A stretch of DNA of 63,714 nucleotides, taken from a virus (Duplodnaviria; Heunggongvirae; Uroviricota; Caudoviricetes). The stretch is taken from IMG/VR virus record IMGVR_UViG_3300038393_002131; one strand, 5' to 3'. Positions 1 through 63,714 of the stretch are shown here, in pieces. Position numbers and translations under genes: made by a program. How positions within the stretch are numbered: the first letter of the stretch is position 1; the number at the start of each line of letters is the position of its first letter. The notes beneath the pieces are model-generated. The model was not told where the DNA came from. It ran no database searches and saw only the letters and a list, made by a program, of their open reading frames with translations.

Positions 1-153
1 ACGCTGCACTTCCTCCGACAGGAGGTCCGAGCCGGCCGCCGAGTGATGGTCGTCGACGGCACTGGCGACACGGCGACATACCGAGAGGTCTTTCTGCTCG
101 GAATGCTCGACGTCGCCCCGAGCAGGCCCCTCGGAGGTGACGACCGTGGCTGA
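1..153 (+). CDS. 3' end of a hypothetical protein (partial)
   Basis: Frame 1 is open with GC3-rich codons (TLHFLRQEVRAGRR...) to TGA at 151-153, overlapping the next start. Confidence 0.4.
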   Translation, partial: TLHFLRQEVRAGRRVMVVDGTGDTATYREVFLLGMLDVAPSRPLGGDDRG

Positions 154-1261
154 CAAGACCGGCATCGAGTGGACCGAGTCGACGTGGAACGTCGTCATCG
201 GCTGCGACAAGGTCAGCCCGGGGTGTGACCACTGCTACGCGATCCGCACCGCGACCCGGATGCAGGCCAACCCGAACCCGAAGGTCTACCTGCCCTACCT
301 CGGCACCGCGGCCGATGGCGAGTGGACGGGCCGGGTCAACATGGTCGAGGACCGCCTGGACCAGCCGATGCGGTGGCGCGACGGCCGGAAGATCTTCGTC
401 AACGCGCAGTCCGACTTGTTCCACAAGGAGGTCACCGACGAGTTCATCGCGAAGGTGTGGGCCGTCATGGCGCTCACGCCGCGGCACACCTTCCAGATCC
501 TCACCAAGCGTCCCGGTCGGATGCGGTCCCTGCTGTCGTCCGGGCGGTTTGCCGACCTCGTGGTCGAGGCCTTCTCTGCGGTCGTCGACCAGATGTCAGG
601 GCGACTCCCCGCGCAGGACTTCGACACCGCCTACGCGCACGTCACCGACCGCGTCCACGTCGACGAGCCGATGCCTCCGCTGCACAACGTGTGGCTCGGC
701 GTGTCCGTCGAGGATCAGCAGCGAGCCAACCTCCGCATCCCCTCCCTGTTCCAGACTCCGGCCGCGGTCCGGTTCCTCTCGTGCGAGCCACTGCTCGGCC
801 CCGTCGACCTGTCGGGTTACGGCTTCCTCGACGGGACCGAGATCTGCGCCACCTGCGAAGGCACTGGCAGCGTTCTGGTGCCGGGCGGTGGCGCGGCGTG
901 CCCGACGTGCGACTACGTCGGATGCCGCACTCAGGGGCCACCCGCGCTCGGCTGGGTGATCGTCGGCGGGGAGTCCGGCCGCGGTGCACGCCCCATGCAC
1001 CCCGACTGGGCCCGCTCCCTGCGCGACCAGTGCGCCGCCGCAGACGTCCCGTTCCTGTTCAAGCAGTGGGGCGACTGGGCACCCACGGGCGCCGTCGGAA
1101 TGGGCATCGGTGGCCCGCGGCAGGCATACGTACCGGACGACACGGTCACCTGCCACCACGGTTGCGGTGCTGAGCTCGTTCGCGTCGGCAAGAAGGCCGC
1201 CGGGCGCGTCCTCGACCGCGTCACCCACGACGGCTACCCCGAGGAGGCCACCCATGGATGA
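146..1261 (+). CDS. DUF5131 / phage gp37-gp68 family protein (radical-SAM-like three-Cys motif)
   Basis: N-term ADKTGIEWTESTWN..GCDKVSPGCDHCYA; IFVNAQSDLFH, FQILTKRP, WLGVSVE, RFLSCEPLLG, WVIVGGESG, FLFKQWG. GGAGG SD 8 nt before GTG146. Confidence 0.9.
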   Translation: MADKTGIEWTESTWNVVIGCDKVSPGCDHCYAIRTATRMQANPNPKVYLPYLGTAADGEWTGRVNMVEDRLDQPMRWRDGRKIFVNAQSDLFHKEVTDEFIAKVWAVMALTPRHTFQILTKRPGRMRSLLSSGRFADLVVEAFSAVVDQMSGRLPAQDFDTAYAHVTDRVHVDEPMPPLHNVWLGVSVEDQQRANLRIPSLFQTPAAVRFLSCEPLLGPVDLSGYGFLDGTEICATCEGTGSVLVPGGGAACPTCDYVGCRTQGPPALGWVIVGGESGRGARPMHPDWARSLRDQCAAADVPFLFKQWGDWAPTGAVGMGIGGPRQAYVPDDTVTCHHGCGAELVRVGKKAAGRVLDRVTHDGYPEEATHG

Positions 1262-1601
1262 GCAGGAGTGCCCGCACTGCGGCAGTGCCGACTATGGCAA
1301 GGCCACCGACTTCATCAAGGTCTGCCTGCGCTGCGGCTACGACACCGAGACCGGGACCAGTGGCGTGTGTCCAGGCGGCTTCCACCCGAAGGACGGCCGC
1401 GGCGACATCTGCTGCGACGCGTGCTGGGATCGGCTGCCCGCCAAGCTCCTCGACGTCGACGGCACCCCGCGCGCATGGCGACGTCGACGTAGCCAGATCA
1501 AGCGCCACTCGTGGGTCTCGCTCGGCGAGGACCGCTGGTGGACGCACAACAACAAGACGATCCGCGACTGGCTCGCGGCCAACCAGAAGGACACCCCTTG
1601 A
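1254..1601 (+). CDS. Cys-rich (Zn-finger) hypothetical phage protein
   Basis: MDEQECPHCG...CLRCG...CCDACW; overlaps the upstream stop. Confidence 0.7.
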   Translation: MDEQECPHCGSADYGKATDFIKVCLRCGYDTETGTSGVCPGGFHPKDGRGDICCDACWDRLPAKLLDVDGTPRAWRRRRSQIKRHSWVSLGEDRWWTHNNKTIRDWLAANQKDTP

Positions 1602-2170
1602 GCCGCGTTTTCACCCTGTCCGACGCCCACTGCTGGCACGAGCTCGTGGCCGACCTGCGCGGGTTCTCGAGCGCCGCAGAGCACCACGCCGCCCTCGACG
1701 AAGCCGTCCGCTCGAGGGTCACCAAGCGCGACCACATGTGGTGGCTCGGGGACATGACCGCTGGCGGGAAGATCCCGCAGATGCTCAAGTGGGTCGCGTC
1801 GCTGCCGGGCACGCATCACCTCGTCGCGGGCAACCACTGCCCGGTGCACCCGATGCACGGCGGGCACTCCCGGCAGCGGGAGTACCTGCGCGCGTTCGCG
1901 TCGGTGCAGACGATCGCGCAGCGGAAGATCGGCGGTCGCAAGGTGCTCCTGTCGCACTTCCCGATCGTCGGCGACCACACGGAGCGGCCACACCTCGACC
2001 AGTGGCGGCCGCGGCCCTTCAACGGTGTCCTGCTCCACGGGCACACCCACTCGGACCGGAAGCTCTCGATCACGCCGGAGGGCACGGTGCAGGTGCACGT
2101 CGGCATCGACGCCTGGGGCATGACGCCCGTCTCCGACGAGCAGATCCTCGCGCTCATCGAGTCCGCCTGA
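1598..2170 (+). CDS. Calcineurin-like metallophosphoesterase
   Basis: SDAH, LGD, GNH(C), SHFP and LHGHTH motifs; TTG start overlaps upstream TGA. Confidence 0.85.
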   Translation: MSRVFTLSDAHCWHELVADLRGFSSAAEHHAALDEAVRSRVTKRDHMWWLGDMTAGGKIPQMLKWVASLPGTHHLVAGNHCPVHPMHGGHSRQREYLRAFASVQTIAQRKIGGRKVLLSHFPIVGDHTERPHLDQWRPRPFNGVLLHGHTHSDRKLSITPEGTVQVHVGIDAWGMTPVSDEQILALIESA

Positions 2171-2175
2171 CGGAC

Positions 2176-2195
2176 CCTCGCGCGGGCGCGCGAGG
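2176..2195 (+). terminator. Small GC hairpin after the phosphoesterase
   Basis: CCTCGCGC-gggc-GCGCGAGG, 8-bp stem, no U-tract. Confidence 0.35.
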
Positions 2196-2204
2196 CCCCA
2201 AGCA

Positions 2205-2303
2205 TGACGGTTCGTCAAGAGTCAGTAAAGACACGCGGATCGTGTTGCACTTCTGACCCTGACGTGGAACCGTCAGACACGTCACGCGCGGCCGCGCGCG
2301 ACG
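2205..2303 (+). promoter_or_regulatory. Putative promoter/operator of the conjugation operon
   Basis: TTGCAC(2245-2250)-17 bp-AACCGT(2268-2273). Inverted repeats TGACGGTTC(2205-2213)/GAACCGTCA(2267-2275). Near-perfect 24-bp palindrome at 2280-2303. Confidence 0.5.
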
Positions 2304-2328
2304 CCCTCACCAAGAAGGAACCACCCAC

Positions 2329-2631
2329 ATGCACACCGCACTCGTCAACGCCGCCCTCGCGGCCGCGCCGTACGCCAACCCCCTGCCCGACGCGCAGGCC
2401 CCCAGCTGGCTCAAGGTCGCCGCGATCGCCGGCCTCATCGTGTCCATCGCGAGCATCGTCCTGATGGTGTTCGGGCTCGGGCTCACGATGCGCGCCAAGA
2501 AGGGCGACCTCAAGGGCGCCGCCCGCTCCTCCGGCGTGGCCGGCATCGGCCTGTTCTGGATCGTCCTCGGCGTCACCGGCGTCGCCCTCGGCGTCGTCTC
2601 CGGCTCCGTCAGCTTCTTCGTCAACGGCTGA
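2329..2631 (+). CDS. Small two-TM protein, VirB2/TrbC pilin-like
   Basis: Two hydrophobic helices, 100 aa, AAGGA SD, first gene of the VirB4 operon. Confidence 0.6.
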   Translation: MHTALVNAALAAAPYANPLPDAQAPSWLKVAAIAGLIVSIASIVLMVFGLGLTMRAKKGDLKGAARSSGVAGIGLFWIVLGVTGVALGVVSGSVSFFVNG

Positions 2632-2639
2632 GGGCCAGC

Positions 2640-3155
2640 ATGGGACGCGTCAGCACCGACGACGCCGCGCGGCGGCAGGAGTTCCGGTGGCTCGGCACAC
2701 CTGAGGTGCCCACCCCGTTCGAGGCGCGCGGCAGCGCGTGGGGGCTCGGCATCGTGCTCACCGGCCTGTTCTCCGTCGTCGCCTACCTCGCCACCCCGTT
2801 CATGGCGCTGCTCCCGGCCCCGCACGTCATCACCTTCGCGGTCCACGCGGCCGTGGCCGTCGTCCTCGGACTGGCGGCCGCGATCCCCGTGGTGCGGTGG
2901 GTCGGCAAGCGCGTCGACCCGACCCGCCGCCTCCGCTACCACCGCCGTGTCCTCCTCGACGAGATCGCCGGCCACCGCGACATCGACGCCACCACCAGCA
3001 CCATCGTCGCGGCCACCGCGACCCCGCTCGGCAAGCGTCCCGAGCACGTCCGCACGACGTTCGTCCCGGTCATGTCCGGCACCCGCGACGCGCACATCAC
3101 CCAGGACGAGATCGACACCGACGAGCGAGCCATGCTCGCCATGACCAAGGACTGA
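2640..3155 (+). CDS. Membrane protein, VirB3/PrgI/TcpE-like
   Basis: Two TM segments; directly upstream of VirB4. Confidence 0.55.
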   Translation: MGRVSTDDAARRQEFRWLGTPEVPTPFEARGSAWGLGIVLTGLFSVVAYLATPFMALLPAPHVITFAVHAAVAVVLGLAAAIPVVRWVGKRVDPTRRLRYHRRVLLDEIAGHRDIDATTSTIVAATATPLGKRPEHVRTTFVPVMSGTRDAHITQDEIDTDERAMLAMTKD

Positions 3156-3160
3156 CACCC

Positions 3161-5836
3161 ATGGGACTGTTCCGCTCCCGCGGCCGCCACACCGCACCCT
3201 CCACCGACGAGCCGACCACCGCCGAGCAGGCGCTCGTCGACGAGGCCATCGACGGCCTCGACACCAACCTCGACCCGAGCCTGCCCTGGCACCGCAACGT
3301 CCTCGTCAAGGAGGACGGGACGTGGGCCTACTTCGTGCTCGGCCAGAACGACTACCTGTTCCGCACCCCGGATGACCGGGCCCGCGTCATGGGCTCGATC
3401 GCGCGGCGCCTCGCCGAACTCGAAGGCCTGCGCGTCTGGCTCCGCGGCACCACGGCCCCCACCGACCCGTCGGCGTGGGCCAAGCGCATCGCCTCCGAGC
3501 ACCCCGCCCCCGGCGAGCCGGTGCAGCTGCGGCAGAAGGTCGTCACGACCCGGCGCCCCGACCCGGAGGAGGGTCGCACGTTCGCCGACATGCTCACCGC
3601 GGCGCAGATCCGCCAGCACGAGCTCGACGCCCGCTCCGCGGCCACCGTCCTCGGTGTCCGGGTGTCCACGACCCGCCTCACCAGCGAGCAGATCCGGATG
3701 CTGTTCACCACCGACGAGCTGCCCGCCGGCATGTCCGGTGTCGACGAGGTGCGCCGCACCTTCGTGCGCGTCACCAAGGCTGTTGCGGGCAAGGGACTGG
3801 CCGGCGCCCCGATCAGCGAGTCCGCGCTCGGCTGGCTCATCCACGCCTCGACCGGCATGGGTGCGCCCGTCCCGCCTGCGCTGCTCACCCCGTTCGGCGC
3901 CGACGCGCACGGCGACCACGGGCAGGCGTTCACCGCGCCCGTCGTGCTCACCTCGAGCCCGTACGCCCTGACGACGCGGGTCCGCACCATCCGCCAGTCC
4001 CGCCTCTACGACAAGCACGTCGCCGTCGTGCACGCCACCACCCTCGCCGACCGCGACACCGACGACGCCTACCGGCTGCCGTGGCTGTCGTGGCCCAACG
4101 GCCTGCCGTACCCCGTCGAGTGGGTCGCGCAGTTCGACGTCATCGCCGCGCGTGACCTGCGCGCCGAGGCCACCTACAACCGCCGCAAGGCCACCAACAT
4201 CGCCGAGCACCACGCCGAGCACGGCGACCGGCCGTCCGCGACGATCATGCGCGGCATCGAGCGCGCCGGGGAGATCGAGGACGAGCTACAGATCCCCGAC
4301 AAGGCCATCGCCGACCGGGTGCACGGCGTCGTCATGTTCGCCCTCGTCGGCGGCACCGAGGACGAGGCGCTCGAGATCGCGCGCCGGTTCGAGTCCGACG
4401 CCGCCGAGCAGCAGGGCATCACCATCAGCCACGGCTACGCCCAGCAGCGGTCCCTCTCCGGGTTCTCCCCGATCGGGCGCCCGATCCCCGTCGACGGCCT
4501 GGACACGCAGATGAACCTCGTCACCCTCGCCACGTCGGTGCCGAACGCGTCGACCAGCTGCGGCGACGCCACCGGGTTCCTCGTCGGCCCGGTCGCCGGC
4601 GGCCGCGACGTCATGAAGTTCGACCCGCACGGCGGCTCGAAGCGGTCCAAGTCGAACTTCGTCGCCGTCGTCGGTGACCCCGGCTCGGGCAAGTCGAGCT
4701 TCCTCGGCGCGCTCCTCGATTGGGAGGCCACCCTCGGCATCCGTTCCATCGGGTTCGACCCGTCCGCGCAGTGGCAGCGTTTGTGCGACCTGCCCTGGCA
4801 GCGCGGGGACGCCCGCCACCTCGACCTGTTCTCGGCGCACGCCGGCCTGCTCGTGCCGTCGACGCTCATCGTCGAGCCGAACCGCCACGACTACGAGTCC
4901 GACGAGACGTTCCGCTCGGCGGTCGCCGAGGCCGCGGCCGAGCGCAAGGACCTCATGGTCGATGTGCTCCGCGACCTGCTGCCCCCGGCCATGATCGCCA
5001 ACGACACCGGCGGCCGGATCGCCGCCGGGCTGGACCGAGCGGTCAACCTCGTCGGCGGCGACTACGGCGCCGACCCGTGGGAGGTCGTGGCCCGGCTCAA
5101 GGAGTCCAACGACGAGAACGTCCGCTACGCCGCCGAGGCACTCGAGGACGCCGCGCAGATGAAGCACGGCAGCCTCATGTTCCCGCCGCGCAACCGCGAC
5201 GTCGACGACGCCGCTGTCGAGCGCACCCTCAACTCGGCGACGCTGACGATCATCACCATGAAGGGCCTGACGCTCCCGCCGAAGGACAACCCGAACCGGG
5301 CCGAGTGGGACCGCAACCAGCGGGCCGCGCTGCCGCTGCTCAAGCTCGGCGCCCGGCTCGCCAACCGCGTCATGTACGCCGACAAGGCGCCGAAGATGAT
5401 CGCGCACGACGAGGCCGGCATCTCCACCGCGGGCGGCAACAGCATGGGCTCGCACATCACCCGGGCCGGGTTCGACTCCCGCAAGTGGAACGCGCTCGTG
5501 GCCGTCGCCAGCCAGAACCCGTCCACGCTGGCCGACCTGAACCGCGAGTTCGAGAACCTCGTCGGGGCCGCGTTCATCGGCCGCATGGACCGCAAGGCCG
5601 CCGTCGGCGCGCTGCCGCTGCTCCGGCTCGAAGGCGACCAGGGCCACGAGTGGACGATCTCCGACCTCGAGCAGGGCGAGTTCCTCGTGCGTGACTGGCT
5701 CGGCCGCGTCCGCAAGGTCGCCGTCGACCGCGGCTGGTGGGACCACGACCTGCTCGCAGCCCTCGACACCAACCCGCACGGCGAGAACACCGCCGAGGAC
5801 CGCGGCGCGGACCTGTTCGAGCAGAGGAGCGCGTGA
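3161..5836 (+). CDS. virB4: VirB4-like conjugative ATPase
   Basis: Walker A GDPGSGKS, Walker B-like MIAHDEAG, RKWNALVAVASQNP, GEFLVRDWLGRVRKVAVD; 891 aa from ATG3161. Confidence 0.85.
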   Translation: MGLFRSRGRHTAPSTDEPTTAEQALVDEAIDGLDTNLDPSLPWHRNVLVKEDGTWAYFVLGQNDYLFRTPDDRARVMGSIARRLAELEGLRVWLRGTTAPTDPSAWAKRIASEHPAPGEPVQLRQKVVTTRRPDPEEGRTFADMLTAAQIRQHELDARSAATVLGVRVSTTRLTSEQIRMLFTTDELPAGMSGVDEVRRTFVRVTKAVAGKGLAGAPISESALGWLIHASTGMGAPVPPALLTPFGADAHGDHGQAFTAPVVLTSSPYALTTRVRTIRQSRLYDKHVAVVHATTLADRDTDDAYRLPWLSWPNGLPYPVEWVAQFDVIAARDLRAEATYNRRKATNIAEHHAEHGDRPSATIMRGIERAGEIEDELQIPDKAIADRVHGVVMFALVGGTEDEALEIARRFESDAAEQQGITISHGYAQQRSLSGFSPIGRPIPVDGLDTQMNLVTLATSVPNASTSCGDATGFLVGPVAGGRDVMKFDPHGGSKRSKSNFVAVVGDPGSGKSSFLGALLDWEATLGIRSIGFDPSAQWQRLCDLPWQRGDARHLDLFSAHAGLLVPSTLIVEPNRHDYESDETFRSAVAEAAAERKDLMVDVLRDLLPPAMIANDTGGRIAAGLDRAVNLVGGDYGADPWEVVARLKESNDENVRYAAEALEDAAQMKHGSLMFPPRNRDVDDAAVERTLNSATLTIITMKGLTLPPKDNPNRAEWDRNQRAALPLLKLGARLANRVMYADKAPKMIAHDEAGISTAGGNSMGSHITRAGFDSRKWNALVAVASQNPSTLADLNREFENLVGAAFIGRMDRKAAVGALPLLRLEGDQGHEWTISDLEQGEFLVRDWLGRVRKVAVDRGWWDHDLLAALDTNPHGENTAEDRGADLFEQRSA

Positions 5837-7833
5837 CCGTGAAGCGCATCATCCGGGGCCGCGGCCTCGCCCAGCTGGTCGCGGCGCTGCTCGTCGCCAT
5901 GGTCGCGATCTGCGTGTCGAGCGTCGGCGCGACCGCGCAGCCCGCGGTGGCGACGATCGACGTGCCGACCGGGCAGGACTGCCTCAACCGGCCGGTCGTC
6001 GGCTCACCGACCGGCGGCATCGCGGGGTCGCTCGACGCGGGCCCGGCCAAGCCGCTCACCGGTGACCCGTTCAAGAAGGCGCCCGCCGGGCAGCCGCAGC
6101 CCACCATCTACGACGTCTACGGCTACGCCGGGCTCGCGCTGCTCGCCTACGACCCCGGGTGTGCGTCGGCGTCCGTCGGGCACATGTTCGGCAACCTCGG
6201 CATGTCCGTCGCCACGACGCACGTCGCGGTGACGGCGTGGCTGTACCGCACCGTCATGAGCCCGGGGTTCGGCGCGATCCTGAACCCGGTGCAGTCCCTC
6301 ATGCAGAAGGCGTGGGGGGAGCGGCTGTTCATCCCGCTCATCGGCATCGCGGTCGGGCTCACCGGCCTGTACTTCGTGCTGCGGGCCCGACGCGGCAACC
6401 TCGCCGAGGCGGGCACACAGTCGGCCAAGACCGGCCTCATCGTGCTCGTGGCCGCCGCCGCGGTGATCTACCCGCTGCTCATCGGCCCCGCGATCGACAA
6501 GGCCCTCACCGGCGGCATCGGCACCGTCAACGAGCTCGCCTCCGGCGTCGAGTCGCGCGACACCCCGGACCTGATCGCTGCGAACCTGCACGAGGCCGCC
6601 CTCTACAACCAGTGGCTCTCCTCGACGTTCGGCACCAGCGACGGCGCCCTCAACCAGAAGGTCGCCGCGGAGTACGGCCCGCGGCTGTTCAATGACTCCG
6701 CCCTGACCCGCGCCGAGGCCCGCCAGATCGAGCAGGACCCGTCGAAGGCCGAGGACATCGTCAACGGCAAGGTCGACGACTACGTCGATGCCGCCAACGA
6801 GATCAAGGACAAGTACCCGACCGTCTACGCGTACGTGGCCGGCAACCACGGCGACACGGCGTTCGGCGCCGGGATCACCGCATGGTTCGCTGCCGCCGTC
6901 GGCACGGCGTTCCTGATCTACGCCCTGACGAAGCTGGCCCTCGCCATGGTCATCATCCGGCTCGCGGTCGCGCTGTTCCCCGGGCTCGCGCTCCTCGCAC
7001 AGCACCCGAAGGGCCACAAGTACGGGATGAAGGTCCTGAACTACTCGTGGACCGCGATCGTGACCGCGTTCTTCTACGGCGCGGCCGCCGTGACCTTCGT
7101 CGTCATCGCGATCCGCAACGTCCTCGACCCCATGTCGACGCTGAACATGTGGGCCCGGCTCGCCGTGCTGGCGCTGCTGACCCTCGGCATGTTCGTCGTC
7201 GCACACAAGATCGGCCTGGCGGACGAGATGCGCAAGGCCCGCGCCCTGTGGGACGGGAAGAAGCGGCGCGTCGTCGCCACGGAGATCGCCCCCGAGGTCC
7301 AGCCGCAGACCGCCGACGACATGCTGCGGCCGCAGCCGGCCGTCGCCAGTGCGCCGACGAGCCCGCCCGCCGAGTCGTTCATGAGCACCGCCCGCCCGCA
7401 GCCGGAGGGCCCGGCCGGGGGAGGGGCCGCCGGTCTGACGCGGACCGTGTTCACGCCCAAGACGGCGCCCATCGACATCGGAGACGTGACGGCCACCCCG
7501 ACAACCCCGGCCGCGAAGGGCGCGATCATGCAGGGCGCGGCTCAGGGTGCCGCCGCCAATGCGGCCGGTGTCGTTGCAGTGACCGCCATCACCGGCGGCA
7601 CAGCGACCGGCCCGATGATCGCCGCGGCCGCTGCCAAGGGTGCGGCCGCCGGCGGGGCCACCACCGCCATCTCGAGGACCCGCGGCCCGGCCAAGGCGGT
7701 CGACCCGTCGGAGGTGTGGAGCCCGGAGAAGGGCAGCCCAGCCCCCGGCCCGTCCACCGCCCGCTCGACCATCAGCGACGGCCAGCGCGTCTACAACATC
7801 TACACGCCCACCACCTCGGGAGCCGCGAAGTGA
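5833..7833 (+). CDS. VirB6/TcpH-like polytopic conjugation membrane protein
   Basis: Signal-like N-term, several TM helices, Ala/Pro/Thr-rich tail; GTGA overlap with virB4. Confidence 0.7.
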   Translation: MTVKRIIRGRGLAQLVAALLVAMVAICVSSVGATAQPAVATIDVPTGQDCLNRPVVGSPTGGIAGSLDAGPAKPLTGDPFKKAPAGQPQPTIYDVYGYAGLALLAYDPGCASASVGHMFGNLGMSVATTHVAVTAWLYRTVMSPGFGAILNPVQSLMQKAWGERLFIPLIGIAVGLTGLYFVLRARRGNLAEAGTQSAKTGLIVLVAAAAVIYPLLIGPAIDKALTGGIGTVNELASGVESRDTPDLIAANLHEAALYNQWLSSTFGTSDGALNQKVAAEYGPRLFNDSALTRAEARQIEQDPSKAEDIVNGKVDDYVDAANEIKDKYPTVYAYVAGNHGDTAFGAGITAWFAAAVGTAFLIYALTKLALAMVIIRLAVALFPGLALLAQHPKGHKYGMKVLNYSWTAIVTAFFYGAAAVTFVVIAIRNVLDPMSTLNMWARLAVLALLTLGMFVVAHKIGLADEMRKARALWDGKKRRVVATEIAPEVQPQTADDMLRPQPAVASAPTSPPAESFMSTARPQPEGPAGGGAAGLTRTVFTPKTAPIDIGDVTATPTTPAAKGAIMQGAAQGAAANAAGVVAVTAITGGTATGPMIAAAAAKGAAAGGATTAISRTRGPAKAVDPSEVWSPEKGSPAPGPSTARSTISDGQRVYNIYTPTTSGAAK

Positions 7834-8552
7834 AGGTCCTGTCCAAGCTCGCCCGCATCGCTCAGGGCCAGCAGCAGCAGAAGTCGTCGATCCGCACCAA
7901 GCGCGCCAACCGGATCATCCAGTGGGTGCTCTGGTCGCCGCGCAACGCCCTCATCGCCGGCGTGAGCGTCGGCGCCGTCCTCGCCGTCGGCGTCACCGTG
8001 TGGCTGACACAGACGATCTACGACTACCAGCTGCGCGAGTACGAGGCGGCGCAGCAGGCCGCGACCGCGTCCGCCACGCCCGGCGTCGGTGACTACTCGA
8101 GGTTCGGGCTGTCCCGGGCCGACGCCACCACGGCCCCCACGTCGACGACGACGCCCCCGGCCCCGACGACGAGCACCGGCACCCCGACCCCGGCCGCCAC
8201 CGTCACCACGGCCCCGAAGCCCGTCGGCGCCGAGGCCCAGGCGCAGCAGAAGGCCGAGGCGTTCATCGGGGCGTGGCTCGCCGGGCCGAAGGCCGCCAGC
8301 CAGCAGGCGTGGCTCGACGGGCTCGCCCCGCACGTCGCCCCCGAACTGCTCGACCTGTTCAAGCTCACCGACCGGTCCAAGATCCCCACCGGCACCCGCA
8401 TCACCGGCATGACGTCAGTGACCGTGCCCGGCACCGGCACCGCCCACGTGTCGGCGACCATGGCCGGCCGCGGCGTCCTCGGCGTCGTGCTCGAGGCCGA
8501 CCAGACCGGCGCGTGGAAGGTCGTCGACATCGCCCCGGAGGACCACGAGTGA
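7830..8552 (+). CDS. Bitopic conjugation protein (VirB8-like position)
   Basis: Single TM, Thr/Pro linker, C-terminal AEAFIGAW...WKVVDI domain; GTGA overlap. Confidence 0.55.
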   Translation: MKVLSKLARIAQGQQQQKSSIRTKRANRIIQWVLWSPRNALIAGVSVGAVLAVGVTVWLTQTIYDYQLREYEAAQQAATASATPGVGDYSRFGLSRADATTAPTSTTTPPAPTTSTGTPTPAATVTTAPKPVGAEAQAQQKAEAFIGAWLAGPKAASQQAWLDGLAPHVAPELLDLFKLTDRSKIPTGTRITGMTSVTVPGTGTAHVSATMAGRGVLGVVLEADQTGAWKVVDIAPEDHE

Positions 8553-9634
8553 AGAAGCTCCTCGTCGCGGGGGTCGCCGCCGTCCTGACGGCGGTGGCCC
8601 TCGTGAGCGGCGTGATCGTGCTGCTCACCGGGCAGCAGGCCAACGTCGCCGCGCAGCGCGCCGACGGCGGCGTGTGCATCGTGCCGGCGTCCGGGTCGCA
8701 GCCGCTCCCGCCGTCGCAGGCCCGCGACCGGAACGCGTCGACGTGGATCGCGGTCGGCCGCGCCAAGGGCGTCCCACCCCGCGGCATCGTCATCGGCCTC
8801 GCCGTCATCCTCGTCGAGTCCAACGGGCTCAACCTCGCCTCGGAGAAGGTCCCCGAGTCGAAGCGGTACCCGAACGACGGGGTCGCGCCCGGGGACCACC
8901 TGTCCATCGGCACCGCCCAGCAGCAGGTCGGCATGGGCTGGTTCGACACCGTCGAGCAGGGGATGAGGGTCGACGTCCAGGCGGCCGCGTTCTACTCCGC
9001 CCTCGCCAACGTCAACGGCTGGCAGGTCATGTCGGTCTCCGGCGCCGCGCAGGCCGTGCAGCGGTCAGCGTTCCCGTCCCGGTACGGGCAGCGCGAAGCC
9101 GACGCGACGAGCCTGTACCACCGCCTCGCCTCGAGCGCGGGCAACGCCGACGTCGTCCCGGCCGTCGACACGAGCACCGGCATCTGCCAAGAGGCCGACA
9201 CCGTCCCGATCTCCGTGTCCGGCCGGTGGGCCAACCCGCTCGCCCCCGCGCACTACGTCCTCACGTCGCCGTTCGGGCCGCGGATCGACCCGGTGCTCGG
9301 CATTCCGAAGCCGCACAAGGGCCAGGACCTCGGCACCGACGCCGGCACGCCGATCAAGGCCGTCTGTGACGGCGTCGTGAAGCTCGCCGGCTGGGACTCG
9401 TGGGGCGGCGGCAACATGACGACCCTCGACTGCGGCGGCGACATCGTCATCAAGCTCATGCACCAGTCGAAGATCCTCACCACGACCGGCGCCCGCGTCG
9501 AGGCCGGTCAGGTCATCGGCCTCGTCGGCACGACCGGCAATAGCACCGGCAACCACCTGCACGAGCAGGTCGAGTTCAAGGGCAAGCCCATCGACCCGGT
9601 CCCGTTCATGCGGGACCGCGGCGTGCCGCTGTAG
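8549..9634 (+). CDS. Conjugative cell-wall hydrolase: lysozyme-like domain + M23 peptidase
   Basis: TM anchor; VILVESNG...SIGTAQQ...AAQAVQRSAFP lysozyme-like region; M23 motifs HKGQD and GNSTGNHLHEQV. Confidence 0.85.
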   Translation: MKKLLVAGVAAVLTAVALVSGVIVLLTGQQANVAAQRADGGVCIVPASGSQPLPPSQARDRNASTWIAVGRAKGVPPRGIVIGLAVILVESNGLNLASEKVPESKRYPNDGVAPGDHLSIGTAQQQVGMGWFDTVEQGMRVDVQAAAFYSALANVNGWQVMSVSGAAQAVQRSAFPSRYGQREADATSLYHRLASSAGNADVVPAVDTSTGICQEADTVPISVSGRWANPLAPAHYVLTSPFGPRIDPVLGIPKPHKGQDLGTDAGTPIKAVCDGVVKLAGWDSWGGGNMTTLDCGGDIVIKLMHQSKILTTTGARVEAGQVIGLVGTTGNSTGNHLHEQVEFKGKPIDPVPFMRDRGVPL

Positions 9635-9673
9635 AACAGGCAGAAGTGCCACCCGTAACGGCATACTTCACCC

Positions 9674-10087
9674 ATGACCCCTGACGGAGCGACGCTGACG
9701 GCCTCGGACGAGCGAATGCACACCGCTTGCCTCGCGGTGGCGCACGCGCTGCGTCCGGGGCCGTTCCGTGCGATCGCCCGCCAGGCGACGTGGCCCACGC
9801 CCGACAAGCACGCCGACGTCGCCCACATCATCGAGACGCGGATGCGGGAGAAGTCCGACCTCGCCCGCACCGGCCCGTGGTGGGCCGCCTCCGGTCCGAC
9901 GATGACGGCCGCACTGATGTCCGTGCGCGAGCTCGAGGAGGACCTCGCGTCCTACCTCATCGGGGCCGCGCTCCAAGCCACCATCACCGCAGGAGCAGAC
10001 CTCGTGTCCGACAGCATTCTCCGGCTCGCTGAGTCGGCCGCCTCGTGGATCGACGGCCGCAACCACGCCGGGGGTGCGCACGCGTGA
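9674..10087 (+). CDS. Hypothetical protein
   Basis: GC3-biased ORF; CATACT 6 nt before ATG suggests a leaderless start. Confidence 0.6.
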   Translation: MTPDGATLTASDERMHTACLAVAHALRPGPFRAIARQATWPTPDKHADVAHIIETRMREKSDLARTGPWWAASGPTMTAALMSVRELEEDLASYLIGAALQATITAGADLVSDSILRLAESAASWIDGRNHAGGAHA

Positions 10088-10566
10088 GCAACGTCGAGGA
10101 CGCCATCGCCGACGTCCGAGCCGCCTGCCAGCGGGTCGTGACCGCCGAGGACGCGCAGATCAAGACCCGCGACGCCCGCGACGCCGCGTTCGCGGCCGAC
10201 TGGCCCCAGCTGCACCCGCTCGGGTTCAAGCTCATCGCCGCGCAGGTCGGCGACTCGATCAGCGCGTCGACGCTGCGCTCGATGGCTCGTGAGCTCAAGC
10301 CGCGGCCGCCGCGCGGGCCCCGGTTCTCCCCGTCGATCAGCGCCGAGCAGCAGGCCGCGCTCCGGCGTCTGCGGGAGGCGTGCGTGGCGTGGGCGGCCGC
10401 CGAACAGGAGTACAACGACGCCCTCAACGCCCGCTACTACGCCATCCGCGCGGCGTGGCCCGTCCTGGCCGCGCTGGGGCCGGCGAAGATCGCCCGTTCC
10501 GTCGGTGACCGACTTGTGGGAGAATCGACCATCAGGCAGGCCACAGGGGACCTGCGACGCGCTTAG
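10084..10566 (+). CDS. Hypothetical protein with two tandem helix + HTH-like repeats
   Basis: ARDAAFAADWP..LGFKLIAAQVG..ISASTLR vs ARYYAIRAAWP..LGPAKIARSVG..VGESTIR; GTGA overlap. Confidence 0.6.
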   Translation: MSNVEDAIADVRAACQRVVTAEDAQIKTRDARDAAFAADWPQLHPLGFKLIAAQVGDSISASTLRSMARELKPRPPRGPRFSPSISAEQQAALRRLREACVAWAAAEQEYNDALNARYYAIRAAWPVLAALGPAKIARSVGDRLVGESTIRQATGDLRRA

Positions 10567-10572
10567 GCAGGG

Positions 10573-10812
10573 GTGAGCACGATGTTCCGCAGGCGGTTCG
10601 AGCAGGGCGACGTCGTCAAGGTCACGGTCGACCTGCGCCCCGGCCGGTTCTCGGCCCCCGTCGTGCTCGCCGAGACGCGCGGCATCGTGCAGCAGCCGTC
10701 CGGGTTCATGAAGGACCCGATCGTCGAGTTCAGCAACGGCCGCGTCATGGTCGTCCCGGTTCGGCACCTCGAGCACGAGCGTGTGGGGATCCTCGAGCGC
10801 GTGTTCGGCTGA
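10573..10812 (+). CDS. Small SH3-like beta-barrel protein
   Basis: FEQGDVVKVTVD...RGIVQQ...IVEFSNGRVMVVPVRHLE. Confidence 0.55.
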   Translation: MSTMFRRRFEQGDVVKVTVDLRPGRFSAPVVLAETRGIVQQPSGFMKDPIVEFSNGRVMVVPVRHLEHERVGILERVFG

Positions 10813-10832
10813 CCCCGCCCGACTTCTTCGAC

Positions 10833-10863
10833 GAGGCCCCGGTCCATCACGGATCGGGGCCTC
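10833..10863 (+). terminator. Hairpin after the 10573-10812 gene
   Basis: GAGGCCCCG ... CGGGGCCTC, 9-bp outer stem. Confidence 0.45.
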
Positions 10864-10951
10864 GCTGTGTCTCAGGGTGCGCAGTAGTGAAAACCGGATA
10901 CGATGCCACTATTCGTGTAGCGACCGAACGACGACACAGGTAGGGGACACC

Positions 10952-11185
10952 ATGACTGCGGGGGACAAGCGCACCCGCCAGCAGGCCCGCATCGAGCGGC
11001 GCCGTGCCCGGGTGCTGGAAGCGACCACACCAGCCGAGCAACTCGTCCGCGCGTTCGACCTGCTCCGCGCCGCCCTGTCGCGCCGCGCCAAGACCGACCC
11101 CGCCGGCGCCGACAAGGTCCGCCGGTTCATGCTCGACCAGCTGCTCACCGCCGCCGAGAAGGTCGAGAAGGGGTGGACCCCGTGA
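10952..11185 (+). CDS. Small basic helical hypothetical protein
   Basis: MTAGDKRTRQQ...; AGGGG SD; first gene of the FtsK operon. Confidence 0.6.
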   Translation: MTAGDKRTRQQARIERRRARVLEATTPAEQLVRAFDLLRAALSRRAKTDPAGADKVRRFMLDQLLTAAEKVEKGWTP

Positions 11186-11610
11186 CCGTCGCGGCCTACG
11201 CCCTCCTCGCTGCCGGCGCCGCGCTGCTGCTGTTCACCCGCTGGCGCATCACCAAGACGACCGGCGTCGTCCTCTGCTACGTCGCCGGCGTCACCCTCGC
11301 CGCGCACATGCCCGGCGGCACCGCCCACAACGTCGTCACCGTGACGCAGCGGTTCCTCCTCGGCTGGGAAGCCGTCCCCACCATCCTGACCGTGATCGTC
11401 CTCGTCGTCGTGGCATGGCACGTCCTGTCCGGCAGCATGAACCTCCTGACCGGGGTGCTCGCCCTGGCGCTGCCCGCGCTGCTGCCCTACCTCGCCACCG
11501 GGCCCCTGCACGAGCTGTGGGCGTGGGCGACCGGCACCGTCGCCGACACATGGCACGACGTCAGCAAGAACGTCCGGCCCGTGCTCGAGAACGCCAAGCC
11601 CCTCCGATGA
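11182..11610 (+). CDS. Multi-TM membrane protein (Spd-like position upstream of TraB)
   Basis: About four hydrophobic helices; GTGA/ATGA overlaps on both sides. Confidence 0.65.
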   Translation: MTVAAYALLAAGAALLLFTRWRITKTTGVVLCYVAGVTLAAHMPGGTAHNVVTVTQRFLLGWEAVPTILTVIVLVVVAWHVLSGSMNLLTGVLALALPALLPYLATGPLHELWAWATGTVADTWHDVSKNVRPVLENAKPLR

Positions 11611-13901
11611 CCGAGAAAGGCACCCCCGACCCGATGCCCGCCGCCGGCCGCCCCAAGGCCCCGACGAAGAAGAAGCCCGCCCCCAAGAGCCCGGTCGAGA
11701 AGTTCTCCTACCGCTACCGCTTCCAGCTGGCGCCGCTGTACGTGATCTTCGGGGTGCTCGTCGCCGGCGCGGTCGCGCACGAGTCCCCGGACGGACGCTG
11801 GTACATCGTCGGCGGCATCGTCGTCGGCGCCGGGATCATCATGTTCACCCGGAAGTGGGTCGACCGGCGCATCGAGCGGATCTACACCGCCGTCGCCCTC
11901 GGCGTCATCGCCCTGTGGCTGCTCGCCGCGGCGACGTGGGGCGTCAGGCAGGTCATGGCCCTCGTGTGGCTCGTGCTCGGCGTCGGGCTGGCCGTGCCGT
12001 GGTGGTACCACTTCCGGGTCCGCCGCCCGAAGAAGGGCCCCCGCATCAAGGGCGCGAACCGGGTGCAGCTCGCCGACTTCGCCGACCGGTGGGAGGAGCG
12101 CGTCGCCGGCGGCAACGGCGAGCAGCCGATCCTCCGCAAGTCGCGCCTGACCGACGTGCGCAAGACCAAGCACGGCATCGAGGCCCGGATCATCCTGCCC
12201 CCGGGCGTCCTGACCACCGAGGACGCCATCAAGGCCACGGAGCGCATCGCCTCCGCGTACGAGGTGCCGCTGTCCGCGGTGTCGATCGAGGCCTACCGCG
12301 GCGGCGTCGCCAACCAGGCGAAGCTCATCATCATCGACGACGACCCGCTCGTGACGGCCATCTCCTTCCCGGGCCCGTCGCTGCGCGAGGACGGCTCGTT
12401 CGACCTCGGCACGTACGTCGACGGCGAGACGGCCACGATGCGGCTGTGGCGGCCGAAGTACGGCGCCGTGCACATGCTCCTCGCCGGGTGCACCGGCGCG
12501 GGCAAGTCCGGCGTCTACAACGTCGTGCTCGCCAACGCGACCTCGAGCCCGCTCGTCACGACGTGGGTGCTTGACCCGCAGGGCGGGCAGTCGATGCCCG
12601 AGTGGATGGACCACGTCGATTGGGCCGCCCGCTCCACCGAGGAGGGCCTCATCATGCTGCAGGCCGCCTACGACGTGATGATGGCCCGCTCCCGGCACCT
12701 CGCCACGATGGAGTTCGTCGACGAGCAGGGCAACACCCGCCGCGGCCGCGGCTACTTCGAGCCGTCCGAGGAGATGCCGCTGCTGACCATCGTCATCGAC
12801 GAGGCGCACCAGCTGCTCACCGACCCGGACGCCACCAAGCTCGTCGCCGACATCGTCAAGATGGCCCGCAAGTGCGGCGTCCAGCTGCTCCTCGCGACGC
12901 AGGTCCCGTCGGTGGAGGAGCTCGGCGGCAACTCCACGATCCGCGACCAGCTCGCCTCCGGCACCGCGATCGTGCTGCGGGCGCAGTCGTCGCAGTCGGG
13001 CCGCATGGTGTTCTCCGGCGCGATGCCGGTCGCCCCGCACAAGATCCCGTCGGAGATGAGCGACGGGTCAACGTCGGCCGGGCTCGGCTTCACGATGGGC
13101 TCGAACACGCGCACCGCGATCATGCGCACCTACTACGTGTCGGACCGGCAGGCGTACGCCCTCGGCTCGGAGGCCTCCCCGCGACCCCTGGACACGCTGT
13201 CCGCCAACGCGGCCGGTCTGGCGTACGCGAACCGGCCCCGACCGGAGCGGCCGAACCGTACCGAAATCGGTACGGTTCCGACGGTCGTCGAGCACGCGCC
13301 CGTGGTCGAGCCGGCCACGGTCGACATCGACACGACCTGGGCGGACGAGCTCACCGCGGCGTTCGACGACGACGAGCAGGAGCAGCCGGAGGAGTCAGCG
13401 TCCGACGTCGACGAGGCGCTGCTGCAGGAGGCGGCCGACCTCGTCATCACGACACAGTTCGGGTCGCGGCGGATGCTGCAGCGCAAGCTCCGCGTCGGCT
13501 ACGCCGTGTCGGTGCGGCTCATGGACCTGCTCGAGGAGCGCGGCATCGTCGGCCCGGACACCGGGGAGCCCGCCCGCGCGGTGCTCGTCCCGCCGCAGAA
13601 CGCGTCTCTCCCGGCCGTAGAGCCGGTCCCGGTCCCCGAGGAGGCGCCAGAGCCTCAGAGCCCGTCTCCGGCCCCGGTGACCGCGCAGGAGCACGTCCTC
13701 GCCGTCCTCGCCGACGGCCACGAGGCCACGAAGGCACAGATCGTCGCCGCGATCCCCGTCGCCTTCTCCGACAGCGCCATGGCTCAGGCGCTCCGCAAGC
13801 TGCGCGACGCCGGGCGGATCGTCCGCGTCGGGCAGGGCAAGTACCGCATCACCGACCCCGCCAGCGACCGGGGCACGACACAGGAGGACACGACCTCATG
13901 A
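11607..13901 (+). CDS. TraB/FtsK-SpoIIIE DNA translocase with FtsK-gamma and extra C-terminal winged helix
   Basis: N-terminal TMs; Walker A [32 protein letters not shown]; gamma domain [25 protein letters not shown]; C-term wHTH [22 protein letters not shown]. Confidence 0.9.
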   Translation: [764 protein letters not shown]

Positions 13902-14407
13902 TGGGACCTCAGCACCGGTTGTTCGGTGGGCTCTGCGGAGCCGCCGTCGCCACCTACCAAGGCGCCTCGTTCACCATGATCGCGATGACGGCCATGGTCG
14001 CCACCGCGTCGGCGCACGGATGGTCCTCGCCCGACGTCGACCAGACCGGCCCGTGGCGCCGCGTCGCCCGTGTGCTGCCGGGGCCGCTCGGTCGGGCGAT
14101 GAAGCACCGCGGGATCTCGCACTGGCCCGGATGGGTCGCCCTCGCATGGTTCGGGATCAGCCAGGCGCCGGCCGAGGCGCAGTGGCCGCTCACCGCCCTG
14201 CTCATCGGGTGGGCCTCGCACATCGTCGGTGACGTCCTGTTCGGGACGGTGCCGCTGATGCCGTGGGGCTCGATGTACGTCGGGGTCGGCCTCGACACCG
14301 GCGGGTTCCTCGAGACGAGGGTCGCGCGCGCGCTCACGATCCTCACGCTCACCTACCTGCTGTACCTGCCGTTTGCGCGCGTGCACGACCTGCCGTACGC
14401 GACCTGA
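13898..14407 (+). CDS. YdjM-like membrane metal-dependent hydrolase
   Basis: GPQH, SPDVD, KHRGISH and SHIVGD motifs; hydrophobic; ATGA overlap. Confidence 0.8.
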   Translation: MMGPQHRLFGGLCGAAVATYQGASFTMIAMTAMVATASAHGWSSPDVDQTGPWRRVARVLPGPLGRAMKHRGISHWPGWVALAWFGISQAPAEAQWPLTALLIGWASHIVGDVLFGTVPLMPWGSMYVGVGLDTGGFLETRVARALTILTLTYLLYLPFARVHDLPYAT

Positions 14408-14442
14408 TGCGCGCGCACCATGCGCGCGGGATGCGCGCGCAC
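14406..14442 (+). repeat. Three direct repeats ATGCGCGCG
   Basis: At 14407, 14420 and 14431; first and third extend to GATGCGCGCGCAC. Confidence 0.7.
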
Positions 14443-14478
14443 GAAGGCCCGCCGGGGGAGTAGTCCCGGCGGGCCTTC
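14443..14478. terminator. Bidirectional hairpin between convergent conjugation and head modules
   Basis: GAAGGCCCGCCGGG / CCCGGCGGGCCTTC, perfect 14-bp stem, 8-nt loop. Confidence 0.75.
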
Positions 14479-14496
14479 CGCGTGTGGTCGTGCTCG

Positions 14497-16647
14497 TCAG
14501 GCGCGCAGGGCGTCCATCTGCGCGCGGTGCTCGTCGGGGTCGAGGTGCACGACCTCGTCCTCGTCGTCGTCGGCGTCCGGGTCGGCTGTGCGCGCGTCCT
14601 CGGGCGTGGGCTCCGGCTCGACCGGCGCCACCGGGGCGTCGGCGGTCGGGACGACCTCGTCGTCGGCATCACCGTCGGGCTCGGGCTCGACCGGCTCGTC
14701 CTCGGTCGGCTCGTCCTCGGGGTCCGGGTAGTCGCCGTACTCCTCGTCGTCAGACTCGGGCTCGTCCTCCTCGTCGGGGGCGACCTCACCCATGACGGCT
14801 CCGGCGACGTCGTAGCCCTTCACGGCCAGTTGGTCGAGGAGGCGCAGCAGCGGGTCGGTGAGCTCGCCAAGGCTCTTGCCCTCCGGCAGCGCGCCGACGA
14901 ACCGGACGGCGTCCTCGAGCGCGCCGGCGGCCGGGTCGAGGAACCGGATGCGGACGTCCGCGCCCTCGGTCAGCTCATCGGGCTCGTCGAGCGCGATGAG
15001 CGACAGCTGCACCGGCTCCGGCTGGTCGAGGCTGACCGCGTCGCCGTCGAGGCGGTAGCCGAGGCGGAACGTCTCGTCGTCGCGGGCGCCGGTGCGGGTG
15101 ACGATGACGTAGTCGTCGAACATCGCGTCGACGCACACCCACCCTCGGGGCGCGTCGGGGTCCTCGAGCGGGGGCATGAGCAGGTCGTTGACGGCCTTCT
15201 GGACGAGGTCGCGTCGCTCCTCGTACGAACCAGGCATGTAGGGCATGGACTTCTTCTCCGTGGTCGGGGTCGGGATGGACTTGCCTTCGATCGGGCGGGT
15301 GTCGACGACCCAGTCGCCGAGGTCCTTCTTGATGTCGCCCTCGTGGTCGTCGCACGCCGGGGCGTAGGCGCGGCCCTCGGTGTGGACGATCCGCTTGGTG
15401 GCCGGTGACGAGCACTGCGCGCACTTTTGCGTCTTGGGCAGGCTCTTGGCCTCCATGACGGCGGCCAGCCCGTCGCGTCGCATCAGGCGGGCGAGCTCGA
15501 GCACGACGGCCTTGCCCTCCATCGGCGAGGCCGCCGGCGCGGCCGGGGCGAGCGGGATCGGGTAGCGGTTCGTGCCGACGACGAGGTACGCGTCGGAGAA
15601 CGACAGGGGCGTCGGCGGGACGACGTCGACGTCGTCGAGGCCGTACCCGAGGGTCATGTGCGGGGTGAAGCCGTGCTCGGACTGCTGCGGCCGGCCAGCG
15701 TCGGCCAGGGCGCCGGTGACGGCCACCCGCAGCCGGTCGAGGCCCGGCACGTCGACCGGCACCCACACCGGCTCGCCGTCGGGGCCGGCGGGGAACCGGC
15801 CGATGCCGCCGACGGAGCCCTCAAGCGGGCCGACGTCGGCCACCGCGGCGCCGATCGCGCTGGCGAGGGCGGTCGGGTCGTCGACCGGGTCCGTGCCGAG
15901 GTAGGCGATGGTGACGTGCAGGTCGTCCGGCTCGAGCCCGCCCGGGACAGCGATACGGGCCGCGGACTCCGGGTCCGGGTACAGCGCCACCATGACGCCG
16001 TCGGTGTGGTCCGGCTGCACCGGCGCCTCGTCGACGAGGCCGATGCCGTCGGTGTCCTTGTGCTCGAGGTCGGGGATCGGCGAGGAGTCCGACGCGTCGG
16101 CGCCCTTCACCTCGAGGGCGAGAGCCATGTCGTGAGCTCCGTGGAGCACGAGGGAGCATTCGTACAGCTCGAGGCCGTAGATGATGCGGACGTCGCCACG
16201 CTTGGACGACTGCCCGTCGAGGACCTTGTAGCCGATGGAGAACGCGGCCTCACCGGTCGCGGCCCACAGCTTGCAGTGCTCGTAGAAGTCCCGCCCGTCC
16301 TGCGTCTTGAGGTTGAACTTCATCGTCGCGATGAGCGCGCCGGCGGCCGCGGGCCAGGGACGCCCGTCGGGGGTGCGCTTCGGCAGGCGCTTGTCGCCGG
16401 GCTTGAGCTCGACGATCGACAGGACGGACCCCAGCGGCCGCTTCCAGTCGTGCATCCAGCAGAACTTGGGGCGTCGGCGACGCAGGGTGGCGGCGAACGC
16501 ACCGGGGTGCACGATGTCGCGGACCGAGTCCTCGGTGCCGGTGACAGAGACGATCGCGGTGACGATGCCCTCGTCGGCCGCCGGGGGGCGCGCGGCTGCC
16601 GCGGCTACGGCCCGTGGGCCTCCGCGCGTGAGCAGAGTGGTCGGCAC
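14497..16647 (-). CDS. HK97-type prohead protease fused to a 2H (Acb1/LigT-like) phosphoesterase, a Zn-finger and an acidic tail
   Basis: Protease about 16105-16575 (GIVTAIVSV..DIVHPGAF..WMHDWKRPLG..AFSIGY..LYECSLV). 2H about 15550-16000 (GVMVALYP..LHVTIAYLG..FTPHMTLGY). CxxC..CxxH about 15340-15425. Confidence 0.85.
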   Translation of the reverse strand: MPTTLLTRGGPRAVAAAAARPPAADEGIVTAIVSVTGTEDSVRDIVHPGAFAATLRRRRPKFCWMHDWKRPLGSVLSIVELKPGDKRLPKRTPDGRPWPAAAGALIATMKFNLKTQDGRDFYEHCKLWAATGEAAFSIGYKVLDGQSSKRGDVRIIYGLELYECSLVLHGAHDMALALEVKGADASDSSPIPDLEHKDTDGIGLVDEAPVQPDHTDGVMVALYPDPESAARIAVPGGLEPDDLHVTIAYLGTDPVDDPTALASAIGAAVADVGPLEGSVGGIGRFPAGPDGEPVWVPVDVPGLDRLRVAVTGALADAGRPQQSEHGFTPHMTLGYGLDDVDVVPPTPLSFSDAYLVVGTNRYPIPLAPAAPAASPMEGKAVVLELARLMRRDGLAAVMEAKSLPKTQKCAQCSSPATKRIVHTEGRAYAPACDDHEGDIKKDLGDWVVDTRPIEGKSIPTPTTEKKSMPYMPGSYEERRDLVQKAVNDLLMPPLEDPDAPRGWVCVDAMFDDYVIVTRTGARDDETFRLGYRLDGDAVSLDQPEPVQLSLIALDEPDELTEGADVRIRFLDPAAGALEDAVRFVGALPEGKSLGELTDPLLRLLDQLAVKGYDVAGAVMGEVAPDEEDEPESDDEEYGDYPDPEDEPTEDEPVEPEPDGDADDEVVPTADAPVAPVEPEPTPEDARTADPDADDDEDEVVHLDPDEHRAQMDALRA

Positions 16648-16673
16648 TCCCGTTCCTCCCCATCGTTGATGTC

Positions 16674-16711
16674 GGGGAGGAACGTGCCTGTGTCAGGGGG
16701 CTTGTGTCGCG
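16674..16711 (-). promoter_or_regulatory. Putative late promoter (protease)
   Basis: CGCGACACAAG-N14-CACGTT-N7, then a short leader with GGAGG SD. Confidence 0.65.
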
Positions 16712-16902
16712 TCCTTCTTCGCCAGCGCCATCCGCGCCTGCGACAGGCCACGGTTCCAGAAGCGGAACTTGACCCGGTCACCGACGCCACCGTTGGGGTT
16801 GTACGGGTTGTCGGCGCCGGTCTTGCCGGCCACGGCGGCGTCGCGGCCCTCGAACAGGGCACGCCACGCACTGACGCGGTTGATGCGCTGCACCTCAGCC
16901 AC
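16693..16902 (-). CDS. Rmf/CrpP-like small protein
   Basis: RALFEGRDAAVAGKTGADNPY...FWNRG resembles the ribosome modulation factor pattern (G..AG..G....CPY.....W..G); GTG start overlaps upstream gene. Confidence 0.55.
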   Translation of the reverse strand: MAEVQRINRVSAWRALFEGRDAAVAGKTGADNPYNPNGGVGDRVKFRFWNRGLSQARMALAKKDATQAP

Positions 16903-17554
16903 GGGCCGGTCCCTTCGTCTCGTAGCGGAGCTCGTAGGCCTTGCCCTCGAACTTGAACCGCTTGTGTCGATTGTCCATGTGGTCGGACTCCTCGTCGACT
17001 TCGTCGTCGGCTGACAGGTCCGTGTCGCCCTCGGCGCCGTCGTCGGTGACCTCGGCCGACTCGCCGTCCTCACGCATGGCGCTGTCGTCGTCGGCGACCT
17101 GGGCGTCGGCCTCCTGCTCGGGCTCGTCGCCCTGCTCGTCGACAGGTTCCCCGCCGTCGGTGTCGGCCTCGTCGCCCTCGGGGATCTCCTCGCCGTCGGC
17201 CGGGGCGCTCTCGCCTCCGTCGCGACGCAGACCGGCGTCGTCGACGTCGATGGCCCACGACTGCGGGTCGGTGTACCGGTAGACGGTGCCGTCGGGGGTG
17301 CGGACCCAGCCGGTGACGGTGCCGTCGTCGTCGTGGTCGAGCCAGCCCTCGGTGCCGTCCTCGCCCTTGAGGTGGGCGTAGGCGTTGGCCGGGTCCGTCT
17401 CGTCACCCTCGTCGTAGACGTCGCCGGAGAACGGCTGGGGCTTGTTCGGGTCGGCCTGCTCCTGACCGGGCGGGCCCGCGACCTCGCGAGCAGCTGCCGG
17501 GGCGTCGTTCGGGACGGCTGGCAGCACCTTGTACTGGATCTCGATGCGGGACAT
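16895..17554 (-). CDS. Acidic hypothetical head-module protein
   Basis: Small Trp/Asp-rich domain (GWLDHDDDGTVTGWVR) plus long D/E tract; own promoter motif. Confidence 0.75.
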   Translation of the reverse strand: MSRIEIQYKVLPAVPNDAPAAAREVAGPPGQEQADPNKPQPFSGDVYDEGDETDPANAYAHLKGEDGTEGWLDHDDDGTVTGWVRTPDGTVYRYTDPQSWAIDVDDAGLRRDGGESAPADGEEIPEGDEADTDGGEPVDEQGDEPEQEADAQVADDDSAMREDGESAEVTDDGAEGDTDLSADDEVDEESDHMDNRHKRFKFEGKAYELRYETKGPARG

Positions 17555-17591
17555 GCGAGGGAGAGTGCCTGCCGTGTGGCCTTGCGTCGCG
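17555..17591 (-). promoter_or_regulatory. Putative late promoter, leaderless
   Basis: CGCGACGCAAG-N13-CACTCT-N7-ATG17554. Confidence 0.65.
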
Positions 17592-17860
17592 TCGTGGCGG
17601 GCTCGGGGGCGCCGCCGTCCGACGGAACCCCCGAGCCCACTTCCGCCCGATCAGCTCGGGCGGCTCTCCATTGGCTGCACGGCTGCCGTGGCTACACCGC
17701 GCGCCCGCCCGCCGCACCTGTGCGGACGACGAGCGTTGGTACCAGTCAATGCCGCCGAGAAAGCCCGGGTGGCGGCCCCCGTCAGGCTCCTACCGGTGTG
17801 CACCAGCCGGGGTGTGCCTGACCGCGCATTTGAGCATCGTCGAGAGGCTTGGCGGGGGTA

Positions 17861-17895
17861 GGTAGGGCCCACGCTGGGGGAGCGTGGGCCCTACC
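17861..17895 (-). terminator. Hairpin downstream of the giant gene
   Basis: GGTAGGGCCCACGCT-ggggg-AGCGTGGGCCCTACC, perfect 15-bp stem, 10 nt after the stop. Confidence 0.75.
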
Positions 17896-17904
17896 GTCAA
17901 CTCG

Positions 17905-20900
17905 TCAGGCGGCGAGGTCCTCGTCGAGGTCCATCAGGTCGCGCAGCTTCCGCATCGGCACTCCCGCGTCCGCGGCCGCCCGGACCCGGTTCCGCAGCTC
18001 GCTACGGCGGTCGGCCGAAGCCTCGCCGCGCCACCCGTCGAGGAAGCCCTGACGGACGCCGAACACGAACGAGAGCACCGACCGGACCACGGCCATCGCG
18101 ATCTGACCCAGCAGCGTCACGATCTGCGCGATGAGCCCCGGGCGGTAGGACCGCTCGGCCGCCAGGCGACGGGCCGTCTCAGCGCGGCGGCGAGCCGACC
18201 GGGCGAGGATCGCCTCGGCCATCTTCCGCAGCTCCTTCTCGGCCTGCGCGGCGTCGAGGTTCTTCGCCTGGACCTTCGCCACCAGCGCGTCGACCTCCTT
18301 GAGCAGGTCCTCCGTGAGGGAGTCGACCTCCGCGCGGACCTCCCGGTTCGTCGCGTCCTGCTGCTTCGACGGGTTCGGGCGGGTCACGCCGCGGCCGGCG
18401 CGCTTCTCCCGTCGGCCGTCACGCGACCACCCGTCGGGGCGGGCGGCGCCGTCGTCGACGACGCGGAGCACACGGCCCGAGTGGGTCGTCGCCCGGTCGT
18501 TGTCGTCCCACACGACCGTGACGTCACGGCCACGGGTGAGCACGACGCGTCCGCGGCGGCCGCTGTTGTCCTCGACGAGCGAGCCGGGGAACAGACCGAA
18601 CTCGCCGTCACGGTCGGCCGGGATCCGGTTCGGCATGCGGTTGTTCCGCACGTCGAGCCGGTTCTTGTCCAGCTGCCAGCCAGCGTCGGGCACCTCGTGC
18701 ATGTCGGGGCGCGGCGCGAGGGCCACCATGGCGTCCAGCGGCACGTAGACCGTGTGCTGGGCGCCGAGCCCGTCCATCTCGTCGGAGACGGTGACGGCCA
18801 TCATGTCCTCGCCCGGGCCGTCCTCGCCCGGCTTGCGGACGAGCACCGGCATCGGGTCGTTGGTGAGGAACCCCGCCGCGGAGGCCGGGTTGCCGTCGCC
18901 GTCGATGCCGTCGACGTGGGCGTAGTCGCCGATCTGCAGCGAGCCGGGGGTGGCGTACGCCGCCTGCATCCCGGCGGCCTCCGTCTCCTCGAGGGGGACG
19001 TCGACCTTGTCGCCGTCGACGGTCTTGGTGACCTTCTTCTTCGACCCGTCGGCGTTGGTGTGCTTCGCCTTGGCGGCCTCGCGGGCGAGGTCCCCTGCGG
19101 AGCGGTCACCGCCGACCCGTGCGCCGGCAGGCTTGGCCGACGGGGTGACGTCGAGGCTGCCGGAGCCGTTGAGGCGCGGCTCGCCGTCGACCTCGGGCGC
19201 CTCGGGGGCGTCCGCCGCGTCCGGGGTGGCCGGCGCCTGGGCGGGCGTCGGGACCTCGTCGGCGGGCTGCACGAGCTCGTTGCGCGGCATCGGCGTGCCC
19301 GAGGGCAGACCGTCGTCGACGACGTCCGGCGTGGAGAGCCCGTCGGGGATGGGCGTCTCCGCGTTCGGCTCCGTCGGCATGACGGGGTCCGGGGTGGGCG
19401 TCATGTCGACGGGCTCGGCCATGCCGATCGGGTCGACCGAGCGCACGTCGGCCGCGTCGAACTCGTCGACGAGGTCGGGGGTGAGCTCGAGGCCGCGGAA
19501 CGTCCCGTCCGGGTTCGCGACCGGGGTGCCGATGTAGAGCTGACCGTCCGCGGTCTGGATCGCGACCTCGTCGACGTTGCCGTCCGGGCCGGGCGTGAGC
19601 AGCGCACGCACCTGCTCCGGGGAGAGCCCGTTGGGGAGGTCCTGACCCATGAACGAGTCGGCCGTGATCGCCTGCGGTCGGGCCGCGGGAGCGACCTCCG
19701 GGGTGGTGGTCGTCCCCGGCGTCGACGGTGCCGAATCCGCCGACGCCGGGGTGTTCGGGGCGCTCGGGGCCGACGGGGTCGGCTCCGAGACGTTGGGCGT
19801 GACGTCGGGGGTGACGTCCGCCTGCGGGGCGTCGACAGCCTCGGGGGCGTCGACGCGCGTCAGGATCGTGTCGCGCGGCATGTCCTCGCCGGTCACGGGG
19901 AACCCGCGGTCGGCGCCGGCGTACTGGAACCGGATGAAGTTGGGGTTGGTCGTCACCGACACCACGCGGACGGGCTCGCCCGTCTCGGGGTGCAGGACGA
20001 TGTCGCCCTTCTTGACCTCCTCGGCGGCCACGGGGACGCGGGTCGCGCCCTCGGGGACGTCGACGACCTGCAGCGGCCGGTTCGTCATGACGTCGTTGAT
20101 CGGCGTGCTGGCCGGGGCCGGGGCGTCCACCGTCGGGGCCGACGGCGCGTCAGCGACGCCACCGGTCGGCGCGGGGCCGTCCGAGACGTTGCCGGGCGCC
20201 GGGACACCCGCGGGGGCGTCCGGGGTGGCCGTGGCGGGCGCGCCGCCAGCTGCCGGGGCCTCCGCGACACCGCCCTGCTCGTCACGGGCCGCGTCGAGGG
20301 CGCGCTTGCGCTCCCACGACTCGCCGTAGCCGCGCATCTTCTGCGGGATCTCACGGACGGGCACCTTGCGGGCCGTGCCGGTCGGGCCGTACTCCACCGC
20401 CGACACGCGCGGCTTGCCCTCGCGGGCGCCGGGCACGACGTTGACGTACAGGCCGCCAGCGGAGAACGGGTCGCGGACGCTGATGCCGACCTTGCCGTCC
20501 TCGGCCGGGGTGACCTCGACGGGCGCACCGGCGGCGCGGCCCTTCGCGGCGTAGCCCTGGGCGCGGTCCCACACCGCCAGGGCGATGTGCTCCGGGCGGG
20601 CGTCGTCGACGTTGACCGACTCGGCCACGGCGCCGGGGATCGGGTCGCCGAACGCCTTGTCGATGGCGGCGTTCTCGGCGTCGATCTCCTCCGGCGTCAT
20701 GTCGGCGCCGTCCTTGCCCGAGGCCGGGGTCAGGTGCTCGGCGTCGACGGGGCGGGCCTCGTCGGCCTGCTCGAGCGCCTTCTCGACGTCGGCCTTGTCG
20801 GCGATGGTCGGCTCCGGCTTCCGGGTGTCGACGCCACCGGCGGGCAGGTGCCCGTTCGGGACGTCGGCGTTCGGGGCGTCCGGGGCGCCGGCGGGGCGTC

Positions 20901-23900
20901 CCTTGCGGCCGTCGTCGCTCGAGCCCTGGCCCTGGCCGGGCATGTCGGGCATGTGCAGGTGCGGCAGGCCGAGGTGCGGCCGGTTGTGCCCGCCACGGTT
21001 GCGGCGGCGCCTGTTCCGGCGGTTCCGGCGGCGGCGGCGACGCTCCTCGCGGTCGTCGTCCTCCTTCTTGCGCTCGTCCTCGGACAGCTGGTCGCGGCGG
21101 TGCTTCTCGCCGCGGGCCTTGTCGCCCTCCTCGTCGTCGCGCTCGGCGGCGTCGTCGAGCTCACGGTCGGTCATGTCCTCGACACGGTCCCGGTCGTCGC
21201 GCTCGTCGCGGTCGTTGCGGTTCTCGTCGTCGGCGCGGTCCTTCTCCGACTCGCCGTCTTGCTCGCCCGTGGCGGACTCGTCCCGACGCTTGCGACGGTC
21301 GGCGTCCTCACGCTTGCGGTCCTCGTCGGACAGGTGCGCACGGCGACCCATCTCGGCGTTGAGGGCCTCGAGCCACGCCTCGTCGTTGGTGTGACGGCCG
21401 ACCAGACCCTCAAGCTCGGTGAGCTCGTCGTCGTGCAGGTCGTCCGTCGAGTGGTGACGGAGGCCCTTCGGGTCGTGCTCGGCCGCGAGGGGCGTCGACT
21501 CGGCGAGCTTGTCGCCGCGCTTGATCGCGCCGGGGATCGAGTAGTGCTTCATCCCGTGCTTGCGCATCTCGTCCGGGGTCATCCCCCAAATGGCGAGGGT
21601 GGCCTCCTCCGGCACGTACTTCGCGATGGTGTTCGCCGGGACGCCGTTGCCCTCCATGAGGCGCTTCTGCATCTTCGGCGGCAGGCCGGAGATCGCGTCG
21701 ACGCCGGACATCTTCCCGCTGGTGTTCTTCGGGTCGAAGAACCGGTTCAGGATGGCCTCGTTGTCGCGGCGCAGCTGGTCGAGCACGTCGGCGTCGGCCT
21801 GCGGGAGCGGGTCCCGCGTCGGGCGGCCCGTGCCCCACCCGTCACTGGTGGTGTCGGGCTCGGCCGCGGCGTCGAGGATGTCGCCGACCTCGGCCTCCTG
21901 CTGCTCGTCGAACAGGCCAGCAGCCTCGCGGCGGTCCATCTCGGCCTCGAGCGCCCGGTAGACGTCGGGGTCCTCCATGTTGGCCGGGTCCATCGCGGCC
22001 GCCATGATCTCGTCGTTCGACATGGCGGTGAAGTCCGGGCCGGCCGGCGCCGCGGGGGCGACGTCGTCGACGGTGACCTCGGGCACGTCCTCCGGCTCCG
22101 GGGCGACCGCGGCGGCCTGCTCCGGCGTCGTGACGGGCTCCTGGGTCGGGATCTCCTCGCCGGTCTGGCGCGGGCCGTAGGTGCCGCCGTAGTCGCGACG
22201 CTCACGCTCAGCCTCGGCGTCGCGCAGGCCGATCCAGTTGCCGCGGCCGCCGTGCTGCTCGTTGTCGCGCTTCGTCTCGGCGGCGATGCGCTGCGCGAGC
22301 TCCTCGTCGGAGATCTCCGTCAGGTGCGACCCGTCGCGCTCGGACAGCTCGCCGCGGACGGTGCGCAGACGCTCCTCGACCCGCTGGGCGAGGGTCGTGT
22401 CGGGCGCGTCGGCGAGGATCCGCGAGGCGTCCTCAAGGGTCGCCAGCTCGGCCTCGAGCTCGCTCGAGTGCTTGCGGTCGTCGGCCAGTCCGCCCCGGTA
22501 GTTCAGGCGGGACAGCTTGTCGCCGTACTTGTTCCACGCCTCGGCCTCGGCCCGCATCTGCGGGCCCATCTTCTCGACGTAGCGCGCCGCCTCGATGCCG
22601 GAGCGGTGCGACTGCGGCCACGCGCCGCCCGGCTCCCAGCCGCGCAGGCTGTAGGTGTTGATGTCGGTCGGCTCCATGCCCGGCTCGGCGAGCCGGTTGA
22701 GGATCGTGCCGTTCCACCAGTCGCCGGACGACTCACTCTTGAACGAGTCCTCCTTGGCGGTCGTTCCGATGAGACGGTGCGGCCACATGACGAGCGTCGC
22801 GTCACCGTCGCGGTAGGCGCGGGCGCCGGCGCGCTCGATCCACTGGTGCTCGGGCAGGTCCTCACCGAGGGGGAACCGCTCGAGCGCGTCACGCTTGGCG
22901 CGGGCGTTGAGCCAGTCCGACATGAGGCTCGCCCGGTCCACGCCGGAGGCGCCGCGGGAGTCCCACGTCCCGTCGGGCTGCAGCGTGTAGTACCGCTGCA
23001 TGCCGTGCTGGCCCTTGCCGATCGCGAACCCGATGGTGCCGTCGGACAGGACGGTGCCCATCTCCGGGTCGCGGGTGAACTTCGGCACGCCCTGCGTGGT
23101 CGTCAGGTCCGGGGTGCCCTTCGGCATCGACTGCTTGACGACCTCGCCCTGGTGGGCGGGGGCGTCGGCGACGGCGCGACGGTTCAGCTCGGAGTCGCGG
23201 TGCTCGGCCAGCGCGTCCTTGAGGGTGTAGCCGCCGCGGTGACCGACGCCGAACCAGTAGCGGCGCACCGAGTCGTCCTTGCTCCACTCGTTCGCGTCGT
23301 AGGCCTGGATCGGCTCGCCGACCTCGTTGCCGTCGGGGTCGATCAGCGTGGCCGACATGCCGTCGTCGGCGATGCGGGCCTTCCAGCCCTCACCGGCGTC
23401 GACGATCTGGCCGGCGTCGGTGATGCCCTTGGCGACCTGCGGGGCCTCCGGGGTGACGTCGGCGGCGGGCGCCTCGGGAGCGGCCGGGGCCTCCGGCGCG
23501 CTCGGGGCGCTCGGCTCGTCGACGATCTCAGCCGTCTTGGGGTCGACCTTGACCGTCTCCGGCGCCTTCGGGGCCTCGGGGGCAGCGGCCTTCGGCTTGG
23601 AGCCGGCCGTACCGCCGTTCTCATCGGTGTGCTCGAACACCCACGCGAGGGAGCCCGGGTCGAGCTCCTTCGCGGCGCGCGTCACCGCGACGTAGTCGAG
23701 GCGCAGCTCCTCCGGGTCGGGGAACGTCACCGAGCCGTCGTCCTCGTCGATCTTCGGCTGCGGGAAGTCGCCGCCGATGCGGACGCGGTCCCACTCGAGG
23801 CCCTTGGCCTTGTGCGCCGTCGAGATCGTGACGTCGGGCTTCTCCGCGGTGCCGCCGAGGAGTTCACGCAGACGGGCCAGTGGCCGCTCCTGCGCGTCAC

Positions 23901-26900
23901 GGTCGCCCGCGACCTCCCACGTGCCGCCCTTGCCGGACTCGTTCTTGCGGAAGCGGAACCCGAGCGAGGACAGACCCTCGCCGCCGGTGGCCTTCTTCAC
24001 GGCCTCGTTGAGCGCCCACGTGTTGCCACCGATCGACATGCGGTGGTCGTCGCGCTCGATCTGCACGCCAGCCAGGGCGTCGTCGGCCGGCTCGGTGACC
24101 TGCGAGACGAGGTCCTCCATGCCGTCGATGCCGTACCGGTCGACGAGGCGGGCAATCATGGAGATCTTCGGGTCGTCGCCCTTGGCCGCCTCCTGCATGA
24201 CCTCGGCCCACGAGTTGTAGGGCTCGAGGTCGGGGTGCATGCCCTTCCACGGCTTGCTGCGCTCACCGCGCAGGTAGCCTGCGGACTCGATCAACGACTC
24301 GAGCTCGGTCTTGGTGCCCTTCGGCACGCCGACCGTACGGCCGCGGCCGAGCTCCTCCTCGATCGCGGCGAGCAGTCCGCCGTTGGTGCGCACCAGCACA
24401 CCGTCGGCGTCCTTCATGCCCTCGACGATCTTGCCCTCCTTGCCGCCACCGACCGCGCGCTCCTTGGAGCCGAGCAGCTGCAGGAAGCGGTTGCCCGCGT
24501 CGGCGATGGCCGGGCCGTAGCGCCACGACTTGTCGAGCGGCAGACGGACGTCACCCTCGGCCTTGGACAGGTAGTCGGTCGCGCCGGCGAACCCGTAGAT
24601 GGCCTGATCGGAGTCGCCGACGATGACCTTCTGCATCTTCTGGTCGGCGAACACCTTGGCGAGCACCGGCGGGGTGTCCTGCGCCTCGTCGACGAACAGG
24701 ATCGACGCCGCGCGACGGTTGCCCGAGCCGGCCTTGGACAGGTCGGGGCGGGCCAGGGCCCACATCTTGCGGAAGTCGTCCTGCGAGACGCGGAGGCGGC
24801 CCTTGGGGTCCTTGATGTCCTCCCACGCACGGCGAGCCTGTGCGACGAGCCGCGCCTCCTGGGCGCCGTTCAGCTGCGACCGGACGCTCTGCGGGAAGTG
24901 CTTGCCCATGATGTTGTCATCGGCGGAGAGGACGTACTGGCCGATGGCCTTCTGGATGGCCTTGGCCTGCTGCTCCGGGGTGAGCTCGCCGAGGTCGTCG
25001 GTGATGCCGAGGTGGCGGGCGACGTCCTTGGCGTTGGACAGCTGCCCCGACTTGCCGAACTTGTCGGTGATCTTGCGGCCGACGAAGTTCCACGCGAGGG
25101 AGTGCCCGGTGCGCGTCTCCACGTTCGAGGGCATGCGGCCCTCGGCCTCGAGCTGGACGCTCTTGTTGAAGGCGGCGTAGAGGATCTTCGCGTCGGGGTG
25201 CAGCTCGGCGATGCGCCGGGCCAGGCCCTCGAGCGTCGACGTCTTGCCCGCGCCGGCCTTGGCCTCCACGATGACGTTCTTGCCGTCGACGGCGGCCGCC
25301 TCGTAGATGTCGCCCTGCTGCTCGGTCGGGGCGTGCTTCTCCCCGGCGATGGCGCCGCGGACGCGCTGCGCCTCGGGGCTCTTGGCCTTCGCGGCAGCCT
25401 CGGCGGCCGGGGCGGCGGCCGGGGTGGGCACCTCGACCGGGTCGGGCACGCGCTCGTCGGTCGGGTCGGGAAGGTCGTCCGACGTGGGCGCTTCGGGGGT
25501 CGAAGCCTGCTCACGGCGCGTGATCTCGTCATTGATCCGCTTGTAGGCGCGACCCGTCCAGAACCCGTTGTCAGCGAACCGGTGGTCACGCAGCTCGGCG
25601 AGTTCCTCGTCGGACAGCGTCGACATGTCGAAGTCGGCCGCGATGTCGTGGATCGGCGTGTTGTACGGCCGCTCCTCGGTGGTCACCATGCCAGCGGGGC
25701 CGGGCAGTTCCGGCTCGTCGGGGGTGGCCGGCGCGTCCGGCGTGCGGTCGCCACCGTCACGGCCACCGTCACCGGCGGCCACGGGGGCGATCTTGTCCTT
25801 CCACACCCGGACGGTGGTGTTCGGGTTGAAGGTCTGCGTGCGGGTGCCGCCCTTGCCGTCGTCGAACGTCAGCTGGACGCGGCCGTTGGTGGTCATGCCC
25901 TTGTCGGTGACCTTGCCGTTGCCGGGCAGGACGTCGCCGAGCTGCACGCGGTTGGCTGCGGTCGGGACGGACTCCATGTGCTCTGGGCGGGCGTCCGGGT
26001 GGTACGGGCCGCGGGCGTCCGGCGCCTTGGGGGCCTCCGGGGCGTTGCCGGCCTTCGGCTTCCACACGTCGACCGTGGCGTCCGGGTTGAACGAGCGGGG
26101 CCCGATGGTCCCCTCGCCGTTGTCGAGCACGAGGAAGACCTGGCCGCGGGACGTGGTGCCCTTGCCGACGACCTTGCCCTTGCCGGGGAGGATGTCGCCC
26201 TCCTGCACCTCGGTGACGGGCGTCAGGACCGTCTCCATGTCGGCGGGCTGGTTGTCCGGGTGGTACGGCCGGGCCGGGGTCGGGCGCGACGGGGCGTCCG
26301 GCGTGCTGGCGGCGGGAGCGTCCGGCACGGCGACGTCGAGGTGCTCGTCCGGGCTGTAGGAGTCCGTCGAGGACTTGCCGTCGGCGTCGACCGACGTGAT
26401 GAGCACGTCGCTGCGGCGCGGGTCGACCTCGGTGACGGTGTGCAGCTGGCCGTCGCCGCCCTTGACCTTGTCGCCGGGCTTGATGCTCATGGCCGGGCGG
26501 GTCGTGGTCGGCGTCTTGTCGACGAGCGGTGCGTCACCGGTGGTGTCGAACAGGTCGTCAGCCTCACGGACCGGAGCGGCCGGGGCCGTCGGCGCCTTCG
26601 GGGTGGGGGCCTCCTGCGTCAGCATGAAGTCCTCGCCGCCAGGGACGAGGTCGTCACCGCCGAGCATGGTCTGCCCGGCCATGGCGTCGCTGTCGTAGGC
26701 GCCGGCGTCCACGAGCGGACGCTCCTCGGCGGCCGGAGCCTCCGGGGCGGCGGGCGCCGCGGGCTTCTCGTCGACGACCTCGGCGGTGGCCGGGTCGACA
26801 ACGAGGGTGGGCTCGTCGGCCTTCGGCTCGGCGGGACGCGCAGACGGCGCCTCAGCGGCCGCAGACGGCGCCTCCGGGGCCGAGGGAGCCTCCGGGCGCG

Positions 26901-29900
26901 CCGGGGCCGCCTCGGGGGCGTCCTCGACGATCTCGGCCGTCTCCGGGTCCACCTTGACGGTGTCGGTCGGCTTCGGGGCCTGCTCGCCCCGCTCACGCGG
27001 CGTCGAGGACGAACCCGACGACGAGGTGCGGCCGCGGGCCTTCTTCACCCGGGCGGCGACCCGCTCGCGGATCTCCTTCCGGTCAGCGTCCGGCTCGAGC
27101 GTGGCGATCGTGTCGGTGACCGAGTCGATGAGCCGCTCGTCGGAGGAGTCGGGCAGGTCGGCCAGGGCGTTGTCGATCTGCTCGTCGGCGCGGGCGTGCC
27201 ACGCCCGGCCCTTCGTCTTGCGCTGGTAGAACTCCGCGGCCTTCGCGATCTGCTCGATGGGCGGCAGCATGTCGGCCGGCAGCGGCATCTCCGGGTCGAC
27301 GATGTCGAGCGCGGAAGCCGCGTCGTCCTTCGCCGCACCGACGATGTCGTGGTACTCCTGCTCGAGCGCCTTGAGCTCGTCCTCGTCGAGGCCCTGCGAC
27401 TGGCCCGCGATGACACGGTCGACGACCTCGGCGAGCTCCTTGGCCTTGCGCAGGTCGTCCGTCTTGCCGAACTCCTTGCCGGCGGCCTCGCGGGCCTGCT
27501 CGGCGCCGCGCTCGGCCTTCTCGACGTCGGTCTTGGCGCGCTGGTACGAGTCCTCGAACCCGCGGCCCTGACGCTCAAGCGACGCCACCGGCATCGCCAG
27601 CTGGGCGTCCTTGGACTTGGGGTCCAGGTCGCGCAGCTCGATCGGGGTGGCGCGGCCCTCAAGGCCCTCGAACGCGACCTCGAACCAGTTGCGGCTCGAG
27701 CCCTCCATAACGTCGGAGTGCACGTAGCGGGAGCGCAGCTTCATGCCGCCGAGCTCGCCGAAGTCGGCCCACTCGGTGCTCTGGTTGCGGTTCGGCAGGT
27801 TGGCGTACTGCTCGGCGAGGACGCGCTTGATCTCGGCGTCGGCCGCCTGGCGGGCCTTCTCGGTGTTCTTGTCGAACACCTTGCCGCGGACGGTCATCTT
27901 GAACTTGTCGCCCGTGGTGTCCTGCCACTGCTCGGCGGCCTTCTGCAGCTTGGGCAGGTACGGCTTGAGCACGTCGGCCTTGTGCTGCAGACGCGCCACC
28001 GCGGCCGAGGCCTCGGCGCGGTTCGTGTTGTGCGTCTTGAGGTCGGCGGTCAGGTCGAGCAGGCGCGCGTCCGCGGTCGCCTTGCGCATCAGCCACGGGT
28101 TGCCCGCAGCCAGCGCGACGATCTCGGAGGCCTGCAGCTCGTCGGAGGACACGTCCTCCATCTGGCGGACGTTGCGGTCGCCCTTCATGGCCGCGTTGAT
28201 GAACTTCTGCTTGCGGGCGACGCCCTGCCACATGTACGAGTCGAAGGTGCCCTCGGTGACGTACTGGAAGATGTCGACCGCGGCGTTCTGGTTGCCCTGA
28301 CGCAGAGCGCGACCGTCGCGCTGCTGCAGGTCGGCCGGCCGCCACGGCACGTCGAGGTGGTGCAGGGCCACGACGCGGTCCTGCACGTTGGTGCCCATGC
28401 CCATCTTCGACGTGGAGCCGACGAGCACGGCGATGCGGCCCTCGCGGGCGTCTTGGAACAACTGGGCCTTCTGGACGTCGTCCTTGGCCTCGTGGATGAA
28501 CCGGATCTGGTCGGCCGGCACACCCTTGGCGATCAGGTCGTCCTTGAGCTGCTGGTAGGGCGACCACTTCGGCGTCGCGTCGAACGGCACGACCTCGAGA
28601 CGGCGCCCGCCGCCCTCCTCGGGGAACAGCGCGTCGAGGACGTCGGCGACCATCTCGGCCTTGGCGGTGTCCTCGTCCCACTCCGAGGTGTCGACCTCGA
28701 GGTTGTCGGCGATCTGCTCGATGTCCGAGGCCTTCATGTTGCCCATGAGGCGGTTGGCCTCGGCGCGGGCCGCGGTGCGGTCCATCGTCCCGGCCTCGAC
28801 GGCGTCGTGGATCGGGGCCAGACGCTCGGCGAGCTTGTTGACCTTCGGCGACGTCGGGTCCTTCGGCGTGCCGAGGTCCATGAACACGAGCTGCAGCGCA
28901 CCGGCCTGCTCGTGCAGGTCGTCGGAGTCGGCCCGCTTGTAGAGGTTGCCGCGGTTGCGCTGGTAGGTGGAGGTGATCTGGTTGGCGGCCGCCTGCAGCT
29001 TCGGCGACACCTCACCCTCGGGCCCACCGACGAGACGCATGTCCAGGGCGGCCTTCCGGCCGTCGCCGGAGATCTTGAGGAGGTTGTCGTCCTTCGGGTC
29101 GACACCGCCGCCCTCGACGGCCTTGGCGCGCTCGGCGAGGTCGGCGATGTAGTCGGCCTGCGCGTCGGACCGCTTGACCATGATCGTCTTGGGCTTGCCG
29201 CCGCGCAGCTCGGGGATCGGGAGGTCGGCGTCCATCTTGACGTCGGCGAACTCGCGGAACATGCCGAGCATCTCGGGCAGGTTGGAGAACTTCGCGAACC
29301 GGGCCTTGGCCTTGAAGTTGGCGCCGGTGATGTCGACCTCGGGGGTGGCGACGACCTCACCGAAGGTCGCGGCCCACCGGTCGAACGAGTTCGTGCCGGT
29401 CTTTTCGAGCAGGTCGGGGCGCATGAACCGGGTCATCGTGTAGGCCTCGGTCATGCTGTTCGACAGCGGCGTCGCCGTCGCGAACGTGCCGACCGGGCGG
29501 GTGACGCCCTTCTTCTCGCGCAGGAAGTCCAGCTTCATGTGGATGTCCTGCGCGCGGTTCGCGCCGGTGATGTTGGCGCCCGGGATGCGCGAGGGCGTCA
29601 TGAGGTTCTTGAACAGGTGGGCCTCGTCGACGAACAGGTAGTCGATGCCGGTCTGCTCGAACGTGACGCCGCCCTTCTCGCGGGCCGTCTCGATCTTGTC
29701 GCGGTACTTCTGCTCCATGTTGAGCAGGGAGGACTCGAGGCGCTTCACGCCGCGGCCGTCCTCACCGTGGAGGGCCTTGCGCGCCTCGAGCTCGGCCCGC
29801 TTCTCGGCGAGCTCCTTCTCGAGGTACCGCTCCATCTGGTCCGGGCCGACGGGCATCAGCTCGAACGCGGAGTGGGTGAACACGACCGCGTCCCAATCGC

Positions 29901-32900
29901 CGGAGGCGGCCTTGGCGGCGAACGCCTCACGCTTGCGGCGGGTGTCGGCCGCGCCCGAGCCGGCCAGGTCGCTCTTGCGGGCGACGAGGACCTTGGCGTT
30001 CGGGAACGCCTTGATGAACTCGCGGGTGTACTGCTCGAGCATGTGGTTGGGCACGACGTGCGCCGGCTTGTTGGCGATGCCGAGCTGGCGCAGCTTCATC
30101 GACGAGGCCTGCATGACGAGCGTCTTGCCGAAGCCCACGTCGTGCGCGAGCAGCGTCGTCGGCTGGGTGATCGCGCGGGAGACGCCGGCGTGCTGGTGCG
30201 GCCGCAGCGAGAACGCGTCGGACAGGCCGTGCACGGTGACCCGGCGGGCGCTGTAGTCGGCGTCCGCGAGGAAGTTGAACATCTCGTTGTAGCGGCCGAC
30301 GAGCCGGTCGCGGCGGTCCTCGTCGGACCACACCCACTGCCGGAACTCCTCGAGCATCTGCTTGGCCTTGGTGAGGGCCTCGCGGGTCTTGGCGTGGTCG
30401 GTGTAGGTCTTGCCGTCGACGGTGTACGTGACCTTGATCGGCGACTGCTGGATCACCGACTGGAAGATCTTGCCGGCGCCCCACAGGACCTTCGGGCGGC
30501 CTTCCTTCGTCGTGTCGGTGTCGGACAGCACCGACCACTTCTCGGCCGCGAACGAGGTCACGGGGACCTCGACGTCCCAGCCGGACCCGCCGCCGGGGTT
30601 GAGCACGAGCGCGCCGGGCGCCTCGAACTTCTCCCGGGCGAACGCCGTCAGGTCCTCCTCGCTCATCCATGCGGCACCGGGGCGCACGTCGATCTCGTGG
30701 GACTGAATGTCGGCCGGGACGCGCGCCTCGAGGAAGGTGACGTTCTTCTCGAACGACGGGTCGTGCTCAGCCAGGGCGCGCGCGACCTTGAGCTTGCCGC
30801 GGACGTCGCCGGCGCCGTACGCCGTGACGTCGACGTACGTGTCGAGCTCCGGGTCCTTGAACACGTGCCCGTCGACGGCCTTGAGCGCGGCGTCCTCGTC
30901 GGGCAGGCCCATGAGGGCGGCGATCTTGGAGAGGTTGACCTCGCCGGACTGGTCCTGCGACAGCATGACGGCGTCGACCGGGTCGTCGGTGCGGGTGATG
31001 ACCTTGGCCGGGGAGACGGTGCGGCCCTCGAAGATCGCGGCCTTCTTCGCGATGCCCGTCTCGGGGTTGTAGTCCTCGAGCGCGCCGGTGGTGATGAAGC
31101 CCATGCGGTCGGACTTCCACACGGCCGGGATGCCCGCGATGGCGCGGCGCTTGGCGTTCGGGTCGTCGGCCTTCGGCTCGGAGAACCGGACGCGGTTGAT
31201 CGGGCCGAACGTGCCGACGTAGTGGTCGTACTCGTCGTTGAGCTGCTTGCGGAGCTCGGCCATGAGCGGGGTGTCCTCGTCGTGGGACACCTCCTCCTCC
31301 ATGAGCGCGGTGCGCAGGTCGCGCAGGCGCATCAGGCCGAGGACCTCCTCGGTGCGGGACTTCGGCACCGTCAGCTCGACCGGCTTGCCGTTCTCGAGGA
31401 TGGTGAAGCCCTCGCCGTTGGGCGACAGGTCGATGTAGCCCTCGTCCTTGCCGTCGATGCTCTTGCGGCGGCGGATCGCGTCGTCGACGGTCGTTGGCAG
31501 GCCCTCGCGGGGCGTCATGCCGAGGCGCTGCTTGTGGGCGTCGGCGGCGATGTTGCGCAGGGCGTTCCGCAGCTGGCCGGGCAGCGCGTCGAGGTCCTTG
31601 TTGACGACGGTCAGCGCGTCGTCGGCGCCGTACATCGACTTGCCGACCTCGATGTCACCGAGGACGTTCTCGGGGTGGCGGGCGAAGTACTCGTTGACCG
31701 TCCAGTCCTTGCCGGACTTGGTCTTGATCTTCTTGCGGCCGACGAACTTCTCGCCGCGGGGACGCTCACCGTCGAGGCGGCGACGGAACATCAGAATGTC
31801 CGTGACGACGTCGGTGCCGGCCGAGGCCTTGTGGGCGCCGCCGGGCAGGCGGACCGCGCCGAGGAAGTCACCGAGCGACGCCATCTCGTCGCGGCCCTTC
31901 TTCGACGTCTTGTCCATCGAGCCGGACGAGGTCATCACCATGACGAGGCCGCCCGGGCGGACCGCGCGCATCGCCTTCGTGATGAAGTGGTCGTGCATGT
32001 TGAGCCCGGCCTTGTTGCCGCCGGTCGGGTCGTGCAGGACGGCCTCGTGGAACGGCACGTTGCCGATGACGGCGTCCAGGCTGTTCGGCTTGAGGTCGAC
32101 GTTCTGGAACCCGGCCGCCTCGATGTGGGCGTTCGGGTGGAGGAACTGCGACATGGCGGCGGTCGTCGGGTCGAGCTCGACACCGACCATCCGGGCACCC
32201 TTGGGCGCCATGCCGATGAAGTTGCCGATGCCGGAGCCCGGCTCGAGCACCGTGCCGTCCTCGAACCCGAGGTCCTGCATCGCCTCCCACATCGACTGCG
32301 TCATGTGGGCGGCCGTGTAGTGGGCGTTCAGCGTCGTGCGCGACGCGGCCGCGGCCTCCTTCTGGTCAGGCAGCAGCTCGGCGAGCTCGGCGCGCTCCTT
32401 GGCGAACTCCGGCTTGTCCTCGTCGAACATCTCCGGCAGCGCACCCCACGAACCCCACTTCGCGAGGACCTTGCGCTCGTCCTCGGTCGCGGGCCGGTTC
32501 TCGGCCTGCAGGGTGCGCAGCACGCGCAGCGCGTCGAGGTTGGCGCGGGCACGGGCCTTCTTCCCGCTGGGGGAGAGGTCCTCCTGGCTCGTGGCCTGCC
32601 ACGGGCCAGGGACGTCCGCGCCGGCGTCCTTGAACGACGGCGCGGCACCGTTGGGAGCCTCGGGGGTGGGCTCCGCAGCGGCCGCTACGGCGTCGGCGTC
32701 TCCGCGGGCGGCGTCGTCGGCTCGTCCACCGGCAGCTCGTTCTCCCGGGCGTCCGGCTCCGCTGGCAGGAACACCTCCTGCTCGAGCACCTCGGCCTCCG
32801 CCGTCCTGAACGCCCACAGCATCAGGTCGCGGCGCTCCTGCTCGGTCGTCGGCTGCGGCTTCTCCGCGGCCGCCAGCTGCTCCGCGCGGCGCTGCACCAG

Positions 32901-35646
32901 CGTCTCCACCCTCGCTCCGAGCTCCTTGAAGAACGTCTCCGGGTCGGCCAGCTGGGCGGTCGCCTCGGGACGGAACGTCGTCCAGTGCTTCCGGGCGGTC
33001 TGCGCGTACGTCTGCGCTGTCACGGGTCTCTCCTGCGGTGTCGGGGGTGCTCGGGGCGCTGGCCGGGCTCTCCTTGAGCGTACCGGCGGCGGGGGTCTTG
33101 TCGCTCTCGCCGCGCGGCGCCGGGGCGCTGGGGGCGTCGGCCTTCGGCTTCTCGATGAGGTACTGCGGGTCGATGTCGAACTCGGCGCCGTTGTCGGTGT
33201 TGCGGACGGCGACCTTGCCGTTGCGGCGCGTGTCGACGACCTCCCACTCGCCCTCCGCGCCGCCACCGGGGCGGTTGGGGTCGACGGTGAAGGTCTTGCC
33301 CTTGCTGGCGGCCATGAAGGCGCGCTGCGGGGCCTGGTTGGGGTCGAGGCCGTCGGCTGCGGGCGTGGCCTCCATCGACTGCTTCTCGGTGAGTCGACGG
33401 TTCTCGCGGTTGACGAAGTCGACCGGGTCCTCACCCTTGCGGGCGGCCTGCAGCACGTCCCATTCGTCGACGTCCTTGGGCTCCCAGCCGGCGTCGTCGA
33501 GGGCCTTGTCGACCTTCGCGCGGTAGTCGCGGTACTCGGGGCTGTCGGTGGGCTCGGCCCAGCCGTTCTCCTCGCGCGGGTCGGCGAACGGGTCGCGGGC
33601 CGAGGAGGGGGTGTCGGCCTTCGGCGCGGCCGCGGTCGAGCGGTCGGGCGTGCCAGCGTTGACGTCGGCGGCCTTCGGGTCGGAGCCCTTGGGCTGCTCG
33701 TCGCCACCCTTGGCGGCGGCCTCGACCTCGCGGGCGGCCTTGCGCTTGGCGAGCCGGTTGCTGTCGGAGGCGGCGTCGTAGCGGGCAACCGCGTCACGGA
33801 CCTCGGGACGCTCGTCGCCGCGGTGCTTGTCGACGGTGGCGTTGTTGCGGGTGAGCTCGTCGGCGCTGCTCTGCTCGGCGGCGGCCGCGGACGCGTCCTT
33901 CTCCTTGCGGAACTCGATCGGGCGACTGTCGCGCTCGGGGGCGTCGCCCGGCTTCGCGGCCTCGGCGGGCTGCGCCGGGCGCTTCGTGTCGGCGGGCTTC
34001 GCCGCGGCCGCGGGACGGGCGGGCTCGGCCGGCTTCGCGGCGGGGGAGTCGGCCTTGCGGGCCTCGTCGAGCTTCTCCGTGAGGTCGTCGACCTTGGCGG
34101 TGAGCTCGTCGATCTTCTCCTCGACGGGCTTGGGGGCCTCCGGGGTGTCGACCTTCGCGGCGGCCTGCTGCGGCTCGTCGGCGACGGCGGCGATGTCCTT
34201 GCGGGCGTCGTCGCGGGCGGCCTTGGACTTGGCCTTGAGGTCGGCGGCGGACGCCGAGGAGGCGAGGCGCTCGAGGTGCGAGCCGATGACCTCGTTGTGC
34301 GCGACGCGGGCCTTGTCGGGGTTGCGCTTGTCGGCAGCGCGGACCTTCGCCACGCGGTTCTTGATGATCTCGGCGGCCTTGGCGCGGTCGCCGCCGACGG
34401 CGTCAAGGGTCTGCTTCCACAGCGCCTCAGCGGTGGCCTCGGCGTGGCGGGTCGAGCCGCCCGCGTTGGACTTGCCGGCGCGGGCCGCCTTGCGGTCGGC
34501 GTCGATCTTCTTCGCCTGGGCGACGAACTCCTCACGGGAGCGGGCCCGGATCTCCTTGCCGTGGGCCTGGCCGATCCAGCCCTTGCCGCCGGCGGTGTCC
34601 AGCGACGACGTCGTCGAGGCGACGAGGCGCCCGTCGGCGTCGTAGAGCTCCTGCTGCGGCAGGGCGTCCTTGTCGGCCTCGTCCTTCACCGTGGCGGTCG
34701 TCCAGCCGTCGCCGGCGTCAGCGTGGCCCTTGGGGAGCTTGCCCTTCTTGGCACCCTTGACGGGGCTCGGGTCGTAGGCGGCGTCGAGCTCCTTGGCCTT
34801 GGCGATCGCGGTCGGCTTGTCGACGAGGGTCTTGGAGCCGTTGTGGCCGGCGACGGGCATGCCGTCGTCGGCGCGGAACACCTGCCACTTGCCGTCGACG
34901 CGGGCGACGATGTGCTCGCCCTCGGGGGACAGCTGCGCGGACTCGAGCTTGTCGGCGAGGGCGGCCCGGTCCGGGTTCACCGGGGCGTCGGGGTCCTCGG
35001 GCTTGCGGTCCTCGGCCTTCCAGTGGGCCTTGACCTCGTCGATGGACTCGAACTGGTCGCGGACGATGGTGGGCTGCTTGCGGCCGCGCTGGTCGGGCGC
35101 GTCGGCCTCGACGTCGTCCTTGCCGTCGTCCGCGAAGTCGGGCTCGGGCCCGTCCTTGAACCCGTTGGGGGTGGTGTCGAAGTCGGGCTCGTCGTGGTCG
35201 TCGTCGGCGTTCAGGCCGTCGCCGCGGCCCGGGTGCTCGTCGCGCAGCCGGTCCTCGGCCATGACCAGCGCGCGCGCCTTGCGGGTGCCGTCGTCCTTGA
35301 TGGGGCGGCCACCGTTGGGGCGCTTGACCATCGTGAGCCGTGCGGCGGGCTGCACGTTGCGCGTGCCGTCGGCCATGCGCAGCTCGACCCGACCGTTGCC
35401 GAGGGAGCGGACGACGCGGCCGCGGCCGCCGCCCCACACCTGGGCGATGCCGCCCGTCTCGATGAACCGTCCGCGCGAGTCACGCGGGTGCAGCGCGGAG
35501 TTCCACCGGCGCCCTCGCGTGTCGATGATGATGCCGTGGCCGCCGACGTGGGCGGAACGTCGAGCGGAGCGCATGAGGGACTTGCCCTCGAACGCCTCCT
35601 TGAACGCGGCATGCAGTGCGGACAGGGTCGAGTAAGGCTTCGGCAT
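17905..35646 (-). CDS. Giant (5913 aa) DarB-like protein: N6-MTase + SNF2 helicase + UvrD-like SF1 helicase + SH3-like repeats
   Basis: Single open frame with GC3 bias. MTase EPGSGIGNF and GNVPF; SNF2 AHDVGFGKT, VDEAH, GMGTNVQ, QRDGRALRQGN; SF1 AKAGAGKT, VDEAQD, SWRYG, STAHKAKGLEW. N-term WNSALHPRDSRGRF. Confidence 0.85.
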   Translation of the reverse strand: MPKPYSTLSALHAAFKEAFEGKSLMRSARRSAHVGGHGIIIDTRGRRWNSALHPRDSRGRFIETGGIAQVWGGGRGRVVRSLGNGRVELRMADGTRNVQPAARLTMVKRPNGGRPIKDDGTRKARALVMAEDRLRDEHPGRGDGLNADDDHDEPDFDTTPNGFKDGPEPDFADDGKDDVEADAPDQRGRKQPTIVRDQFESIDEVKAHWKAEDRKPEDPDAPVNPDRAALADKLESAQLSPEGEHIVARVDGKWQVFRADDGMPVAGHNGSKTLVDKPTAIAKAKELDAAYDPSPVKGAKKGKLPKGHADAGDGWTTATVKDEADKDALPQQELYDADGRLVASTTSSLDTAGGKGWIGQAHGKEIRARSREEFVAQAKKIDADRKAARAGKSNAGGSTRHAEATAEALWKQTLDAVGGDRAKAAEIIKNRVAKVRAADKRNPDKARVAHNEVIGSHLERLASSASAADLKAKSKAARDDARKDIAAVADEPQQAAAKVDTPEAPKPVEEKIDELTAKVDDLTEKLDEARKADSPAAKPAEPARPAAAAKPADTKRPAQPAEAAKPGDAPERDSRPIEFRKEKDASAAAAEQSSADELTRNNATVDKHRGDERPEVRDAVARYDAASDSNRLAKRKAAREVEAAAKGGDEQPKGSDPKAADVNAGTPDRSTAAAPKADTPSSARDPFADPREENGWAEPTDSPEYRDYRAKVDKALDDAGWEPKDVDEWDVLQAARKGEDPVDFVNRENRRLTEKQSMEATPAADGLDPNQAPQRAFMAASKGKTFTVDPNRPGGGAEGEWEVVDTRRNGKVAVRNTDNGAEFDIDPQYLIEKPKADAPSAPAPRGESDKTPAAGTLKESPASAPSTPDTAGETRDSADVRADRPEALDDVPSRGDRPAGRPGDVLQGARSEGGDAGAAPRGAAGGRGEAAADDRAGAPRPDAVGVQDGGGRGARAGGVPASGAGRPGERAAGGRADDAARGDADAVAAAAEPTPEAPNGAAPSFKDAGADVPGPWQATSQEDLSPSGKKARARANLDALRVLRTLQAENRPATEDERKVLAKWGSWGALPEMFDEDKPEFAKERAELAELLPDQKEAAAASRTTLNAHYTAAHMTQSMWEAMQDLGFEDGTVLEPGSGIGNFIGMAPKGARMVGVELDPTTAAMSQFLHPNAHIEAAGFQNVDLKPNSLDAVIGNVPFHEAVLHDPTGGNKAGLNMHDHFITKAMRAVRPGGLVMVMTSSGSMDKTSKKGRDEMASLGDFLGAVRLPGGAHKASAGTDVVTDILMFRRRLDGERPRGEKFVGRKKIKTKSGKDWTVNEYFARHPENVLGDIEVGKSMYGADDALTVVNKDLDALPGQLRNALRNIAADAHKQRLGMTPREGLPTTVDDAIRRRKSIDGKDEGYIDLSPNGEGFTILENGKPVELTVPKSRTEEVLGLMRLRDLRTALMEEEVSHDEDTPLMAELRKQLNDEYDHYVGTFGPINRVRFSEPKADDPNAKRRAIAGIPAVWKSDRMGFITTGALEDYNPETGIAKKAAIFEGRTVSPAKVITRTDDPVDAVMLSQDQSGEVNLSKIAALMGLPDEDAALKAVDGHVFKDPELDTYVDVTAYGAGDVRGKLKVARALAEHDPSFEKNVTFLEARVPADIQSHEIDVRPGAAWMSEEDLTAFAREKFEAPGALVLNPGGGSGWDVEVPVTSFAAEKWSVLSDTDTTKEGRPKVLWGAGKIFQSVIQQSPIKVTYTVDGKTYTDHAKTREALTKAKQMLEEFRQWVWSDEDRRDRLVGRYNEMFNFLADADYSARRVTVHGLSDAFSLRPHQHAGVSRAITQPTTLLAHDVGFGKTLVMQASSMKLRQLGIANKPAHVVPNHMLEQYTREFIKAFPNAKVLVARKSDLAGSGAADTRRKREAFAAKAASGDWDAVVFTHSAFELMPVGPDQMERYLEKELAEKRAELEARKALHGEDGRGVKRLESSLLNMEQKYRDKIETAREKGGVTFEQTGIDYLFVDEAHLFKNLMTPSRIPGANITGANRAQDIHMKLDFLREKKGVTRPVGTFATATPLSNSMTEAYTMTRFMRPDLLEKTGTNSFDRWAATFGEVVATPEVDITGANFKAKARFAKFSNLPEMLGMFREFADVKMDADLPIPELRGGKPKTIMVKRSDAQADYIADLAERAKAVEGGGVDPKDDNLLKISGDGRKAALDMRLVGGPEGEVSPKLQAAANQITSTYQRNRGNLYKRADSDDLHEQAGALQLVFMDLGTPKDPTSPKVNKLAERLAPIHDAVEAGTMDRTAARAEANRLMGNMKASDIEQIADNLEVDTSEWDEDTAKAEMVADVLDALFPEEGGGRRLEVVPFDATPKWSPYQQLKDDLIAKGVPADQIRFIHEAKDDVQKAQLFQDAREGRIAVLVGSTSKMGMGTNVQDRVVALHHLDVPWRPADLQQRDGRALRQGNQNAAVDIFQYVTEGTFDSYMWQGVARKQKFINAAMKGDRNVRQMEDVSSDELQASEIVALAAGNPWLMRKATADARLLDLTADLKTHNTNRAEASAAVARLQHKADVLKPYLPKLQKAAEQWQDTTGDKFKMTVRGKVFDKNTEKARQAADAEIKRVLAEQYANLPNRNQSTEWADFGELGGMKLRSRYVHSDVMEGSSRNWFEVAFEGLEGRATPIELRDLDPKSKDAQLAMPVASLERQGRGFEDSYQRAKTDVEKAERGAEQAREAAGKEFGKTDDLRKAKELAEVVDRVIAGQSQGLDEDELKALEQEYHDIVGAAKDDAASALDIVDPEMPLPADMLPPIEQIAKAAEFYQRKTKGRAWHARADEQIDNALADLPDSSDERLIDSVTDTIATLEPDADRKEIRERVAARVKKARGRTSSSGSSSTPRERGEQAPKPTDTVKVDPETAEIVEDAPEAAPARPEAPSAPEAPSAAAEAPSARPAEPKADEPTLVVDPATAEVVDEKPAAPAAPEAPAAEERPLVDAGAYDSDAMAGQTMLGGDDLVPGGEDFMLTQEAPTPKAPTAPAAPVREADDLFDTTGDAPLVDKTPTTTRPAMSIKPGDKVKGGDGQLHTVTEVDPRRSDVLITSVDADGKSSTDSYSPDEHLDVAVPDAPAASTPDAPSRPTPARPYHPDNQPADMETVLTPVTEVQEGDILPGKGKVVGKGTTSRGQVFLVLDNGEGTIGPRSFNPDATVDVWKPKAGNAPEAPKAPDARGPYHPDARPEHMESVPTAANRVQLGDVLPGNGKVTDKGMTTNGRVQLTFDDGKGGTRTQTFNPNTTVRVWKDKIAPVAAGDGGRDGGDRTPDAPATPDEPELPGPAGMVTTEERPYNTPIHDIAADFDMSTLSDEELAELRDHRFADNGFWTGRAYKRINDEITRREQASTPEAPTSDDLPDPTDERVPDPVEVPTPAAAPAAEAAAKAKSPEAQRVRGAIAGEKHAPTEQQGDIYEAAAVDGKNVIVEAKAGAGKTSTLEGLARRIAELHPDAKILYAAFNKSVQLEAEGRMPSNVETRTGHSLAWNFVGRKITDKFGKSGQLSNAKDVARHLGITDDLGELTPEQQAKAIQKAIGQYVLSADDNIMGKHFPQSVRSQLNGAQEARLVAQARRAWEDIKDPKGRLRVSQDDFRKMWALARPDLSKAGSGNRRAASILFVDEAQDTPPVLAKVFADQKMQKVIVGDSDQAIYGFAGATDYLSKAEGDVRLPLDKSWRYGPAIADAGNRFLQLLGSKERAVGGGKEGKIVEGMKDADGVLVRTNGGLLAAIEEELGRGRTVGVPKGTKTELESLIESAGYLRGERSKPWKGMHPDLEPYNSWAEVMQEAAKGDDPKISMIARLVDRYGIDGMEDLVSQVTEPADDALAGVQIERDDHRMSIGGNTWALNEAVKKATGGEGLSSLGFRFRKNESGKGGTWEVAGDRDAQERPLARLRELLGGTAEKPDVTISTAHKAKGLEWDRVRIGGDFPQPKIDEDDGSVTFPDPEELRLDYVAVTRAAKELDPGSLAWVFEHTDENGGTAGSKPKAAAPEAPKAPETVKVDPKTAEIVDEPSAPSAPEAPAAPEAPAADVTPEAPQVAKGITDAGQIVDAGEGWKARIADDGMSATLIDPDGNEVGEPIQAYDANEWSKDDSVRRYWFGVGHRGGYTLKDALAEHRDSELNRRAVADAPAHQGEVVKQSMPKGTPDLTTTQGVPKFTRDPEMGTVLSDGTIGFAIGKGQHGMQRYYTLQPDGTWDSRGASGVDRASLMSDWLNARAKRDALERFPLGEDLPEHQWIERAGARAYRDGDATLVMWPHRLIGTTAKEDSFKSESSGDWWNGTILNRLAEPGMEPTDINTYSLRGWEPGGAWPQSHRSGIEAARYVEKMGPQMRAEAEAWNKYGDKLSRLNYRGGLADDRKHSSELEAELATLEDASRILADAPDTTLAQRVEERLRTVRGELSERDGSHLTEISDEELAQRIAAETKRDNEQHGGRGNWIGLRDAEAERERRDYGGTYGPRQTGEEIPTQEPVTTPEQAAAVAPEPEDVPEVTVDDVAPAAPAGPDFTAMSNDEIMAAAMDPANMEDPDVYRALEAEMDRREAAGLFDEQQEAEVGDILDAAAEPDTTSDGWGTGRPTRDPLPQADADVLDQLRRDNEAILNRFFDPKNTSGKMSGVDAISGLPPKMQKRLMEGNGVPANTIAKYVPEEATLAIWGMTPDEMRKHGMKHYSIPGAIKRGDKLAESTPLAAEHDPKGLRHHSTDDLHDDELTELEGLVGRHTNDEAWLEALNAEMGRRAHLSDEDRKREDADRRKRRDESATGEQDGESEKDRADDENRNDRDERDDRDRVEDMTDRELDDAAERDDEEGDKARGEKHRRDQLSEDERKKEDDDREERRRRRRNRRNRRRRNRGGHNRPHLGLPHLHMPDMPGQGQGSSDDGRKGRPAGAPDAPNADVPNGHLPAGGVDTRKPEPTIADKADVEKALEQADEARPVDAEHLTPASGKDGADMTPEEIDAENAAIDKAFGDPIPGAVAESVNVDDARPEHIALAVWDRAQGYAAKGRAAGAPVEVTPAEDGKVGISVRDPFSAGGLYVNVVPGAREGKPRVSAVEYGPTGTARKVPVREIPQKMRGYGESWERKRALDAARDEQGGVAEAPAAGGAPATATPDAPAGVPAPGNVSDGPAPTGGVADAPSAPTVDAPAPASTPINDVMTNRPLQVVDVPEGATRVPVAAEEVKKGDIVLHPETGEPVRVVSVTTNPNFIRFQYAGADRGFPVTGEDMPRDTILTRVDAPEAVDAPQADVTPDVTPNVSEPTPSAPSAPNTPASADSAPSTPGTTTTPEVAPAARPQAITADSFMGQDLPNGLSPEQVRALLTPGPDGNVDEVAIQTADGQLYIGTPVANPDGTFRGLELTPDLVDEFDAADVRSVDPIGMAEPVDMTPTPDPVMPTEPNAETPIPDGLSTPDVVDDGLPSGTPMPRNELVQPADEVPTPAQAPATPDAADAPEAPEVDGEPRLNGSGSLDVTPSAKPAGARVGGDRSAGDLAREAAKAKHTNADGSKKKVTKTVDGDKVDVPLEETEAAGMQAAYATPGSLQIGDYAHVDGIDGDGNPASAAGFLTNDPMPVLVRKPGEDGPGEDMMAVTVSDEMDGLGAQHTVYVPLDAMVALAPRPDMHEVPDAGWQLDKNRLDVRNNRMPNRIPADRDGEFGLFPGSLVEDNSGRRGRVVLTRGRDVTVVWDDNDRATTHSGRVLRVVDDGAARPDGWSRDGRREKRAGRGVTRPNPSKQQDATNREVRAEVDSLTEDLLKEVDALVAKVQAKNLDAAQAEKELRKMAEAILARSARRRAETARRLAAERSYRPGLIAQIVTLLGQIAMAVVRSVLSFVFGVRQGFLDGWRGEASADRRSELRNRVRAAADAGVPMRKLRDLMDLDEDLAA
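23660..25340 (-). other. Domain within giant ORF: UvrD/Rep-like SF1 helicase
   Basis: PTEQQ Q-motif, EAKAGAGKT, FVDEAQD, VIVGDSDQAIYGF, SWRYG, STAHKAKGLEWDRV, LDYVAVTRA. Boundaries approximate. Confidence 0.85.
28180..30230 (-). other. Domain within giant ORF: DarB/SNF2-type SF2 helicase
   Basis: LRPHQ, LAHDVGFGKT, YLFVDEAHLFKN, ATATPLSNS, GSTSKMGMGTNVQ, DVPWRPADLQQRDGR. Boundaries approximate. Confidence 0.9.
31660..32580 (-). other. Domain within giant ORF: N6-adenine DNA methyltransferase (DarB-type)
   Basis: ANLDALRVL, WGSWGA, TLNAHYT, VLEPGSGIGNF, VGVELDP, IGNVPF, HDHF, RLPGGAH. Boundaries approximate. Confidence 0.9.
32685..33023 (-). CDS. TnpV-like small protein nested out of frame inside the giant ORF (112 aa)
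   Basis: CAGGAGAGACCC SD before GTG33023, TAG at 32685-32687. Almost all codons are GC3 in this frame. Sequence TYAQTARKHWTTFRPEATAQLADPETFF..LG..AEAEVLEQEVFLP. Confidence 0.7.
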   Translation of the reverse strand: MTAQTYAQTARKHWTTFRPEATAQLADPETFFKELGARVETLVQRRAEQLAAAEKPQPTTEQERRDLMLWAFRTAEAEVLEQEVFLPAEPDARENELPVDEPTTPPAETPTP

Positions 35647-35683
35647 GGGCGGGACTTTCTATGGCTCGACGGCTTGTGTCGCG
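35647..35683 (-). promoter_or_regulatory. Putative late promoter, leaderless (giant gene)
   Basis: CGCGACACAAG-N13-GAAAGT-N7-ATG35646. Confidence 0.65.
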
Positions 35684-35745
35684 CCCTCGGTCGCTATCGA
35701 GGGCAGGGGGTGCAGCAGTGCGTGAGACGCGGGCCTACAACCTGC

Positions 35746-37965
35746 TCAACGCGCGACCTCGAGATCTGTCACAGCGCCCCGGGCGATGCCCGCGGCGACG
35801 GTCCCGGCGCGGAACGCGTACAGCGACTTGACCTCTGCGACAACGTCGCTCATGGACGTCGTCGCGGAGGCGGCGGTGTCGATCGTGGTGGCGACGTCGA
35901 CGAGGAACTCGCGCATCTGCTCGGCGGCGCCAGCGGCCGCGATGAACGCCGCGGAGTCGCTGCCCGCGTCGGCGAGGAGCGGCTGCACGGTGTTGACCGT
36001 CTCGAGCTCCCACCGGTCGACGTCGACGACCTTGCTGACGTCGATGGCGTCGTCACCGCCGCGGGTGTCCGACGGGCCGTCCGGGGTCCAGAACGGGGTG
36101 CCCTTGCGTGTCCGGGGCGACTCGAGGCGGGCGGTGATGATGCCGACCTGCCGCGACAGGGCGGCCGCCATCGCAGCGGCGACGCTCATCTCGGCGACCT
36201 CGGCCGACTTGCCCTCGGTGCGGGCCCGGCGCAGCGCGTCGGCGCCGTCGCCCTCGGTGTAGCCGCCCATGTCGGCGTCGGCCTCGGCGACGGCTGCGGC
36301 GCCGTCACCGGGGGTGCTGCCCTCACCGGAGCGGACCTCCGCGACAGCGGCCGCGCCGTCACCGGTGTCGCCCTCGACGTCGTCGACTGCGTCGATCTCC
36401 TCCTGCGTGGGCGGACCCCACGCCTCAGCGTCCGCAGCGTCACCCTCCGGGGCGTCGTCGAGCGCAGCCGGGACCTCACCGGCGGCGATCGCGGCCTCGA
36501 GTCGGGCGACCGCGTCAGCGCCGTCACCCTCGGCGCCAGGCTCGGCCGGTGCGCCACCGTCGGGGCCGCCGTCCGGGCCGGCCGGGGGCTCGCCGTCGGG
36601 GCCCGGGGGCATGCCGCCACCGTCGGGGCCAGCCTCGCCGCCCATGCCGAGCCCGAGGGCCTGCTCGTCGCCGGGCTGGCCGGGGATCGGCGCCTTGGAC
36701 GGGTTCGTCCACAGCGCGCGCGTCTGCGGGACGTTGAGCATGGGCAGGTTGGCGAGGTTGCGGTACTCGTCGATCGAGCGGAGGCCCTGGTTGACCTCGG
36801 TGCGGGCCTCCTCGCGGTCGCGGCGCTTCGGCAGCTGCAGGACCTCGATGTGGGAGGTGTCGAGGTAGGGCTCCCAGCCGCCGTACGGCAGGTCCTCCTC
36901 GAACGCCTCGGCGACGAGCTCCATGTAGGTGGGGAGCACCTGCGTCCAGTAGTTGTAGAGCTCGGCGTCGGCATTCTCGAACGAGCGGCCGGACGCGTTG
37001 CCGAGCATCGACTCGCCGATGCCGAACGCGGCGAGGATCTCGACCTTGGCGTTGGTGGAGGCCTCGCCGTAGCTCATGTCGCGGGGCTTGGTGGCCGTGT
37101 CGACGTAGTTGAGCCCGCCGGGGCCGGTGCCGATGACGGTCATGGCGCCGGCGTGATGCGCACCCGGGAGGAACTTCCGCTCGATGCGCTCCATCTCCTG
37201 ATCGGACAGGGAGTCGGTGTCGACGCCGAGGACGCCGGAGGGGCGCGCGTCGCGCTTGATGAACGACGAGTTGTAGATGCGGGTCAGGAAGTCGAGCTCG
37301 ATCGACAGGCCCGCGGCCTCGAGCGGCGTCGTGCCGGAGTAGGCGTCGGTCGGGTGCGGCTGGCGGATCCATCTGATGTGCTGCGGCTGGATCTCGCGGA
37401 CGGTGCCGTCGCGGCGGGTGAACTCGAACCACTTGATGTAGTCGTAGCCGTTGTCGGCCGGGATCGGGCGGGTGCGCTGCGGGTCGAGCAGGTCCAGGCG
37501 CACGATGTTGCCGGCGCGGGACTTGGTCACCTCGACGAACACGCCACGCTTGGAGAGGAGCAGCTGGGCGACGAGCCGCTTCTTGAACAGCTTGGCCTTC
37601 TCGAGCTGGTTGGCCTTGACGTTCAGCACCCGGTACAGCGGGTGGTCCTCGAGCGTCTCCTCCCGCTCGGTGCCGCGGTCACGGCCAGCCTTGAACTTGA
37701 GGCGGGACAGGTCGCCGGAGATGAGCTCGACGCACCGGTAGACCCAGATCGCGCGCTCGTACCCCTCGCTGATGACGGTGTCCATGTCCCACGCGTCGGC
37801 GCGGCCCTCTGTGCCATAGAGGCCGTTGCCGATGCGGGTCGTCGACAGGTACGCCGCGCCAGACACCGGTCCGCCGATGCTCAGCGACTTCTCCTCGACG
37901 CCGTCCGTGACGTCGAGCGCGCCCGTGCTGTAGCCGCCGCGCAGGGCAGGCAGGAACTTCCTCAC
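35746..37965 (-). CDS. HK97-family portal protein with long acidic C-terminal extension
   Basis: WVYRCVELISGDLSRL, HPLYRVLN..N, QLLLSKRGVF, IRQPHPTDAYSGTTPLEAA, ILAAFGIGESMLG, RSIDEYRNLANLP. GTG37965 overlaps upstream stop. Confidence 0.9.
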   Translation of the reverse strand: MRKFLPALRGGYSTGALDVTDGVEEKSLSIGGPVSGAAYLSTTRIGNGLYGTEGRADAWDMDTVISEGYERAIWVYRCVELISGDLSRLKFKAGRDRGTEREETLEDHPLYRVLNVKANQLEKAKLFKKRLVAQLLLSKRGVFVEVTKSRAGNIVRLDLLDPQRTRPIPADNGYDYIKWFEFTRRDGTVREIQPQHIRWIRQPHPTDAYSGTTPLEAAGLSIELDFLTRIYNSSFIKRDARPSGVLGVDTDSLSDQEMERIERKFLPGAHHAGAMTVIGTGPGGLNYVDTATKPRDMSYGEASTNAKVEILAAFGIGESMLGNASGRSFENADAELYNYWTQVLPTYMELVAEAFEEDLPYGGWEPYLDTSHIEVLQLPKRRDREEARTEVNQGLRSIDEYRNLANLPMLNVPQTRALWTNPSKAPIPGQPGDEQALGLGMGGEAGPDGGGMPPGPDGEPPAGPDGGPDGGAPAEPGAEGDGADAVARLEAAIAAGEVPAALDDAPEGDAADAEAWGPPTQEEIDAVDDVEGDTGDGAAAVAEVRSGEGSTPGDGAAAVAEADADMGGYTEGDGADALRRARTEGKSAEVAEMSVAAAMAAALSRQVGIITARLESPRTRKGTPFWTPDGPSDTRGGDDAIDVSKVVDVDRWELETVNTVQPLLADAGSDSAAFIAAAGAAEQMREFLVDVATTIDTAASATTSMSDVVAEVKSLYAFRAGTVAAGIARGAVTDLEVAR

Positions 37966-38174
37966 GACTGCTCCTCCTCGACGGTCAGCAGGTAGCCGCC
38001 GCAGATGAGGCCCGCGCCGAGCAGCGCGCACCCGAGGCGCCAGTCGGTCGCGAACGCAGGCACGATCAGGGCGGCGGCTCCAAGGAGGAGCGCGAGGAGG
38101 CCGAGCAGCTCGCGCAGTTGCGCGGCGCGGGTCGGGGCCTGTTCGGGCTGGGGCTCAGGCGGCATGGTGGTCAC
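37962..38174 (-). CDS. Small two-TM membrane protein upstream of portal
   Basis: LLGLLALLLGAAALIV..LGCALLGAGLICGGYLL. Confidence 0.75.
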   Translation of the reverse strand: MTTMPPEPQPEQAPTRAAQLRELLGLLALLLGAAALIVPAFATDWRLGCALLGAGLICGGYLLTVEEEQS

Positions 38175-38213
38175 GCGGCGGGACCGTAGAGAGGGCGCGG
38201 TGCTTAGGTCGCG
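38175..38213 (-). promoter_or_regulatory. Putative late promoter (portal operon)
   Basis: CGCGACCTAAG-N14-TACGGT-N8-GTG38174. Confidence 0.65.
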
Positions 38214-38216
38214 CCC

Positions 38217-38495
38217 TCACGCACCCACGGGCTGTGGTTCGCGGCCGTATCCGTTGCGGCGGGCGAACTCGGCCGACTGCTCCGGCGTGAACGCGACCAG
38301 TCGCTCGTGGCAGGCCGCGCAGGAGTGCACGGCCGTCGGCTCGACGACGTCGCCGTCGCCGGTGTCGGCCGGCACGTCAAGGTCGCACAGGGTGCGCACC
38401 GGGCGGTTCTCGGCCTTCTTCGCCGCGATGTACTCGTCGACGGGCATCGGCCAGGACGTGATCGGCACGACGATGGAGTGCAGGGTGAGGGTCAT
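38217..38495 (-). CDS. DUF3039-like Zn-binding protein
   Basis: H..V...IAAKKAENRPVRTLC......SCAACHE resembles the DUF3039 pattern. Confidence 0.5.
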   Translation of the reverse strand: MTLTLHSIVVPITSWPMPVDEYIAAKKAENRPVRTLCDLDVPADTGDGDVVEPTAVHSCAACHERLVAFTPEQSAEFARRNGYGREPQPVGA

Positions 38496-38496
38496 C

Positions 38497-38868
38497 TCAG
38501 GCCTCCCCGCGGATGACGGCGTCGATGCCGCGGCGGTTGATCCGCGGCGCGGGCACGGGGATCGTGACGACGCCAGGGGGCAGGTTGTGCACCTTGCGCT
38601 TGGCGCGGACGGACTGGTCGCCGCCGATGAGGTGCTCGTTGTTGATCTTCGCGGCGCACGGCAGGTCGGCGACCTCGTCGAACGCGCGCTTGCAGTGCTC
38701 GCAGTACGTCTCGAGCGCCTCCACACGCTCGGACTCCTTCACGCGGTACATGCCGCGGAAGTCGGCCGCCTTGGCGGTGGCGTGGTCGACGCGGATCATC
38801 GCGGCGATGACCCACTGGTGGGTCAGGTCCTTCGGTGCCTGATTCGGCTCCGACGTTTCGAGGTGCAC
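38497..38868 (-). CDS. Hypothetical phage protein (CxxC)
   Basis: GGGAG SD before GTG38868; YCEHCKR..PCAAKINNEHLIGG. Confidence 0.7.
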   Translation of the reverse strand: MHLETSEPNQAPKDLTHQWVIAAMIRVDHATAKAADFRGMYRVKESERVEALETYCEHCKRAFDEVADLPCAAKINNEHLIGGDQSVRAKRKVHNLPPGVVTIPVPAPRINRRGIDAVIRGEA

Positions 38869-38980
38869 GGGCTCTCCCGGGGGTTGGTGTCTTGTGCCGG
38901 GGACGCTTGCCCGGCTGGGGGAGTGGGACGCCCGTCTGCTACCCCTCGCAACGTGTAACGAATGGGACGCGTGTTGTGTG

Positions 38981-40786
38981 TCACGCACCGGCGATGATCC
39001 CTCTGCGGGGCTTGGTGCGGACCGGCTCCGGCTCGTAGAACGCGAGCAGCAGCGCCTCGGCCCGGTCGGGGGAGGGCCGGCCGCGTTTCTTCATGCTGGC
39101 CTTGGACTCGACGACGATGAGCCCGCCGCTGTTGTTGCCGAAGTTCGGCACGGACAGCTGCGTGGCGGCGTTGCCGCGGTTCTTGTCGGCGGCCGCGTTG
39201 TCGACGATGCGGATGCGGATGCGGCCCTCGCCGGTCTTGGGGTCGGGCTGCAGCAGGAACCGGCCGCCGAGCCACATCTCGTCACGCTTGCGGTTGGGGC
39301 GCATCTCGGCGGACTCGTCGTCCTCCTCGGGCCGCTCGGCCACGTTGACGGCCACGATGACGGCGCCGTGCTTCCCGGCCTTGCCCCACTCCTTGAGCAT
39401 GCCGACGACACCCCAGCCGACACCGATGGTGTCGACCTTGACGCGGACCTGCGACTTGGACCCGATCGCGCGGGCCAGCTTCTCGGCGGCGATGATGTGC
39501 TCGAGCGCCACCGTGGCGACGGCGACGCTGTTGCTGTTGGCGGACCCGGAGGAGACGTGACGCTGCGACACGACGTCGCCGACGGCCCGGTAGATCGCGA
39601 ACTCGTCGCCACCGTCGGCCGCGACGTCGATGCCGAGGCGCACCCACGCGCCCTTCTTGACGGTGAACGTCTCGTCCTCGCCCTCGAGGTCAAGGTCGCA
39701 CGGGCGGACGTAGTCGGGGCCCTCCGGGTCCTCCACCGCGCGGGCCAGGTCGACCCACGTCGAGGGGATGATGCGGGCGCCGGCGTCCTTGGGGAACCGG
39801 GCGTGCACCTTGGCGACGACGTACGGGTGGTCCTCGCCGTAGCCGGCGATGGTGCGGTTGACCCAGTCCTCATCGGGCAGGTGCTTGGACAGCGGGTGCG
39901 GGTCGGCGGCCGCCGGGCACTCCTTGCAGACGCCGGTGACCTCACCGGTGAGCTGCGGCGAGCTCGTCGACGGCATGTGGATGGTGACGGTGCCGGCCGT
40001 CTCCCCGGCGTAGCCCTCCTCGGACAGGCCCTCGAACCACGACCCGGGGTCGTCGGTGGCGGGGTTGCCGATGGCGAGCATGCGGGCGTCACCGGTGAGG
40101 AGGTTGTTGGTGCCCTCACCGACCATCTTGGACATACCACCGGCCTCGTCGACCACGAGGAGCAGCGAGATCGCGTGGATACCCTGCATCGCGGACTCGT
40201 CGTTCTCCGGCGCGGAGAAGCCGTAGGCCACGAGGACGTCGTTGCCGTACTCGTCCGGGGCCTTCCACTGCACGGTGTCGCACGTGCCGGGCAGGTTGCC
40301 CTTCGCGACTGCCTTGCGGATGTGCGGCCACAGCTGGTTGCGGACCTGCCGGTAGCGGGGCGCGGTCGTGACGACGAGCCCGATGCCGATGGGCCGGGTC
40401 GCGATGAACCACGCGGTGAGCCGACCTGCCAGGTGAGTCTTGCCCAGCCCGAACCCGGCCGGGACGGCGACCCGCTTGTTGACGGCGACGGCGTCGAGCA
40501 CCTCACGCTGCTTGGACCAGACCGTCTCGCCGAGGACGTCCTCGACGAACCCGGACGGGGCGTCGTGCCACAGGCCGTAGAGCGCGCCGGTCTCCCGCTT
40601 CGTCTCCTGCAACACGTACTGCATCTCGCGCTGGTCGAGGGTCGCCAGGACCCGCCGACGCGCGGGCACGGGCGCGTCGAGCAGGTTCCTCACGAGCGAC
40701 TTGGCCTCGCCGGACACCACGCCGGGCGCGCTGGTGCGCACTCCGTCATGGGCCGCCGAGACGGTCGCGGCCAGCTGGGGACTCAC
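38981..40786 (-). CDS. terL: Terminase large subunit
   Basis: Walker A AGFGLGKT, Walker B LVVDEAGG, LAIGNP, nuclease LGIDVAADGGD, VDTIGVGWGV, SPDRAEAL. Start uncertain (frame open to 40855). Confidence 0.9.
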   Translation of the reverse strand: MSPQLAATVSAAHDGVRTSAPGVVSGEAKSLVRNLLDAPVPARRRVLATLDQREMQYVLQETKRETGALYGLWHDAPSGFVEDVLGETVWSKQREVLDAVAVNKRVAVPAGFGLGKTHLAGRLTAWFIATRPIGIGLVVTTAPRYRQVRNQLWPHIRKAVAKGNLPGTCDTVQWKAPDEYGNDVLVAYGFSAPENDESAMQGIHAISLLLVVDEAGGMSKMVGEGTNNLLTGDARMLAIGNPATDDPGSWFEGLSEEGYAGETAGTVTIHMPSTSSPQLTGEVTGVCKECPAAADPHPLSKHLPDEDWVNRTIAGYGEDHPYVVAKVHARFPKDAGARIIPSTWVDLARAVEDPEGPDYVRPCDLDLEGEDETFTVKKGAWVRLGIDVAADGGDEFAIYRAVGDVVSQRHVSSGSANSNSVAVATVALEHIIAAEKLARAIGSKSQVRVKVDTIGVGWGVVGMLKEWGKAGKHGAVIVAVNVAERPEEDDESAEMRPNRKRDEMWLGGRFLLQPDPKTGEGRIRIRIVDNAAADKNRGNAATQLSVPNFGNNSGGLIVVESKASMKKRGRPSPDRAEALLLAFYEPEPVRTKPRRGIIAGA

Positions 40787-40793
40787 GGCAGCG

Positions 40794-41144
40794 TCACGCC
40801 CCGTAGCACTTCGGGCACGGCGGGACGCCGACGTCGGTGACGACGGTGAGCTCACCGGTGCGGCCGCACGCGGTCATCTCCTCGCCGGCGCGACGGTGGG
40901 CGAGCAGCGCGCCGTTGACCTGCCACTGCAGCGCCGGGTGTGTGGGGGCCTGCTCGGCGGCGCGCAGGATCGTGTCGACGCGGCCGCGGAGGGAGTCGCC
41001 GATGCGGGCCTCGCGGGCGAGGTCGATGTGCTCGTCGAGGATCCGGTCGAGCGCGGCGTCGAGCCGGGCGTCCCGGGCGGCGACCTGCTCGGGGGTGTCG
41101 GGGGAGGCCAGCATCGTGCGGACCTCGGCGGGGGAGAGGCTCAC
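40794..41144 (-). CDS. Hypothetical protein with C-terminal Cys/His cluster
   Basis: H...TACG...CPKC; GTGA overlap. Confidence 0.65.
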   Translation of the reverse strand: MSLSPAEVRTMLASPDTPEQVAARDARLDAALDRILDEHIDLAREARIGDSLRGRVDTILRAAEQAPTHPALQWQVNGALLAHRRAGEEMTACGRTGELTVVTDVGVPPCPKCYGA

Positions 41145-41458
41145 CGGGCCACCTCCGCGTCGTCGGCGGGGGTGAGGCCCAGCTGCTCGGCCATCTCCTC
41201 GTGGAAGTGACCGGCGAGGACGTCCTCGGCGCGGTCGCGCATCATCTGGTCGTCGATCTCGACGTGCTCGGCGAGGATCGTGATGGTGACGGCGGAAACG
41301 CGGTCGGTGCTCATCGCGACCTGCACGCCGTCGTCGCCGGCGAGGTGCCAAGGGAACTGCTGGCCGTCGACCTGCAGGTCGAACGAGGTGTGGCCGGGCT
41401 TGCGGGTGACCTTGACGGACTTCGCCAGGGTCGGGGTGGGGGTGGGGGTTTCGCTCAT
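41141..41458 (-). CDS. Hypothetical phage protein
   Basis: AGAAGGA SD; MSETPTPTP..LQVDGQQFPWHL..VTITILAEHVE. Confidence 0.7.
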   Translation of the reverse strand: MSETPTPTPTLAKSVKVTRKPGHTSFDLQVDGQQFPWHLAGDDGVQVAMSTDRVSAVTITILAEHVEIDDQMMRDRAEDVLAGHFHEEMAEQLGLTPADDAEVAR

Positions 41459-41575
41459 GGCCGTCCTTCTAGACGACCAACGCACCTACCGTCCTGTCCT
41501 CAGATACGACGGAGCCCCCGGCGGCTGTTGGACCGGGGGCTGTGTCCGCGTCATGGTGGAGGGGAAGCGGGAGGG

Positions 41576-41950
41576 TCAGGCGTTGACGGTGGCCTTCTTG
41601 CGGCCGCGTCGCTTGATGGGTGCGCCGCCATGCTCGTGGTAGGCGGCCTCGGTGGCCTGCGGGATGCGGCCGCGTTCGGGCGCCGGCAAGCCGTTCTCCT
41701 TGGCCCACTCGCGGATCTTCGCCAGCTGCTCGGGGTCGCGGCGGGCCGGCTTGGCGAGGGTGGGTCGGGAGGTCTTGCGCGCCCGGGCGATGTAGAACCC
41801 GAACGTCCGCTCGAGCGCGGCGACGTTGTCGCTGCCGAGGTCGATCTCGTAGTCGACGCCGTCGAGGCCGAACTTCACCGTCCGGCCCGCGTCGTCGAGC
41901 ACCTGTCCGTTCACGTCGTCGACGTATTCGACGATCTTCTTGGTAGCCAT
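41576..41950 (-). CDS. lsr2: Lsr2 nucleoid-associated / xenogeneic silencer protein
   Basis: MATKKIVEYVDD..TVKFGLDGVDYEIDL..N...IREWAKENG...RGRIP; CATGAT-N7-ATG leaderless start. Confidence 0.92.
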   Translation of the reverse strand: MATKKIVEYVDDVNGQVLDDAGRTVKFGLDGVDYEIDLGSDNVAALERTFGFYIARARKTSRPTLAKPARRDPEQLAKIREWAKENGLPAPERGRIPQATEAAYHEHGGAPIKRRGRKKATVNA

Positions 41951-42285
41951 GGCGACCATCATGCCGACGTTGCGCGTCTGTGCGGTTCGGAGGGTGCCGC
42001 GTGTCGCCGATCCGGGGGCCGGAACGCGTCAGGATCGCTCCCACGGCATTCGGGATGCCGCAGGGGAAAGGCACCCGCCTGGGAAGTTGCGTGAGAGCGA
42101 TCCTGCGCGTCCGGGCGGTCCCGCGGAAGGGGACGGGACGGGCCGCCCTGACCGGTTGCTGTCACCGGTCACCCTCCGGTGTCGCGGAGGGTCATGCACG
42201 GGTTCCGGCGACGTGGTCGAGGCTACCTCGGGCGGACGATTCCGGCACATCTACCCACGCCGACCACCCGAGGCCGAATCGCCCC

Positions 42286-42404
42286 ATTGCGGATAACAGA
42301 GTTTTACTCGCAGGACTTGACACTAGCTATTGCGTGTCGCGCGGGGTTTGTCCCCTCGAATCGCTACTTTTGAATTGCGGATAATAAGTTCGCACCGGTT
42401 TATC
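42286..42404. promoter_or_regulatory. Candidate tyrosine-recombinase (dif/res-like) site
   Basis: TGCGGATAA-7 bp-TTACTCGCA imperfect inverted repeat (42288-42312); ATTGCGGATAA repeated at 42286 and 42374; locally AT-rich. Confidence 0.5.
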
Positions 42405-42419
42405 AAACGAGGGGGAGAC

Positions 42420-43310
42420 GTGGGTGCACGACCGGAGCCGGCCGAGCAGGCCGAGTTCTACGCCCGGTGGCTGTGGCGCGGCGGCGTCCTGGCCGACGCA
42501 TCGAAGCGGGCCTACGAGTCGCGGGTGCGCGAGTTCGTCGCATGGGTGACCGGCGAGGGCGAGCAGTACGCCGACGCCTTCACCGACGAGTACGTCCGCG
42601 ACTACGCGGTGCGCGACTACCGCCGGAAGCTGCTCACCGTCGACAAGAAGGCCCCGGCGACGGTGTCGCAGACGATGAGCGCGCTCGGCTCGTTCTACGA
42701 GTGGCTCGAGCTGGGCAAGCCGCAGGGCGTCCGGGTCGACGTGCCGGAGCCCGAGCGGACCGGCCTCACCGAGGAGGACCTGCGCAAGCTGCTCCGGGCG
42801 TGCCAGCGCCGCGGGCTGCGGGACTACGCGATCGCGTCGACGCTGTACTACGCCGGGCCGCGGGTCGGCGAGCTCGTGCCGCTCGACGTCGACGACGTCG
42901 TGATGACGGAGCGCACCGGCCAGCTGCACATCAGGTACGGCAAGGGCGGCCAGTCCCGCAAGGTGCCCATCTCCAAGGACCTGCGCCCGGTCCTGCGGGC
43001 GTGGCTCGCGGAGCGGCGCACGCTGCCCGGCGCGGACGGCCCGGCGCTCTTCCTGGCGCGCACCGGCGACCGGCTCTCGGCCCGGTCCGTCGAGCATGTG
43101 CTGCAGCAGGCCGGGGCCAGCGTCGGGGTGAAGGTGAGCCCGCACGTGCTGCGGCACACCTTCGGTCGGCAGAACGCCGACAACGGCACGGACCTTGAGA
43201 GTCTCCGTCGGCTCTTGGGGCACCGGCGCATCGACACCACGGCTGGCTACACCAAGCCGCGCTGGGAGAACCTTGAGGACGCCGTCGACCGGATCGGGGT
43301 GGAGATCTGA
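42420..43310 (+). CDS. XerC/D-like tyrosine recombinase (296 aa, no arm-binding domain)
   Basis: R (GPRVGEL), K (GKGGQSR), HVLRH, LGH and Y (TAGYT) all present. Confidence 0.92.
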   Translation: MGARPEPAEQAEFYARWLWRGGVLADASKRAYESRVREFVAWVTGEGEQYADAFTDEYVRDYAVRDYRRKLLTVDKKAPATVSQTMSALGSFYEWLELGKPQGVRVDVPEPERTGLTEEDLRKLLRACQRRGLRDYAIASTLYYAGPRVGELVPLDVDDVVMTERTGQLHIRYGKGGQSRKVPISKDLRPVLRAWLAERRTLPGADGPALFLARTGDRLSARSVEHVLQQAGASVGVKVSPHVLRHTFGRQNADNGTDLESLRRLLGHRRIDTTAGYTKPRWENLEDAVDRIGVEI

Positions 43311-43549
43311 TGGGCAAGAGGAGCAGTCGCTACGACGCGGTGCCGGCGGTGTCGCAGATGGGGCAGGCCCGGGCCGCGGCCTCGTCCCGGCGCAAGCCGA
43401 CAGCGGCCGAGCGTGACGCCGCCTACCGGAAGGCCCTCGGGCTCGACCTCGGCCAGGAGCTGCCCGGCCAGATCGGCACGCAGTCGAGCGCGGGCGGCTC
43501 CCGCGGCGGCCGCGGCCGCGCGCAGAAGGGCAAGGGGAGGAACTCCTGA
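43310..43549 (+). CDS. Small basic hypothetical protein
   Basis: TGATG overlap with the recombinase; Arg/Gly-rich tail. Confidence 0.55.
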   Translation: MGKRSSRYDAVPAVSQMGQARAAASSRRKPTAAERDAAYRKALGLDLGQELPGQIGTQSSAGGSRGGRGRAQKGKGRNS

Positions 43550-43755
43550 TGAGGCTCACGACGACGTTCCTGACCGTGTTCGGTGGGGCCTGCTTCGGCA
43601 TCTTCGTCGTGCTGTGGGCCAAGGCCACCTGGCGCGCCCTGATGGGCCCGGCCGCGCCGGCGCCCGTCCCGCCGTCCGGCCCTGACCCGCTCGTCGACGA
43701 GCACGTCGCGTTCCCCGACGAGCCGAGACGACCCCAGCTGCACATCGTGCGCTGA
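43549..43755 (+). CDS. Small single-TM protein
   Basis: Hydrophobic N-terminus; TGATG overlap; GGGAGG SD. Confidence 0.6.
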   Translation: MRLTTTFLTVFGGACFGIFVVLWAKATWRALMGPAAPAPVPPSGPDPLVDEHVAFPDEPRRPQLHIVR

Positions 43756-43774
43756 ACGGCCATAGGCAAGGTTG

Positions 43775-43806
43775 CGGCCCCATCCCTTACTACAGGGATG
43801 GGGCCG
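43775..43806. terminator. Bidirectional hairpin between convergent genes
   Basis: CGGCCCCATCCCT-tactac-AGGGATGGGGCCG, perfect 13-bp stem. Confidence 0.75.
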
Positions 43807-43826
43807 TCGCCGTTTGCGCTGGACCG

Positions 43827-46800
43827 TCAGTAGGTGACGATGATCTGGACGCCGCCATTTCCTCCGGCGCCGCCAGCGCCCGAGGCTGTCCCGTTCACCG
43901 AGGCCCCGCCGCCGCCACCACCGCCGCCCGGCTGAGACCCGTTGCCGCCATTGCCCGCTGCGCCACCGCTGGACGCACCGCCGCCGCCACCGCCGTAGCC
44001 CTGCGTCGGGAGTGTGACCGCTGCACCGTTCGAGCCATTGGCGCCCGCCGCGCCCGCTCCGGTGTATGCGGGGTAGCCGGAGGCGGGGAATCCCCCGCCA
44101 CCGCCTGCGGCCGCGACGTTCGCAGCCGTCAGACCGCCACCGCCACCGCCCGCTCCACCAGTCGTGCCGATGGACCATGAGGCGAGGCCACCAGCGACGG
44201 ACCCGTTGGACCCGGCACCGCCCGTCGACCCGACGGTGGTGCCCGCCACGCCAGCTCCGGCCGTGCCTGCGGCTGCGGTGCCGCCCGCGCCGCCTGAGCC
44301 GCCGTTGGCGTTGACGATGGCGTTGGCCTGCAGGGAACCCGTGCCGACCCCGGACCAGCCGCCAGCAGTGCCAGCGTTGCCAGACGTGGCGTCAGCCGTG
44401 ACGGCGGCACCGCCGGCACCGCCGGCGCCGACAGTGACGGTGAGCGAGGTGCCGGCGTAGGTCGGGCCATCGAGGATGATCTCGCTCCTAGATCCAGCGG
44501 CGCCGCCGCCGCCGCCATAGCGAGTGGTTCCATCCGCGTCCCGACGACCCGAGCCGCCACCGCCGCCAGCGCCGATGCATGTGACACGAACGGTCTTGGC
44601 GGCCGGAGGGCACGTCCATGTCGAGGTGCCGACCGTGGTGAAGGTGAAGACGTTCTGACTGTTCAGGGGCGCATTGAGGTGCTTCCCGAGGGTGCCGTTG
44701 AAGTCGTTGTTGATCCAGACGCGAACCGAGCTGCCGGCCGGCCCTCGATAGCCGTAGTCGGTCGCGTTGTCGACGTAGCTGTTGCGGATCAGGTAGGTCG
44801 AGCTGTCGGCGGCGGCAACGAAAAGGCCGTACTGCATCAGCGTGTTCGTGCTCGTCACGACGAGGCCGTCGATCTCGACGTTGGTTCCCTGCAGGAGGTA
44901 GAAGCCATAGATGTTGTTCGCCAGGCCGGCCCCCGCCGGGTCCTTGATCCGCACGCCGCGGAAGCTGATCCGGTCCTGCGCCGAGCCGGTCGTGGAGGTC
45001 AGCCGCACGCCGAGCCGGCCACAGGTGTCCGCGAGCCAGTTGCTCGCGAGGATGTTCTTGCAGTCCAGCATGGTGAAGGCGTCCGTGGTGCTGTTGTACG
45101 CCGTGAGGTTCGCGAAGACGCCGCCCTGGACGCTGGCGAAGTAGAACCCGCGCAGGCAATTGCTCGCGGTGTTGCCCGAGACCGTGACGCCGCGGAACTT
45201 CTTCGCCGCGGAGAGGTCGGTCGCGGTGTTGATCAGCACGATGCCGGTGTCGCCGGCGCTCTCGCAGACGTTGCCGGTGATCGTCATGCCGACGCTGTCG
45301 GCCGTCGAGGAGACCGAGAGCTGGACCTTGATCGCGTTGTAGAAGCAGGTCCGCACCACGTTGCTGTTGATGACGACGTTGGTGCCGTTCTGGATGTAGA
45401 TCCCGTGCTGACCGGGCACGTCGTGAATCAGGTTGTCGACGATGGACATCCGCCCGACAGTCAGGCCGGAGGTGACGCCGAGGCAGACCGCGGAGATGTC
45501 GTTGTCGCGGATGACCGTCTCGACGGCCCCGTTATCGATGAGGATGCCCGAGCACGAGCCGCCATCGCCGTTGGTGATCGTCGGGGTGCCGACGCCGACG
45601 ATGGTGCAGCCGGCGATGACGAGGCCCTGGGTGTTCCGACCACGAACCGCAGCGCCCGAGAAGTTCTGCAGGGTGACGTTGCGGATCTGGACGCCGGTCG
45701 TGAACCCGCCGGTCGTGATCCCGACGTCGATGCCGATGGCGACCGGGGAGCCGCCGGCGACATAGTCGGTGCCCTTCCCGATGAAGGTGCCGCCCTGCAG
45801 CGTGCAGCCGGCATTGAGCTTGAGCGTCGTCTTGCTCGTCCCGGTCTGGGTGATCGTCGCGGAGGAGGCGTCCACGTAGGTGTTCGCGGGGGCCGTGAGC
45901 AGGTCCGACACGGTGATCGGGCCGACGAGCTTCTTGACGCCGAGCGGGGACGACTGCGCCAGGTAGTTGTTGACCGCCGTGGTCTGGTCGGTCGTCCCAG
46001 TGCCGTAATAGATCTCCTGCTTGAACTTCGCACCCGAGGCGTACGTGCCGATGGCACGCTGCGCGGCGGTCCAGCCGGTCACGTCCGCGTCGACCTGCCA
46101 CTCAACCACGCCGTTCGCCTGGACCGCTGCGGCGCCGGACACCCTGCGCCAGTCGCCGCCGAGCCGGACGTTCGTCGAGTCGACGCCGGTCGCCTGCTTC
46201 ACGACGAGCACGCCGGACGTCGGGCTCTTCAGCTTCATGTCGATGTCGGAGTCGGTCAGGTTCCAGATGTTGAGGCAGTGCGACCCGGACTGTCCGACCC
46301 GGCCGCGCAGGCGCAGGTTCGTGACGAGCGCCGTCGCGCCGATGTTCGGCGGCGTGGCACCCCTCGAGGTCGGGGCGTCGATGTAGAGGTCGACGCTGTC
46401 GCAGTCGTCGATGGAGAACGCCTGGGCCGTCGAGGTGGCGGCCTGCGTGATGGAGATCTTGTCCACCGTGAGGTCGACGACGCCGCTGATCGGGACGTCG
46501 CAGCCGCCGTTGGACCCGGTCTTGACGACGTTGACCTGGCCGACCTTCACGCGGTTGATCTGGCGGACCCCGCCGACGGTGTAGGCGCCGAGGACCGTGA
46601 AGCCGCCGGTGCTGGCGCTGGTGGTCTGCACCTTGCCGACCTGCACGTCCGAGACGGTCTGGCCGGAGTTGGGCTCGATGTCGAACCCGCCCGGCATGGT
46701 CGAGTGACCAGTGCCGTAGTTGACGACTGACTCGATCTTGATGTTGGCGCCGGAGACGATGGAGCAGGTGTTGCGGCCGGTGGCGGCATCCGAGCGGGAC

Positions 46801-47828
46801 TTGACCGTGCCGATGGTCAGGCGAGCCGTGGCCCCGGTGACGTAGAGCGCATCGCCGGCCGGGTTGATCGAGTCGACTTGGCCGATCTCGACGTCGGTGG
46901 AGCCGTCCACCCGCAGGCAGTGCTTCGCCTCGTCGACCGGCAGGCCCGAGTAGTTGTTGTTCGCCACGTTGCCGTCGGAGTTGAAGCGGCTGATCTTCAC
47001 GTCCGAGCTGTTGTAGACGATGAGGGTGGAGGCCCGCGCCGAGGCGGCCTTGCGCTTGAGGCGGCCGACCATGTCGAGCCGGAACCCGGTGCGCCCGTTG
47101 ATGGCCAGGACGCCCGCCTCGACGAGGAAGGTGCCCTTCGGGATGATGACGTGGTCGTTCGCCGCGATGCAGTCCTGGATGGCGGTCGTGTCGTCCGTGA
47201 CGCCGTCGCCGACCGCGCCGTAGTCCTTCACGTTCGCGGCGAGGTCGGCCCGGTTGACCTTGTCGGCGAGGGCTGGGACGGTCGGAGCGGTGGCCGTCCC
47301 CCCGAGGTCACCGGTCAGCTGGATGACGCCCTTGATGGTGCTCGAGGCATCAAGTGCCCCAGCGCCGTGGAGGCTGGTGATCCACTCGCTCTCCGTGCCG
47401 ACGAACCCCTCGGAGACTGCGAGCTCGTACGCGGACTGACCGCGCGTGATCGCCAGACCGGCAGCCGAGCTCACCGGGACGATCGAGGACAGGTCACGGG
47501 TGCTGTTCTGCGGCGCGTCGATGCTGTAGGTGCGACCGCCCGGGAAGTCCTCGACGACGGTGTACGTCCACCCGGTCGGGTTGGTGTCCGGGTCGTCGGT
47601 GGCCGGCACGATGAAGTCCAGCTCGCCGTTCTCATCGAGCGGGATCGTGATGGTGGAGCCGATGATGATCTTCTTCGACGCACCCGCGATGATCGCGACC
47701 GCGGTCGGGGTCAGACTGATCTGGCCGACCACAGGATTCCCGAGCACGTCAAGGTAGCCACCTGTGATGCGGGCCCCCTGGTATTCGGTGGGCCACTCGG
47801 GTGCTGTCGGGTTCGGCTGGATCGTCAC
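43827..47828 (-). CDS. Tail fibre / tailspike with two pectin-lyase-like beta-helix regions and Gly-rich C-terminus (putative depolymerase)
   Basis: N-term IVPATDDPDTNPTGWTYTVVE; GQSAYELAVSEGFVGTESEWITSL; ANVKDYGAVGDGVTDDTTAIQ; repeated I.DN.I/V..N motifs; C-term TVRVTCIGAGGGGG. Confidence 0.8.
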   Translation of the reverse strand: MTIQPNPTAPEWPTEYQGARITGGYLDVLGNPVVGQISLTPTAVAIIAGASKKIIIGSTITIPLDENGELDFIVPATDDPDTNPTGWTYTVVEDFPGGRTYSIDAPQNSTRDLSSIVPVSSAAGLAITRGQSAYELAVSEGFVGTESEWITSLHGAGALDASSTIKGVIQLTGDLGGTATAPTVPALADKVNRADLAANVKDYGAVGDGVTDDTTAIQDCIAANDHVIIPKGTFLVEAGVLAINGRTGFRLDMVGRLKRKAASARASTLIVYNSSDVKISRFNSDGNVANNNYSGLPVDEAKHCLRVDGSTDVEIGQVDSINPAGDALYVTGATARLTIGTVKSRSDAATGRNTCSIVSGANIKIESVVNYGTGHSTMPGGFDIEPNSGQTVSDVQVGKVQTTSASTGGFTVLGAYTVGGVRQINRVKVGQVNVVKTGSNGGCDVPISGVVDLTVDKISITQAATSTAQAFSIDDCDSVDLYIDAPTSRGATPPNIGATALVTNLRLRGRVGQSGSHCLNIWNLTDSDIDMKLKSPTSGVLVVKQATGVDSTNVRLGGDWRRVSGAAAVQANGVVEWQVDADVTGWTAAQRAIGTYASGAKFKQEIYYGTGTTDQTTAVNNYLAQSSPLGVKKLVGPITVSDLLTAPANTYVDASSATITQTGTSKTTLKLNAGCTLQGGTFIGKGTDYVAGGSPVAIGIDVGITTGGFTTGVQIRNVTLQNFSGAAVRGRNTQGLVIAGCTIVGVGTPTITNGDGGSCSGILIDNGAVETVIRDNDISAVCLGVTSGLTVGRMSIVDNLIHDVPGQHGIYIQNGTNVVINSNVVRTCFYNAIKVQLSVSSTADSVGMTITGNVCESAGDTGIVLINTATDLSAAKKFRGVTVSGNTASNCLRGFYFASVQGGVFANLTAYNSTTDAFTMLDCKNILASNWLADTCGRLGVRLTSTTGSAQDRISFRGVRIKDPAGAGLANNIYGFYLLQGTNVEIDGLVVTSTNTLMQYGLFVAAADSSTYLIRNSYVDNATDYGYRGPAGSSVRVWINNDFNGTLGKHLNAPLNSQNVFTFTTVGTSTWTCPPAAKTVRVTCIGAGGGGGSGRRDADGTTRYGGGGGAAGSRSEIILDGPTYAGTSLTVTVGAGGAGGAAVTADATSGNAGTAGGWSGVGTGSLQANAIVNANGGSGGAGGTAAAGTAGAGVAGTTVGSTGGAGSNGSVAGGLASWSIGTTGGAGGGGGGLTAANVAAAGGGGGFPASGYPAYTGAGAAGANGSNGAAVTLPTQGYGGGGGGASSGGAAGNGGNGSQPGGGGGGGGASVNGTASGAGGAGGNGGVQIIVTY

Positions 47829-47865
47829 GGCGCGGATGATGCGTTACCCGGGCCCTAGTGTCGCC
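47829..47865 (-). promoter_or_regulatory. Putative late promoter, leaderless (tail fibre)
   Basis: GGCGACACTAG-N13-CATCAT-N7-GTG47828. Confidence 0.65.
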
Positions 47866-47966
47866 TCCTGCTGGCAGTATCAGGCCATGGACGATGAGAC
47901 GACGGTGTTCTCCCTGATCCTCGACGCGATCCGCGAACAGCCCCGCGACGAGGAGGAACGCCAGCC

Positions 47967-48431
47967 ATGACCGACCAGGCCCCGAGCAACCCGTATCAGG
48001 CGGCCGTATGGCTGCGCCAGCGGCACCCGTGGCTCGACGAGCTCGTGACGCGCGTCTGCGGGCCCGACGCTGAGACCGGGCGAGGCTCAGAGTGGGTGGA
48101 GGCGATCACGGCCGGCTTCAACGACATCGACGACACGAACGACCGGTGGGCCGACTACGAGCGGCGCAACCCGGCTCCGCGCGACGACGACGCGTTCTAC
48201 CGCTGGCAGGACAACGGGCCGCAGTACGCCACCGACGCAGCGAAGGCCATGGCGCCCATGTCCTCCGGTGAGCGGCGGGTGCTGCGGCTCATCACGACGC
48301 TGAACCACTCCGGGCAGCGGTGCAAGCAAGGCTGGCTCGTCGACGACGTCGACTTCGACGACCGCGGCGCGGCGATCGTCGAGGACTGGATCTCCGTCGT
48401 CCGCGCCCAGCTGACCGCTCTGCAACACTGA
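47967..48431 (+). CDS. Hypothetical protein
   Basis: GAGGA SD; 154 aa; followed by two hairpins. Confidence 0.7.
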   Translation: MTDQAPSNPYQAAVWLRQRHPWLDELVTRVCGPDAETGRGSEWVEAITAGFNDIDDTNDRWADYERRNPAPRDDDAFYRWQDNGPQYATDAAKAMAPMSSGERRVLRLITTLNHSGQRCKQGWLVDDVDFDDRGAAIVEDWISVVRAQLTALQH

Positions 48432-48455
48432 TCCCCGGGAGGCCCCACCTCCCTC

Positions 48456-48546
48456 GAGAGCCCCCGCCAACGACCGGCGGGGGCTCTCCTGCGTCCCGGG
48501 CAGCCGAAAGCCCCGGCCGAAGGAGCCATCCAAGACCGGGGCTTTC
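48456..48546. terminator. Two tandem hairpins between convergent genes
   Basis: GAGAGCCCCCGCC/GGCGGGGGCTCTC (48456-48488) and GAAAGCCCCGG/CCGGGGCTTTC (48506-48546). Confidence 0.7.
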
Positions 48547-48666
48547 GTGCACGGTCACTCGCCCCTCCACGAGCTTGCGACCGGCGGAACATCACGCAGG
48601 GAACTGCGTGTCACCACCCGGTACAACGAACGACCGGCCCAGGTGTGTCACTCCCCCGCGACTTTC

Positions 48667-48990
48667 TCAGCCGAAGATCTCGTCGGCGAGGTCCTCGATG
48701 AAGTCACCGACGCCCTCAGCGACGGAGCGGCGGCCACGGCGCCGGTTCTTACGCCGGTCCTGCCGGGCCTCGAACGAGTCGCTCTTGTGGCGGCCGTGGT
48801 GACTCCACACGCGCGGATCGGAGTAGTCCGGCCACCATGTGCAGCGGGTCCGGTCAGCGTGCCGCGGCTGCGCCTTGTCGGGCAGGTCGCACGGCTTGCC
48901 GTCCCGATGGCACTGGTGGAACGGCTCCTGGCTGATCTCGCCGGCGCGGGCCCGCGCCCACCACGGCTTCGTCTTGACGGTGCCACTCAT
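48667..48990 (-). CDS. Hypothetical basic protein with Cys/His cluster
   Basis: MSGTVKTKPWW..HQCH..PCDLP..RCTW..RKNRRRGR; ATGA overlap. Confidence 0.65.
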   Translation of the reverse strand: MSGTVKTKPWWARARAGEISQEPFHQCHRDGKPCDLPDKAQPRHADRTRCTWWPDYSDPRVWSHHGRHKSDSFEARQDRRKNRRRGRRSVAEGVGDFIEDLADEIFG

Positions 48991-49337
48991 CCCTTGCGAC
49001 CTCCGAAGTAGGGGACCGCGAGCTTGTTCTCGAGCAGTGACTCCGCGACCGACTTGGTGCCGTCGTCGACGAGCAGCTCGGCGAGCCAGCGGCCGTACTT
49101 GTCCGGCGCCTTGAGGGTGCGGGCCAGCACGCGGCAGCCGGGCGGGGCGACAGACTCTGCGCACTCCCACGCTTCGTCGTGGTTGGGCTGCCCGCGCTCC
49201 GGGGTGTCCACGCCGTAGAGCCGGAACCGGCCCTGCATCTGCATGTGGAACCCGACGTCGACGCGCAGGTCGACGGTGTCGCCGTCGACCCAGCGGACCA
49301 CCTCGGCGGCGTAGACGTAGGGCGGCTCGGCGGTCAC
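48987..49337 (-). CDS. Thermonuclease (SNase-like)
   Basis: VVRWVDGDTV, RFRLYGVDTPE, DKYGRWLA motifs. Confidence 0.9.
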   Translation of the reverse strand: MTAEPPYVYAAEVVRWVDGDTVDLRVDVGFHMQMQGRFRLYGVDTPERGQPNHDEAWECAESVAPPGCRVLARTLKAPDKYGRWLAELLVDDGTKSVAESLLENKLAVPYFGGRKG

Positions 49338-49696
49338 CACTTCACCGCCGTGAACAGCCACAGCAGCAGCCCGAGCCAGAGGCCGACGCCGACACAGATG
49401 CCGAGCTCCTTGACCTCCCACCGCTCGAACATGAAGTGCGCGGCCGCCCACACACCGAGCCCGTTCATGCCCATCGAGGCGAGCCACCAACGCAGCGACC
49501 ACCGGTCGCCGTAGGCCCACCACACGAGGTGCGACAGGGGCCCGCCGTGCTTGGACGTGGCGACGGTCCAGATCTCCCAGCCCAGCAGCGGGATCAGGAG
49601 CAGCCAGGGCGTCGACCACTTCGACGGGCGGTAGTTCTCTGGCACGGGCACGGTCGGCACCCGGTACGGCGACGTCGGCCGCTGCGGCTCGGTCAT
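49334..49696 (-). CDS. Three-TM membrane protein (possible holin)
   Basis: Three hydrophobic, Trp-rich segments; lies under a putative late promoter. Confidence 0.6.
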   Translation of the reverse strand: MTEPQRPTSPYRVPTVPVPENYRPSKWSTPWLLLIPLLGWEIWTVATSKHGGPLSHLVWWAYGDRWSLRWWLASMGMNGLGVWAAAHFMFERWEVKELGICVGVGLWLGLLLWLFTAVKW

Positions 49697-50064
49697 CGGG
49701 TGGAGGCCTTGAGCAGCTCATCGGCGGCCTCGGCCTTGGCCTGCCGTGCCGCGGTGAGGTTCTTCTGCGCGTCCGCGAGGATTCTCTGCGCCTCGCGGAG
49801 CCCGGCGCGGGCGGCCTCCTCGGCGCTGGCGGCCTTGCGGTGCGCCTTCGCGGCCTGCTTGAGGGTGAGCGGCGCCCTGACTGCATTGGCCTTGATCGTC
49901 ATGTCTAGAGGCAGGAGGTGGTGGCCGGCGCCGGTGATGACGAGACGGCCCGTGTTGACCGCGCGGCCGGCCGCGGCGAGCGTGGCGGTCTTGATGTCCT
50001 CGGGGTCCCAGACGAGGTCGGCGATCGCGGAATGGGCAGGGACGGGGGTGGCGGGGGTGGTCAT
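49693..50064 (-). CDS. Hypothetical protein with C-terminal coiled coil
   Basis: Ala/Lys-rich helical C-term; preceded by the late motif. Confidence 0.7.
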   Translation of the reverse strand: MTTPATPVPAHSAIADLVWDPEDIKTATLAAAGRAVNTGRLVITGAGHHLLPLDMTIKANAVRAPLTLKQAAKAHRKAASAEEAARAGLREAQRILADAQKNLTAARQAKAEAADELLKASTR

Positions 50065-50102
50065 GGCGCGGATGGTGGGGGCCGAGGCGACGTAGCGTCG
50101 CG
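50065..50102 (-). promoter_or_regulatory. Putative late promoter, leaderless
   Basis: CGCGACGCTAC-N14-CACCAT-N7-ATG50064. Confidence 0.6.
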
Positions 50103-50108
50103 TCCTCA

Positions 50109-50297
50109 GTGCCGCGGCGCCGGGAGGTGGTCGGTGCGGTAGAACCCGGACCCCTTGAACGCGATGCCGGCCGGCTGGATGACGCGGCGCGCGGGGCCGC
50201 CGCAGTCGGGGCAGGCCCTCTCGGGGTCGGCGTGGATCGAGTGACGCACGTCACGGCGGGAGTCGCAGGAGTCGCAGGCGTAGGTGTAGATCGGCAT
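50109..50297 (-). CDS. FmdB-family zinc-ribbon protein
   Basis: MPIYTYACDSC...CPDCGG..RRVI..GIAFKGSGFYRTD. Confidence 0.9.
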
Positions 50298-50737
50298 GCG
50301 GGGCAAGGTGCCCACTCGAGGGGCGTTGCGTCTCGCCCTGGTGGCGCTGGACCGGCCGCGGGCCGCCCTTCCCCAAGGGCGGTGCGTCCCCGCGTTCCAG
50401 CCGGTCCAGCGCACTGACGACCCGCGCTGGGATGGGGTGTCGACCTCGCGCGTGCCGGGCCGGCCGATTCATGGCCGGGTGCTTTCCGGGTGAAGATGCA
50501 CCTACGGCCCGCCTACCGTCCAGTGGTAGGCGGGCCGTGCAGGGGTGGTGCATGTGTCGTGCGAGGACGCTGTCTCGCGGTACTGCGATGGTGCGGTGTT
50601 ACGTGTCCCCCGAGGACGCTTTCCCGGGCCCGAGGGCCCCCGTCTCGAAGCTCTCACCCGGTAGAACGCGGGTCGATCGAATGTGTGTCACGTCCAGTTT
50701 CAGGAAACCGTCAGGGTTGGGTAAAGAGACGGTAAAA

Positions 50738-50965
50738 TCACGCGGGTTCCGGTTCGGGAGCAGCCGACGGGCGGCCGCAGTACGAGCACTCCGCGCCCTC
50801 CTCGGACGGGACGAACACGCACGGCTCGTCATGGTTCGACGGGTCCGGGCACGGCGGCACCGGGCAGGCCAGCGTGAGCTCGTCGACGACCGTGTTGTCG
50901 ACGAGGACGCCGCAGTCCACGCACTCGTGGTTGGCGTCGTCAGGGAGGGTGAAGTCGTGCCACAT
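50738..50965 (-). CDS. Small Cys-rich Zn-binding protein
   Basis: CVDC, CP..CP..H..C, CSYC. Confidence 0.6.
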   Translation of the reverse strand: MWHDFTLPDDANHECVDCGVLVDNTVVDELTLACPVPPCPDPSNHDEPCVFVPSEEGAECSYCGRPSAAPEPEPA

Positions 50966-51029
50966 GGGCGGGAGGATCAGCGCCCGGGGCGGCTACCGTC
51001 GCCCCGTGGACACTGACCCTCCCGAGGGT

Positions 51030-51194
51030 CTACGCGGGGCCTCTGCGGTCCCACGCGTCGACGATGACGCCGACGACGGTGAACAGGACGCCGGCCGCGA
51101 ACATCGTCCCCTTCCACGGGCTCGTGTCCGACACGAGGAACACCGTGAACAGCATCAGGGCGAACCCGCCGATGGCGAGCATCTCGCCGTCCAT
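51030..51194 (-). CDS. Small two-TM protein (54 aa; not in ORF track)
   Basis: TGATG overlap with upstream stop; MDGEMLAIGGFALMLFTVFLV..MFAAGVLFTVVGVIVDAW; TAG at 51030-51032. Confidence 0.65.
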   Translation of the reverse strand: MDGEMLAIGGFALMLFTVFLVSDTSPWKGTMFAAGVLFTVVGVIVDAWDRRGPA

Positions 51195-51676
51195 CAGCCG
51201 ACCTCGGCGAGGTGCGCGGGCCGGCTCGGATTCACCAGCGGCTCGGGGCCGGGCGCGTAGACGATAGGGCCGACCTCGCTCGAGTGCCGCGCGTACGCCA
51301 TGACGGCGGCCCGGTGGGCACGCTGCGCCTCCTTGGAGGCCTCCCCCAGGTCGGCGACGTGCTTCATCAGCAGCCCGAGCTCATCGTCGTCGAGCCGGTC
51401 CGAGCCGCCGATGCTGGCCTTGTGCTTGATCCGCTCGAGACGCTCCTCGAGCGTCTCCCCCTCGACGGCCTTGGTGACCTTGGCCGCCTTGGACGACAGC
51501 CACGCGTCGATGATGCCCAGCACGAGGCAGGCGACACCGGTCAGCGCGCCGTAGTAGGCGGCGGTCCACCAGCGGCCGTGCTCGGTGAGGGTGGCGGCCG
51601 CGCCGGGCAGCCACAACGCGAGGATGAGGGCGTACAGGACGCCGATGAACAGGGCTTGACGCAGCAGCTTCAACAC
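51194..51676 (-). CDS. Membrane protein (2 TM + helical tail)
   Basis: GGAGG SD; two N-terminal TMs. Confidence 0.7.
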   Translation of the reverse strand: MLKLLRQALFIGVLYALILALWLPGAAATLTEHGRWWTAAYYGALTGVACLVLGIIDAWLSSKAAKVTKAVEGETLEERLERIKHKASIGGSDRLDDDELGLLMKHVADLGEASKEAQRAHRAAVMAYARHSSEVGPIVYAPGPEPLVNPSRPAHLAEVG

Positions 51677-51737
51677 GGGTGGGGTCCTCCGGTTCAGGTG
51701 TCAGGGCCCGGACGCTTGTCGGGCCTACCCGTCGATG

Positions 51738-52028
51738 CTACGCGGTCGCCTGCGCGTCTGGCTCGCCCTCGCCGAACGGCAGGACCGGCGCCGCGGCGAT
51801 CGTGGCCGCCCGCTCCCGCTTGGCGTCCTCGTCGAACCAGTTGCGCAGCTGCCAGCGGCGCGACAGCGGCAGCCGGTCCCACCACCGGTCCGGCACGGCC
51901 TGCACGGACTCGATGTCGCCGAGGGCGCACCGGGCGAGGTAGGCCGACACGGACTGGCCGTGGGCCTTCGCTCGGCGCTCGATCTCGACCTTCTGCTCCG
52001 GGGTGACGTACGCCTGGACGCGGCTCAC
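51738..52028 (-). CDS. Ribbon-helix-helix (MobC/CopG-like) DNA-binding protein
   Basis: RVQAYVTPEQKVEIERRAKAHGQSVSAYLARCAL. Confidence 0.75.
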   Translation of the reverse strand: MSRVQAYVTPEQKVEIERRAKAHGQSVSAYLARCALGDIESVQAVPDRWWDRLPLSRRWQLRNWFDEDAKRERAATIAAAPVLPFGEGEPDAQATA

Positions 52029-52273
52029 GCGTGCACCCCCATCGGTCGGTCGATGTAGCGGACGATCGGCTCGGCGGACTGCGCGCTCATGACGTTGATG
52101 ACGAACTCCGGCGGGTGGTTCGCGGCGTTGTGCAGCGACGCCTCGACGTCGAGGTGGGCAAGCGACACCTGCGCGGGCAGGTCCCGCACGATGATGTCGC
52201 CGCAGTCGACGCACGCGAGCTCGAGCCCGCGCCCGCCCGAGGCGACCTGCACCCGGAACCGGTCCCCCATCAT
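52025..52273 (-). CDS. Small Zn-binding hypothetical protein
   Basis: CVDC..H...H; ATGA overlaps. Confidence 0.6.
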   Translation of the reverse strand: MMGDRFRVQVASGGRGLELACVDCGDIIVRDLPAQVSLAHLDVEASLHNAANHPPEFVINVMSAQSAEPIVRYIDRPMGVHA

Positions 52274-52755
52274 GCGGCCGCCTCGTCCGTGTCGGGCATG
52301 ACGATGATCGACGCGCCGGGCCCGTGTGGGCCGTCGAGCTCGGCCCACCGTTTGCGCACGGCGACGAGGGTGATGAGCTTGTCGTCGACGTACACCTTGG
52401 CCTCGGTGAGGGCGTCGAACGTGGCGCGCTCGAGCTTGTCGATGTCGCCGAGGCCGTGCGAGGTGGGCTTGGCCGGCGCGGACGCCTTGAGCACGTTCGC
52501 GTTGCGGCCGGTGCCGTAGTGGCTCTTGGGGCGGGCGAACCGGAAGGTCAGGACGACCTTCACCGGCTCGTCGAGGGTGACCCAGCGGGCGCGGTTCGCG
52601 GCGAGCATCGCGGCCGCCTGCACCTTCTTCCGCCACGGCTTCACGGCCTTGGACGCCTCGACGACGATGACGCGGCCGCCGCGGCGGAAGGTGTCCTTGG
52701 AGCCCTGCGGGGCGGGCAGGCCCTCGACGTGGAAGGCGAGCACGGGGGTGGTCAT
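52270..52755 (-). CDS. rusA: RusA-family Holliday junction resolvase
   Basis: GLPAPQGSK, WRKKV, FRFARPKSH, GDIDKLERATFDAL, YVDDKLI. Confidence 0.88.
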   Translation of the reverse strand: MTTPVLAFHVEGLPAPQGSKDTFRRGGRVIVVEASKAVKPWRKKVQAAAMLAANRARWVTLDEPVKVVLTFRFARPKSHYGTGRNANVLKASAPAKPTSHGLGDIDKLERATFDALTEAKVYVDDKLITLVAVRKRWAELDGPHGPGASIIVMPDTDEAAA

Positions 52756-53657
52756 GCGGTCACCGCCACCAGCTGCGACGGGTCGAACGATGGGTCCGGC
52801 TGCGGCTTCGCGTAGAGGCCACGCATGCCCGCGCACGTCTCCTCGTCGGCCTTGGCCGCGTGCTTCCATACGAGGCCCCAGCGCGCCGAGACGGTCTTGG
52901 CGACGACGGGCAGGCTGCAGTGCTCGCACGGGATCTCGACGGTGGCCGCGGAGATCCCGGCCAGGCGCCTCCACTCGTCGCGCTGCTCCGTCATGGAGAC
53001 GACCTTGTTCTGCAGGTTGGACTCCGAGCGGCGCAGCCGGGTCACCTCGAGGCGCAGCGCCTCGACGTCGTCGTCGCCCATCCCGGCGACCCAGCCCTTC
53101 GACCGACCCTCGGCCCACGACGCCCGGTAGGCGGCCGTCAGCGCCAGCCAGTCGGGCACCTCGGGGTTGGTGTCGGTGTACGGGGCCCGCTTCTCCCACT
53201 TCACGACGGTCGACTGCTTGCCGCCCCAGCCCTCGAACGTGGAGACGTACAGCAGCCCGGACGCGGCTGGCACCTCGGACGGCTTCACCATCCCGGCCGG
53301 GACGGCGTACGCGTGCCGGTGGGTGAGCTCGCGCCACGGCGCCTGCTTGTGCGGGTTGGCGACGTCGGACAGGAAGTCACCGCGGGACACCTTGACCTCG
53401 ATCGCGAGCCGCTCGAGGCTGCCGAGGCCCTGCTTGCGGGGGGAGCGCATCATCAGCAGGTCGATGCGCCGGTCGCGGTTCTCCTCCCGCTGCCACGGCG
53501 GGATGTCACCCGGCTTCCAGTCGGCCATGGAGTACTGCGGACCGCGGACGGTGACCTCGGCGAGGCCCGCCCACGACTGGCTGGTGAAGTGCTGCCAGAT
53601 CGCGGACGTGACCTCGGGGCCGGTGAGCTTCTTGTCGACGACCTTGGGGCCGCTCAT
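52752..53657 (-). CDS. MmcB-like PD-(D/E)XK nuclease with coiled coil and C-terminal Cys/His cluster
   Basis: EVT..RRIDLL..AIEVKVSRGDFLSD...K..W...YAVPAGMVKPSEVP..GLLYV. Confidence 0.75.
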   Translation of the reverse strand: MSGPKVVDKKLTGPEVTSAIWQHFTSQSWAGLAEVTVRGPQYSMADWKPGDIPPWQREENRDRRIDLLMMRSPRKQGLGSLERLAIEVKVSRGDFLSDVANPHKQAPWRELTHRHAYAVPAGMVKPSEVPAASGLLYVSTFEGWGGKQSTVVKWEKRAPYTDTNPEVPDWLALTAAYRASWAEGRSKGWVAGMGDDDVEALRLEVTRLRRSESNLQNKVVSMTEQRDEWRRLAGISAATVEIPCEHCSLPVVAKTVSARWGLVWKHAAKADEETCAGMRGLYAKPQPDPSFDPSQLVAVTA

Positions 53658-54037
53658 CCGCGGGCCTCCTGCCGCTCGTCGTCGATGGCGTCGGCGGCCG
53701 CGAGGATCCGGGCGACCTCGACCCGTCGATGCTCCCGCTCGTGGGGCAGCATCTCGGGGTCGGTGAACACACGGTCGATGACCTCCTCGACGCGGCGGGT
53801 CCGCTCGTCGGTGCCGAGCAGGAGCACGGACGTCTTGACGGTCCCGGCGCGCGGCGCCGGCGGCTCGACCAGCACGGAGTTCCCGACGACGCCGCCGTCG
53901 ACGCTGACGTACTCGATCGTCAACCACATGCCGTCGGCCTGCTTGACGACGCCCTCGATGGTGTACGTCGCCCGGACGTGGTCGCCGACGCGGGCCGCTC
54001 TGGCTGGGATCTGCTTGGGTTCGATGGGCTGGGTCAT
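53654..54037 (-). CDS. Hypothetical protein (N-terminal SH3-like barrel)
   Basis: GAAGGGG SD 9 nt before ATG54037; RVGDHVRATYTIEGVV. Confidence 0.7.
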   Translation of the reverse strand: MTQPIEPKQIPARAARVGDHVRATYTIEGVVKQADGMWLTIEYVSVDGGVVGNSVLVEPPAPRAGTVKTSVLLLGTDERTRRVEEVIDRVFTDPEMLPHEREHRRVEVARILAAADAIDDERQEARG

Positions 54038-54125
54038 TCGGGTCACCCCTTCGGTGTGTCAGGTGCCGGGACGCTTCTCCGGCGGTGAGGTTGTGCTGAG
54101 GGTGCGCCAGACGGCGCGGTTGCGG

Positions 54126-54779
54126 CTACTGCTGCTCGGCGTCCTCGTCGCGGCGCTTGAGCTGGGAGATCCGCGAGGCGTTGCGGCCGATGATGTCGGC
54201 GGCCTCGTGCGCGGCCAGGACCTTCTTGTCCTCGACGAGGTCGAGCACGAGCTCGTCACGGGCGGCGCGGGCGACGTCACGGCGGACCTTGGCGGCGAAC
54301 ACCTGCGCGGCCACCTCGGGCAGCTCGTCCTTGGCGTTCTGCTTCCACCAGATGCGGCGGGCCTTGGCGCGCTCGGACACCTCAGGCGTCCAGTTCTTCG
54401 GGCGCTCGGGCCAGTCGCCGAGGACCTTGACCGTCATCTGGTAGAACCCGCCGCGGGTCATGCCGATCGCGGCCGAGATGTTCCGGGCGCCCTCGTGCAG
54501 CGCGAGGGACAGGGCGAGCTTCTTCATGTGGGACTCGAGCCCGTCGACGAGTTCCTTCCCGCCGCCGGCGACGACGATCTCCTTGTCGGCGAGGTCGGCC
54601 TCGGCCTTGGCGATGATCGCGACGGCGCGCTTGAGGCGCTTGACCGGGTCGTCGATGGAGTCCAGGGTGCGGGTGACCGCGGCCGTCTCGGTCGCGGTGA
54701 TGCCCTCGACGTCGAGGGCGGGCAGCTTCGGGTGACCGCTTCGGGTCACGGCACTGTCGGTGCGAGTCATGACGCTCAT
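54126..54779 (-). CDS. Tandem HTH DNA-binding protein (candidate regulator)
   Basis: GARNISAAIGMTRGGFYQM and AAHEAADIIGRNASRISQL, each after a long helix; GAAGGA SD before ATG54779. Confidence 0.7.
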   Translation of the reverse strand: MSVMTRTDSAVTRSGHPKLPALDVEGITATETAAVTRTLDSIDDPVKRLKRAVAIIAKAEADLADKEIVVAGGGKELVDGLESHMKKLALSLALHEGARNISAAIGMTRGGFYQMTVKVLGDWPERPKNWTPEVSERAKARRIWWKQNAKDELPEVAAQVFAAKVRRDVARAARDELVLDLVEDKKVLAAHEAADIIGRNASRISQLKRRDEDAEQQ

Positions 54780-54974
54780 TCGGGGTTGGTCCTTCGGGCC
54801 GTGGAGTGGAGGGGATGCCCCTTTCAGGTCGCTGGTCGGGGACACCCCAACACGTCAATAGCGTATACCCGTGCAACTTCTTGTGTCTTGGACACGCCGA
54901 CGCCCCCGGCGCGGTGCCGGGGGCGTCAAGGTCGTACGGGTGGGGAGCCGTCGAATTGTTCCGTACGACTTCGG

Positions 54975-56360
54975 TCAGTGCAGGCCGAGGACCTTGAGAA
55001 GGCCCGGGCCGGGGATGCCCTCGTTCGGGGTCCAGCCGCCGCGCGGCTGCTTCCGGGCGAGGTCGCGGTACACGGCCCGGGTCATCGCCTCCGTCTGCGA
55101 CCCGTAGAGGCCCGTGGCGCCCGCCGGGTTGTACCGGTTGGCCGCCGAGCCGAGATAGGCCCGGAGAGCGCGCTGGTAGGTCGTGACGTGCCGCGAGGAG
55201 ACACCCGGGCGCAGCTTCGACGCGTCAACCCTTGACACGGCGGCCGAAGTCACCTTCGGGGCCGGGTTGGACGTGGCCTTCGTGCCGCCGGCGAGGACGC
55301 GCAGCAGCGTCGGGCCGGGCTCGGTCGCGTTCGGGGTGACGCCCAGCTTGCGGTACGCGAGCCGCGTCGCGGCCGACGTCGCCGTGCCGTAGTAGCCGTC
55401 GGTGACGACCGAGCCGGTGAGGCCGACCGAGCGGGCCTTGGCGGTGCCGAGGTACGCGGCCAGGGCCTTCTCGTACGAGACGACGGTGCGGTTGCGGGCG
55501 CCGGCGTGCAGGTACTTCTCCGACCACTTCGTGAGCACGACGGGCGCGGCCGCGGCCGGCTTCGCCACCGGCTTGCTCGTCGGCGGCTTCGGGGCGGGCT
55601 TGGACGGGGCCGACGGGGCGGGCGCCTTCACGGTCGGCACGGCGGACGGGACCGGCTTCGGCACGACGATGACCTGCCCGGGCGTGATGACGTTCGGGTT
55701 GGAGATCGCGCCGTTGGCGCCGACGAGCACCGTCACCGACACGCCGACCGCGGCCGCGATCTTGCCGAGGGTGTCGCCCTTCTTGACGACGTACGTGTAG
55801 ACCGGCGAGGCGGGCTTGGTGGTGCCGCCGTTGCGGGCCTTGTACTCGTCCCACGTCTGCCAGACGAACCCGCGAGGGCCGTTGTCGAGGTCCGGGGTGA
55901 CGGTCAGGCCGTCAGCGGCGTACTTCTGCCACTGCGTGACCTGCGACTTGGCGAGGGAGGTCCGGTGCGGGCAGTCCTTCATCACCATGTGGAGGTGGGC
56001 CTGCCAGTCGAAGTGGTACCACCGCTGCTTCTCCTCCGACCAGATGTCGGGCGTGCGGATCATCGCGAGGAACCCGACCTCGCGGTAGATGGCCTGCGCG
56101 AGCTCACGCTGCGCCTTGGAGTAGCCGACGAGGTTGAGGTCGATGTGGCCGCCGCCGGCGCCGATGGAGCCTGACGCGGTCGACCCGTCCTGCCAGGACC
56201 CGAAGTACGGGATGCCCTGCAGGTACTTGTCACCGATGCCGAGCTTCTTGGCCCGGATGGTGAACAGCCGAGCGCCCTCGTTGAGCGCGTCGGGCATGCA
56301 TGTGCAGACGACGACCCGAGGGTCGCGCCATGTGGTCCGTGGTGATATTGAGCCTCCCAT
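54975..56360 (-). CDS. Endolysin: M15-like peptidase + LysM + two PG-binding-like repeats
   Basis: GSW...SGSIGAGGGHID...IRT...WQAHLH; LysM YVVKKGDTLGKIA..NPNVITPGQVI; two repeats V..Y(E/Q)(K/R)AL.AY...G.YG..T..........PGP.LL.VL. Confidence 0.85.
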   Translation of the reverse strand: MGGSISPRTTWRDPRVVVCTCMPDALNEGARLFTIRAKKLGIGDKYLQGIPYFGSWQDGSTASGSIGAGGGHIDLNLVGYSKAQRELAQAIYREVGFLAMIRTPDIWSEEKQRWYHFDWQAHLHMVMKDCPHRTSLAKSQVTQWQKYAADGLTVTPDLDNGPRGFVWQTWDEYKARNGGTTKPASPVYTYVVKKGDTLGKIAAAVGVSVTVLVGANGAISNPNVITPGQVIVVPKPVPSAVPTVKAPAPSAPSKPAPKPPTSKPVAKPAAAAPVVLTKWSEKYLHAGARNRTVVSYEKALAAYLGTAKARSVGLTGSVVTDGYYGTATSAATRLAYRKLGVTPNATEPGPTLLRVLAGGTKATSNPAPKVTSAAVSRVDASKLRPGVSSRHVTTYQRALRAYLGSAANRYNPAGATGLYGSQTEAMTRAVYRDLARKQPRGGWTPNEGIPGPGLLKVLGLH

Positions 56361-56398
56361 GCCGCGGAAGGTGCGGCACGGGAGGCCCTAACGTCGCC
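56361..56398 (-). promoter_or_regulatory. Putative late promoter, leaderless (endolysin)
   Basis: GGCGACGTTAG-N14-CACCTT-N7-ATG56360. Confidence 0.6.
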
Positions 56399-56401
56399 TC
56401 C

Positions 56402-56518
56402 TCAGTAGAGGTCCGTGGCCCGGCACGTCCGGCAGCGGGCGATGCCCCAACCGCCCGCGGTGCGGGGCCCGTACACCCACTCGTGCCGGTGTCGTCGGCG
56501 CCGCGGCCACCACCTCAT
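56402..56518 (-). CDS. Tiny H..H/CxxC protein (38 aa)
   Basis: MRWWPRRRRHRHEW...RCRTC; ATGA overlap. Confidence 0.5.
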   Translation of the reverse strand: MRWWPRRRRHRHEWVYGPRTAGGWGIARCRTCRATDLY

Positions 56519-56826
56519 GAGCCCGGCACTTTCGCCAGGTAGATCCACGCCTCGGGGATCACGAGGTCGCCCAGCGTGATGCCTGACCAGTGGCATGCCT
56601 TGTCGTCGCGGAACCCGAGCGGGGTCGGCGAGTGGTGCTCCCACACCGGTTGCGGGCCGACCTCCGGGTCGTCTCCGCACCACGAGCACGTCCACGCCGC
56701 GACGTCAAGGGTTCCGTCGATCCGCGCGACGTTGTCGCATCCTCCGCAGGAGACGTGGGTGGCCTCAAGGTGCGACGCCTCGCAGCTCGTCGGCGCACGG
56801 AACGGGTTGATCGTGGCCGTCACCAT
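56515..56826 (-). CDS. Cys/His-rich hypothetical protein
   Basis: CGGC, CSWC, H..CHW; coupled operon. Confidence 0.65.
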   Translation of the reverse strand: MVTATINPFRAPTSCEASHLEATHVSCGGCDNVARIDGTLDVAAWTCSWCGDDPEVGPQPVWEHHSPTPLGFRDDKACHWSGITLGDLVIPEAWIYLAKVPGS

Positions 56827-57113
56827 CCGCGCACCGCAGGCCCGAGCACCATGGTCTCCTCGACGGGGGACGTCTGCGTGCCCTCGCGCTCGTTCCAGAC
56901 GAACATGAGGCCGCGGCCCCACCAGCGCACGTCCATGGCGGGCTTCCAGTCCTCGGACGAGCGGGGCGTGAGCGGGTGCTTCCCGCTCACGCGGCGCACA
57001 GCCCACTCGCCGTCCTTGCGGCGCACGTCCCACCAACTGTTGAGGGTGCGGACGGACCACTGGCCGTCCTCGGACTGGAAGGCCGGTTCGGCGCCGGTCA
57101 GGATCGCGGTCAC
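56820..57113 (-). CDS. Trp-rich hypothetical phage protein
   Basis: WSVRTLNSWWDV...TQTSPVEE; GTGA overlap. Confidence 0.65.
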   Translation of the reverse strand: MTAILTGAEPAFQSEDGQWSVRTLNSWWDVRRKDGEWAVRRVSGKHPLTPRSSEDWKPAMDVRWWGRGLMFVWNEREGTQTSPVEETMVLGPAVRGW

Positions 57114-57622
57114 GGGGTCACCTCGTCGAGGTACTCGTCGTAGTTGCCGGTGAGCTCGGCGGGCAGGAGCGGGGCCCACTCCTCCTCGTCGTAGCCGGGG
57201 TGGTCACGGAACGGCCAGGCGAGGATCTGCAGCGTCCGGCACTCGTTCTCGTAGACGACCACGTGGCCGTACGCGTGCTGCTCGCTGCGCTCCGGGTCGA
57301 CGGTGCGCGTCCACGGGTCCGAGGCGGTCCGGTCGGGCGTGTGTATGGCGAGGATGGCGCGCTGCGCGGCGAGCAGGTCCAGCGCCATCAGCGTGTCCTC
57401 ACGGACCGACTCCTTGTCGCCGCCGCAGCACGTCGGGCACCCGTCGTCGCACCACACTCCCCCGCCCCCGCACGCGCCGCCATGCTCGAGGCAGATGCAC
57501 CGCAGGCCCGCCTCGAGCACGTCGTAGTGGCCGGTGAGGAAGTCCACGATCGACGGCGACTCAGGCTCAGGCTCGGGCGTCTCGATGACGGGCAGAACGC
57601 CCGCGACCATGGCGAGGCTCAC
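57110..57622 (-). CDS. DUF6221-like protein
   Basis: LAAQRAILAIH....CRTLQILAWPFRDHPGYDEEEWAP. Confidence 0.7.
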   Translation of the reverse strand: MSLAMVAGVLPVIETPEPEPESPSIVDFLTGHYDVLEAGLRCICLEHGGACGGGGVWCDDGCPTCCGGDKESVREDTLMALDLLAAQRAILAIHTPDRTASDPWTRTVDPERSEQHAYGHVVVYENECRTLQILAWPFRDHPGYDEEEWAPLLPAELTGNYDEYLDEVTP

Positions 57623-57924
57623 GACTGCGCCTCCTTCCGGTGCCACTCGCGCAGCGTCTCCGCGTGCTTGTCGCGCAGCGCCTTGGCGTCGAGGTAGGGC
57701 ATGTCGAGCGTCCCGCCGAGCTCGAGGATCTGCGCGCGGAGCAGGTCTGCGCCCTCCTCGTGGAAGTGCGGGTCGATCATCATGAGGTCGCCGATGAGCT
57801 CCCACGCGTCGAACTTCGGCCCGTAGTGGGAGCGGTCGCAGCCGCCCCACACCTCGGCGTCCTTGCACTCGCGGTGCTCGACGAAGTCGACGACGAGGTC
57901 GACCGCGCGGCCGCAGCGGCTCAC
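57619..57924 (-). CDS. Hypothetical protein
   Basis: GC3-biased; GTGA overlaps at both ends. Confidence 0.65.
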   Translation of the reverse strand: MSRCGRAVDLVVDFVEHRECKDAEVWGGCDRSHYGPKFDAWELIGDLMMIDPHFHEEGADLLRAQILELGGTLDMPYLDAKALRDKHAETLREWHRKEAQS

Positions 57925-58379
57925 GGGGTCGGCTCCTTGTAGTCGGTGGAGCCGTCCTCGGCCGGTTCCAGACCCAGCTCCGGCGCGGTGAGCCCGAGCT
58001 GCTCGATGATCTTCTCCGTCGTCGAACACGGCCAGCTGGGGGTCAGGCAGCACGAGTCGCAGCCGTGGCACTCGTACTCGGTGCGGCGGCCATGCCAGCC
58101 ACCAACGGCCTGGCGCTGGTGGAGGTCGAGGATGGACCGCACGATCGGGTCGGTGACAGCGTCGAGCGCGGCGAGCACGGCCGGCCACTCCTCCCGGGCG
58201 CGCGCCTTCTTCTCCTGCCACGCCCGGTACTGAGCCTCGCGCTTCTCCTGCTCGGTCGGGCCCGGCTTCACCATGCCGAGCTCGACCTGAGCCTCACGGG
58301 ACAGCGTCACGACGCCGCCGGCCTTCTGGATGGCCTTGAGCTCGTCGAACGTGGCGGCACTGACGGAGATCTCGGTCAC
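57921..58379 (-). CDS. Hypothetical protein with H/CxxC/WPC cluster
   Basis: LDLH...ECHGCD...WPCSTT. Confidence 0.7.
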   Translation of the reverse strand: MTEISVSAATFDELKAIQKAGGVVTLSREAQVELGMVKPGPTEQEKREAQYRAWQEKKARAREEWPAVLAALDAVTDPIVRSILDLHQRQAVGGWHGRRTEYECHGCDSCCLTPSWPCSTTEKIIEQLGLTAPELGLEPAEDGSTDYKEPTP

Positions 58380-58669
58380 CGGCGGTGCCTCGGGATCGCA
58401 GCGTCGATGGCGTCGGCGACCTCGTCGATGGGTCGCTTGTCCTCGACGGTCCGGCCGGACGTGAGGCGCACGACGGTGCGCTGGCCGAGGGCCCGCTCGA
58501 AGCTCTCGATCCAGTGGGTGTTGATGAGCTTGTCGCCGATGATGACGAAGCCGGGCGGCTCGACGACCTCGACGTCCTTGGAGGTGGGCTCGCCGTCGGG
58601 GAGGCGGTGCTCGAGGGTCATGGTGCCGGTGCTACCGGGCGCGGGGTTCTCGAGGGTGATGCTGGTCAA
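58376..58669 (-). CDS. Hypothetical protein
   Basis: TTG start with AAGGA SD; C-term LINTHWIESFE..TVVRLTSG..VED..DEVA. Confidence 0.65.
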   Translation of the reverse strand: MTSITLENPAPGSTGTMTLEHRLPDGEPTSKDVEVVEPPGFVIIGDKLINTHWIESFERALGQRTVVRLTSGRTVEDKRPIDEVADAIDAAIPRHRR

Positions 58670-58726
58670 GGGTCTGGTCCTTCCAGTGTCGAGGTGGCGG
58701 GGACGCTGTCCCGCTCGGTGTCAAGC

Positions 58727-59530
58727 CTAGGCGATGCCGGTGATGACCACCTGCGGCATGCGGATCATGGTCGGGTAGGTCGGCGACCCTTGACGGATCC
58801 ACGCGCGGCGCTTCCTGGCGTAGGCGCGGCGCGCGGCCCGGTAGCGGCGGCCGCCGAGCCCGTGGCTCTTGAGGGGCGGGTAGCCGATCGTCGGGACGCT
58901 CGAGGTCACGGTGAGGTCGTAGCGCGGCACGGTCATGGCGATGCGCTCGGCGGCGCGGTACGCGAACATGTCCCGGGTCCACCAGTCGTCATCAGCCGGC
59001 GGCAGGACGTCGACGACGCCCATGCGGCCCGGGAACGACCCGACCGGCGAGCCCACGATGACCACGCCGGGCGGCACGTAGGGGCTCGTGGTGACCGACG
59101 CACGGATCAAGTCGGCCAAGGGGTCCGGTTCGGGCGGCCACTGCTCGGCGACGATCTTGGCGGCGTCCTCCCCCAGCGCGACGGTGATCGTCTCGCGGGA
59201 GATGCGGGGGAACTCGTGCGTCCACGTTGCGTGGAACGTCTCGACGAGGTTGCCGGTGGATTTGAACAGCTCGGCCTCGTCCTCGATCCAGCCGACGTTC
59301 GTCCACCCGCCGACCTCGCGCGGGTCGGTGTCGGCCGGCGCCCACCACACGGTGCCGCCCGGCTCGGTCGCCTCCTCATCGCTGACCCGCTCGAGGCAGA
59401 ACATCGGCTCGTTGCGGGGAGGACTCGACGAAGGAGAGTCCGACTCGCCCCCGGAGGGGGCGGTGGTCACCTCTCGCGCGAAGCGCGACGAAATCTGTTC
59501 GGGAACGGTTTCTGTGGTGGTCACGGTCAC
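58727..59530 (-). CDS. Hypothetical protein with C-terminal Arg-rich motif
   Basis: GTGA overlap; RRYRAARRAYARKRRAWIRQGSP. Confidence 0.6.
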   Translation of the reverse strand: MTVTTTETVPEQISSRFAREVTTAPSGGESDSPSSSPPRNEPMFCLERVSDEEATEPGGTVWWAPADTDPREVGGWTNVGWIEDEAELFKSTGNLVETFHATWTHEFPRISRETITVALGEDAAKIVAEQWPPEPDPLADLIRASVTTSPYVPPGVVIVGSPVGSFPGRMGVVDVLPPADDDWWTRDMFAYRAAERIAMTVPRYDLTVTSSVPTIGYPPLKSHGLGGRRYRAARRAYARKRRAWIRQGSPTYPTMIRMPQVVITGIA

Positions 59531-60111
59531 CGCAGGGCCTCGTGCATGTCGACGACGATCCAGTCGCCGTGGCGCCCGGACGGGCCAGCCTTGAAGTCGA
59601 TCCACGTGCCGCGGCCGTACGGGTCGTAGCAGCGGTGCGGGATCTCCTCGTCGACGTGCCCGGCGGGCTTCCCGCACGGCGCGGAGTCGCACGCGTACAT
59701 CGCCCCGCACGTCGGTCGCCGCTCGGCCTTCATCGCGGCCTGACGCTGCGGGCCGGCCGGTTCGGCGTACGCGGCGGCGAGCTCGGCCTCGTGCGCCTTC
59801 CGCTCCCGCTCGGCCGCCTGCTCGAGCGCGGTGATGTGCTCGTCCTGCTTGCGGACCTGCGCGCGGAGCCGGGCGATCTCCCGGTCCCGCTCGTCGACGG
59901 GGCCGCATGCCGGACAGCCTGGGCCGCAGGTGGGAAGCAGCACGAGCGCGCCCGGCGTGGCGAGCCCTGCCGCGATGCGGGTGGCGAGGTCGGCTAGGAG
60001 CGTGTCGCGTTTGGTCCGCGGGGTGCCGCCGACGAGGGCGAACGTCTCCTCGGCGAGGGCCTGGTACGCGTCGGCGTGCTCGCCGAACACCTGCTCGATG
60101 GTGGGGGTCAC
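59527..60111 (-). CDS. Hypothetical protein (CxxC, coiled coil, C-terminal Cys/His finger)
   Basis: CGPGCPAC, REIARLRAQV, CG...C...H...H. Confidence 0.65.
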   Translation of the reverse strand: MTPTIEQVFGEHADAYQALAEETFALVGGTPRTKRDTLLADLATRIAAGLATPGALVLLPTCGPGCPACGPVDERDREIARLRAQVRKQDEHITALEQAAERERKAHEAELAAAYAEPAGPQRQAAMKAERRPTCGAMYACDSAPCGKPAGHVDEEIPHRCYDPYGRGTWIDFKAGPSGRHGDWIVVDMHEALR

Positions 60112-60617
60112 GGGTTGGGGTCCTTCCGGTTGGCGTCGGTGATGAGGGTGGCGAGCCACGCGGGCGGCTCGGTGGCGGGGAACGCGACGAAGCGGTCCCG
60201 GGCCGGGTCCGGCGCGGCGGCTTCCTCGCGGATGCGCTGACGGTCGGCGTCGATGTAGACGCGCAGCTCGCGGGCCCGCTGCATCCGGCGCTTGAACCGG
60301 TGGTGCTCGGCCTCGGGGATGACGAGGGTGTTGGACCACCGGTCACTGCGGCACTCGCGGAGCCAGCGGTCGGCCTCCTCGACGAGCTCGACGCGCAGCT
60401 GCTCGAGTTCGGCCGCGCACGCCTCGCACGTGCCGTACCGGGCCGGCTCGGACCGGACGGTGGCGTGGGCCGGGATCGGCGCGCGCCGCGGCGGGCGGGT
60501 GACGACCGTCGCGCCGCGGTGCACCGGCGCCGGGACGGGCTCGGGACGCTCGATGTCCCGGGCGACGAGGTCCTCGAGGACCGGCACGACGTGGTGGCAG
60601 TGAATCGGCGTGCTCAT
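60108..60617 (-). CDS. Hypothetical protein (CxxC + helical)
   Basis: MSTPIHCHH..TCEACAAELE; ATGA overlap. Confidence 0.6.
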   Translation of the reverse strand: MSTPIHCHHVVPVLEDLVARDIERPEPVPAPVHRGATVVTRPPRRAPIPAHATVRSEPARYGTCEACAAELEQLRVELVEEADRWLRECRSDRWSNTLVIPEAEHHRFKRRMQRARELRVYIDADRQRIREEAAAPDPARDRFVAFPATEPPAWLATLITDANRKDPNP

Positions 60618-60958
60618 GCGGCCGTGTGCCTGCGGTAGAGCCGCTCGAGGTCGGCGATGCGGCGCCAGTGGGCGTACGCGACGGCGACGCGCTGCCGGGC
60701 CCGGAACAGGAGCGCGTCGCGCACCCACTCCTCCTCCATCCGGTAGTAGCGCGGCTCCTCGCGGCGGTAGGCCCGCTGCTGGGCGGCGTGCTTGCGCCGG
60801 GCGGCACGCCACTGCCGGGCGGTCAGCTTGAGCGGGCCCTCATCGGTCCAGTCGACGGCGCACCAGCAGCCCTCGACGAGCCGGTAGCGGGCAGTGCAGT
60901 GCGGCTCGTGCCGCTTCGGGCCGGGCAGCCCGCACGTCGTGACCGGGCGGGGCGTCAT
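60614..60958 (-). CDS. Hypothetical protein with Arg-rich motif
   Basis: C..H..HC..CWC; TARQWRAARRKHAAQQRAYRREEP. Confidence 0.6.
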   Translation of the reverse strand: MTPRPVTTCGLPGPKRHEPHCTARYRLVEGCWCAVDWTDEGPLKLTARQWRAARRKHAAQQRAYRREEPRYYRMEEEWVRDALLFRARQRVAVAYAHWRRIADLERLYRRHTAA

Positions 60959-61566
60959 CGGGCACCCGCCGCGGCCGCGACATCGGCCAGCGTGGGCCGC
61001 TCCTTGCCGTCGTCGACGACGTACTGGACCATCTGCCGGCGCATGCGGTCGAGTACGGCCCGCAGGAGGGGCTCGTCGGCGATGACCTCCTCGGGAACGT
61101 GCTGCTGGTAGCCGACGCGGCGCCCGTCGAAGGTCCGGGCCTCCATCCGGAGCCACACGAGGCGGTGCCAGCGGGGCGGGGGGCTCCCGGCGCGCTTCCA
61201 CGCCCGCAGGTCACGCCCGTATGCGCGCCGTGAGGCCCGGTACTGCCGCGCGGTCTGCCCCCACAGCCGCCCAGGCGGGCACGGCTGGCCGCCGGAGCGC
61301 CACTCGGACACGACCTCGGCCGTGCACTTCACCGTCCCGGCCTTGAACAGGGCCGTCCAGTCGTCCTCGAGCTCCTGGCGGGGGTCGCGGCGGGTCCGGG
61401 CGGCCTCCGCGTAGGCTCCCAGCGCCGGGAGGGTCGCCTTGAAGGCCATCCCGAGGTCGTTGAAGCGGTTGCGGACCTCGATCATCTGCCGACTGAGGCC
61501 CTCGAGGTCGACTTGGGCGCCTCGGAAGTCGACCAGGCGCGGCCGGAGGGGCGTTTCGACGCTCAT
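60955..61566 (-). CDS. Hypothetical protein with Arg-rich motif
   Basis: TARQYRASRRAYGRDLRAWKRAGSP; ATGA overlap. Confidence 0.6.
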   Translation of the reverse strand: MSVETPLRPRLVDFRGAQVDLEGLSRQMIEVRNRFNDLGMAFKATLPALGAYAEAARTRRDPRQELEDDWTALFKAGTVKCTAEVVSEWRSGGQPCPPGRLWGQTARQYRASRRAYGRDLRAWKRAGSPPPRWHRLVWLRMEARTFDGRRVGYQQHVPEEVIADEPLLRAVLDRMRRQMVQYVVDDGKERPTLADVAAAAGAR

Positions 61567-62129
61567 GCGGGCACCGCCCCGAGGCCGCGGGCCTTCTGCA
61601 TAGCGGAGAGGCCGCCGTGCATGGGGTCGTCGAGCCAGTCGAGCCACATGTGCGACGGCGCGTCGATGTTCTGCACCACCTCGAGGGCGATCCGGACCCG
61701 GAACCAGCGCTGTCGGACGTTCTCGTCGGGGCCTGTGGACGCGAACGTCAGCGACACGTGCTCCTGCTGGCCGCGACGGGACCTCTCAAGGCTGTCGCGG
61801 AACACCTCGAGCACCTGCTGGCGGTAGAACGGGCCGACGGTGTGCACGATCTGGTCGGGGACGAGGCGCCGGAACGAGGGGATGGGGTGGTCGAGGCGGT
61901 CCGCGCGGGCGATGGTCCTCGACATGTGCATGATCGGCACGAAGTCGGAGCCGATGAACGCCGGCGAGAGCAGGCACCACGACTCGTCGAGCGGCTCGTC
62001 GAGGTCGGGGTGCACCTCAGTGGCGAACGGGGCGCCGATCTGCAGGTGCATCGGCTGCGGGGCGACCCCGTCGGCCGGGTAGAACAGCGAGCCGGGGGTT
62101 GCGATGGTGCGGTCGCCTTGGGGGATCAC
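61563..62129 (-). CDS. Hypothetical protein
   Basis: GTGA overlap; GC3-biased frame. Confidence 0.6.
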   Translation of the reverse strand: MIPQGDRTIATPGSLFYPADGVAPQPMHLQIGAPFATEVHPDLDEPLDESWCLLSPAFIGSDFVPIMHMSRTIARADRLDHPIPSFRRLVPDQIVHTVGPFYRQQVLEVFRDSLERSRRGQQEHVSLTFASTGPDENVRQRWFRVRIALEVVQNIDAPSHMWLDWLDDPMHGGLSAMQKARGLGAVPA

Positions 62130-62566
62130 GGGGTGAGCTCCTTGGGGGTGAAGGGGATCTGTGCGGTGCGGCCGGTGAGGTCCCAGCGCCGCACGCCGAC
62201 GCGGTGAAGGCGGTCGATGAGGAACGAGCCGTGCTCGTTCGGCACGAGGTACGGCTCGCCGACGTGCCCGGCGGGCGGCCAGCGGGGCTCCCACCCGCGC
62301 CGGAGCGCCCGGTACAGGTCAGGGGAGACGTGCAGCACGCCGGTGTAGCGTCCGCCGCGGCTCGGGATCGGCTCGGGGGCGATGTAGGCGTGGACGGCCT
62401 CGTCGACGTCGAGGCCGGGGGCCACGAGCGGGTCGCCGCAGAGGGTGACGCGCTTGGCGAGGCCGTGCCGGACGATGCGGCGGGCGTTCTCGGCGTCGTC
62501 GGGCACGTCGAGCGGCAGACTCTCGTCGACAGCGACGCGCATGCCCATGAGCTGCAGGGCGGTCAT
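62126..62566 (-). CDS. Hypothetical protein
   Basis: MTALQLMGMRVAVDESLP..AENARRIVRHG; ATGA overlap. Confidence 0.6.
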   Translation of the reverse strand: MTALQLMGMRVAVDESLPLDVPDDAENARRIVRHGLAKRVTLCGDPLVAPGLDVDEAVHAYIAPEPIPSRGGRYTGVLHVSPDLYRALRRGWEPRWPPAGHVGEPYLVPNEHGSFLIDRLHRVGVRRWDLTGRTAQIPFTPKELTP

Positions 62567-63462
62567 CGGCTGCTCCGTCCGGCCCGGGCCGCGGCGCGAG
62601 CCTTCGCGGCGCCCGCGTGGGCATCTCCGGGCTCGTCGTCGGTCACGACGGCCAGCTGCCGGGACACGGGCAAGGGCGAGTGGGACGGGCAGGCGCCGCA
62701 GTAGCAGCGGTTCGGCGCGCACGTGCGTGTCTTGGGTGTCCAGTCGAGGGCGTGACCCCACTCGCCGCGCAGCGGCGGGTGCTCGGCGCACCGGTAGAGC
62801 GTCATGCAGGCCGCGACGGCAGCGCCGGAGCAGCCGGTGATGCCGCAGGTGCGGCCGTGGCCCAGGGTGCGCCCGGACGCGACGAGCTCGACCCAGCCGC
62901 GGGGCGTGGCCGGCAGGTCGAGCAGGGCCTTGGAGCGGGTCGCGGGGTGCCGCGCGATGGCGTCGGCCAGGGCGAGGTCGTCCTCGCGTGCGTCGATCCG
63001 TCCCGCGAGGGTCGTCGGCGCCGCCGGGGCCGCCTCTGTACTCGCCGAAGGCGACGAAATTTGTGCCGCGGGAGCCGTTTCTGTGGTGTCCGCGACCCCC
63101 GTGTCGGGAATGGGGGCCTCGTTCACCTCCCGTTCACACTCAGTCACCGTCCCGCGAGGAGCAGGCAGCCACTCCGGGCGCCCCGCGGCATCCGGCGGCA
63201 CCTCCCCAGGCGCACTCCGCACCGCCCACTCGAGCTTCATCTCGAGCATCTGCTCCACCCGGGACCACGTCTCCGGGCTCCCCGGCGCGTTCACGCCCGT
63301 CACACGCGCCGCCTCACGACCCGCGCGACGCAACGTCAGCTCATCCCACGACCCGAGCTCCCCCGGCCGCACCCCCACCGACCACAACCACCGAGCGACC
63401 TCCCGCGCCTTCCTGACGCGCGCATCCTCAGCCGCCTCCGTGTGCGCGAAATCCGCACCCAT
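62563..63462 (-). CDS. Hypothetical protein with C-terminal Cys/His clusters
   Basis: KAREVARWLW...WSRVEQML; C-term CGITGC..C..H, C...CYCGACP.H. Confidence 0.65.
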   Translation of the reverse strand: MGADFAHTEAAEDARVRKAREVARWLWSVGVRPGELGSWDELTLRRAGREAARVTGVNAPGSPETWSRVEQMLEMKLEWAVRSAPGEVPPDAAGRPEWLPAPRGTVTECEREVNEAPIPDTGVADTTETAPAAQISSPSASTEAAPAAPTTLAGRIDAREDDLALADAIARHPATRSKALLDLPATPRGWVELVASGRTLGHGRTCGITGCSGAAVAACMTLYRCAEHPPLRGEWGHALDWTPKTRTCAPNRCYCGACPSHSPLPVSRQLAVVTDDEPGDAHAGAAKARAAARAGRSSR

Positions 63463-63597
63463 GAGTCACCAACCCCTCAGCGTGTCCCACCCGACGGACG
63501 CTTCTCGTCGGACCCCCCGAGCCTACCTCCCGCCACCCCGACCGACCCACAGAAACACCGACCCCCAGAGGGAAAAACCCACACGCGGAATCAACGG

Positions 63598-63714
63598 GCC
63601 CCCCGCCCGCGTGGGGGGTGGGGGTGGGCCGGATGTGGGAAGGGGGGGTGGTGGGGGTGGGTGGGTGGTGGGGTGCGTGTGCGTGTGGGGTGGTGACGTG
63701 TGTGTGGGGTGGGG
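63598..63714 (+). repeat. G-rich low-complexity tract (G-quadruplex-capable)
   Basis: More than ten GGG+ runs separated by 1-10 nt; preceded by a C-rich, G-poor stretch from about 63140. Confidence 0.6.

Follow-up and report, generated by a model that had tools for sequence, protein, structure and literature searches.

Introduction

Phages and conjugative elements are usually seen as alternative vehicles of horizontal gene transfer. The TraB protein of Streptomyces moves double-stranded DNA, and in TraB systems the cis site, clt, is a set of repeats, direct, inverted or both, next to tra. Phage-plasmids, as reviewed, move between cells in virions (PMC12282955), and a review of transfer in actinobacteria keeps the T4SS type and the FtsK type apart as two distinct mechanisms (PMC3429521). 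Conjugal transfer of plasmid SLP2 requires a cluster of six membrane genes, among them homologues of cmd genes; the ATPase of the cmd cluster, CmdB, is VirB4-like (PMC2782261). The cmdABCDEF genes of Streptomyces coelicolor affect sporulation and chromosome segregation and do not replace the SLP2 transfer genes (PMC2782261). According to the passages that treat it, pZL12 (Zhong et al., 2010) is both a Streptomyces plasmid and a phage (PMC3583192, PMC4487206); one of these accounts makes its conjugal transfer dependent on a tra gene (PMC3583192), so that it is a real precedent for a conjugative phage-plasmid, as a preliminary description of the DNA studied here had held.

We have analysed a 63,714-nt stretch of viral DNA, hereafter the window, in which that description had read positions 2329–40786 as a conjugation module joined tail-to-tail to a phage head-packaging module, the whole forming one replicon able to spread both as virions and by cell contact.

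Results

Two convergent gene blocks

Gene coordinates were re-called by GC3 frame analysis (Table 1). The transfer block (2329–14407) forms two operons on the strand opposite to that of the late genes, and most of its genes are coupled by 4-base start/stop overlaps. Three phage-type accessory genes, with matches to phrog_2045 and phrog_547, start the + strand block; this trio is not found in the corresponding place of the divergent relative L025 (see below). Between them and the first operon lie an 8-bp inverted repeat (GACGGTTC / GAACCGTC) and GACAC boxes, and this region probably acts as a promoter.

Table 1. Features of the transfer block, the junction and the head block, in window coordinates.
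Feature	Coordinates	Strand	Basis
DUF5131 gene	137-1261	+	Pfam DUF5131 1.3e-94
Zn-ribbon protein gene	1254-1601	+	
Metallophosphoesterase gene	1598-2170	+	Pfam Metallophos_2
Putative control region upstream of T4SS-like operon	2171-2328	+	Sequence reading, motif listing
Small membrane protein, 100 aa, 2 TM helices	2329-2631	+	Hydropathy
Membrane protein in VirB3 position, 171 aa, 2-3 TM helices	2640-3155	+	Directly upstream of VirB4
VirB4-like ATPase, 891 aa	3161-5836	+	Pfam AAA_10, start fixed at 3161
VirB6/TrbL-like polytopic protein, 666 aa, 6-8 TM helices	5833-7833	+	Hydropathy, protein atlas
VirB8/TcpC-like bitopic protein, C-terminal NTF2-like domain	7830-8552	+	AlphaFold model, PDB matches
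Membrane-anchored M23 wall hydrolase, TM helix	8549-9634	+	Pfam Peptidase_M23 1.2e-24
Three small soluble proteins closing first operon	9737-10087, 10084-10566, 10573-10812	+	
Hairpin terminating first operon	10832-10864	+	Inverted repeat I16, 14 nt, 93% complementary
77-aa basic protein gene, ahead of traB	10952-11185	+	GC3 frame switches
145-aa protein, 3 TM helices, ahead of traB	11173-11610	+	GC3 frame switches
TraB-type FtsK/SpoIIIE translocase, 764 aa	11607-13901	+	NCBIfam, Pfam FtsK_gamma
YdjM-family membrane protein	13898-14407	+	Pfam YdjM 3.3e-10
Three direct copies of ATGCGCGCG	14407-14442	+	Repeat family D14
Perfect 14-bp hairpin	14443-14456 / 14465-14478	.	Inverted repeat I13, 100% complementary
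Prohead protease S78 fused to 2H phosphoesterase domain	14497-16512	-	Pfam, PHROG
Gilgamesh gp50 homologue	16895-17554	-	45% identity
Polyvalent protein, 5913 aa	17905-35646	-	Pfam
Portal	35746-37965	-	Pfam Phage_portal 9.1e-43
Large terminase subunit	38981-40786	-	phrog_2

The VirB4-like ATPase matches Pfam AAA_10 at 1.5e-20 (74 bits against a cut-off of 27.5), retains an intact Walker A motif (GDPGSGKS) and, as a family profile, has VirB4 (4AG5, 5.4e-8) as its top PDB match; on these three counts it is a VirB4-family ATPase, one of the parts in the CONJScan definition of a conjugative T4SS. Its NCBIfam matches to VirB4_plasma and TcpF are both weak, the similarity to TcpF being marginal (1.7e-7, 29.5 bits against a cut-off of 1100). 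The 666-aa protein had no match in the Pfam scan and falls with TrbL/VirB6 clusters of the protein atlas (score 0.93); its topology and these clusters are the basis for calling it VirB6-like. In the following protein an N-terminal TM helix and a Pro/Thr linker precede the NTF2-like domain, which AlphaFold models with pLDDT 80–94 across residues 134–237. This domain gives weak PDB matches to TraM (pIP501), PrgL, TraE and TcpC (E 0.007–0.04), intermixed with generic NTF2 folds; fold and matches suggest that the protein may be VirB8-like. The peptidase domain of the M23 hydrolase is a clear Pfam assignment, and the protein is 57–58% identical to its homologues in L012 and L025.

The two genes ahead of virB4 are present as first described, but the labels then given to them, ‘pilin-like’ and ‘VirB3-like’, go back to size and topology. 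Homologues of the 100-aa protein come first in the cassettes of L004, L007, L012 and L013. The 171-aa protein, for which family searches gave no match, is conserved in the same four and in L014 and L027. No family was matched by the three small soluble proteins that close the operon; collinear homologues occur in L012 and L025.

In the second operon the FtsK/TraB gene announced earlier is indeed present; the long open reading frame from 11004 to which it had been assigned resolves into two small genes followed by the 764-aa TraB. The first of these encodes a basic protein 42% identical to its L025 homologue. Like Streptomyces TraB-type translocases, the 764-aa protein has N-terminal TM helices (three) and a C-terminal winged helix (Pfam FtsK_gamma, 7.2e-17). 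Its motor carries the Walker A motif GCTGAGKS, its PDB matches are FtsK motor and gamma domains, and its best NCBIfam match is plasmid_TraB (7.8e-32), but the score, 110 bits, is far below the cut-off of 800, so that it is not an equivalog. It is 41% identical to the L025 protein and 38.6% identical to that of L013. The ydjM gene is joined to traB through an ATGA overlap, and the FtsK–YdjM pair occurs also in L013, L016, L025, L027, L028 and L029.

A Gilgamesh-like phage with circular plasmid relatives

The terminase, portal, protease and proteins like gp44 and gp50 match Streptomyces phage Gilgamesh (MN234216), with 59% identity between the large terminase subunit and gp1, 49% between the protease–2H fusion and gp52, and, for the portal, 43–50% in the comparison with Gilgamesh and 50–54% in the one that took in both Gilgamesh and the Streptomyces plasmids. 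Methyltransferase, SNF2 helicase and UvrD helicase domains were recognized in the 5913-aa protein, whose ends match gp48; a plasmid homologue of ∼5355 aa exists. Virion genes in the window comprise terminase, portal, protease and a tail-fibre protein. The window also encodes a Xer-sized tyrosine recombinase and Lsr2.

Matches to the head module are found, besides, in seven Streptomyces plasmids of 125–133 kb, and the three records examined are all circular; ParA and ParB are encoded both by Gilgamesh and by the circular plasmid relatives. Sequenced relatives of the Gilgamesh family persist in Streptomyces as circular plasmids of ∼130 kb. Gilgamesh and its sister plasmids (CP070374, CP108441, CP107821 and others), with genomes of ∼127–133 kb, share with the window the terminase, the portal, the giant helicase–methylase protein and the protease–2H fusion. 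The best explanation of the window is that it represents the right half of an uncultured, ∼127-kb soil actinobacterial phage of the Gilgamesh family.

What sets the window apart is the transfer block. The VirB4 cassette is missing from Gilgamesh and three sister plasmids, the nearest cultured or sequenced relatives of the head module; they do carry an FtsK-like gene, but its product is only 27–28% identical to the window TraB and it lies at a different genome location, and in Gilgamesh, the one genome examined for this, it has no YdjM partner. In Gilgamesh and CP070374 the capsid gene directly follows the protease gene, whereas in the window a 14-kb + strand block stands there instead.

The junction

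The content and coordinates of the converging T4SS-like/TraB and protease–portal–terminase blocks are as the preliminary description gave them, and so are the exact, fully complementary hairpin between them and the absence of att, IS or host genes at the junction. The gap between the blocks is only 89 bp, and no tRNA gene or integrase was detected at the junction either. A 101-nt stretch at the hairpin folds with z = −6.06 relative to shuffles, and an analogous 13-bp hairpin lies at the L025 junction; we read the structure, common to both operons, as a two-way terminator. Just downstream of traB–ydjM, next to this perfect inverted repeat, sit the three copies of ATGCGCGCG, the only + strand copies in the 63.7-kb window. 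It may be speculated that they are the cis-acting transfer site (clt), although the repeats are not conserved at the L025 junction.

The claim that the window belongs to one contiguous replicon was borne out in other samples. A 1662-nt contig from run X4 spans 13881–15542 with no differences, and a 4244-nt contig from run X5 spans 13472–17715 with 25 differences, marking a variant strain. Because contigs from two other soil metagenomes thus bridge position 14.4 kb, the junction is genuine and not an assembly artefact; the stretch 13200–15700 is present in 11 soil or rhizosphere runs. The genes have no frameshifts. The natural variants listed in coding DNA (39, of which 38 fall in the + strand block) are synonymous in 25 cases and conservative in 14; they show purifying selection, and the genes are kept.

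Relatives of the transfer block

A search for relatives with the same junction found it in L025, L028 and L029, divergent metagenomic relatives from two other metagenomes, in each of which the capsid gene (−) is followed by the cassette, FtsK-gamma and YdjM genes (+) and then by the S78 protease gene (−). In L025 and L028 the capsid gene lies beside the transfer block; between the L025 capsid protein and Gilgamesh gp53 the identity is 59%. L025 and the window share 41% identity in VirB4, 41% in TraB, 59% in YdjM and 57% in the M23 hydrolase. This layout is kept in at least four divergent members of the lineage. As the insertion point is the same at 38–42% VirB4 identity, the association is old and stable, and the transfer block is not a recent ICE insertion. 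Throughout the Gilgamesh-like lineage the cassette is accompanied by a TraB-type translocase with a DNA-binding gamma domain.

In the VirB4 tree the window and L025 fall in one seven-row clade with 98% support. Phage and non-phage contexts are interleaved in the tree, which indicates exchange between kinds of elements. In L014/L016, two contigs from an unrelated actinophage type whose capsid is 52% identical to Microbacterium phage capsids, the cassette shares the strand of the head genes and is placed between those for terminase and portal; the FtsK–YdjM pair stands between MuF and the capsid gene. L013 is a plasmid-like contig with cassette, FtsK–YdjM and ParA. A cassette of the same clade stands in a chromosomal setting without TraB in L007, and in L012 cellular genes lie upstream of the cassette, on a contig that stops before any FtsK could show.

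Discussion

With gene content, intact genes, contiguous DNA and a layout kept among relatives directly observed, we infer that the module moves DNA, and likewise what its cargo is and when it is expressed. The parts fit a DNA-transfer machine, and we propose with moderate confidence that the module serves contact-dependent transfer of the phage genome as double-stranded DNA. In a lysogen or plasmid-carrying cell, a hexamer of the TraB-type FtsK would bind the double-stranded phage genome in cis, at a site for which the ATGCGCGCG repeats adjoining the hairpin are one candidate. The hexamer would drive this DNA, still double-stranded and unprocessed, into an adjacent cell or compartment of the hypha. 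Passage through the envelope and opening of the wall would be the work of VirB4, the VirB6-like and VirB8-like membrane proteins and the M23 hydrolase. The outcome would be an element with two routes of spread, one through virions and one through contact between cells.

A wider version of this proposal, which we put forward tentatively and regard as doubtful, is that unrelated actinobacterial phage lineages, one Gilgamesh-like and the other made up of phages with phrog_777-type capsids resembling Microbacterium and Mycobacterium phages, repeatedly acquired one clade of T4SS-like cassette together with TraB/FtsK–YdjM, within or beside their head genes, for virion-independent passage of the genome between neighbouring cells or hyphal compartments.

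Because related cassettes exist in a different type of phage, and also in chromosomes that have no TraB, a role other than conjugation is possible. The cassette might be an exapted membrane complex that serves the phage otherwise than by carrying its genome to a new cell, for example by remodelling the host envelope or septa, by steering development or chromosome segregation in the host, by keeping out other elements or by exporting a protein. The TraB-less cassette of L007, and perhaps that of the truncated L012, point this way, as do the placing of cassette and FtsK–YdjM among the head genes in L014/L016, where the cassette has the strand of those genes, and the action of cmdABCDEF in sporulation and chromosome segregation, where it is no substitute for the SLP2 transfer genes (PMC2782261). 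We nevertheless consider exaptation rather unlikely: in Gilgamesh-like phages the gamma-bearing translocase is always there, the closest non-phage homologues lie on plasmids or plasmid-like contigs beside FtsK and ParA, and no candidate for a secreted effector was seen.

The interleaving of phage and non-phage contexts in the VirB4 tree would suit a separate AICE- or ICE-like passenger, inserted in the phage and of no service to it; such a passenger could also account for the opposite strand of the block, its interruption of the protease–capsid synteny of Gilgamesh and CP070374, and the lack of the cassette in Gilgamesh and three plasmids. This is improbable, as no integrase, att repeats, tRNA, IS or replication gene was found in or beside the block, the insertion point is identical in L025, L028 and L029 despite their VirB4 divergence, the natural variants bear the mark of purifying selection, and the base composition of the block is the same as that of the remainder of the window. 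Weak matches of TraB to the PADLOC models HerA, mad8 and SspH would be compatible with a system of HerA/FtsK-type ATPases for defence against phages or for counter-defence, but they are limited to the common P-loop motor, none of the other nine proteins has a PADLOC match, and the block is built like a monoderm T4SS; a defence role is very improbable. Finally, soil metagenomic DNA whose two blocks meet at a GC-rich hairpin might contain a false join of plasmid and phage, made at ∼14.4 kb during assembly. A chimera of this kind is refuted by the bridging contigs from two other samples, one with 25 SNPs, and by the same junction in three divergent relatives from two other metagenomes, and we accord it practically no probability.

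If contact-dependent transfer is indeed the function, soil phages could spread without lysis, without a tail receptor and perhaps with a different host range, which would revise models of gene flow and of phage/plasmid persistence in Streptomyces-rich soils; the locus would also offer a tractable system in which to ask what a VirB4 cassette adds to TraB-driven transfer. Virion-independent passage of genomes by several phage lineages, if real, would be a hitherto undescribed way for bacterial viruses to spread. Should the module do something else, it would show clearly how a phage can exapt the machinery of conjugation.

Comparison with known transfer systems

Conjugative T4SSs are defined in CONJScan/MacSyFinder by a relaxase, a coupling protein (T4CP), VirB4 and MPF genes. 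No Pfam family of relaxases (MOB) was matched among the scanned window genes of at least 300 aa, and the window holds no coupling protein of the VirD4/TcpA type, the only candidate being the TraB-like FtsK, which reaches SXT_TraD at just E 0.056. With neither protein in the window, the locus is not a conjugative T4SS as usually defined. It resembles the minimal set of Tn916, ICEBs1 and pCW3 (Tcp) in having an AAA_10 VirB4, a putative VirB6 counterpart, an NTF2 protein that may correspond to VirB8/TcpC, a wall hydrolase and an ATPase of the FtsK superfamily; in contrast to those systems, the FtsK-like protein of the window has a gamma domain and matches TraB. The earlier likening to Tn916/pCW3-type systems is therefore abandoned, since no relaxase or VirD4/TcpA-type coupling protein was found in the window and its FtsK is of the Streptomyces TraB kind.

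The transfer of pZL12 depends on a major, FtsK-like tra gene together with genes next to it, and the element has ParA and ParB; the passages that treat it describe tra and two neighbours and mention no VirB4/VirB6/VirB8 cassette (PMC3583192, PMC4487206). It is absent from the portal matches and so belongs to another phage lineage. The cmdABCDEF genes, a co-transcribed membrane-protein cluster with a VirB4-like ATPase, are paralogous to plasmid transfer genes, but unlike the window they are chromosomal and have no link to TraB or phage genes (PMC2782261). Both they and the SLP2 six-gene cluster, the experimental precedent, are likened to the cassette by their published description.

The module matches the cassettes of actinomycete plasmids and not the Tn916/pCW3 type. 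In pSSFR2, a 199-kb Nonomuraea plasmid and Rhodococcus plasmids, transfer cassettes have the same gene order, with small membrane proteins followed by a VirB4-like protein, a ∼700-aa polytopic protein, a ∼190-aa protein and a wall hydrolase, and the Nonomuraea plasmid has an annotated FtsK/SpoIIIE gene directly downstream. Their VirB4 proteins are 22–29% identical to that of the window and form an outgroup clade in the tree, and their hydrolase is of the NlpC/P60 type rather than M23. Those cassettes stand on plasmids without phage genes, whereas in the window one conserved module, stable in a phage genome, joins a VirB4-type membrane apparatus to a TraB-type pump for double-stranded DNA.

Organization of the transfer block

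At 71% G+C, raw ORF lists for the window are crowded with shadow frames, and genes were therefore called by third-position GC (GC3) frame analysis. On the plus strand, 137-14407 opens with three accessory genes of phage type, for a DUF5131 protein, a metallophosphoesterase and, between them, a Zn-ribbon protein; two operons follow, with contents as listed in the table, and 4-base start/stop overlaps couple most genes of operon 1. A long 'FtsK' ORF beginning at 11004 was discarded as an open shadow-frame artefact, because GC3 places two small genes in other frames there (10952-11610) and the true TraB start at 11607. The preliminary description had proposed a conjugation (T4SS-like plus TraB) module lying tail-to-tail with a phage head-packaging module, and its gene order, convergence and shared hairpin were confirmed almost to the base. 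The 89-bp spacer after ydjM holds the ATGCGCGCG repeats and the hairpin, and the 101-nt stretch around the latter (14400-14500) has a fold z of -6. The minus-strand genes starting at 38868, 51676, 54037 and 58669 share a leader in which, counted from the start codon, AGCGTC lies at about -38 to -40, followed by GACAC at about -21 to -26. Neither transfer operon is preceded by the leader cassette (hairpin, AGCGTC loop) that this phage has at its non-structural genes.

Features of the transfer block, the junction and the neighbouring minus-strand genes
Feature	Position	Strand	Remarks
Operon 1	2329-10812	+	nine genes, VirB4-like cassette
Operon 1: 100-aa protein		+	two TM helices
Operon 1: 171-aa membrane protein		+	
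Operon 1: VirB4-like ATPase		+	891 aa
Operon 1: VirB6-like protein		+	666 aa; 6-8 TM helices
Operon 1: VirB8-like bitopic protein		+	240 aa
Operon 1: M23 peptidase		+	membrane-anchored
Operon 1: three small soluble proteins		+	
Operon 1 terminal hairpin	10832-10864		
Operon 2	10952-14407	+	four genes
Operon 2: 77-aa basic protein		+	
Operon 2: 145-aa protein		+	three TM helices
Operon 2: TraB-type FtsK translocase		+	764 aa
Operon 2: YdjM-family membrane protein	13898-14407	+	overlaps traB
ATGCGCGCG repeats	14407-14442		three copies, 11-13 bp apart, between ydjM stop codon and hairpin
Junction hairpin	14443-14478		perfect, 14 bp
S78 prohead protease-2H fusion	14497-16512	-	
5913-aa protein	17905-35646	-	single gene between portal and protease
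Lsr2 and tyrosine recombinase genes	41576-43310		divergent across a 457-bp AT-richer spacer
Tail-fibre/tailspike protein	43827-47828	-	1333 aa

Identity of the transfer proteins

The VirB4-like ATPase scores above the cut-off for Pfam AAA_10 and weakly matches the NCBIfam families VirB4_plasma and TcpF. A single-sequence search of the PDB was marginal (E 0.28) and a profile was needed; built from 22 homologues, this had its best match (5.4e-8) in the structure of VirB4 from Thermoanaerobacter (4AG5). The two small membrane proteins, the 666-aa protein and the small soluble proteins had no match in Pfam, PHROGs or NCBIfam. A language-model search grouped the 666-aa protein with actinobacterial clusters named TrbL/VirB6 (score 0.93), which is a lead to its identity rather than proof. 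The C-terminal 100 residues of the VirB8-like protein were confidently modelled as an NTF2-like domain (pLDDT 80-94). Top PDB matches include four VirB8-like proteins, TraM (pIP501), PrgL (pCF10), TraE (pKM101) and TcpC (pCW3), with E values of only 0.007-0.04 and generic NTF2 proteins interspersed; AlphaFold DB clusters returned generic NTF2/DUF4878 folds only. Among families, the TraB-like translocase fits NCBIfam plasmid_TraB best, at 7.8e-32 but far below the equivalog cut-off; the FtsK gamma winged helix is present, and the protein matches FtsK motor structures in the PDB.

Neither a relaxase nor a VirD4-type coupling protein was found among the window's genes. The module consequently falls outside the conjugative T4SSs as these are delimited by the standard membership test, and it is not of the Tn916/pCW3 type that its gene set was at first said to resemble.

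Kinship of the head block with Gilgamesh

The minus-strand head block runs from the protease-2H fusion through a gp50-like gene, the 5913-aa protein, the portal and three small genes to the large terminase. It is related to that of the cultured Streptomyces phage Gilgamesh, whose 129-kb genome encodes ParA and ParB; identities are 59% for the terminase, about 45-50% for the portal and about 49% for the protease. The block also matches seven Streptomyces plasmids (125-133 kb), the portals of which are 50-54% identical to the window's. The fusion of the S78 protease to a 2H (2'-5' RNA ligase/LigT-like) phosphoesterase domain is common to Gilgamesh gp52 and to plasmid proteins annotated '2'-5' RNA ligase family'. 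The giant protein, both ends of which match Gilgamesh, combines a methyltransferase domain with helicase domains of the SNF2 and UvrD/SF1 kinds and appears to be a 'polyvalent' protein that is packaged. Its homologues in Gilgamesh (gp48, 4624 aa) and in three plasmids (about 5250-5400 aa) occupy the same place.

In Gilgamesh and its sister plasmid CP070374 the protease is directly followed by the capsid gene; in the window the transfer block takes the capsid's place. No VirB4 homologue occurs in Gilgamesh or in three sister plasmids, each of which encodes an FtsK-like protein with 27-28% identity to the window's TraB. Gilgamesh gp9, which adjoins the FtsK gene of that phage, is not YdjM-like.

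Elsewhere in the window, an Lsr2 gene is paired with that of a 296-aa, Xer-sized tyrosine recombinase, an arrangement that fits plasmid-style dimer resolution or integration. The tail-fibre/tailspike protein combines a right-handed beta-helix with a C-terminal domain rich in glycine; its gene stands apart from the head block, and Gilgamesh encodes nothing that matches it.

The junction and its recurrence in relatives

The DNA comes from soil, and the junction stretch 13200-15700 is present in 11 soil or rhizosphere metagenome runs. Contigs from two other soil runs bridge the junction: one (X4) spans 13881-15542 with zero differences, and the other (X5) spans 13472-17715 with 25 differences and thus represents a separate strain. 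Short apparent joints of 20-23 nt in the mapping were word-level matches from other organisms and were disregarded. Among the natural variants listed, 25 of 39 coding changes are synonymous and the other 14 conservative, with all but one of the 39 (38/39) in the plus-strand block.

An exact-match search for the junction and a pattern-based search for close VirB4 relatives returned nothing from IMG/VR or the species-genome collection. Identity to the nearest VirB4 homologues is no higher than 35-51%, and gene neighbourhoods were inspected for nine of them. On L025, a JGI soil contig, a minus-strand capsid gene 59% identical to Gilgamesh gp53 is followed by the whole collinear plus-strand block (VirB4 41%, VirB6-like 40%, M23 57%, TraB 41% and YdjM 59% identical to the window), which ends in a 13-bp hairpin and a convergent S78 protease. 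The same layout is found on L028, from another sample, and on L029, a second contig of L025's metagenome. A quick VirB4 tree of 33 proteins places the window and L025 proteins in one 7-row clade with 98% support.

By these sequence comparisons, the association of the transfer block with the head module is conserved across deep divergence. This, together with the lack of att or integrase scars, leads us to reject both a recent ICE insertion, of which no att or IS trace was found at the junction, and a chimeric assembly at about 14.4 kb, an unlikely reading when independent contigs bridge the join and relatives repeat it.

Distribution of the cassette

The same clade of cassette occurs in a different type of phage (L014/L016, a 43-kb contig of SRR12404947), the capsid protein of which (phrog_777) shares 52% identity with its counterparts in Microbacterium phages. 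Here transfer genes lie interspersed among head genes, and a single strand, that of the late genes, carries the whole series: terminase, cassette, portal, MuF, phrog_859 protein, FtsK, YdjM, capsid, phrog_779 protein, major tail and head-tail adaptor. In another phage of this type (L027) the cassette, FtsK and YdjM are divergent from the head genes; a further contig (L004) reads terminase, cassette, portal, MuF. L026 is phage-like (RecT, YqaJ, WhiB, Tad3), L013 is plasmid-like (ParA, a NikA-like gene, FtsK-YdjM), and at L007 and L012 the cassette lies in a chromosomal context. On L026, the Tad3 (anti-Thoeris) family gene (16464-16868) directly follows the cassette's SLT hydrolase and precedes an IS605-type transposase pair. 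Searching 50,697 phage records with VirB4 by tblastn gave two Tn916-like matches only, both in Firmicute prophages, and none of the records carries the window-type cassette.

In each of seven elements examined, phage or plasmid-like (the window, L013, L016, L025, L027, L028 and L029), the FtsK/TraB gene is followed, immediately or at a short distance, by a YdjM-family (PF04307) gene, and the two often overlap. No description of this partnership was found in the TraB literature surveyed.

Discussion

Streptomyces plasmids transfer double-stranded DNA, with a TraB hexamer binding clt-site repeats that adjoin tra (Reuther 2006 and Vogelmann 2011, as cited in PMC3583192). TraB may bind the ATGCGCGCG repeats, which have no other plus-strand copies in the 63.7-kb window; at the junction in L025 they are not conserved. 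In plasmid SLP2, a six-gene membrane cluster that includes cmd-cluster homologues is needed for transfer, and the CmdB ATPase of cmd is VirB4-like (PMC2782261). By analogy, we propose that TraB pumps the genome of the phage, while this exists as a plasmid, into an adjacent cell; the passage through the envelope would be formed and opened by the VirB4, VirB6-like, VirB8-like and M23 proteins. We give this reading an even chance.

The main rival, that the cassette encodes an exapted membrane complex with another role, seems to us a good deal less probable; in its favour are the precedent of cmdABCDEF (PMC2782261), the chromosomal cassette copies without TraB, and the copies that, in phages of a different type, run in the same direction as the late genes. 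It is unlikely that the block is a passenger element, and no tRNA, IS or integrase lies near the transfer/head junction in the window. A defence system is also unlikely; the shared P-loop motor was all that defence-system models matched.

Cassettes that are less closely related, at 22-29% identity, occur in actinomycete plasmids, where they adjoin a C40 hydrolase and, in a Nonomuraea plasmid, also an annotated FtsK/SpoIIIE gene. A Streptomyces element that is both phage and conjugative plasmid is not new, since pZL12, rightly named at the outset as a precedent, is a plasmid-phage that transfers via a tra gene (PMC3583192). As far as our searches reach, what is new is the joining of a VirB4-type cassette to a TraB-type pump inside a phage, the conserved position of the cassette between capsid and protease genes in a Gilgamesh-like sub-lineage, and the reappearance of cassettes of this clade amid the head genes of a second type of phage.

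Follow-up and report, generated by a model that had tools for sequence, protein, structure and literature searches.

An S78 prohead protease polyprotein with an embedded LigT-like 2H phosphoesterase domain in a putative Gilgamesh-like phage or phage-plasmid

Enzymes joined to viral head proteins

Herpesvirus UL26 and lambda C-Nu3 consist of an N-terminal protease of the assemblin fold and a C-terminal scaffold part, a layout shared by the protein considered here, and their self-cleavage sites lie between the two parts and near the C-terminus. To our knowledge, neither carries an unrelated enzyme between protease and scaffold.

Head proteins fused to NUDIX or 2H domains are already known and are a documented phage theme rather than a new kind of system: packaging and injection are predicted for 2H, NUDIX, and ART domains fused to MuF, portal, or capsid-processing serine peptidase proteins, and head-fused 2H domains are predicted to counter nucleotide-activated defence (PMC5512222; PMC9503650). 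Iyer et al. (2017, 2022) describe 2H domains with MuF or portal proteins and NUDIX domains with the peptidase; they do not explicitly describe a 2H domain joined to the S78 peptidase and bordered by conserved cleavage motifs. Gp87 of the Arthrobacter phage Kharcho (379 amino acids; PHROG 14859), whose gene follows those for the portal and MuF, is also a prohead-protease fusion with a 2H domain of the subfamily found here (32% identity to residues 217-367, E 3e-18); it differs in its reverse order (2H, then protease), its XkdF/S78_2 protease, and its lack of the C-terminal domain described below. According to the legends of Supplementary Figures 5-7 in Doherty et al. (2025; 10.1101/2025.08.21.671373), the 2H domain of gp87 ("2H PDE-16") yields GpA>p from 3'3'-cGAMP; two structural groups of viral 2H phosphodiesterases in the panel of that study are reported as inactive on all immune messengers.

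Prohead proteases have themselves been connected with CBASS. They activate it by cleavage of the CD-NTase loop, activation that the T4 Acb proteins mask (PMC12991175), and type I CBASS is escaped by protease mutations (10.1101/2023.05.21.541620); the assumption of the original prediction that these proteases are determinants of CBASS activation is thus a sound one.

A five-part polyprotein

The window, the whole 63,714-nucleotide stretch of viral DNA analysed, encodes a protease-2H polyprotein (Table 1) whose gene is real as an open reading frame by its length and GC3; an identical protein, with the same junction, is called on a 7.3-kb JGI metagenome contig. Five parts are confirmed: an S78 protease, a 2H domain, a zinc ribbon, a C-terminal domain, and an acidic tail. 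The succession of a protease, a 2H domain with both HVT and HMT motifs, and a zinc finger, proposed earlier from the letters alone, is borne out by Pfam, PHROGs, and motif searches, and the 2H range of about 15550-16000 given then agrees closely with the boundaries in Table 1.

Table 1. Features of the polyprotein gene and its neighbourhood (positions in the window; a slash within a motif, here and in the text, marks the putative cut)
Feature	Position	Strand	Basis or detail
Protease-2H polyprotein gene (P0001)	14497-16647	minus	716 aa; ORF call, GC3 0.94
S78 (HK97-type) prohead serine protease domain, aa 25-178	16114-16575	minus	PF04586, PHROG 80
Linker 1, aa 179-215, LEVK (179-181) and LEHK (195-197), putative cleavage sites	16003-16113	minus	homologue conservation
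LigT-like 2H phosphoesterase, aa 216-368, HVT 244-246 and HMT 330-332	15544-16002	minus	PF13563, AF2 model
Linker 2a, aa 369-404, MEGK (377-379, conserved) and MEAK (399-401)	15436-15543	minus	homologue alignment
Zinc-ribbon-like insert, aa 405-440, CxxC-x20-CxxH	15328-15435	minus	motif at 409-436
Linker 2b, aa 441-469, IEGK/S (454-456) and TEKK/S (464-466)	15241-15327	minus	motif search
Conserved C-terminal domain, aa 470-615, carries PEGK/SLGEL 589-596	14803-15240	minus	homologue conservation, AF2
Acidic tail of low complexity with a short conserved end at the C-terminus, aa 616-716	14500-14802	minus	translation
Hairpin, perfect 14-bp, GC-rich, without T-run	14443-14478	none	read from sequence
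Two small head-module genes, homologues of Gilgamesh gp51 and gp50	16693-17554	minus	tblastn synteny
Giant protein, 5913 aa, methyltransferase, SNF2 helicase, and UvrD helicase	17905-35646	minus	Pfam
Portal protein	35746-38031	minus	PF04860, E 9e-43; 45% identical to Gilgamesh gp46
Terminase large subunit	38981-40855	minus	PHROG 2, E 1.6e-20

The protease domain matches Peptidase_S78 in Pfam with 38.9 bits, above the cutoff of 21, and the head maturation protease family PHROG 80 over residues 25-189 (E 8.8e-21). Across 102 homologues, residues H66, S137, and H172 do not vary. The N-terminal block of the domain aligns to residues 23-84 of HK97 gp4, and H66 and S137 were matched by eye, from the sequences, to the catalytic H65 and S114 of that protein. 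Profile score and the conserved catalytic His and Ser assign the protein to Peptidase S78.

The 2H domain matches PF13563 (2_5_RNA_ligase2) in Pfam over residues 239-341, at about 49.5-52 bits against a cutoff of 27, and the 2H families labelled "RNA ligase" in PHROGs cover residues 205-338. Its HxT motifs are near-invariant, with the histidine present in 101-102 and the threonine in 99-101 of the 102 homologues. In Swiss-Prot the top matches are all ThpR, and profile search of the PDB recovers 2fyh, 1vdx, 5h7e, and 1iuh. An AF2 model of the domain (pLDDT 91.7) points the same way: LigT/ThpR structures align over 147-155 residues with Z 15.7-17.2 and rmsd 2.5-3.7, the best being 5h7e (Z 17.2), 1iuh (16.3), and 4qak (15.7). 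By motifs, profile, and modelled fold the domain is therefore classed as LigT/ThpR-type, and it may act on RNA or nucleoside 2',3'-cyclic phosphates. The LigT/ThpR enzymes (PF13563/PF02834; PDB 5H7E, 1IUH, 4QAK) have the core and HxT motifs in common with it; they are free-standing cellular RNA-end enzymes, at 17-21% identity, whereas the domain here is a module of a viral head-maturation protein.

The label "Acb1-like" given to the domain in the original prediction does not hold as a family assignment. The Acb1 proteins of T4 and FBB1 (PF23474; PDB 7T26/7T27) share with it the 2H fold, the two HxT motifs, and a phage origin, and a role in degrading cyclic-oligonucleotide signals is a proposed further likeness; Acb1 is a free protein of ~150 amino acids with a C-terminal lid, whereas the domain here sits inside a polyprotein. 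The Pfam Acb1 profile reaches 14.6 bits where 27 are required, in a match spanning only 17 residues around the first HxT, and sequence and profile searches of the PDB with the domain return no Acb1 chain at E<=10. The structural comparison with Acb1 and LigT that had been suggested as a check favours LigT/ThpR (Z 15-17) over Acb1 (7t26, Z 10.6; 7t27, Z 10.3; 127 residues, rmsd 3.7-3.8), which ranks below LigT, Usb1, AKAP18, and the rotavirus VP3 phosphodiesterase.

The remaining parts are distributed unevenly among relatives. Of 124 relatives only 8 have the CxxC-x20-CxxH motif, which is conserved in them, and these include proteins both with and without the 2H domain. The C-terminal domain is kept in all homologues and in residues 407-571 of gp52 of the Streptomyces phage Gilgamesh. 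Its AF2 model (pLDDT 84.5) shows a helix, a four-stranded sheet, and two long helices; it has no match in the PDB by Foldseek at E<=0.001 and no PHROGs family, VIA wide gives only generic cystatin/NTF2/VirB8-like arrangements (Z<=7.5), and BFVD gives weak matches to other prohead proteases. It is treated as a protease-associated domain and presumed to be a scaffold or capsid-targeting part. The tail of the relatives ends in DEVK/A ~10 residues before the C-terminus, where the protein here has DEHR-A.

A conserved frame with an exchangeable middle

Upstream of the protease gene lie the two small genes, which have no Pfam or PHROG family, and the genes for the giant protein and the portal; the N- and C-termini of the giant protein match Gilgamesh gp48. 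The fusion shares an operon with the genes for the terminase, the portal, and the giant protein, so that an effector is joined to a head protein as in head-packaged fused effectors. In relatives the protease gene lies between the portal and giant protein genes and the major capsid protein gene, and in Gilgamesh the capsid gene is directly 3' of gp52; in the window the downstream neighbour is instead a convergent FtsK/YdjM conjugation-like module. The hairpin in Table 1 separates the protease gene from the convergent YdjM-like and FtsK-like genes; a scan of positions 14300-16800 for consensus promoters and terminators, the latter requiring a T-run, found none. We lean towards regarding the element as a Gilgamesh-like Streptomyces phage or phage-plasmid and the gene as its capsid-maturation polyprotein.

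The gene is syntenic with that of Gilgamesh gp52 (annotated "hydrolase"), which follows the portal, the giant protein, gp50, and gp51, has an S78 protease 49% identical to the one here and the same C-terminal domain, and carries pairs of E-x-K motifs on both sides of its middle domain, as does the polyprotein. That middle domain is a NUDIX domain. Copies of gp52 are found on linear Streptomyces plasmids of ~125-130 kb, and besides Gilgamesh four plasmids have the NUDIX domain in the slot. No cargo is present there in the closest protease relatives, which share 62-72% identity over the protease part by pairwise BLASTP. With its place taken by NUDIX in the one case and by nothing in the other, the 2H domain is, by sequence comparison, a swappable cargo module. 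The same 2H subfamily is found elsewhere fused to the MuF-like Dexdert gp18 or alone beside portal genes (DalanDe gp19, I3 gp101).

The E-x-K motifs had been read in the original prediction as sites of the maturation protease, and their distribution agrees with this. The polyprotein has 8, where 1.85 would be expected (Poisson P = 7e-4); among the proteins of the window it alone stands out in this way, the next lowest P being 0.04, for a protein with 2 motifs. In a MAFFT alignment of the 102 homologues, K181 is conserved in 102, E195 in 95, K197 in 91, E377 in 81, and K379 in 82. Motif density across these homologues is 4.66 per 100 amino acids in linker 1, 3.18 in linker 2, and 0.05 in the 2H domain; the linkers exceed expectation from composition 6-fold to 7.5-fold, and inside the domains the motif is at background level. 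The capsid proteins of relatives carry E-x-K/SLG(D/E)L near residue 96, the maturation position corresponding to K103/S104-LGSD of HK97 gp5, and EIEGK/SIFSLS near 129. E-x-K motifs also occur at the N-termini of the portal and the giant protein; in the latter, FEGK/S at residues 20-23 is a conserved site adjoining WNxALHPRDSxGRF.

Possible roles of the 2H domain

The reading we favour, with modest confidence, is that the S78 protease and the C-terminal scaffold or targeting domain frame a cargo slot holding a catalytically intact LigT-like 2H enzyme that is cleaved out, packaged, and directed against signalling. The polyprotein would be made late in infection and co-assemble into the procapsid, where the protease would cut after Lys in E-x-K followed by S, A, or T, motifs that flank the cargo on both sides and also mark the maturation site of the capsid protein. 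As the motifs flank the 2H domain, the folded enzyme (~180 amino acids, predicted as residues 198-379) would probably be cut free in the capsid as anti-defence cargo; being too large to leak from the shell, it would probably be retained and delivered with the DNA, and it may also be present in the late cytoplasm. Its likeliest role would be hydrolysis of the cyclic oligonucleotides of host CBASS or type III CRISPR-type systems, by analogy to Kharcho PDE-16; at 32% identity, activity is not confidently transferred from that domain to this one. Counting against this reading are the grouping of the domain with cellular LigT/ThpR enzymes rather than Acb1, the inactive structural groups in the panel of Doherty et al., and the conjugation-like module that here takes the position directly after the protease where relatives have the capsid gene.

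Other accounts of the fusion give the enzyme a different substrate, a different reason for its position, or no catalysis. A LigT/ThpR-like enzyme might heal RNA ends early in infection, in RNA repair or turnover, by opening the 2',3'-cyclic phosphates that host metal-independent RNases such as anticodon nucleases and toxin RNases leave on tRNA or mRNA, a role we consider possible and fairly unlikely. The nearest sequence and structure matches are indeed RNA 2',3'-cyclic phosphodiesterases, and Gilgamesh gp55 carries a metallophosphoesterase annotation. Such a role fits poorly, however, with the context: Iyer et al. (2017, PMC5512222) never found polyvalent or head-fused 2H domains in association with RNA ligases, no such ligase was noticed in the window, the homologous PDE-16 acts on 3'3'-cGAMP in the figure legends cited above, and a small-nucleotide substrate better suits NUDIX, the alternative cargo. 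That the 2H fold merely provides bulk or scaffold in the procapsid would accord with closest relatives that work without it, yet across 102 homologues of 35-60% identity the HxT motifs and neighbouring active-site residues hardly vary, and this account is barely credible.

A further account makes the protease the reason for the fusion: as a CBASS trigger it would cleave CD-NTase activation loops, and the fused, equimolar phosphodiesterase would mask the alarm late in infection. It is plausible in itself and, in our judgement, unlikely. The reported activation of CBASS by prohead proteases and its masking by Acb proteins speak for it, as do the escape mutations in proteases, the cleavage of 3'3'-cGAMP described for the Kharcho domain, and the independent fusion of this 2H subfamily to two prohead-protease families in opposite order, with S78 N-terminal here and an XkdF-type protease C-terminal in Kharcho. 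Two observations weaken the account: NUDIX fills the slot in Gilgamesh and the four plasmids and nothing fills it in the closest relatives, and the same subfamily joins a MuF-like protein or stands alone in head modules. With such partners the shared feature is head association rather than the protease, which suggests that capsid packaging is what these contexts have in common. Equally doubtful is the extended form, in which the fusion exists because CBASS senses the protease, the phosphodiesterase supplied in cis and in equal amount is freed by the very proteolysis that raises the alarm, making the arrangement self-masking, and the E-x-K slot is a bay for swapping antidotes (2H or NUDIX) to match host defences.

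The gene joins two recent lines of work, on prohead proteases as CBASS triggers and on viral 2H phosphodiesterases that degrade immune nucleotides, and the fusion occurs in more than 100 proteins of phages or phage-plasmids of Streptomyces and other actinobacteria. The conserved E-x-K/S motifs are concrete predicted cleavage sites, and a slot that holds 2H, NUDIX, or nothing offers a simple natural system in which to examine how phages bring enzymes into their capsids. We infer that the polyprotein is processed and packaged; if it is not, the gene would be an ordinary head-module variant, annotated variously as "RNA ligase", "hydrolase", or "prohead protease". If it is, the frame of protease, linkers, and C-terminal domain might be usable as a capsid-loading tag in the engineering of actinophages.

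Domain architecture of the protease fusion

The window has a GC content of 72%, and third-position GC marks one long ORF (14497-16647, minus strand; GC3 0.94) whose 716-aa translation, P0001, contains the prohead protease, the 2H domain with both HxT motifs and the zinc finger originally predicted. Pfam matches Peptidase_S78 (38.9 bits; cutoff 21) and, at residues 239-341, the 2H family 2_5_RNA_ligase2 (49.5 bits; cutoff 27); PHROGs gives 'head maturation protease' at residues 25-189 and two 2H 'RNA ligase' families at residues 205-338. An alignment of 102 P0001 homologues shows no variation at H66, S137 and H172 of the protease and near-invariance of both HxT motifs, so protease and 2H enzyme are both under selection for activity. 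Homologues number more than 160, chiefly from Streptomyces and related actinobacteria and many on contigs of ~125-137 kb; their annotations vary between '2'-5' RNA ligase family protein' and 'HK97 family phage prohead protease'.

The zinc ribbon is a minor, lineage-specific insert: 8 of 124 relatives have it, well conserved, whether or not they also carry 2H. The C-terminal domain (aa 470-615), kept in all homologues and in gp52, the P0001 counterpart of Streptomyces phage Gilgamesh, is modeled as a helix, a small sheet and two long helices (pLDDT 84.5); structure comparison found no specific known fold for it, and its only similarity, a weak one, is to the C-terminal regions of further phage prohead proteases. 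Two larger relatives, P0020 (1136 aa) and P0012 (987 aa), have PF01471, a peptidoglycan-binding domain, alongside 2H, which would be consistent with proteins that exit the capsid and come into contact with the cell wall.

Type and likely function of the 2H domain

The best solved sequence relatives of the 2H domain are LigT/ThpR-type RNA 2',3'-cyclic phosphodiesterases; no Acb1 chain is among its sequence/profile matches to solved structures even at E<=10. The structural comparison with Acb1 and LigT proposed in the original prediction ranks LigT/ThpR first: for the AF2 model (pLDDT 91.7), VIA-align Z is 17.2 for drCPDase, 16.3 for Thermus, 15.9 for Pyrococcus and 15.7 for E. coli LigT, versus 11.6 for Burkholderia phage PDE-9 and 10.3-10.6 for Acb1, and the Foldseek order agrees. 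With Pfam Acb1 the domain scores 14.6 bits, short of the cutoff of 27. These results rule out membership of the Acb1 family; the domains read from the sequence stand, and the 'Acb1-like' assignment has to be dropped. Validated or curated Acb1 proteins also seem to exist as C-terminal modules of longer proteins, to judge from a 624-aa Sphingomonas paeninsulae entry reviewed as 'Anti-CBASS protein Acb1' (A0A494TJG7; AlphaFold DB Swiss-Prot match; 23% identity to the model), whose 2H domain spans 445-612.

Assigning the domain to a family does not fix its function. Doherty et al. surveyed 75 phage 2H phosphodiesterases, and whole structural groups were inactive on any messenger; Arthrobacter phage Kharcho gp87 ('2H PDE-16') is listed as 2H-plus-protease, its 2H domain alone was expressed, and the legends to the supplementary figures describe products of 3'3'-cGAMP cleavage together with GpA>p as an intermediate (bioRxiv 10.1101/2025.08.21.671373). 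The Kharcho gp87 gene comes after those for the portal and MuF; its product has the 2H domain at residues 63-222 and an XkdF-type S78_2 protease behind it (252-368). The P0001 domain is most likely, by prediction, a cyclic-oligonucleotide phosphodiesterase, given that residues 217-367 align with the Kharcho 2H domain at 32% identity (E 3e-18) and that those legends report 3'3'-cGAMP cleavage by the latter.

Putative cleavage sites and the central slot

P0001 contains eight E-x-K motifs where composition predicts 1.85 (P = 7e-4), an excess unmatched in any other protein of the window. As the original prediction held, they bound the 2H domain: in the 102 homologues, 225 lie in linker 1 before it (37.5 expected), 343 in linker 2 after it (45.9 expected) and 8 within it (8.0 expected). 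Amid variable surrounding sequence, K181 is present in 102/102 homologues, E195 in 95 and K197 in 91 before the domain, and E377 in 81 and K379 in 82 after it. Gilgamesh gp52 has two such sites before its middle domain and four after. Capsid proteins of relatives lend independent support: in those of Gilgamesh and the 11x1 plasmid, E-x-K↓SLG(D/E)L lies near residue 96 and EIEGK↓SIFSLS near 129, where removal of the delta domain should occur; the known maturation site of HK97 gp5 reads K103↓S104-LGSD. The motif also occurs close to the N-termini of the portals and, in the giant proteins, ~20-26 residues in from that end. This distribution argues that E-x-K↓(S/A/T) is very probably the cleavage motif of the P0001 protease, by which the middle domain would be excised. 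The 5913-aa protein of the window has FEGK↓S at residues 20-23 followed by WNxALHPRDSxGRF, both common to Gilgamesh gp48, suggesting an N-terminal propeptide cut off by the same protease.

A NUDIX domain occupies the 2H slot of Gilgamesh gp52 and of four plasmid copies. The slot is empty in the nearest relatives of the protease (pairwise BLASTP identity 62-72% over the protease part), the protease leading directly into the ExK-rich linker, zinc ribbon and C-domain. Since the slot is alternatively NUDIX or empty, the 2H domain is a modular insert between cleavage cassettes.

Genome context and possible role of the fusion

The block from terminase to P0001 has the same order as Gilgamesh genes 44, 46, 48, 50, 51 and 52. 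It recurs, followed by the capsid gene, on linear Streptomyces 'plasmids' of roughly 125-132 kb, whose run of genes past the capsid, unnamed in the record, is colinear with Gilgamesh head-to-tail and tail genes. A Gilgamesh-like block is carried by linear plasmids of ~114-132 kb; in the region covered of NZ_CP122459.1 it comprises the giant protein, the protease fusion and the major capsid protein, then colinear genes that mostly lack names. These plasmids look like phage-plasmids, and PLSDB types them as non-mobilizable. In the window, unlike these relatives, no capsid gene follows P0001 and a convergent YdjM-like/FtsK-like conjugation-type module stands there instead; a JGI metagenome contig encodes a protein identical to P0001 and has the same junction. 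The 69-aa gene product matches Gilgamesh gp51 (annotated 'ribosome modulation factor') and has no detected Pfam or PHROG family. The 1333-aa protein, with right-handed beta-helix/pectate-lyase-like, endosialidase-like N-terminal and glycine-rich domains, is probably a tailspike or depolymerase.

Features of the window and of P0001
Feature	Position	Strand	Location or basis
Large terminase	38981-40855	-	upstream of P0001
Portal	35746-38031	-	upstream of P0001
5913-aa protein (methyltransferase, SNF2, UvrD domains)	17905-35646	-	upstream of P0001
Two small genes (the 69-aa gene below is one)	between giant protein and P0001 gene	-	synteny
69-aa gene	16693-16902	-	
HVT (first HxT)	P0001 residues 244-246	-	motif search
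HMT (second HxT)	P0001 residues 330-332	-	motif search
CxxC-x20-CxxH (zinc ribbon)	P0001 residues 409-436	-	motif search
Perfect 14-bp hairpin	14443-14478		between P0001 gene and convergent module
~14-kb module	47-14407	+	in place of relatives' major capsid gene
M23 peptidase	8273-9634	+	in ~14-kb module
FtsK/TraB-like with FtsK-gamma domain	11004-13901	+	in ~14-kb module
YdjM-like	13898-14407	+	in ~14-kb module
Lsr2-like nucleoid protein	41576-42028	-	just past packaging genes
Tyrosine integrase/recombinase	42327-43310	+	just past packaging genes
1333-aa protein	43827-47828	-	

The original prediction read the fusion as possibly a CBASS-triggering protease made one-to-one with its antidote. 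Its premise is sound, as prohead proteases activate CBASS by cleaving CD-NTase loops and T4 Acb proteins mask this activation (PMC12991175), and it is suggestive that this 2H subfamily was fused twice independently, to two different protease families. The specific pairing is nevertheless unlikely: members of the subfamily turn up in 318 actinophage records, one is joined to a MuF-like protein (Dexdert gp18), others stand free beside portal genes (DalanDe gp19, I3 gp101), and the P0001 slot may hold NUDIX or nothing in relatives. What these cases share is association with internal head proteins, and P0001 carries a head-protein-fused enzyme, probably packaged and anti-defence in role, of an already known kind; the new detail is the conserved, putative E-x-K↓S cleavage cassettes flanking a swappable cargo slot.

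Follow-up and report, generated by a model that had tools for sequence, protein, structure and literature searches.

The giant gene and its neighbours

The window analysed here is a stretch of 63,714 nucleotides from a Caudoviricetes virus (IMG/VR record IMGVR_UViG_3300038393_002131). On its minus strand, at 17905..35646, lies a 17.7-kb frame of 5,913 codons that runs from ATG to TGA, and its product of 5,913 aa (637.5 kDa, pI 5.0) has no cysteine. Judged by the frame itself, its codon signature, its motifs and the contigs that bridge it, this is one real single gene. The GC content at the three codon positions is 0.72/0.48/0.95, and the signature is kept along the whole length of the giant except over a nested gene. 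A plus-strand frame at 17884-37995, which is longer still, was rejected as a high-GC shadow of the giant.

Near-identity DNA searches of phage and plasmid collections gave no close relative of the gene. About 100 giant relatives were found, many of them already in RefSeq; P0006 (5,840 aa) is a full-length relative. The giants of the relatives measure 4,400-6,700 aa and occupy the same slot after the portal gene.

Upstream of the giant lies the portal gene (35746..38031, minus strand), which by sequence comparison is 51% identical to the portal-MuF fusion gp46 of phage Gilgamesh. Downstream follow an acidic gp50-like gene (16895-17554), a small gp51-like stretch (about 16726-16857) and a prohead protease of the S78 type fused to a 2H phosphoesterase domain (14497..16647, minus strand). 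The position between portal and protease given in the preliminary description is thus correct, and the order portal, giant, gp50-like, gp51-like, protease is that of Gilgamesh. Besides those for portal and prohead protease, the element has a terminase gene; the window does not include the Gilgamesh capsid and tail genes. A conjugation-like module at 2738-13901 (FtsK/SpoIIIE with gamma domain, AAA_10 and M23 peptidase) adjoins the head genes. The Phage_Mu_F domain was not found in the giant by Pfam (aa 1-1000 at E 0.05), and according to the Gilgamesh annotation a MuF-like part, if any, falls to the neighbouring portal gene.

Nine nucleotides past the stop codon of the giant there is a perfect 15-bp GC-rich hairpin (17861..17895, minus strand), terminator-like, with a folding energy of -36.1 kcal/mol (z -6.0; equalled by 0 of 200 shuffles). 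On the other side, 24 nt before the ATG, the 12-mer GCGACACAAGCC (35671..35682, minus strand) is a possible promoter or leader element; an exact second copy stands before the protease gene at 16699-16710. GACACAAG occurs 4 times against 1.2 expected, but no convincing alignment of the four upstream regions was obtained. A scan of 16000-18500, downstream of the giant with the upstream spacer outside the scanned stretch, gave no sigma-70-like site. The late-type promoter of its own that had been ascribed to the giant is unproven, exact as the 12-mer repeat is.

The N-terminal tag

The HPRDSRGRF motif reported earlier is present at aa 53-61 and is invariant across the relatives. It belongs to the longer invariant motif LHPRDSRGRFIETGG (aa 52-66; 35449..35493, minus strand), which an exact-motif search detected in 34 IMG/VR contigs. 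In most of them it stands about 35-40 aa (33-194 over all) past a stop that opens a giant frame. In an alignment of 31 tag sequences 16 columns are invariant. The AlphaFold2 model of the tag module built from these sequences (aa 47-136; 35239..35508, minus strand; pLDDT 85-96) sets the motif on a five-stranded KOW/SH3-like beta-barrel followed by a helix, and the barrel gives weak KOW-domain matches in PDB. Most relatives have LE[VT]K a few residues ahead of the motif, where our giant has IDTR. An N-terminal ExK site, at aa 20, had also been proposed as meaningful; we rejected it as a cleavage signal, since ExK is no commoner than chance in this protein (20 observed, 25.6 expected).

The best viral match of the tag module is a 1,479-aa Gordonia phage protein. 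In cultured phages no relatives of the N-terminal module were detected beyond Gilgamesh, and the ESM Atlas feature search with aa 1-140 had no usable match. The literature searched held nothing relevant on the LHPR motif in phages or on Streptomyces phage Gilgamesh. In homologous UvrD-bearing giants the N-terminal place of the tag is taken by a prohead protease (P0254, P0267, P0270) or by a portal (P0211). Prediction of a complex between the portal and the tag (aa 25-135) scored 0.01, a value which weighs neither for nor against binding.

Enzyme domains and other parts of the protein

As the preliminary description had stated, this single frame holds an N6-adenine methyltransferase (MTase), an SNF2 helicase and an intact UvrD-like SF1 helicase: the profiles match and the catalytic motifs of all three are intact. 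The region aa 818-2751 (27394..33195, minus strand) aligns to the PHROGs profile phrog_10089, 'DarB-like antirestriction', with E 1.8e-252; the giant also matches phrog_1967. Within this region the DarB-type methyltransferase (aa ~1026-1400; 31447..32571, minus strand) has motif I EPGSGIGNF at 1135 and motif IV NVPF at 1196, and is followed by the SNF2/SWI2 helicase (aa ~1812-2451; 28294..30213, minus strand), recognised by SNF2-rel_dom and Helicase_C profiles and by the motifs GFGKT (1838), DEAH (2007) and QRDGRALR (2442). The pair therefore has what defines a DarB-like dyad, namely MTase motif I and an NVPF motif IV, then SNF2 motifs I, II and VI.

The UvrD/Rep-type helicase (aa 3410-3996; 23659..25419, minus strand) matches Pfam UvrD-helicase (E 1.6e-13) and UvrD_C (4.5e-9). 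It has AGAGKT at 3464, DEAQD at 3653, GDSDQAIYGFAGA at 3677, HKAKGLE at 3945 and YVAVTRA at 3985, that is, the Walker A, DExQ, GDxxQxIYxFxGA, V and VI signatures of UvrD/Rep/PcrA SF1A helicases, with Ala in motif III where Arg is usual. Being 62% identical to P0006, this part is the best conserved block of the giant. Like polyvalent proteins in general, which belong to phages and conjugative elements, the giant thus unites several unrelated enzyme domains in a single chain.

For about 60% of the giant no recognisable family was found. Searches of Pfam, PHROGs and NCBIfam gave nothing in aa 1-800, ~2750-3400 and 4000-5913 apart from a weak repeat-like NCBIfam match at about aa 4019-4082, and PDB sequence searches with aa 1-900, 2780-3440 and 4010-5913 gave nothing meaningful. 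Conservation and composition nevertheless mark out some parts. An N-terminal block without known family (aa 4-529; 34060..35637, minus strand) is 48% identical to P0006. A highly charged segment (20947..21246, minus strand) has 34 acidic and 32 basic residues per 100, with poly-Arg at aa 4869. The conserved C-terminal module (aa 5270-5909; 17920..19839, minus strand) contains the sole strongly hydrophobic helix found by a sequence scan, aa 5836-5864 (18055-18141, minus strand).

Two other giants occupy the same post-portal slot: gp48 of Gilgamesh (4,624 aa, annotated as 'hypothetical protein') and the giant of the S. zaomyceticus plasmid NZ_CP107934 (4,453 aa). Ours has in common with them the N-terminal tag (44% identity over aa 46-165) and a C-terminal segment (36%). 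All three giants are without cysteine, and the translation of each shows poly-Arg runs; aa 5559-5746 of the C-terminal module are common to our giant and gp48. In contrast to the MTase-SNF2 pair and UvrD of our giant, the plasmid protein has the UvrD cassette only, and gp48 has no recognisable enzyme domain.

Might such a protein serve chiefly as structure, as a core inside the head or a conduit for ejection? Its essential function would then reside in the barrel beads and in the modules conserved at either end, and the enzymes would be exchangeable passengers of little consequence. Gilgamesh gp48, with its tag, part of the C-terminal module and poly-Arg but no enzyme, would agree with this, as would the hydrophobic helix near the C-terminus and the wide variation of cargo among relatives (ART, NUDIX, exonuclease, ArdC). 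However, the intact catalytic motifs of all three enzymes and the strong conservation of UvrD point to selection on the enzymes, and we consider a mainly structural role rather improbable.

A TnpV-like gene nested in the giant frame

The codon signature of the giant is interrupted at aa ~875-987 (window 32685-33030), where GC3 falls to 0.40-0.54 and a coding signature appears in the +1 frame, because a gene of 112 codons is nested there (32685..33023, minus strand). This gene has a GTG start (33023), an SD sequence GGAGAG and a TAG stop, and the same bases also encode a G/R/A/D-rich linker of the giant.

An initial scan of viral contigs with the nested protein gave no relative, but profile and tblastn searches later found them: the gene recurs in every MTase-bearing relative examined, including phages of Klebsiella, Vibrio, Erwinia and Pseudomonas. 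Free-standing homologues form 167 representative clusters and lie directly upstream of MTase-SNF2 genes in plasmid-like loci. The Pfam family TnpV (PF14198) was matched by 7 of 54 aligned relatives (best E 2e-7), while the copy in the window had no Pfam match. The AF2 model of the nested protein is helical (pLDDT 91) and resembles AFDB entries named 'TnpV protein' (TM 0.7); the PDB fold search had no significant match. TnpV proteins are small proteins of conjugative transposons, and our literature search on TnpV returned no functional study. The nested gene resembles them in the PF14198 matches of its relatives and in its helical model, but differs in lying wholly inside another frame of the giant ORF. 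We also considered the 146-aa protein Ulx of phage P1 as its counterpart and rejected this, since Ulx is encoded downstream of darB and is not similar to the nested protein, and since no ORF is nested in P1 darB.

The nested gene bears directly on whether the giant is one gene. The N-terminal protein, tnpV and the methylase-helicase could be separate products which only appear fused, owing to the rarity of stops in 71% GC DNA or to an assembly indel. For the window alone, 75% of codon shuffles leave the giant frame free of stops over the nested gene, and the codon usage of the linker resembles non-coding DNA. However, the giant frame has 0 stops here in 16 of 16 related viral contigs, where the third frame has 2-5. 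Codon shuffles for these contigs give a probability of an open frame of 0.03-0.51 each, with a product of 1e-14 on an assumption of independence that is untrue for several close relatives; in several contigs the open frame is unlikely by chance (P 0.03-0.08), yet it is always there and in the same register. Moreover, the N-terminal part has no stop codon, and a separate methylase would find no start codon after the nested stop (aa 987) until aa 1042, which already falls within the conserved methylase N-terminus. Fusion of separate genes by a sequencing indel, earlier named as a possible objection, does not hold either: contigs from three independent metagenome runs and assemblies bridge the junction and agree, and all indels are of 3 nt. 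A fusion that is only apparent is highly improbable and already largely refuted.

Nested tnpV is a well-supported long same-strand overlap that was missed in the public annotations of many phage genomes, and it ties the unexplained TnpV family to methylase-helicase function.

Loss of cysteine

How exceptional is the absence of cysteine from 5,913 residues? Four relatives have 0/5840, 0/4624, 0/4453 and 1/4446, and the giants of LASTA, VvAW1 and PEp14 have none, while the other genes in the window contain 0.7% cysteine. Plasmid and chromosomal cousins have a normal content, for example 48/12264 in the S. viridifaciens plasmid giant and 9/1910 in a free-standing Prauserella enzyme. Among 102 UvrD-bearing giants, the 32 that bear the tag have 14 cysteines in 165,349 aa, and all 25 giants with at least six cysteines are without the tag.

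These counts also bear on the suggestion that the giant is not transferred at all and does its work at a late stage in the cell that makes it, for instance by methylating or repairing new genomes ahead of packaging or as part of a replication/recombination helicase complex. Each of the activities MTase, SNF2 and UvrD would have a use on replicating DNA, and the UvrD-like helicases that large actinophages encode as free-standing proteins have 45% identity to that of the giant. Such a role would, however, leave unexplained the total loss of cysteine and the beads-on-a-string scaffold shared with the enzyme-free gp48 of Gilgamesh, as well as the head-module position, the invariant tag and the protease and portal fusions of the relatives. 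For these reasons we hold it unlikely.

Comparison with known systems

The architecture MTase plus SNF2 plus UvrD is not new. An added SF1 helicase had been presented as the novelty of this protein, but such giants have been known since 2017 and dozens are in public databases: polyvalent proteins of actinomycetes with this composition were described by Iyer et al. 2017 (PMC5512222), with S. viridifaciens OJH72069.1 as prototype and in conjugative contexts. Like ours they combine the adenine-MTase/SNF2 dyad and a UvrD-like SF1 helicase in one polypeptide of an actinomycete mobile element; unlike ours, which follows the portal in a phage head operon, they lie beside conjugation genes. The pKVP1 giant is 28% identical to ours over MTase-SNF2 and 37-53% over UvrD and likewise has tnpV nested in the +1 frame. 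It differs in having 48 cysteines and no tag, whereas our protein has the LHPRD tag, 0 cysteines and about half the length.

These relatives raise the question of delivery by conjugation and not by the virion. On this view the element is a phage-plasmid equipped with both a TraB/FtsK-like translocase and a VirB4-like ATPase, and its giant accompanies plasmid DNA on the way into recipient hyphae, in parallel with the proposal for the S. viridifaciens plasmid giant. The conjugation-like module beside the head genes, the conjugative contexts in which Iyer et al. placed UvrD-bearing giants (PMC5512222) and the T4CP-like gene adjoining the giant of pKVP1 favour this. But our giant lies in the portal-to-protease operon on the strand opposite to the conjugation genes, the plaque-forming phage Gilgamesh has a giant in the same slot, tag-bearing giants are free of cysteine and conjugative ones are not, and a protease or portal stands in place of the tag among relatives. 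Conjugative delivery is in our opinion quite unlikely.

The second comparison is with DarB of phage P1, which is described as a head protein protecting infecting DNA from type I restriction in cis (PMC5512222). DarB shares with our giant the N6-MTase with the unusual NVPF motif IV (GNVPF) followed by an SNF2 helicase, and its gene adjoins the portal gene (prt). With 2,255 aa it begins directly at the methylase, has no tag, nested tnpV or UvrD, and contains 9 cysteines; absence of cysteine is therefore no requirement for packaging. The loading of P1 DarB relies on Hdf, DarA, DdrA and Ulx; DdrB too counts among the accessory proteins of the P1 Dar system.

The third set consists of the Bcep22-type PLxRFG giants of phrog_10089 (Bcep22 gp75, JC1 gp69, LASTA, PEp14, VvAW1). 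One of them, the DarB-like giant gp69 of the Bcep22-like phage JC1, was detected in purified virions by 51 unique peptides in mass spectrometry (PMC9144972). The giants of VvAW1, PEp14, LASTA and Itty13 are 32-34% identical to ours over about 80% of the phrog_10089 stretch, about 1,600 aa of MTase-SNF2. Bcep22-type giants are 3,640-4,914 aa long, have no cysteine and carry a nested +1-frame ORF, tnpV-like, that lies about 700-790 nt ahead of methylase motif I. However, they belong to podophages of Proteobacteria, have no UvrD helicase, and their genes lie among tail and ejection genes and not after the portal.

Probable role of the giant protein

Every point tested agrees in direction with an injected anti-defence protein. 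This reading is supported because the MTase-SNF2 pair falls in the DarB-like family, giant members of which occur in virions, and because of the head-module position, the replacement of the tag by protease or portal and the absence of cysteine. The giant is probably packed in the head and injected to protect incoming DNA. As the explanation of all the data we consider a head-loaded, ejected polyvalent protein protecting phage DNA in cis fairly probable; what we infer here is that the protein is packaged, ejected and active against restriction, and also what UvrD and TnpV do. Some observations count against it: the conjugation-like module by the head genes and the conjugative contexts of the first-described giants (PMC5512222), as well as the 9 cysteines of P1 DarB, the location of the Gilgamesh capsid and tail genes outside the window and the approximately 60% of the protein without family.

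The favoured course of events would be as follows. A soil Gilgamesh-like phage-plasmid of Streptomyces type would make one 637-kDa polyvalent protein together with its head proteins, and the N-terminal tag, LHPRDSRGRFIETGG on its KOW-like barrel, would carry the giant into the procapsid. Kept in the head beside the DNA, the protein would at infection be threaded unfolded through the tail. In the new cell the DarB-type methylase-SNF2 pair would move along the entering DNA and protect it from restriction in cis, and the UvrD-type helicase, as a second motor tracking along single strands, could remove host proteins bound to the DNA or process its ends. The scaffold of small beta-barrel beads and Pro/Ala/acidic linkers may receive inserted enzyme cassettes, and the TnpV-like protein, a product of the same locus whose +1-frame gene overlaps the linker preceding the methylase, probably cooperates with the methylase-helicase.

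Tentatively, and with somewhat more doubt than confidence, the tag, the cysteine purge and the overprinted TnpV cofactor can be read jointly as three rules for phage-injected giant enzymes; the literature searched contains none of them. First, the tag RDxxG[RK][FW]-x-E-x-GG on a KOW-like barrel may be a portable head-loading address, and it may be interchangeable with a fused prohead protease or portal. Second, cargo loaded by the tag may be purged of cysteine even within MTase, SNF2 and UvrD, while non-virion homologues retain theirs; the purge presumably serves storage in the virion and unfolded threading. Third, every DarB-type cassette in a larger frame may carry an unannotated TnpV-like gene overprinted in +1 before the methylase, from actinomycete phage-plasmids to phages of Klebsiella, Vibrio, Erwinia and Pseudomonas, and TnpV may be a cofactor of the dyad.

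Apart from its unusual size, the giant is simply a further protein of the polyvalent or DarB-like class and leaves the picture of phage anti-restriction unchanged. It is useful as an entry point, as its lineage includes the cultured phage Gilgamesh and sequenced Streptomyces strains with circular relatives of about 125 kb, so that the proposed steps can be tested: head loading via an invariant tag of 15 residues, ejection of a cysteine-free chain of 0.6 MDa, and cis-protection by a methylase and two motors. Relatives of ~125 kb occur in S. zaomyceticus NBC_00415 and in K. aburaviensis JCM 4613. Should the tag indeed be a portable signal for loading, proteins of choice could be directed into the heads of actinophages with it.

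Reading Frame and Domain Composition

The window has a G+C content of 71%, and two huge open frames overlap at 17.9–38 kb. The minus-strand frame (17905–35646) is protein-like, with G+C values of 0.72/0.48/0.95 by codon position, and encodes the 5,913-aa DarB-like polyvalent protein, here called the giant. The plus-strand frame (17884–37995, 6,703 codons) is longer than the real gene and was rejected as a high-GC shadow rich in Arg, Gly, Val, and Leu. For these reasons the coordinates proposed in the preliminary description are right, and the strand is minus. The shadow frame could mislead gene callers.

A frame of this length could also be an artefact in which a sequencing indel had fused separate genes. 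Logan has long contigs over the gene from four independent runs on soil and rhizosphere, and those of three of the four runs bridge the critical region at 32.6–33.1 kb. No frame-breaking or gene-fusing indel was seen in these contigs over the gene, the only insertions being two of 3 nt each, at 27025 and 33593. The giant is thus a single gene, and an artefact is largely excluded. The two insertions lie in linker regions and represent strain variants from other soil metagenomes.

In the PHROGs comparison, aa 818–2751 matched phrog_10089, "DarB-like antirestriction", in two pieces (E 4.6e-120 and 1.8e-252), and aa 3410–3996 matched a helicase family. Pfam identified SNF2-rel_dom, Helicase_C, UvrD-helicase, AAA_19, and UvrD_C. 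All catalytic signatures sought were present: methylase motifs I (EPGSGIGNF) and IV (NVPF, identical in P1 DarB), those of SNF2 (GFGKT, DEAH, QRDGRALR), and those of UvrD (AGAGKT, DEAQD, GDSDQAIYGFAGA, HKAKGLE, YVAVTRA). These matches and motifs bear out the presence of an N6-MTase, an SNF2 helicase, and a separate intact UvrD-like SF1 helicase in one frame. About 60% of the chain had no family or solved-structure match in Pfam, PHROGs, other family searches, and PDB. By eye, this part consists of small beta-barrel-like units with Pro/Ala/acidic linkers between them, and it also holds a very highly charged segment that includes a poly-Arg run. A single hydrophobic helix lies near the C-terminus.

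Genomic Context and Flanking Signals

The genes on the minus strand follow the transcription order large terminase (38981–40855), portal (35746–38031), giant, an acidic gp50-like gene (16895–17554), a small gp51-like gene, and an S78 prohead protease fused to a 2H domain (14497–16647). Streptomyces phage Gilgamesh has the same gene order, with a terminase 72% identical at the DNA level; its gp48, a 4,624-aa "hypothetical protein", comes after a portal-MuF fusion. The position of the giant between portal and protease is confirmed by this agreement. The 2H phosphoesterase of the protease gene is a "2_5_RNA_ligase2" domain; the gene encodes about 370 further residues and is homologous to Gilgamesh gp52, "hydrolase".

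To the left in the window, a set of conjugation-like genes on the plus strand (2738–13901) converges on the head operon. They encode an AAA_10/VirB4-like ATPase, an M23 peptidase protein, and an FtsK/SpoIIIE-like translocase with a gamma domain. No match to the major capsid and tail genes of Gilgamesh was found anywhere in the window. Delivery of the giant by conjugation is one of the main rivals to delivery from a phage head, and this module has to be weighed against the synteny of the head genes.

The 99 nt upstream of the giant contain no Shine-Dalgarno sequence; they include a 12-mer with an exact second copy before the protease gene. Downstream of the stop codon is a perfect 15-bp hairpin. 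The giant's own late-type promoter, proposed earlier, could not be established; the sigma-70 scan, which found no site, spanned only 16000–18500, downstream of the gene. The sequence GACACAAG occurs four times, always on the minus strand (16701, 16961, 35673, and 54880; 1.2 expected), and at least three, perhaps all, of these copies are located 25–55 nt before a minus-strand gene start. Their flanks align poorly, and GACACAAG is an unproven candidate for a shared promoter.

Relatives and Exchangeable Enzymes

The full-length relative P0006 (5,840 aa) is 48% identical to the giant in the N-terminal block, 35% in the MTase-SNF2 block, 62% in the UvrD block, 40% in the mid block, and 45% in the C-terminal block. 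The similarity to Gilgamesh gp48 is confined to ~120 aa at the N-terminus (44%) and one segment of the C-terminal part (36%). The translation of gp48 likewise shows a poly-Arg run, and no enzyme can be recognised in this protein. Another Gilgamesh-like element, the circular plasmid of S. zaomyceticus NBC_00415 (125 kb), has a 4,453-aa giant in the equivalent slot, with the UvrD cassette only. Since these proteins share their ends and differ in enzymes, the family is a conserved scaffold that takes enzyme cassettes as inserts. A mainly structural role, another main rival, would have gp48 on its side and the full set of catalytic signatures in our giant against it.

A search limited to giant proteins found 101 whose UvrD domain is homologous, roughly half of which carry the MTase-SNF2 dyad as well. 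RefSeq lists many of them as "UvrD-helicase domain-containing protein", and ADP-ribosyltransferase, NUDIX, RNase T-like exonuclease, and ArdC-N domains are among the other cargo. The two-helicase architecture is already known, because Iyer et al. 2017 (PMC5512222), who described "polyvalent proteins" and the DarB-type MTase-SNF2 dyad, reported a co-occurring UvrD-like helicase in actinomycete giants, for example, the 12,242-aa S. viridifaciens plasmid protein.

N-Terminal Module

The HPRDSRGRF motif is real, as seen in an exact scan of IMG/VR and a 31-sequence alignment. LHPRDxxGRFxETGG was found in 34 contigs, where the stop opening the very long frame mostly lies ~35–40 residues from the motif (range 33–194); at least 16 of the 34 have MTase and SNF2 in frame with it. 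The alignment has 16 invariant columns in sequences otherwise ~40% identical. In the AlphaFold2 prediction (pLDDT 85–96) the motif packs against a five-stranded KOW/SH3-like barrel, after which comes a helix. The fold has weak matches to KOW domains (PDB) and, in BFVD, to a large protein of a Gordonia phage. In S. zaomyceticus plasmid NZ_CP107934.1 the LHPRDSKGRFIETGG motif (17223–17265) lies in frame immediately upstream of the RefSeq giant start, and the annotated N-terminus is probably too short.

Looser forms (LQLRDKNGKFIEMGG and QWRDRKGRWVEMG, for example) stand at the N-terminus of other UvrD-bearing giants, from lower-GC organisms. In P0254, P0267, and P0270, also UvrD-bearing giants, the first domain is instead an HK97-type prohead protease, and in P0211 a portal. 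Head-resident proteins can therefore occupy the tag position, which leads us to infer that the tag serves as a head-loading module. In most relatives LE[VT]K precedes WNPxLHPRD by 8–10 residues; the giant and P0006 have IDTR there. This conserved acidic-x-basic position could be a processing site; the N-terminal ExK site suggested previously did not stand, ExK frequency being at chance level.

Cysteine Content

The giant has no Cys in 5,913 residues; the other genes of the window have 0.7%. Cys is likewise absent from P0006 (5,840 aa), Gilgamesh gp48 (4,624), the S. zaomyceticus giant (4,453), and the DarB-like giants of phages LASTA (4,433), VvAW1 (3,640), and PEp14 (4,914), and a partial Kitasatospora giant has one in 4,446. 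The 32 strict-tag giants among 102 UvrD-bearing ones have 14 Cys in 165,349 aa. Counts are 48 in 12,264 for the S. viridifaciens plasmid giant, 9 in 1,910 for the free-standing Prauserella MTase-SNF2, and 9 in 2,255 for P1 DarB.

This distribution reflects strong selection, acting even inside enzyme domains, and fits a chain held outside the cell until it is threaded out in unfolded form. Absence of Cys is not a strict requirement, P1 DarB being a counter-example. All 25 UvrD-bearing giants with at least 6 Cys lack any tag and, judged by organism names and contig sizes, belong mostly to large Nocardia, Streptomyces, or Actinoplanes replicons. A purely intracellular role, also a main rival, leaves the Cys loss of the giant unexplained.

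A Nested TnpV-Like Gene

Sliding codon-position GC showed one anomaly, at aa ~875–987 (32685–33030), where the giant frame has GC3 of 0.40–0.54 and GC1 of 0.94–0.98, a +1-frame signature. The nested ORF (33023–32685, minus) has 112 codons, a GTG start with GGAGAG upstream, and a TAG stop, and encodes a helical protein. Several observations speak for a real gene. Its homologues form 167 representative clusters, mostly of 90–180 aa, and 7 of 54 aligned relatives, but not the copy in the window, match Pfam TnpV; the AF2 model (pLDDT 91) has matches among the AlphaFold entries named "TnpV protein". Plasmid-like loci have the homologue as a gene of its own, directly preceding an MTase-SNF2 gene. 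Here, the methylase frame is open across tnpV in L010 (Prauserella sp. PE36, 7901–8396) and in a second locus, L012 (6980–7609), with an in-frame ATG upstream in the former; the annotated methylase starts in both may be too far downstream.

This +1 nesting recurs in P0006, the Kitasatospora contig, and the S. viridifaciens giant. It is seen in all 16 tag-bearing viral contigs whose sequence sufficed, and every one of these copies has ATG or GTG and an SD-like site. It is also found in the giants of Klebsiella phage LASTA, Vibrio phage VvAW1, and Erwinia phage PEp14 and in the DarB-like frame of Pseudomonas phage Itty13; in these four, where the motif was mapped, tnpV lies ~700–790 nt before methylase motif I. 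It is absent from P1 darB. The Itty13 frame was detected by tblastn and the TnpV profile; the record (NC_070969.1) lacks it and has three "hypothetical proteins" annotated opposite to it at 4549–15807, probably a strand mis-annotation.

In every case the giant frame has no stop across the nested gene, while codon shuffles predict one in most (P(open) 0.03–0.51). From the nested stop to the point where the conserved methylase module begins, there is no start codon. Both frames are therefore maintained. Translation of TnpV very likely begins at a start codon of its own, and the giant is read straight through, the G/R/A/D-rich linker being a by-product. Our literature search found no paper describing the nested gene.

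Possible Role of the Giant

The best explanation, in agreement with the preliminary description and in our judgment a reasonably probable one, is that the giant would be packaged in the head and injected as a multi-enzyme chain that protects incoming DNA. It rests on DarB-family homology, synteny, replacement of the tag by protease or portal, and Cys loss; a DarB-family protein, JC1 gp69, was found in virions by mass spectrometry (PMC9144972). The giant belongs to an already known class, and it is the tag, the purge of Cys, and the conserved nested gene that are worth follow-up.
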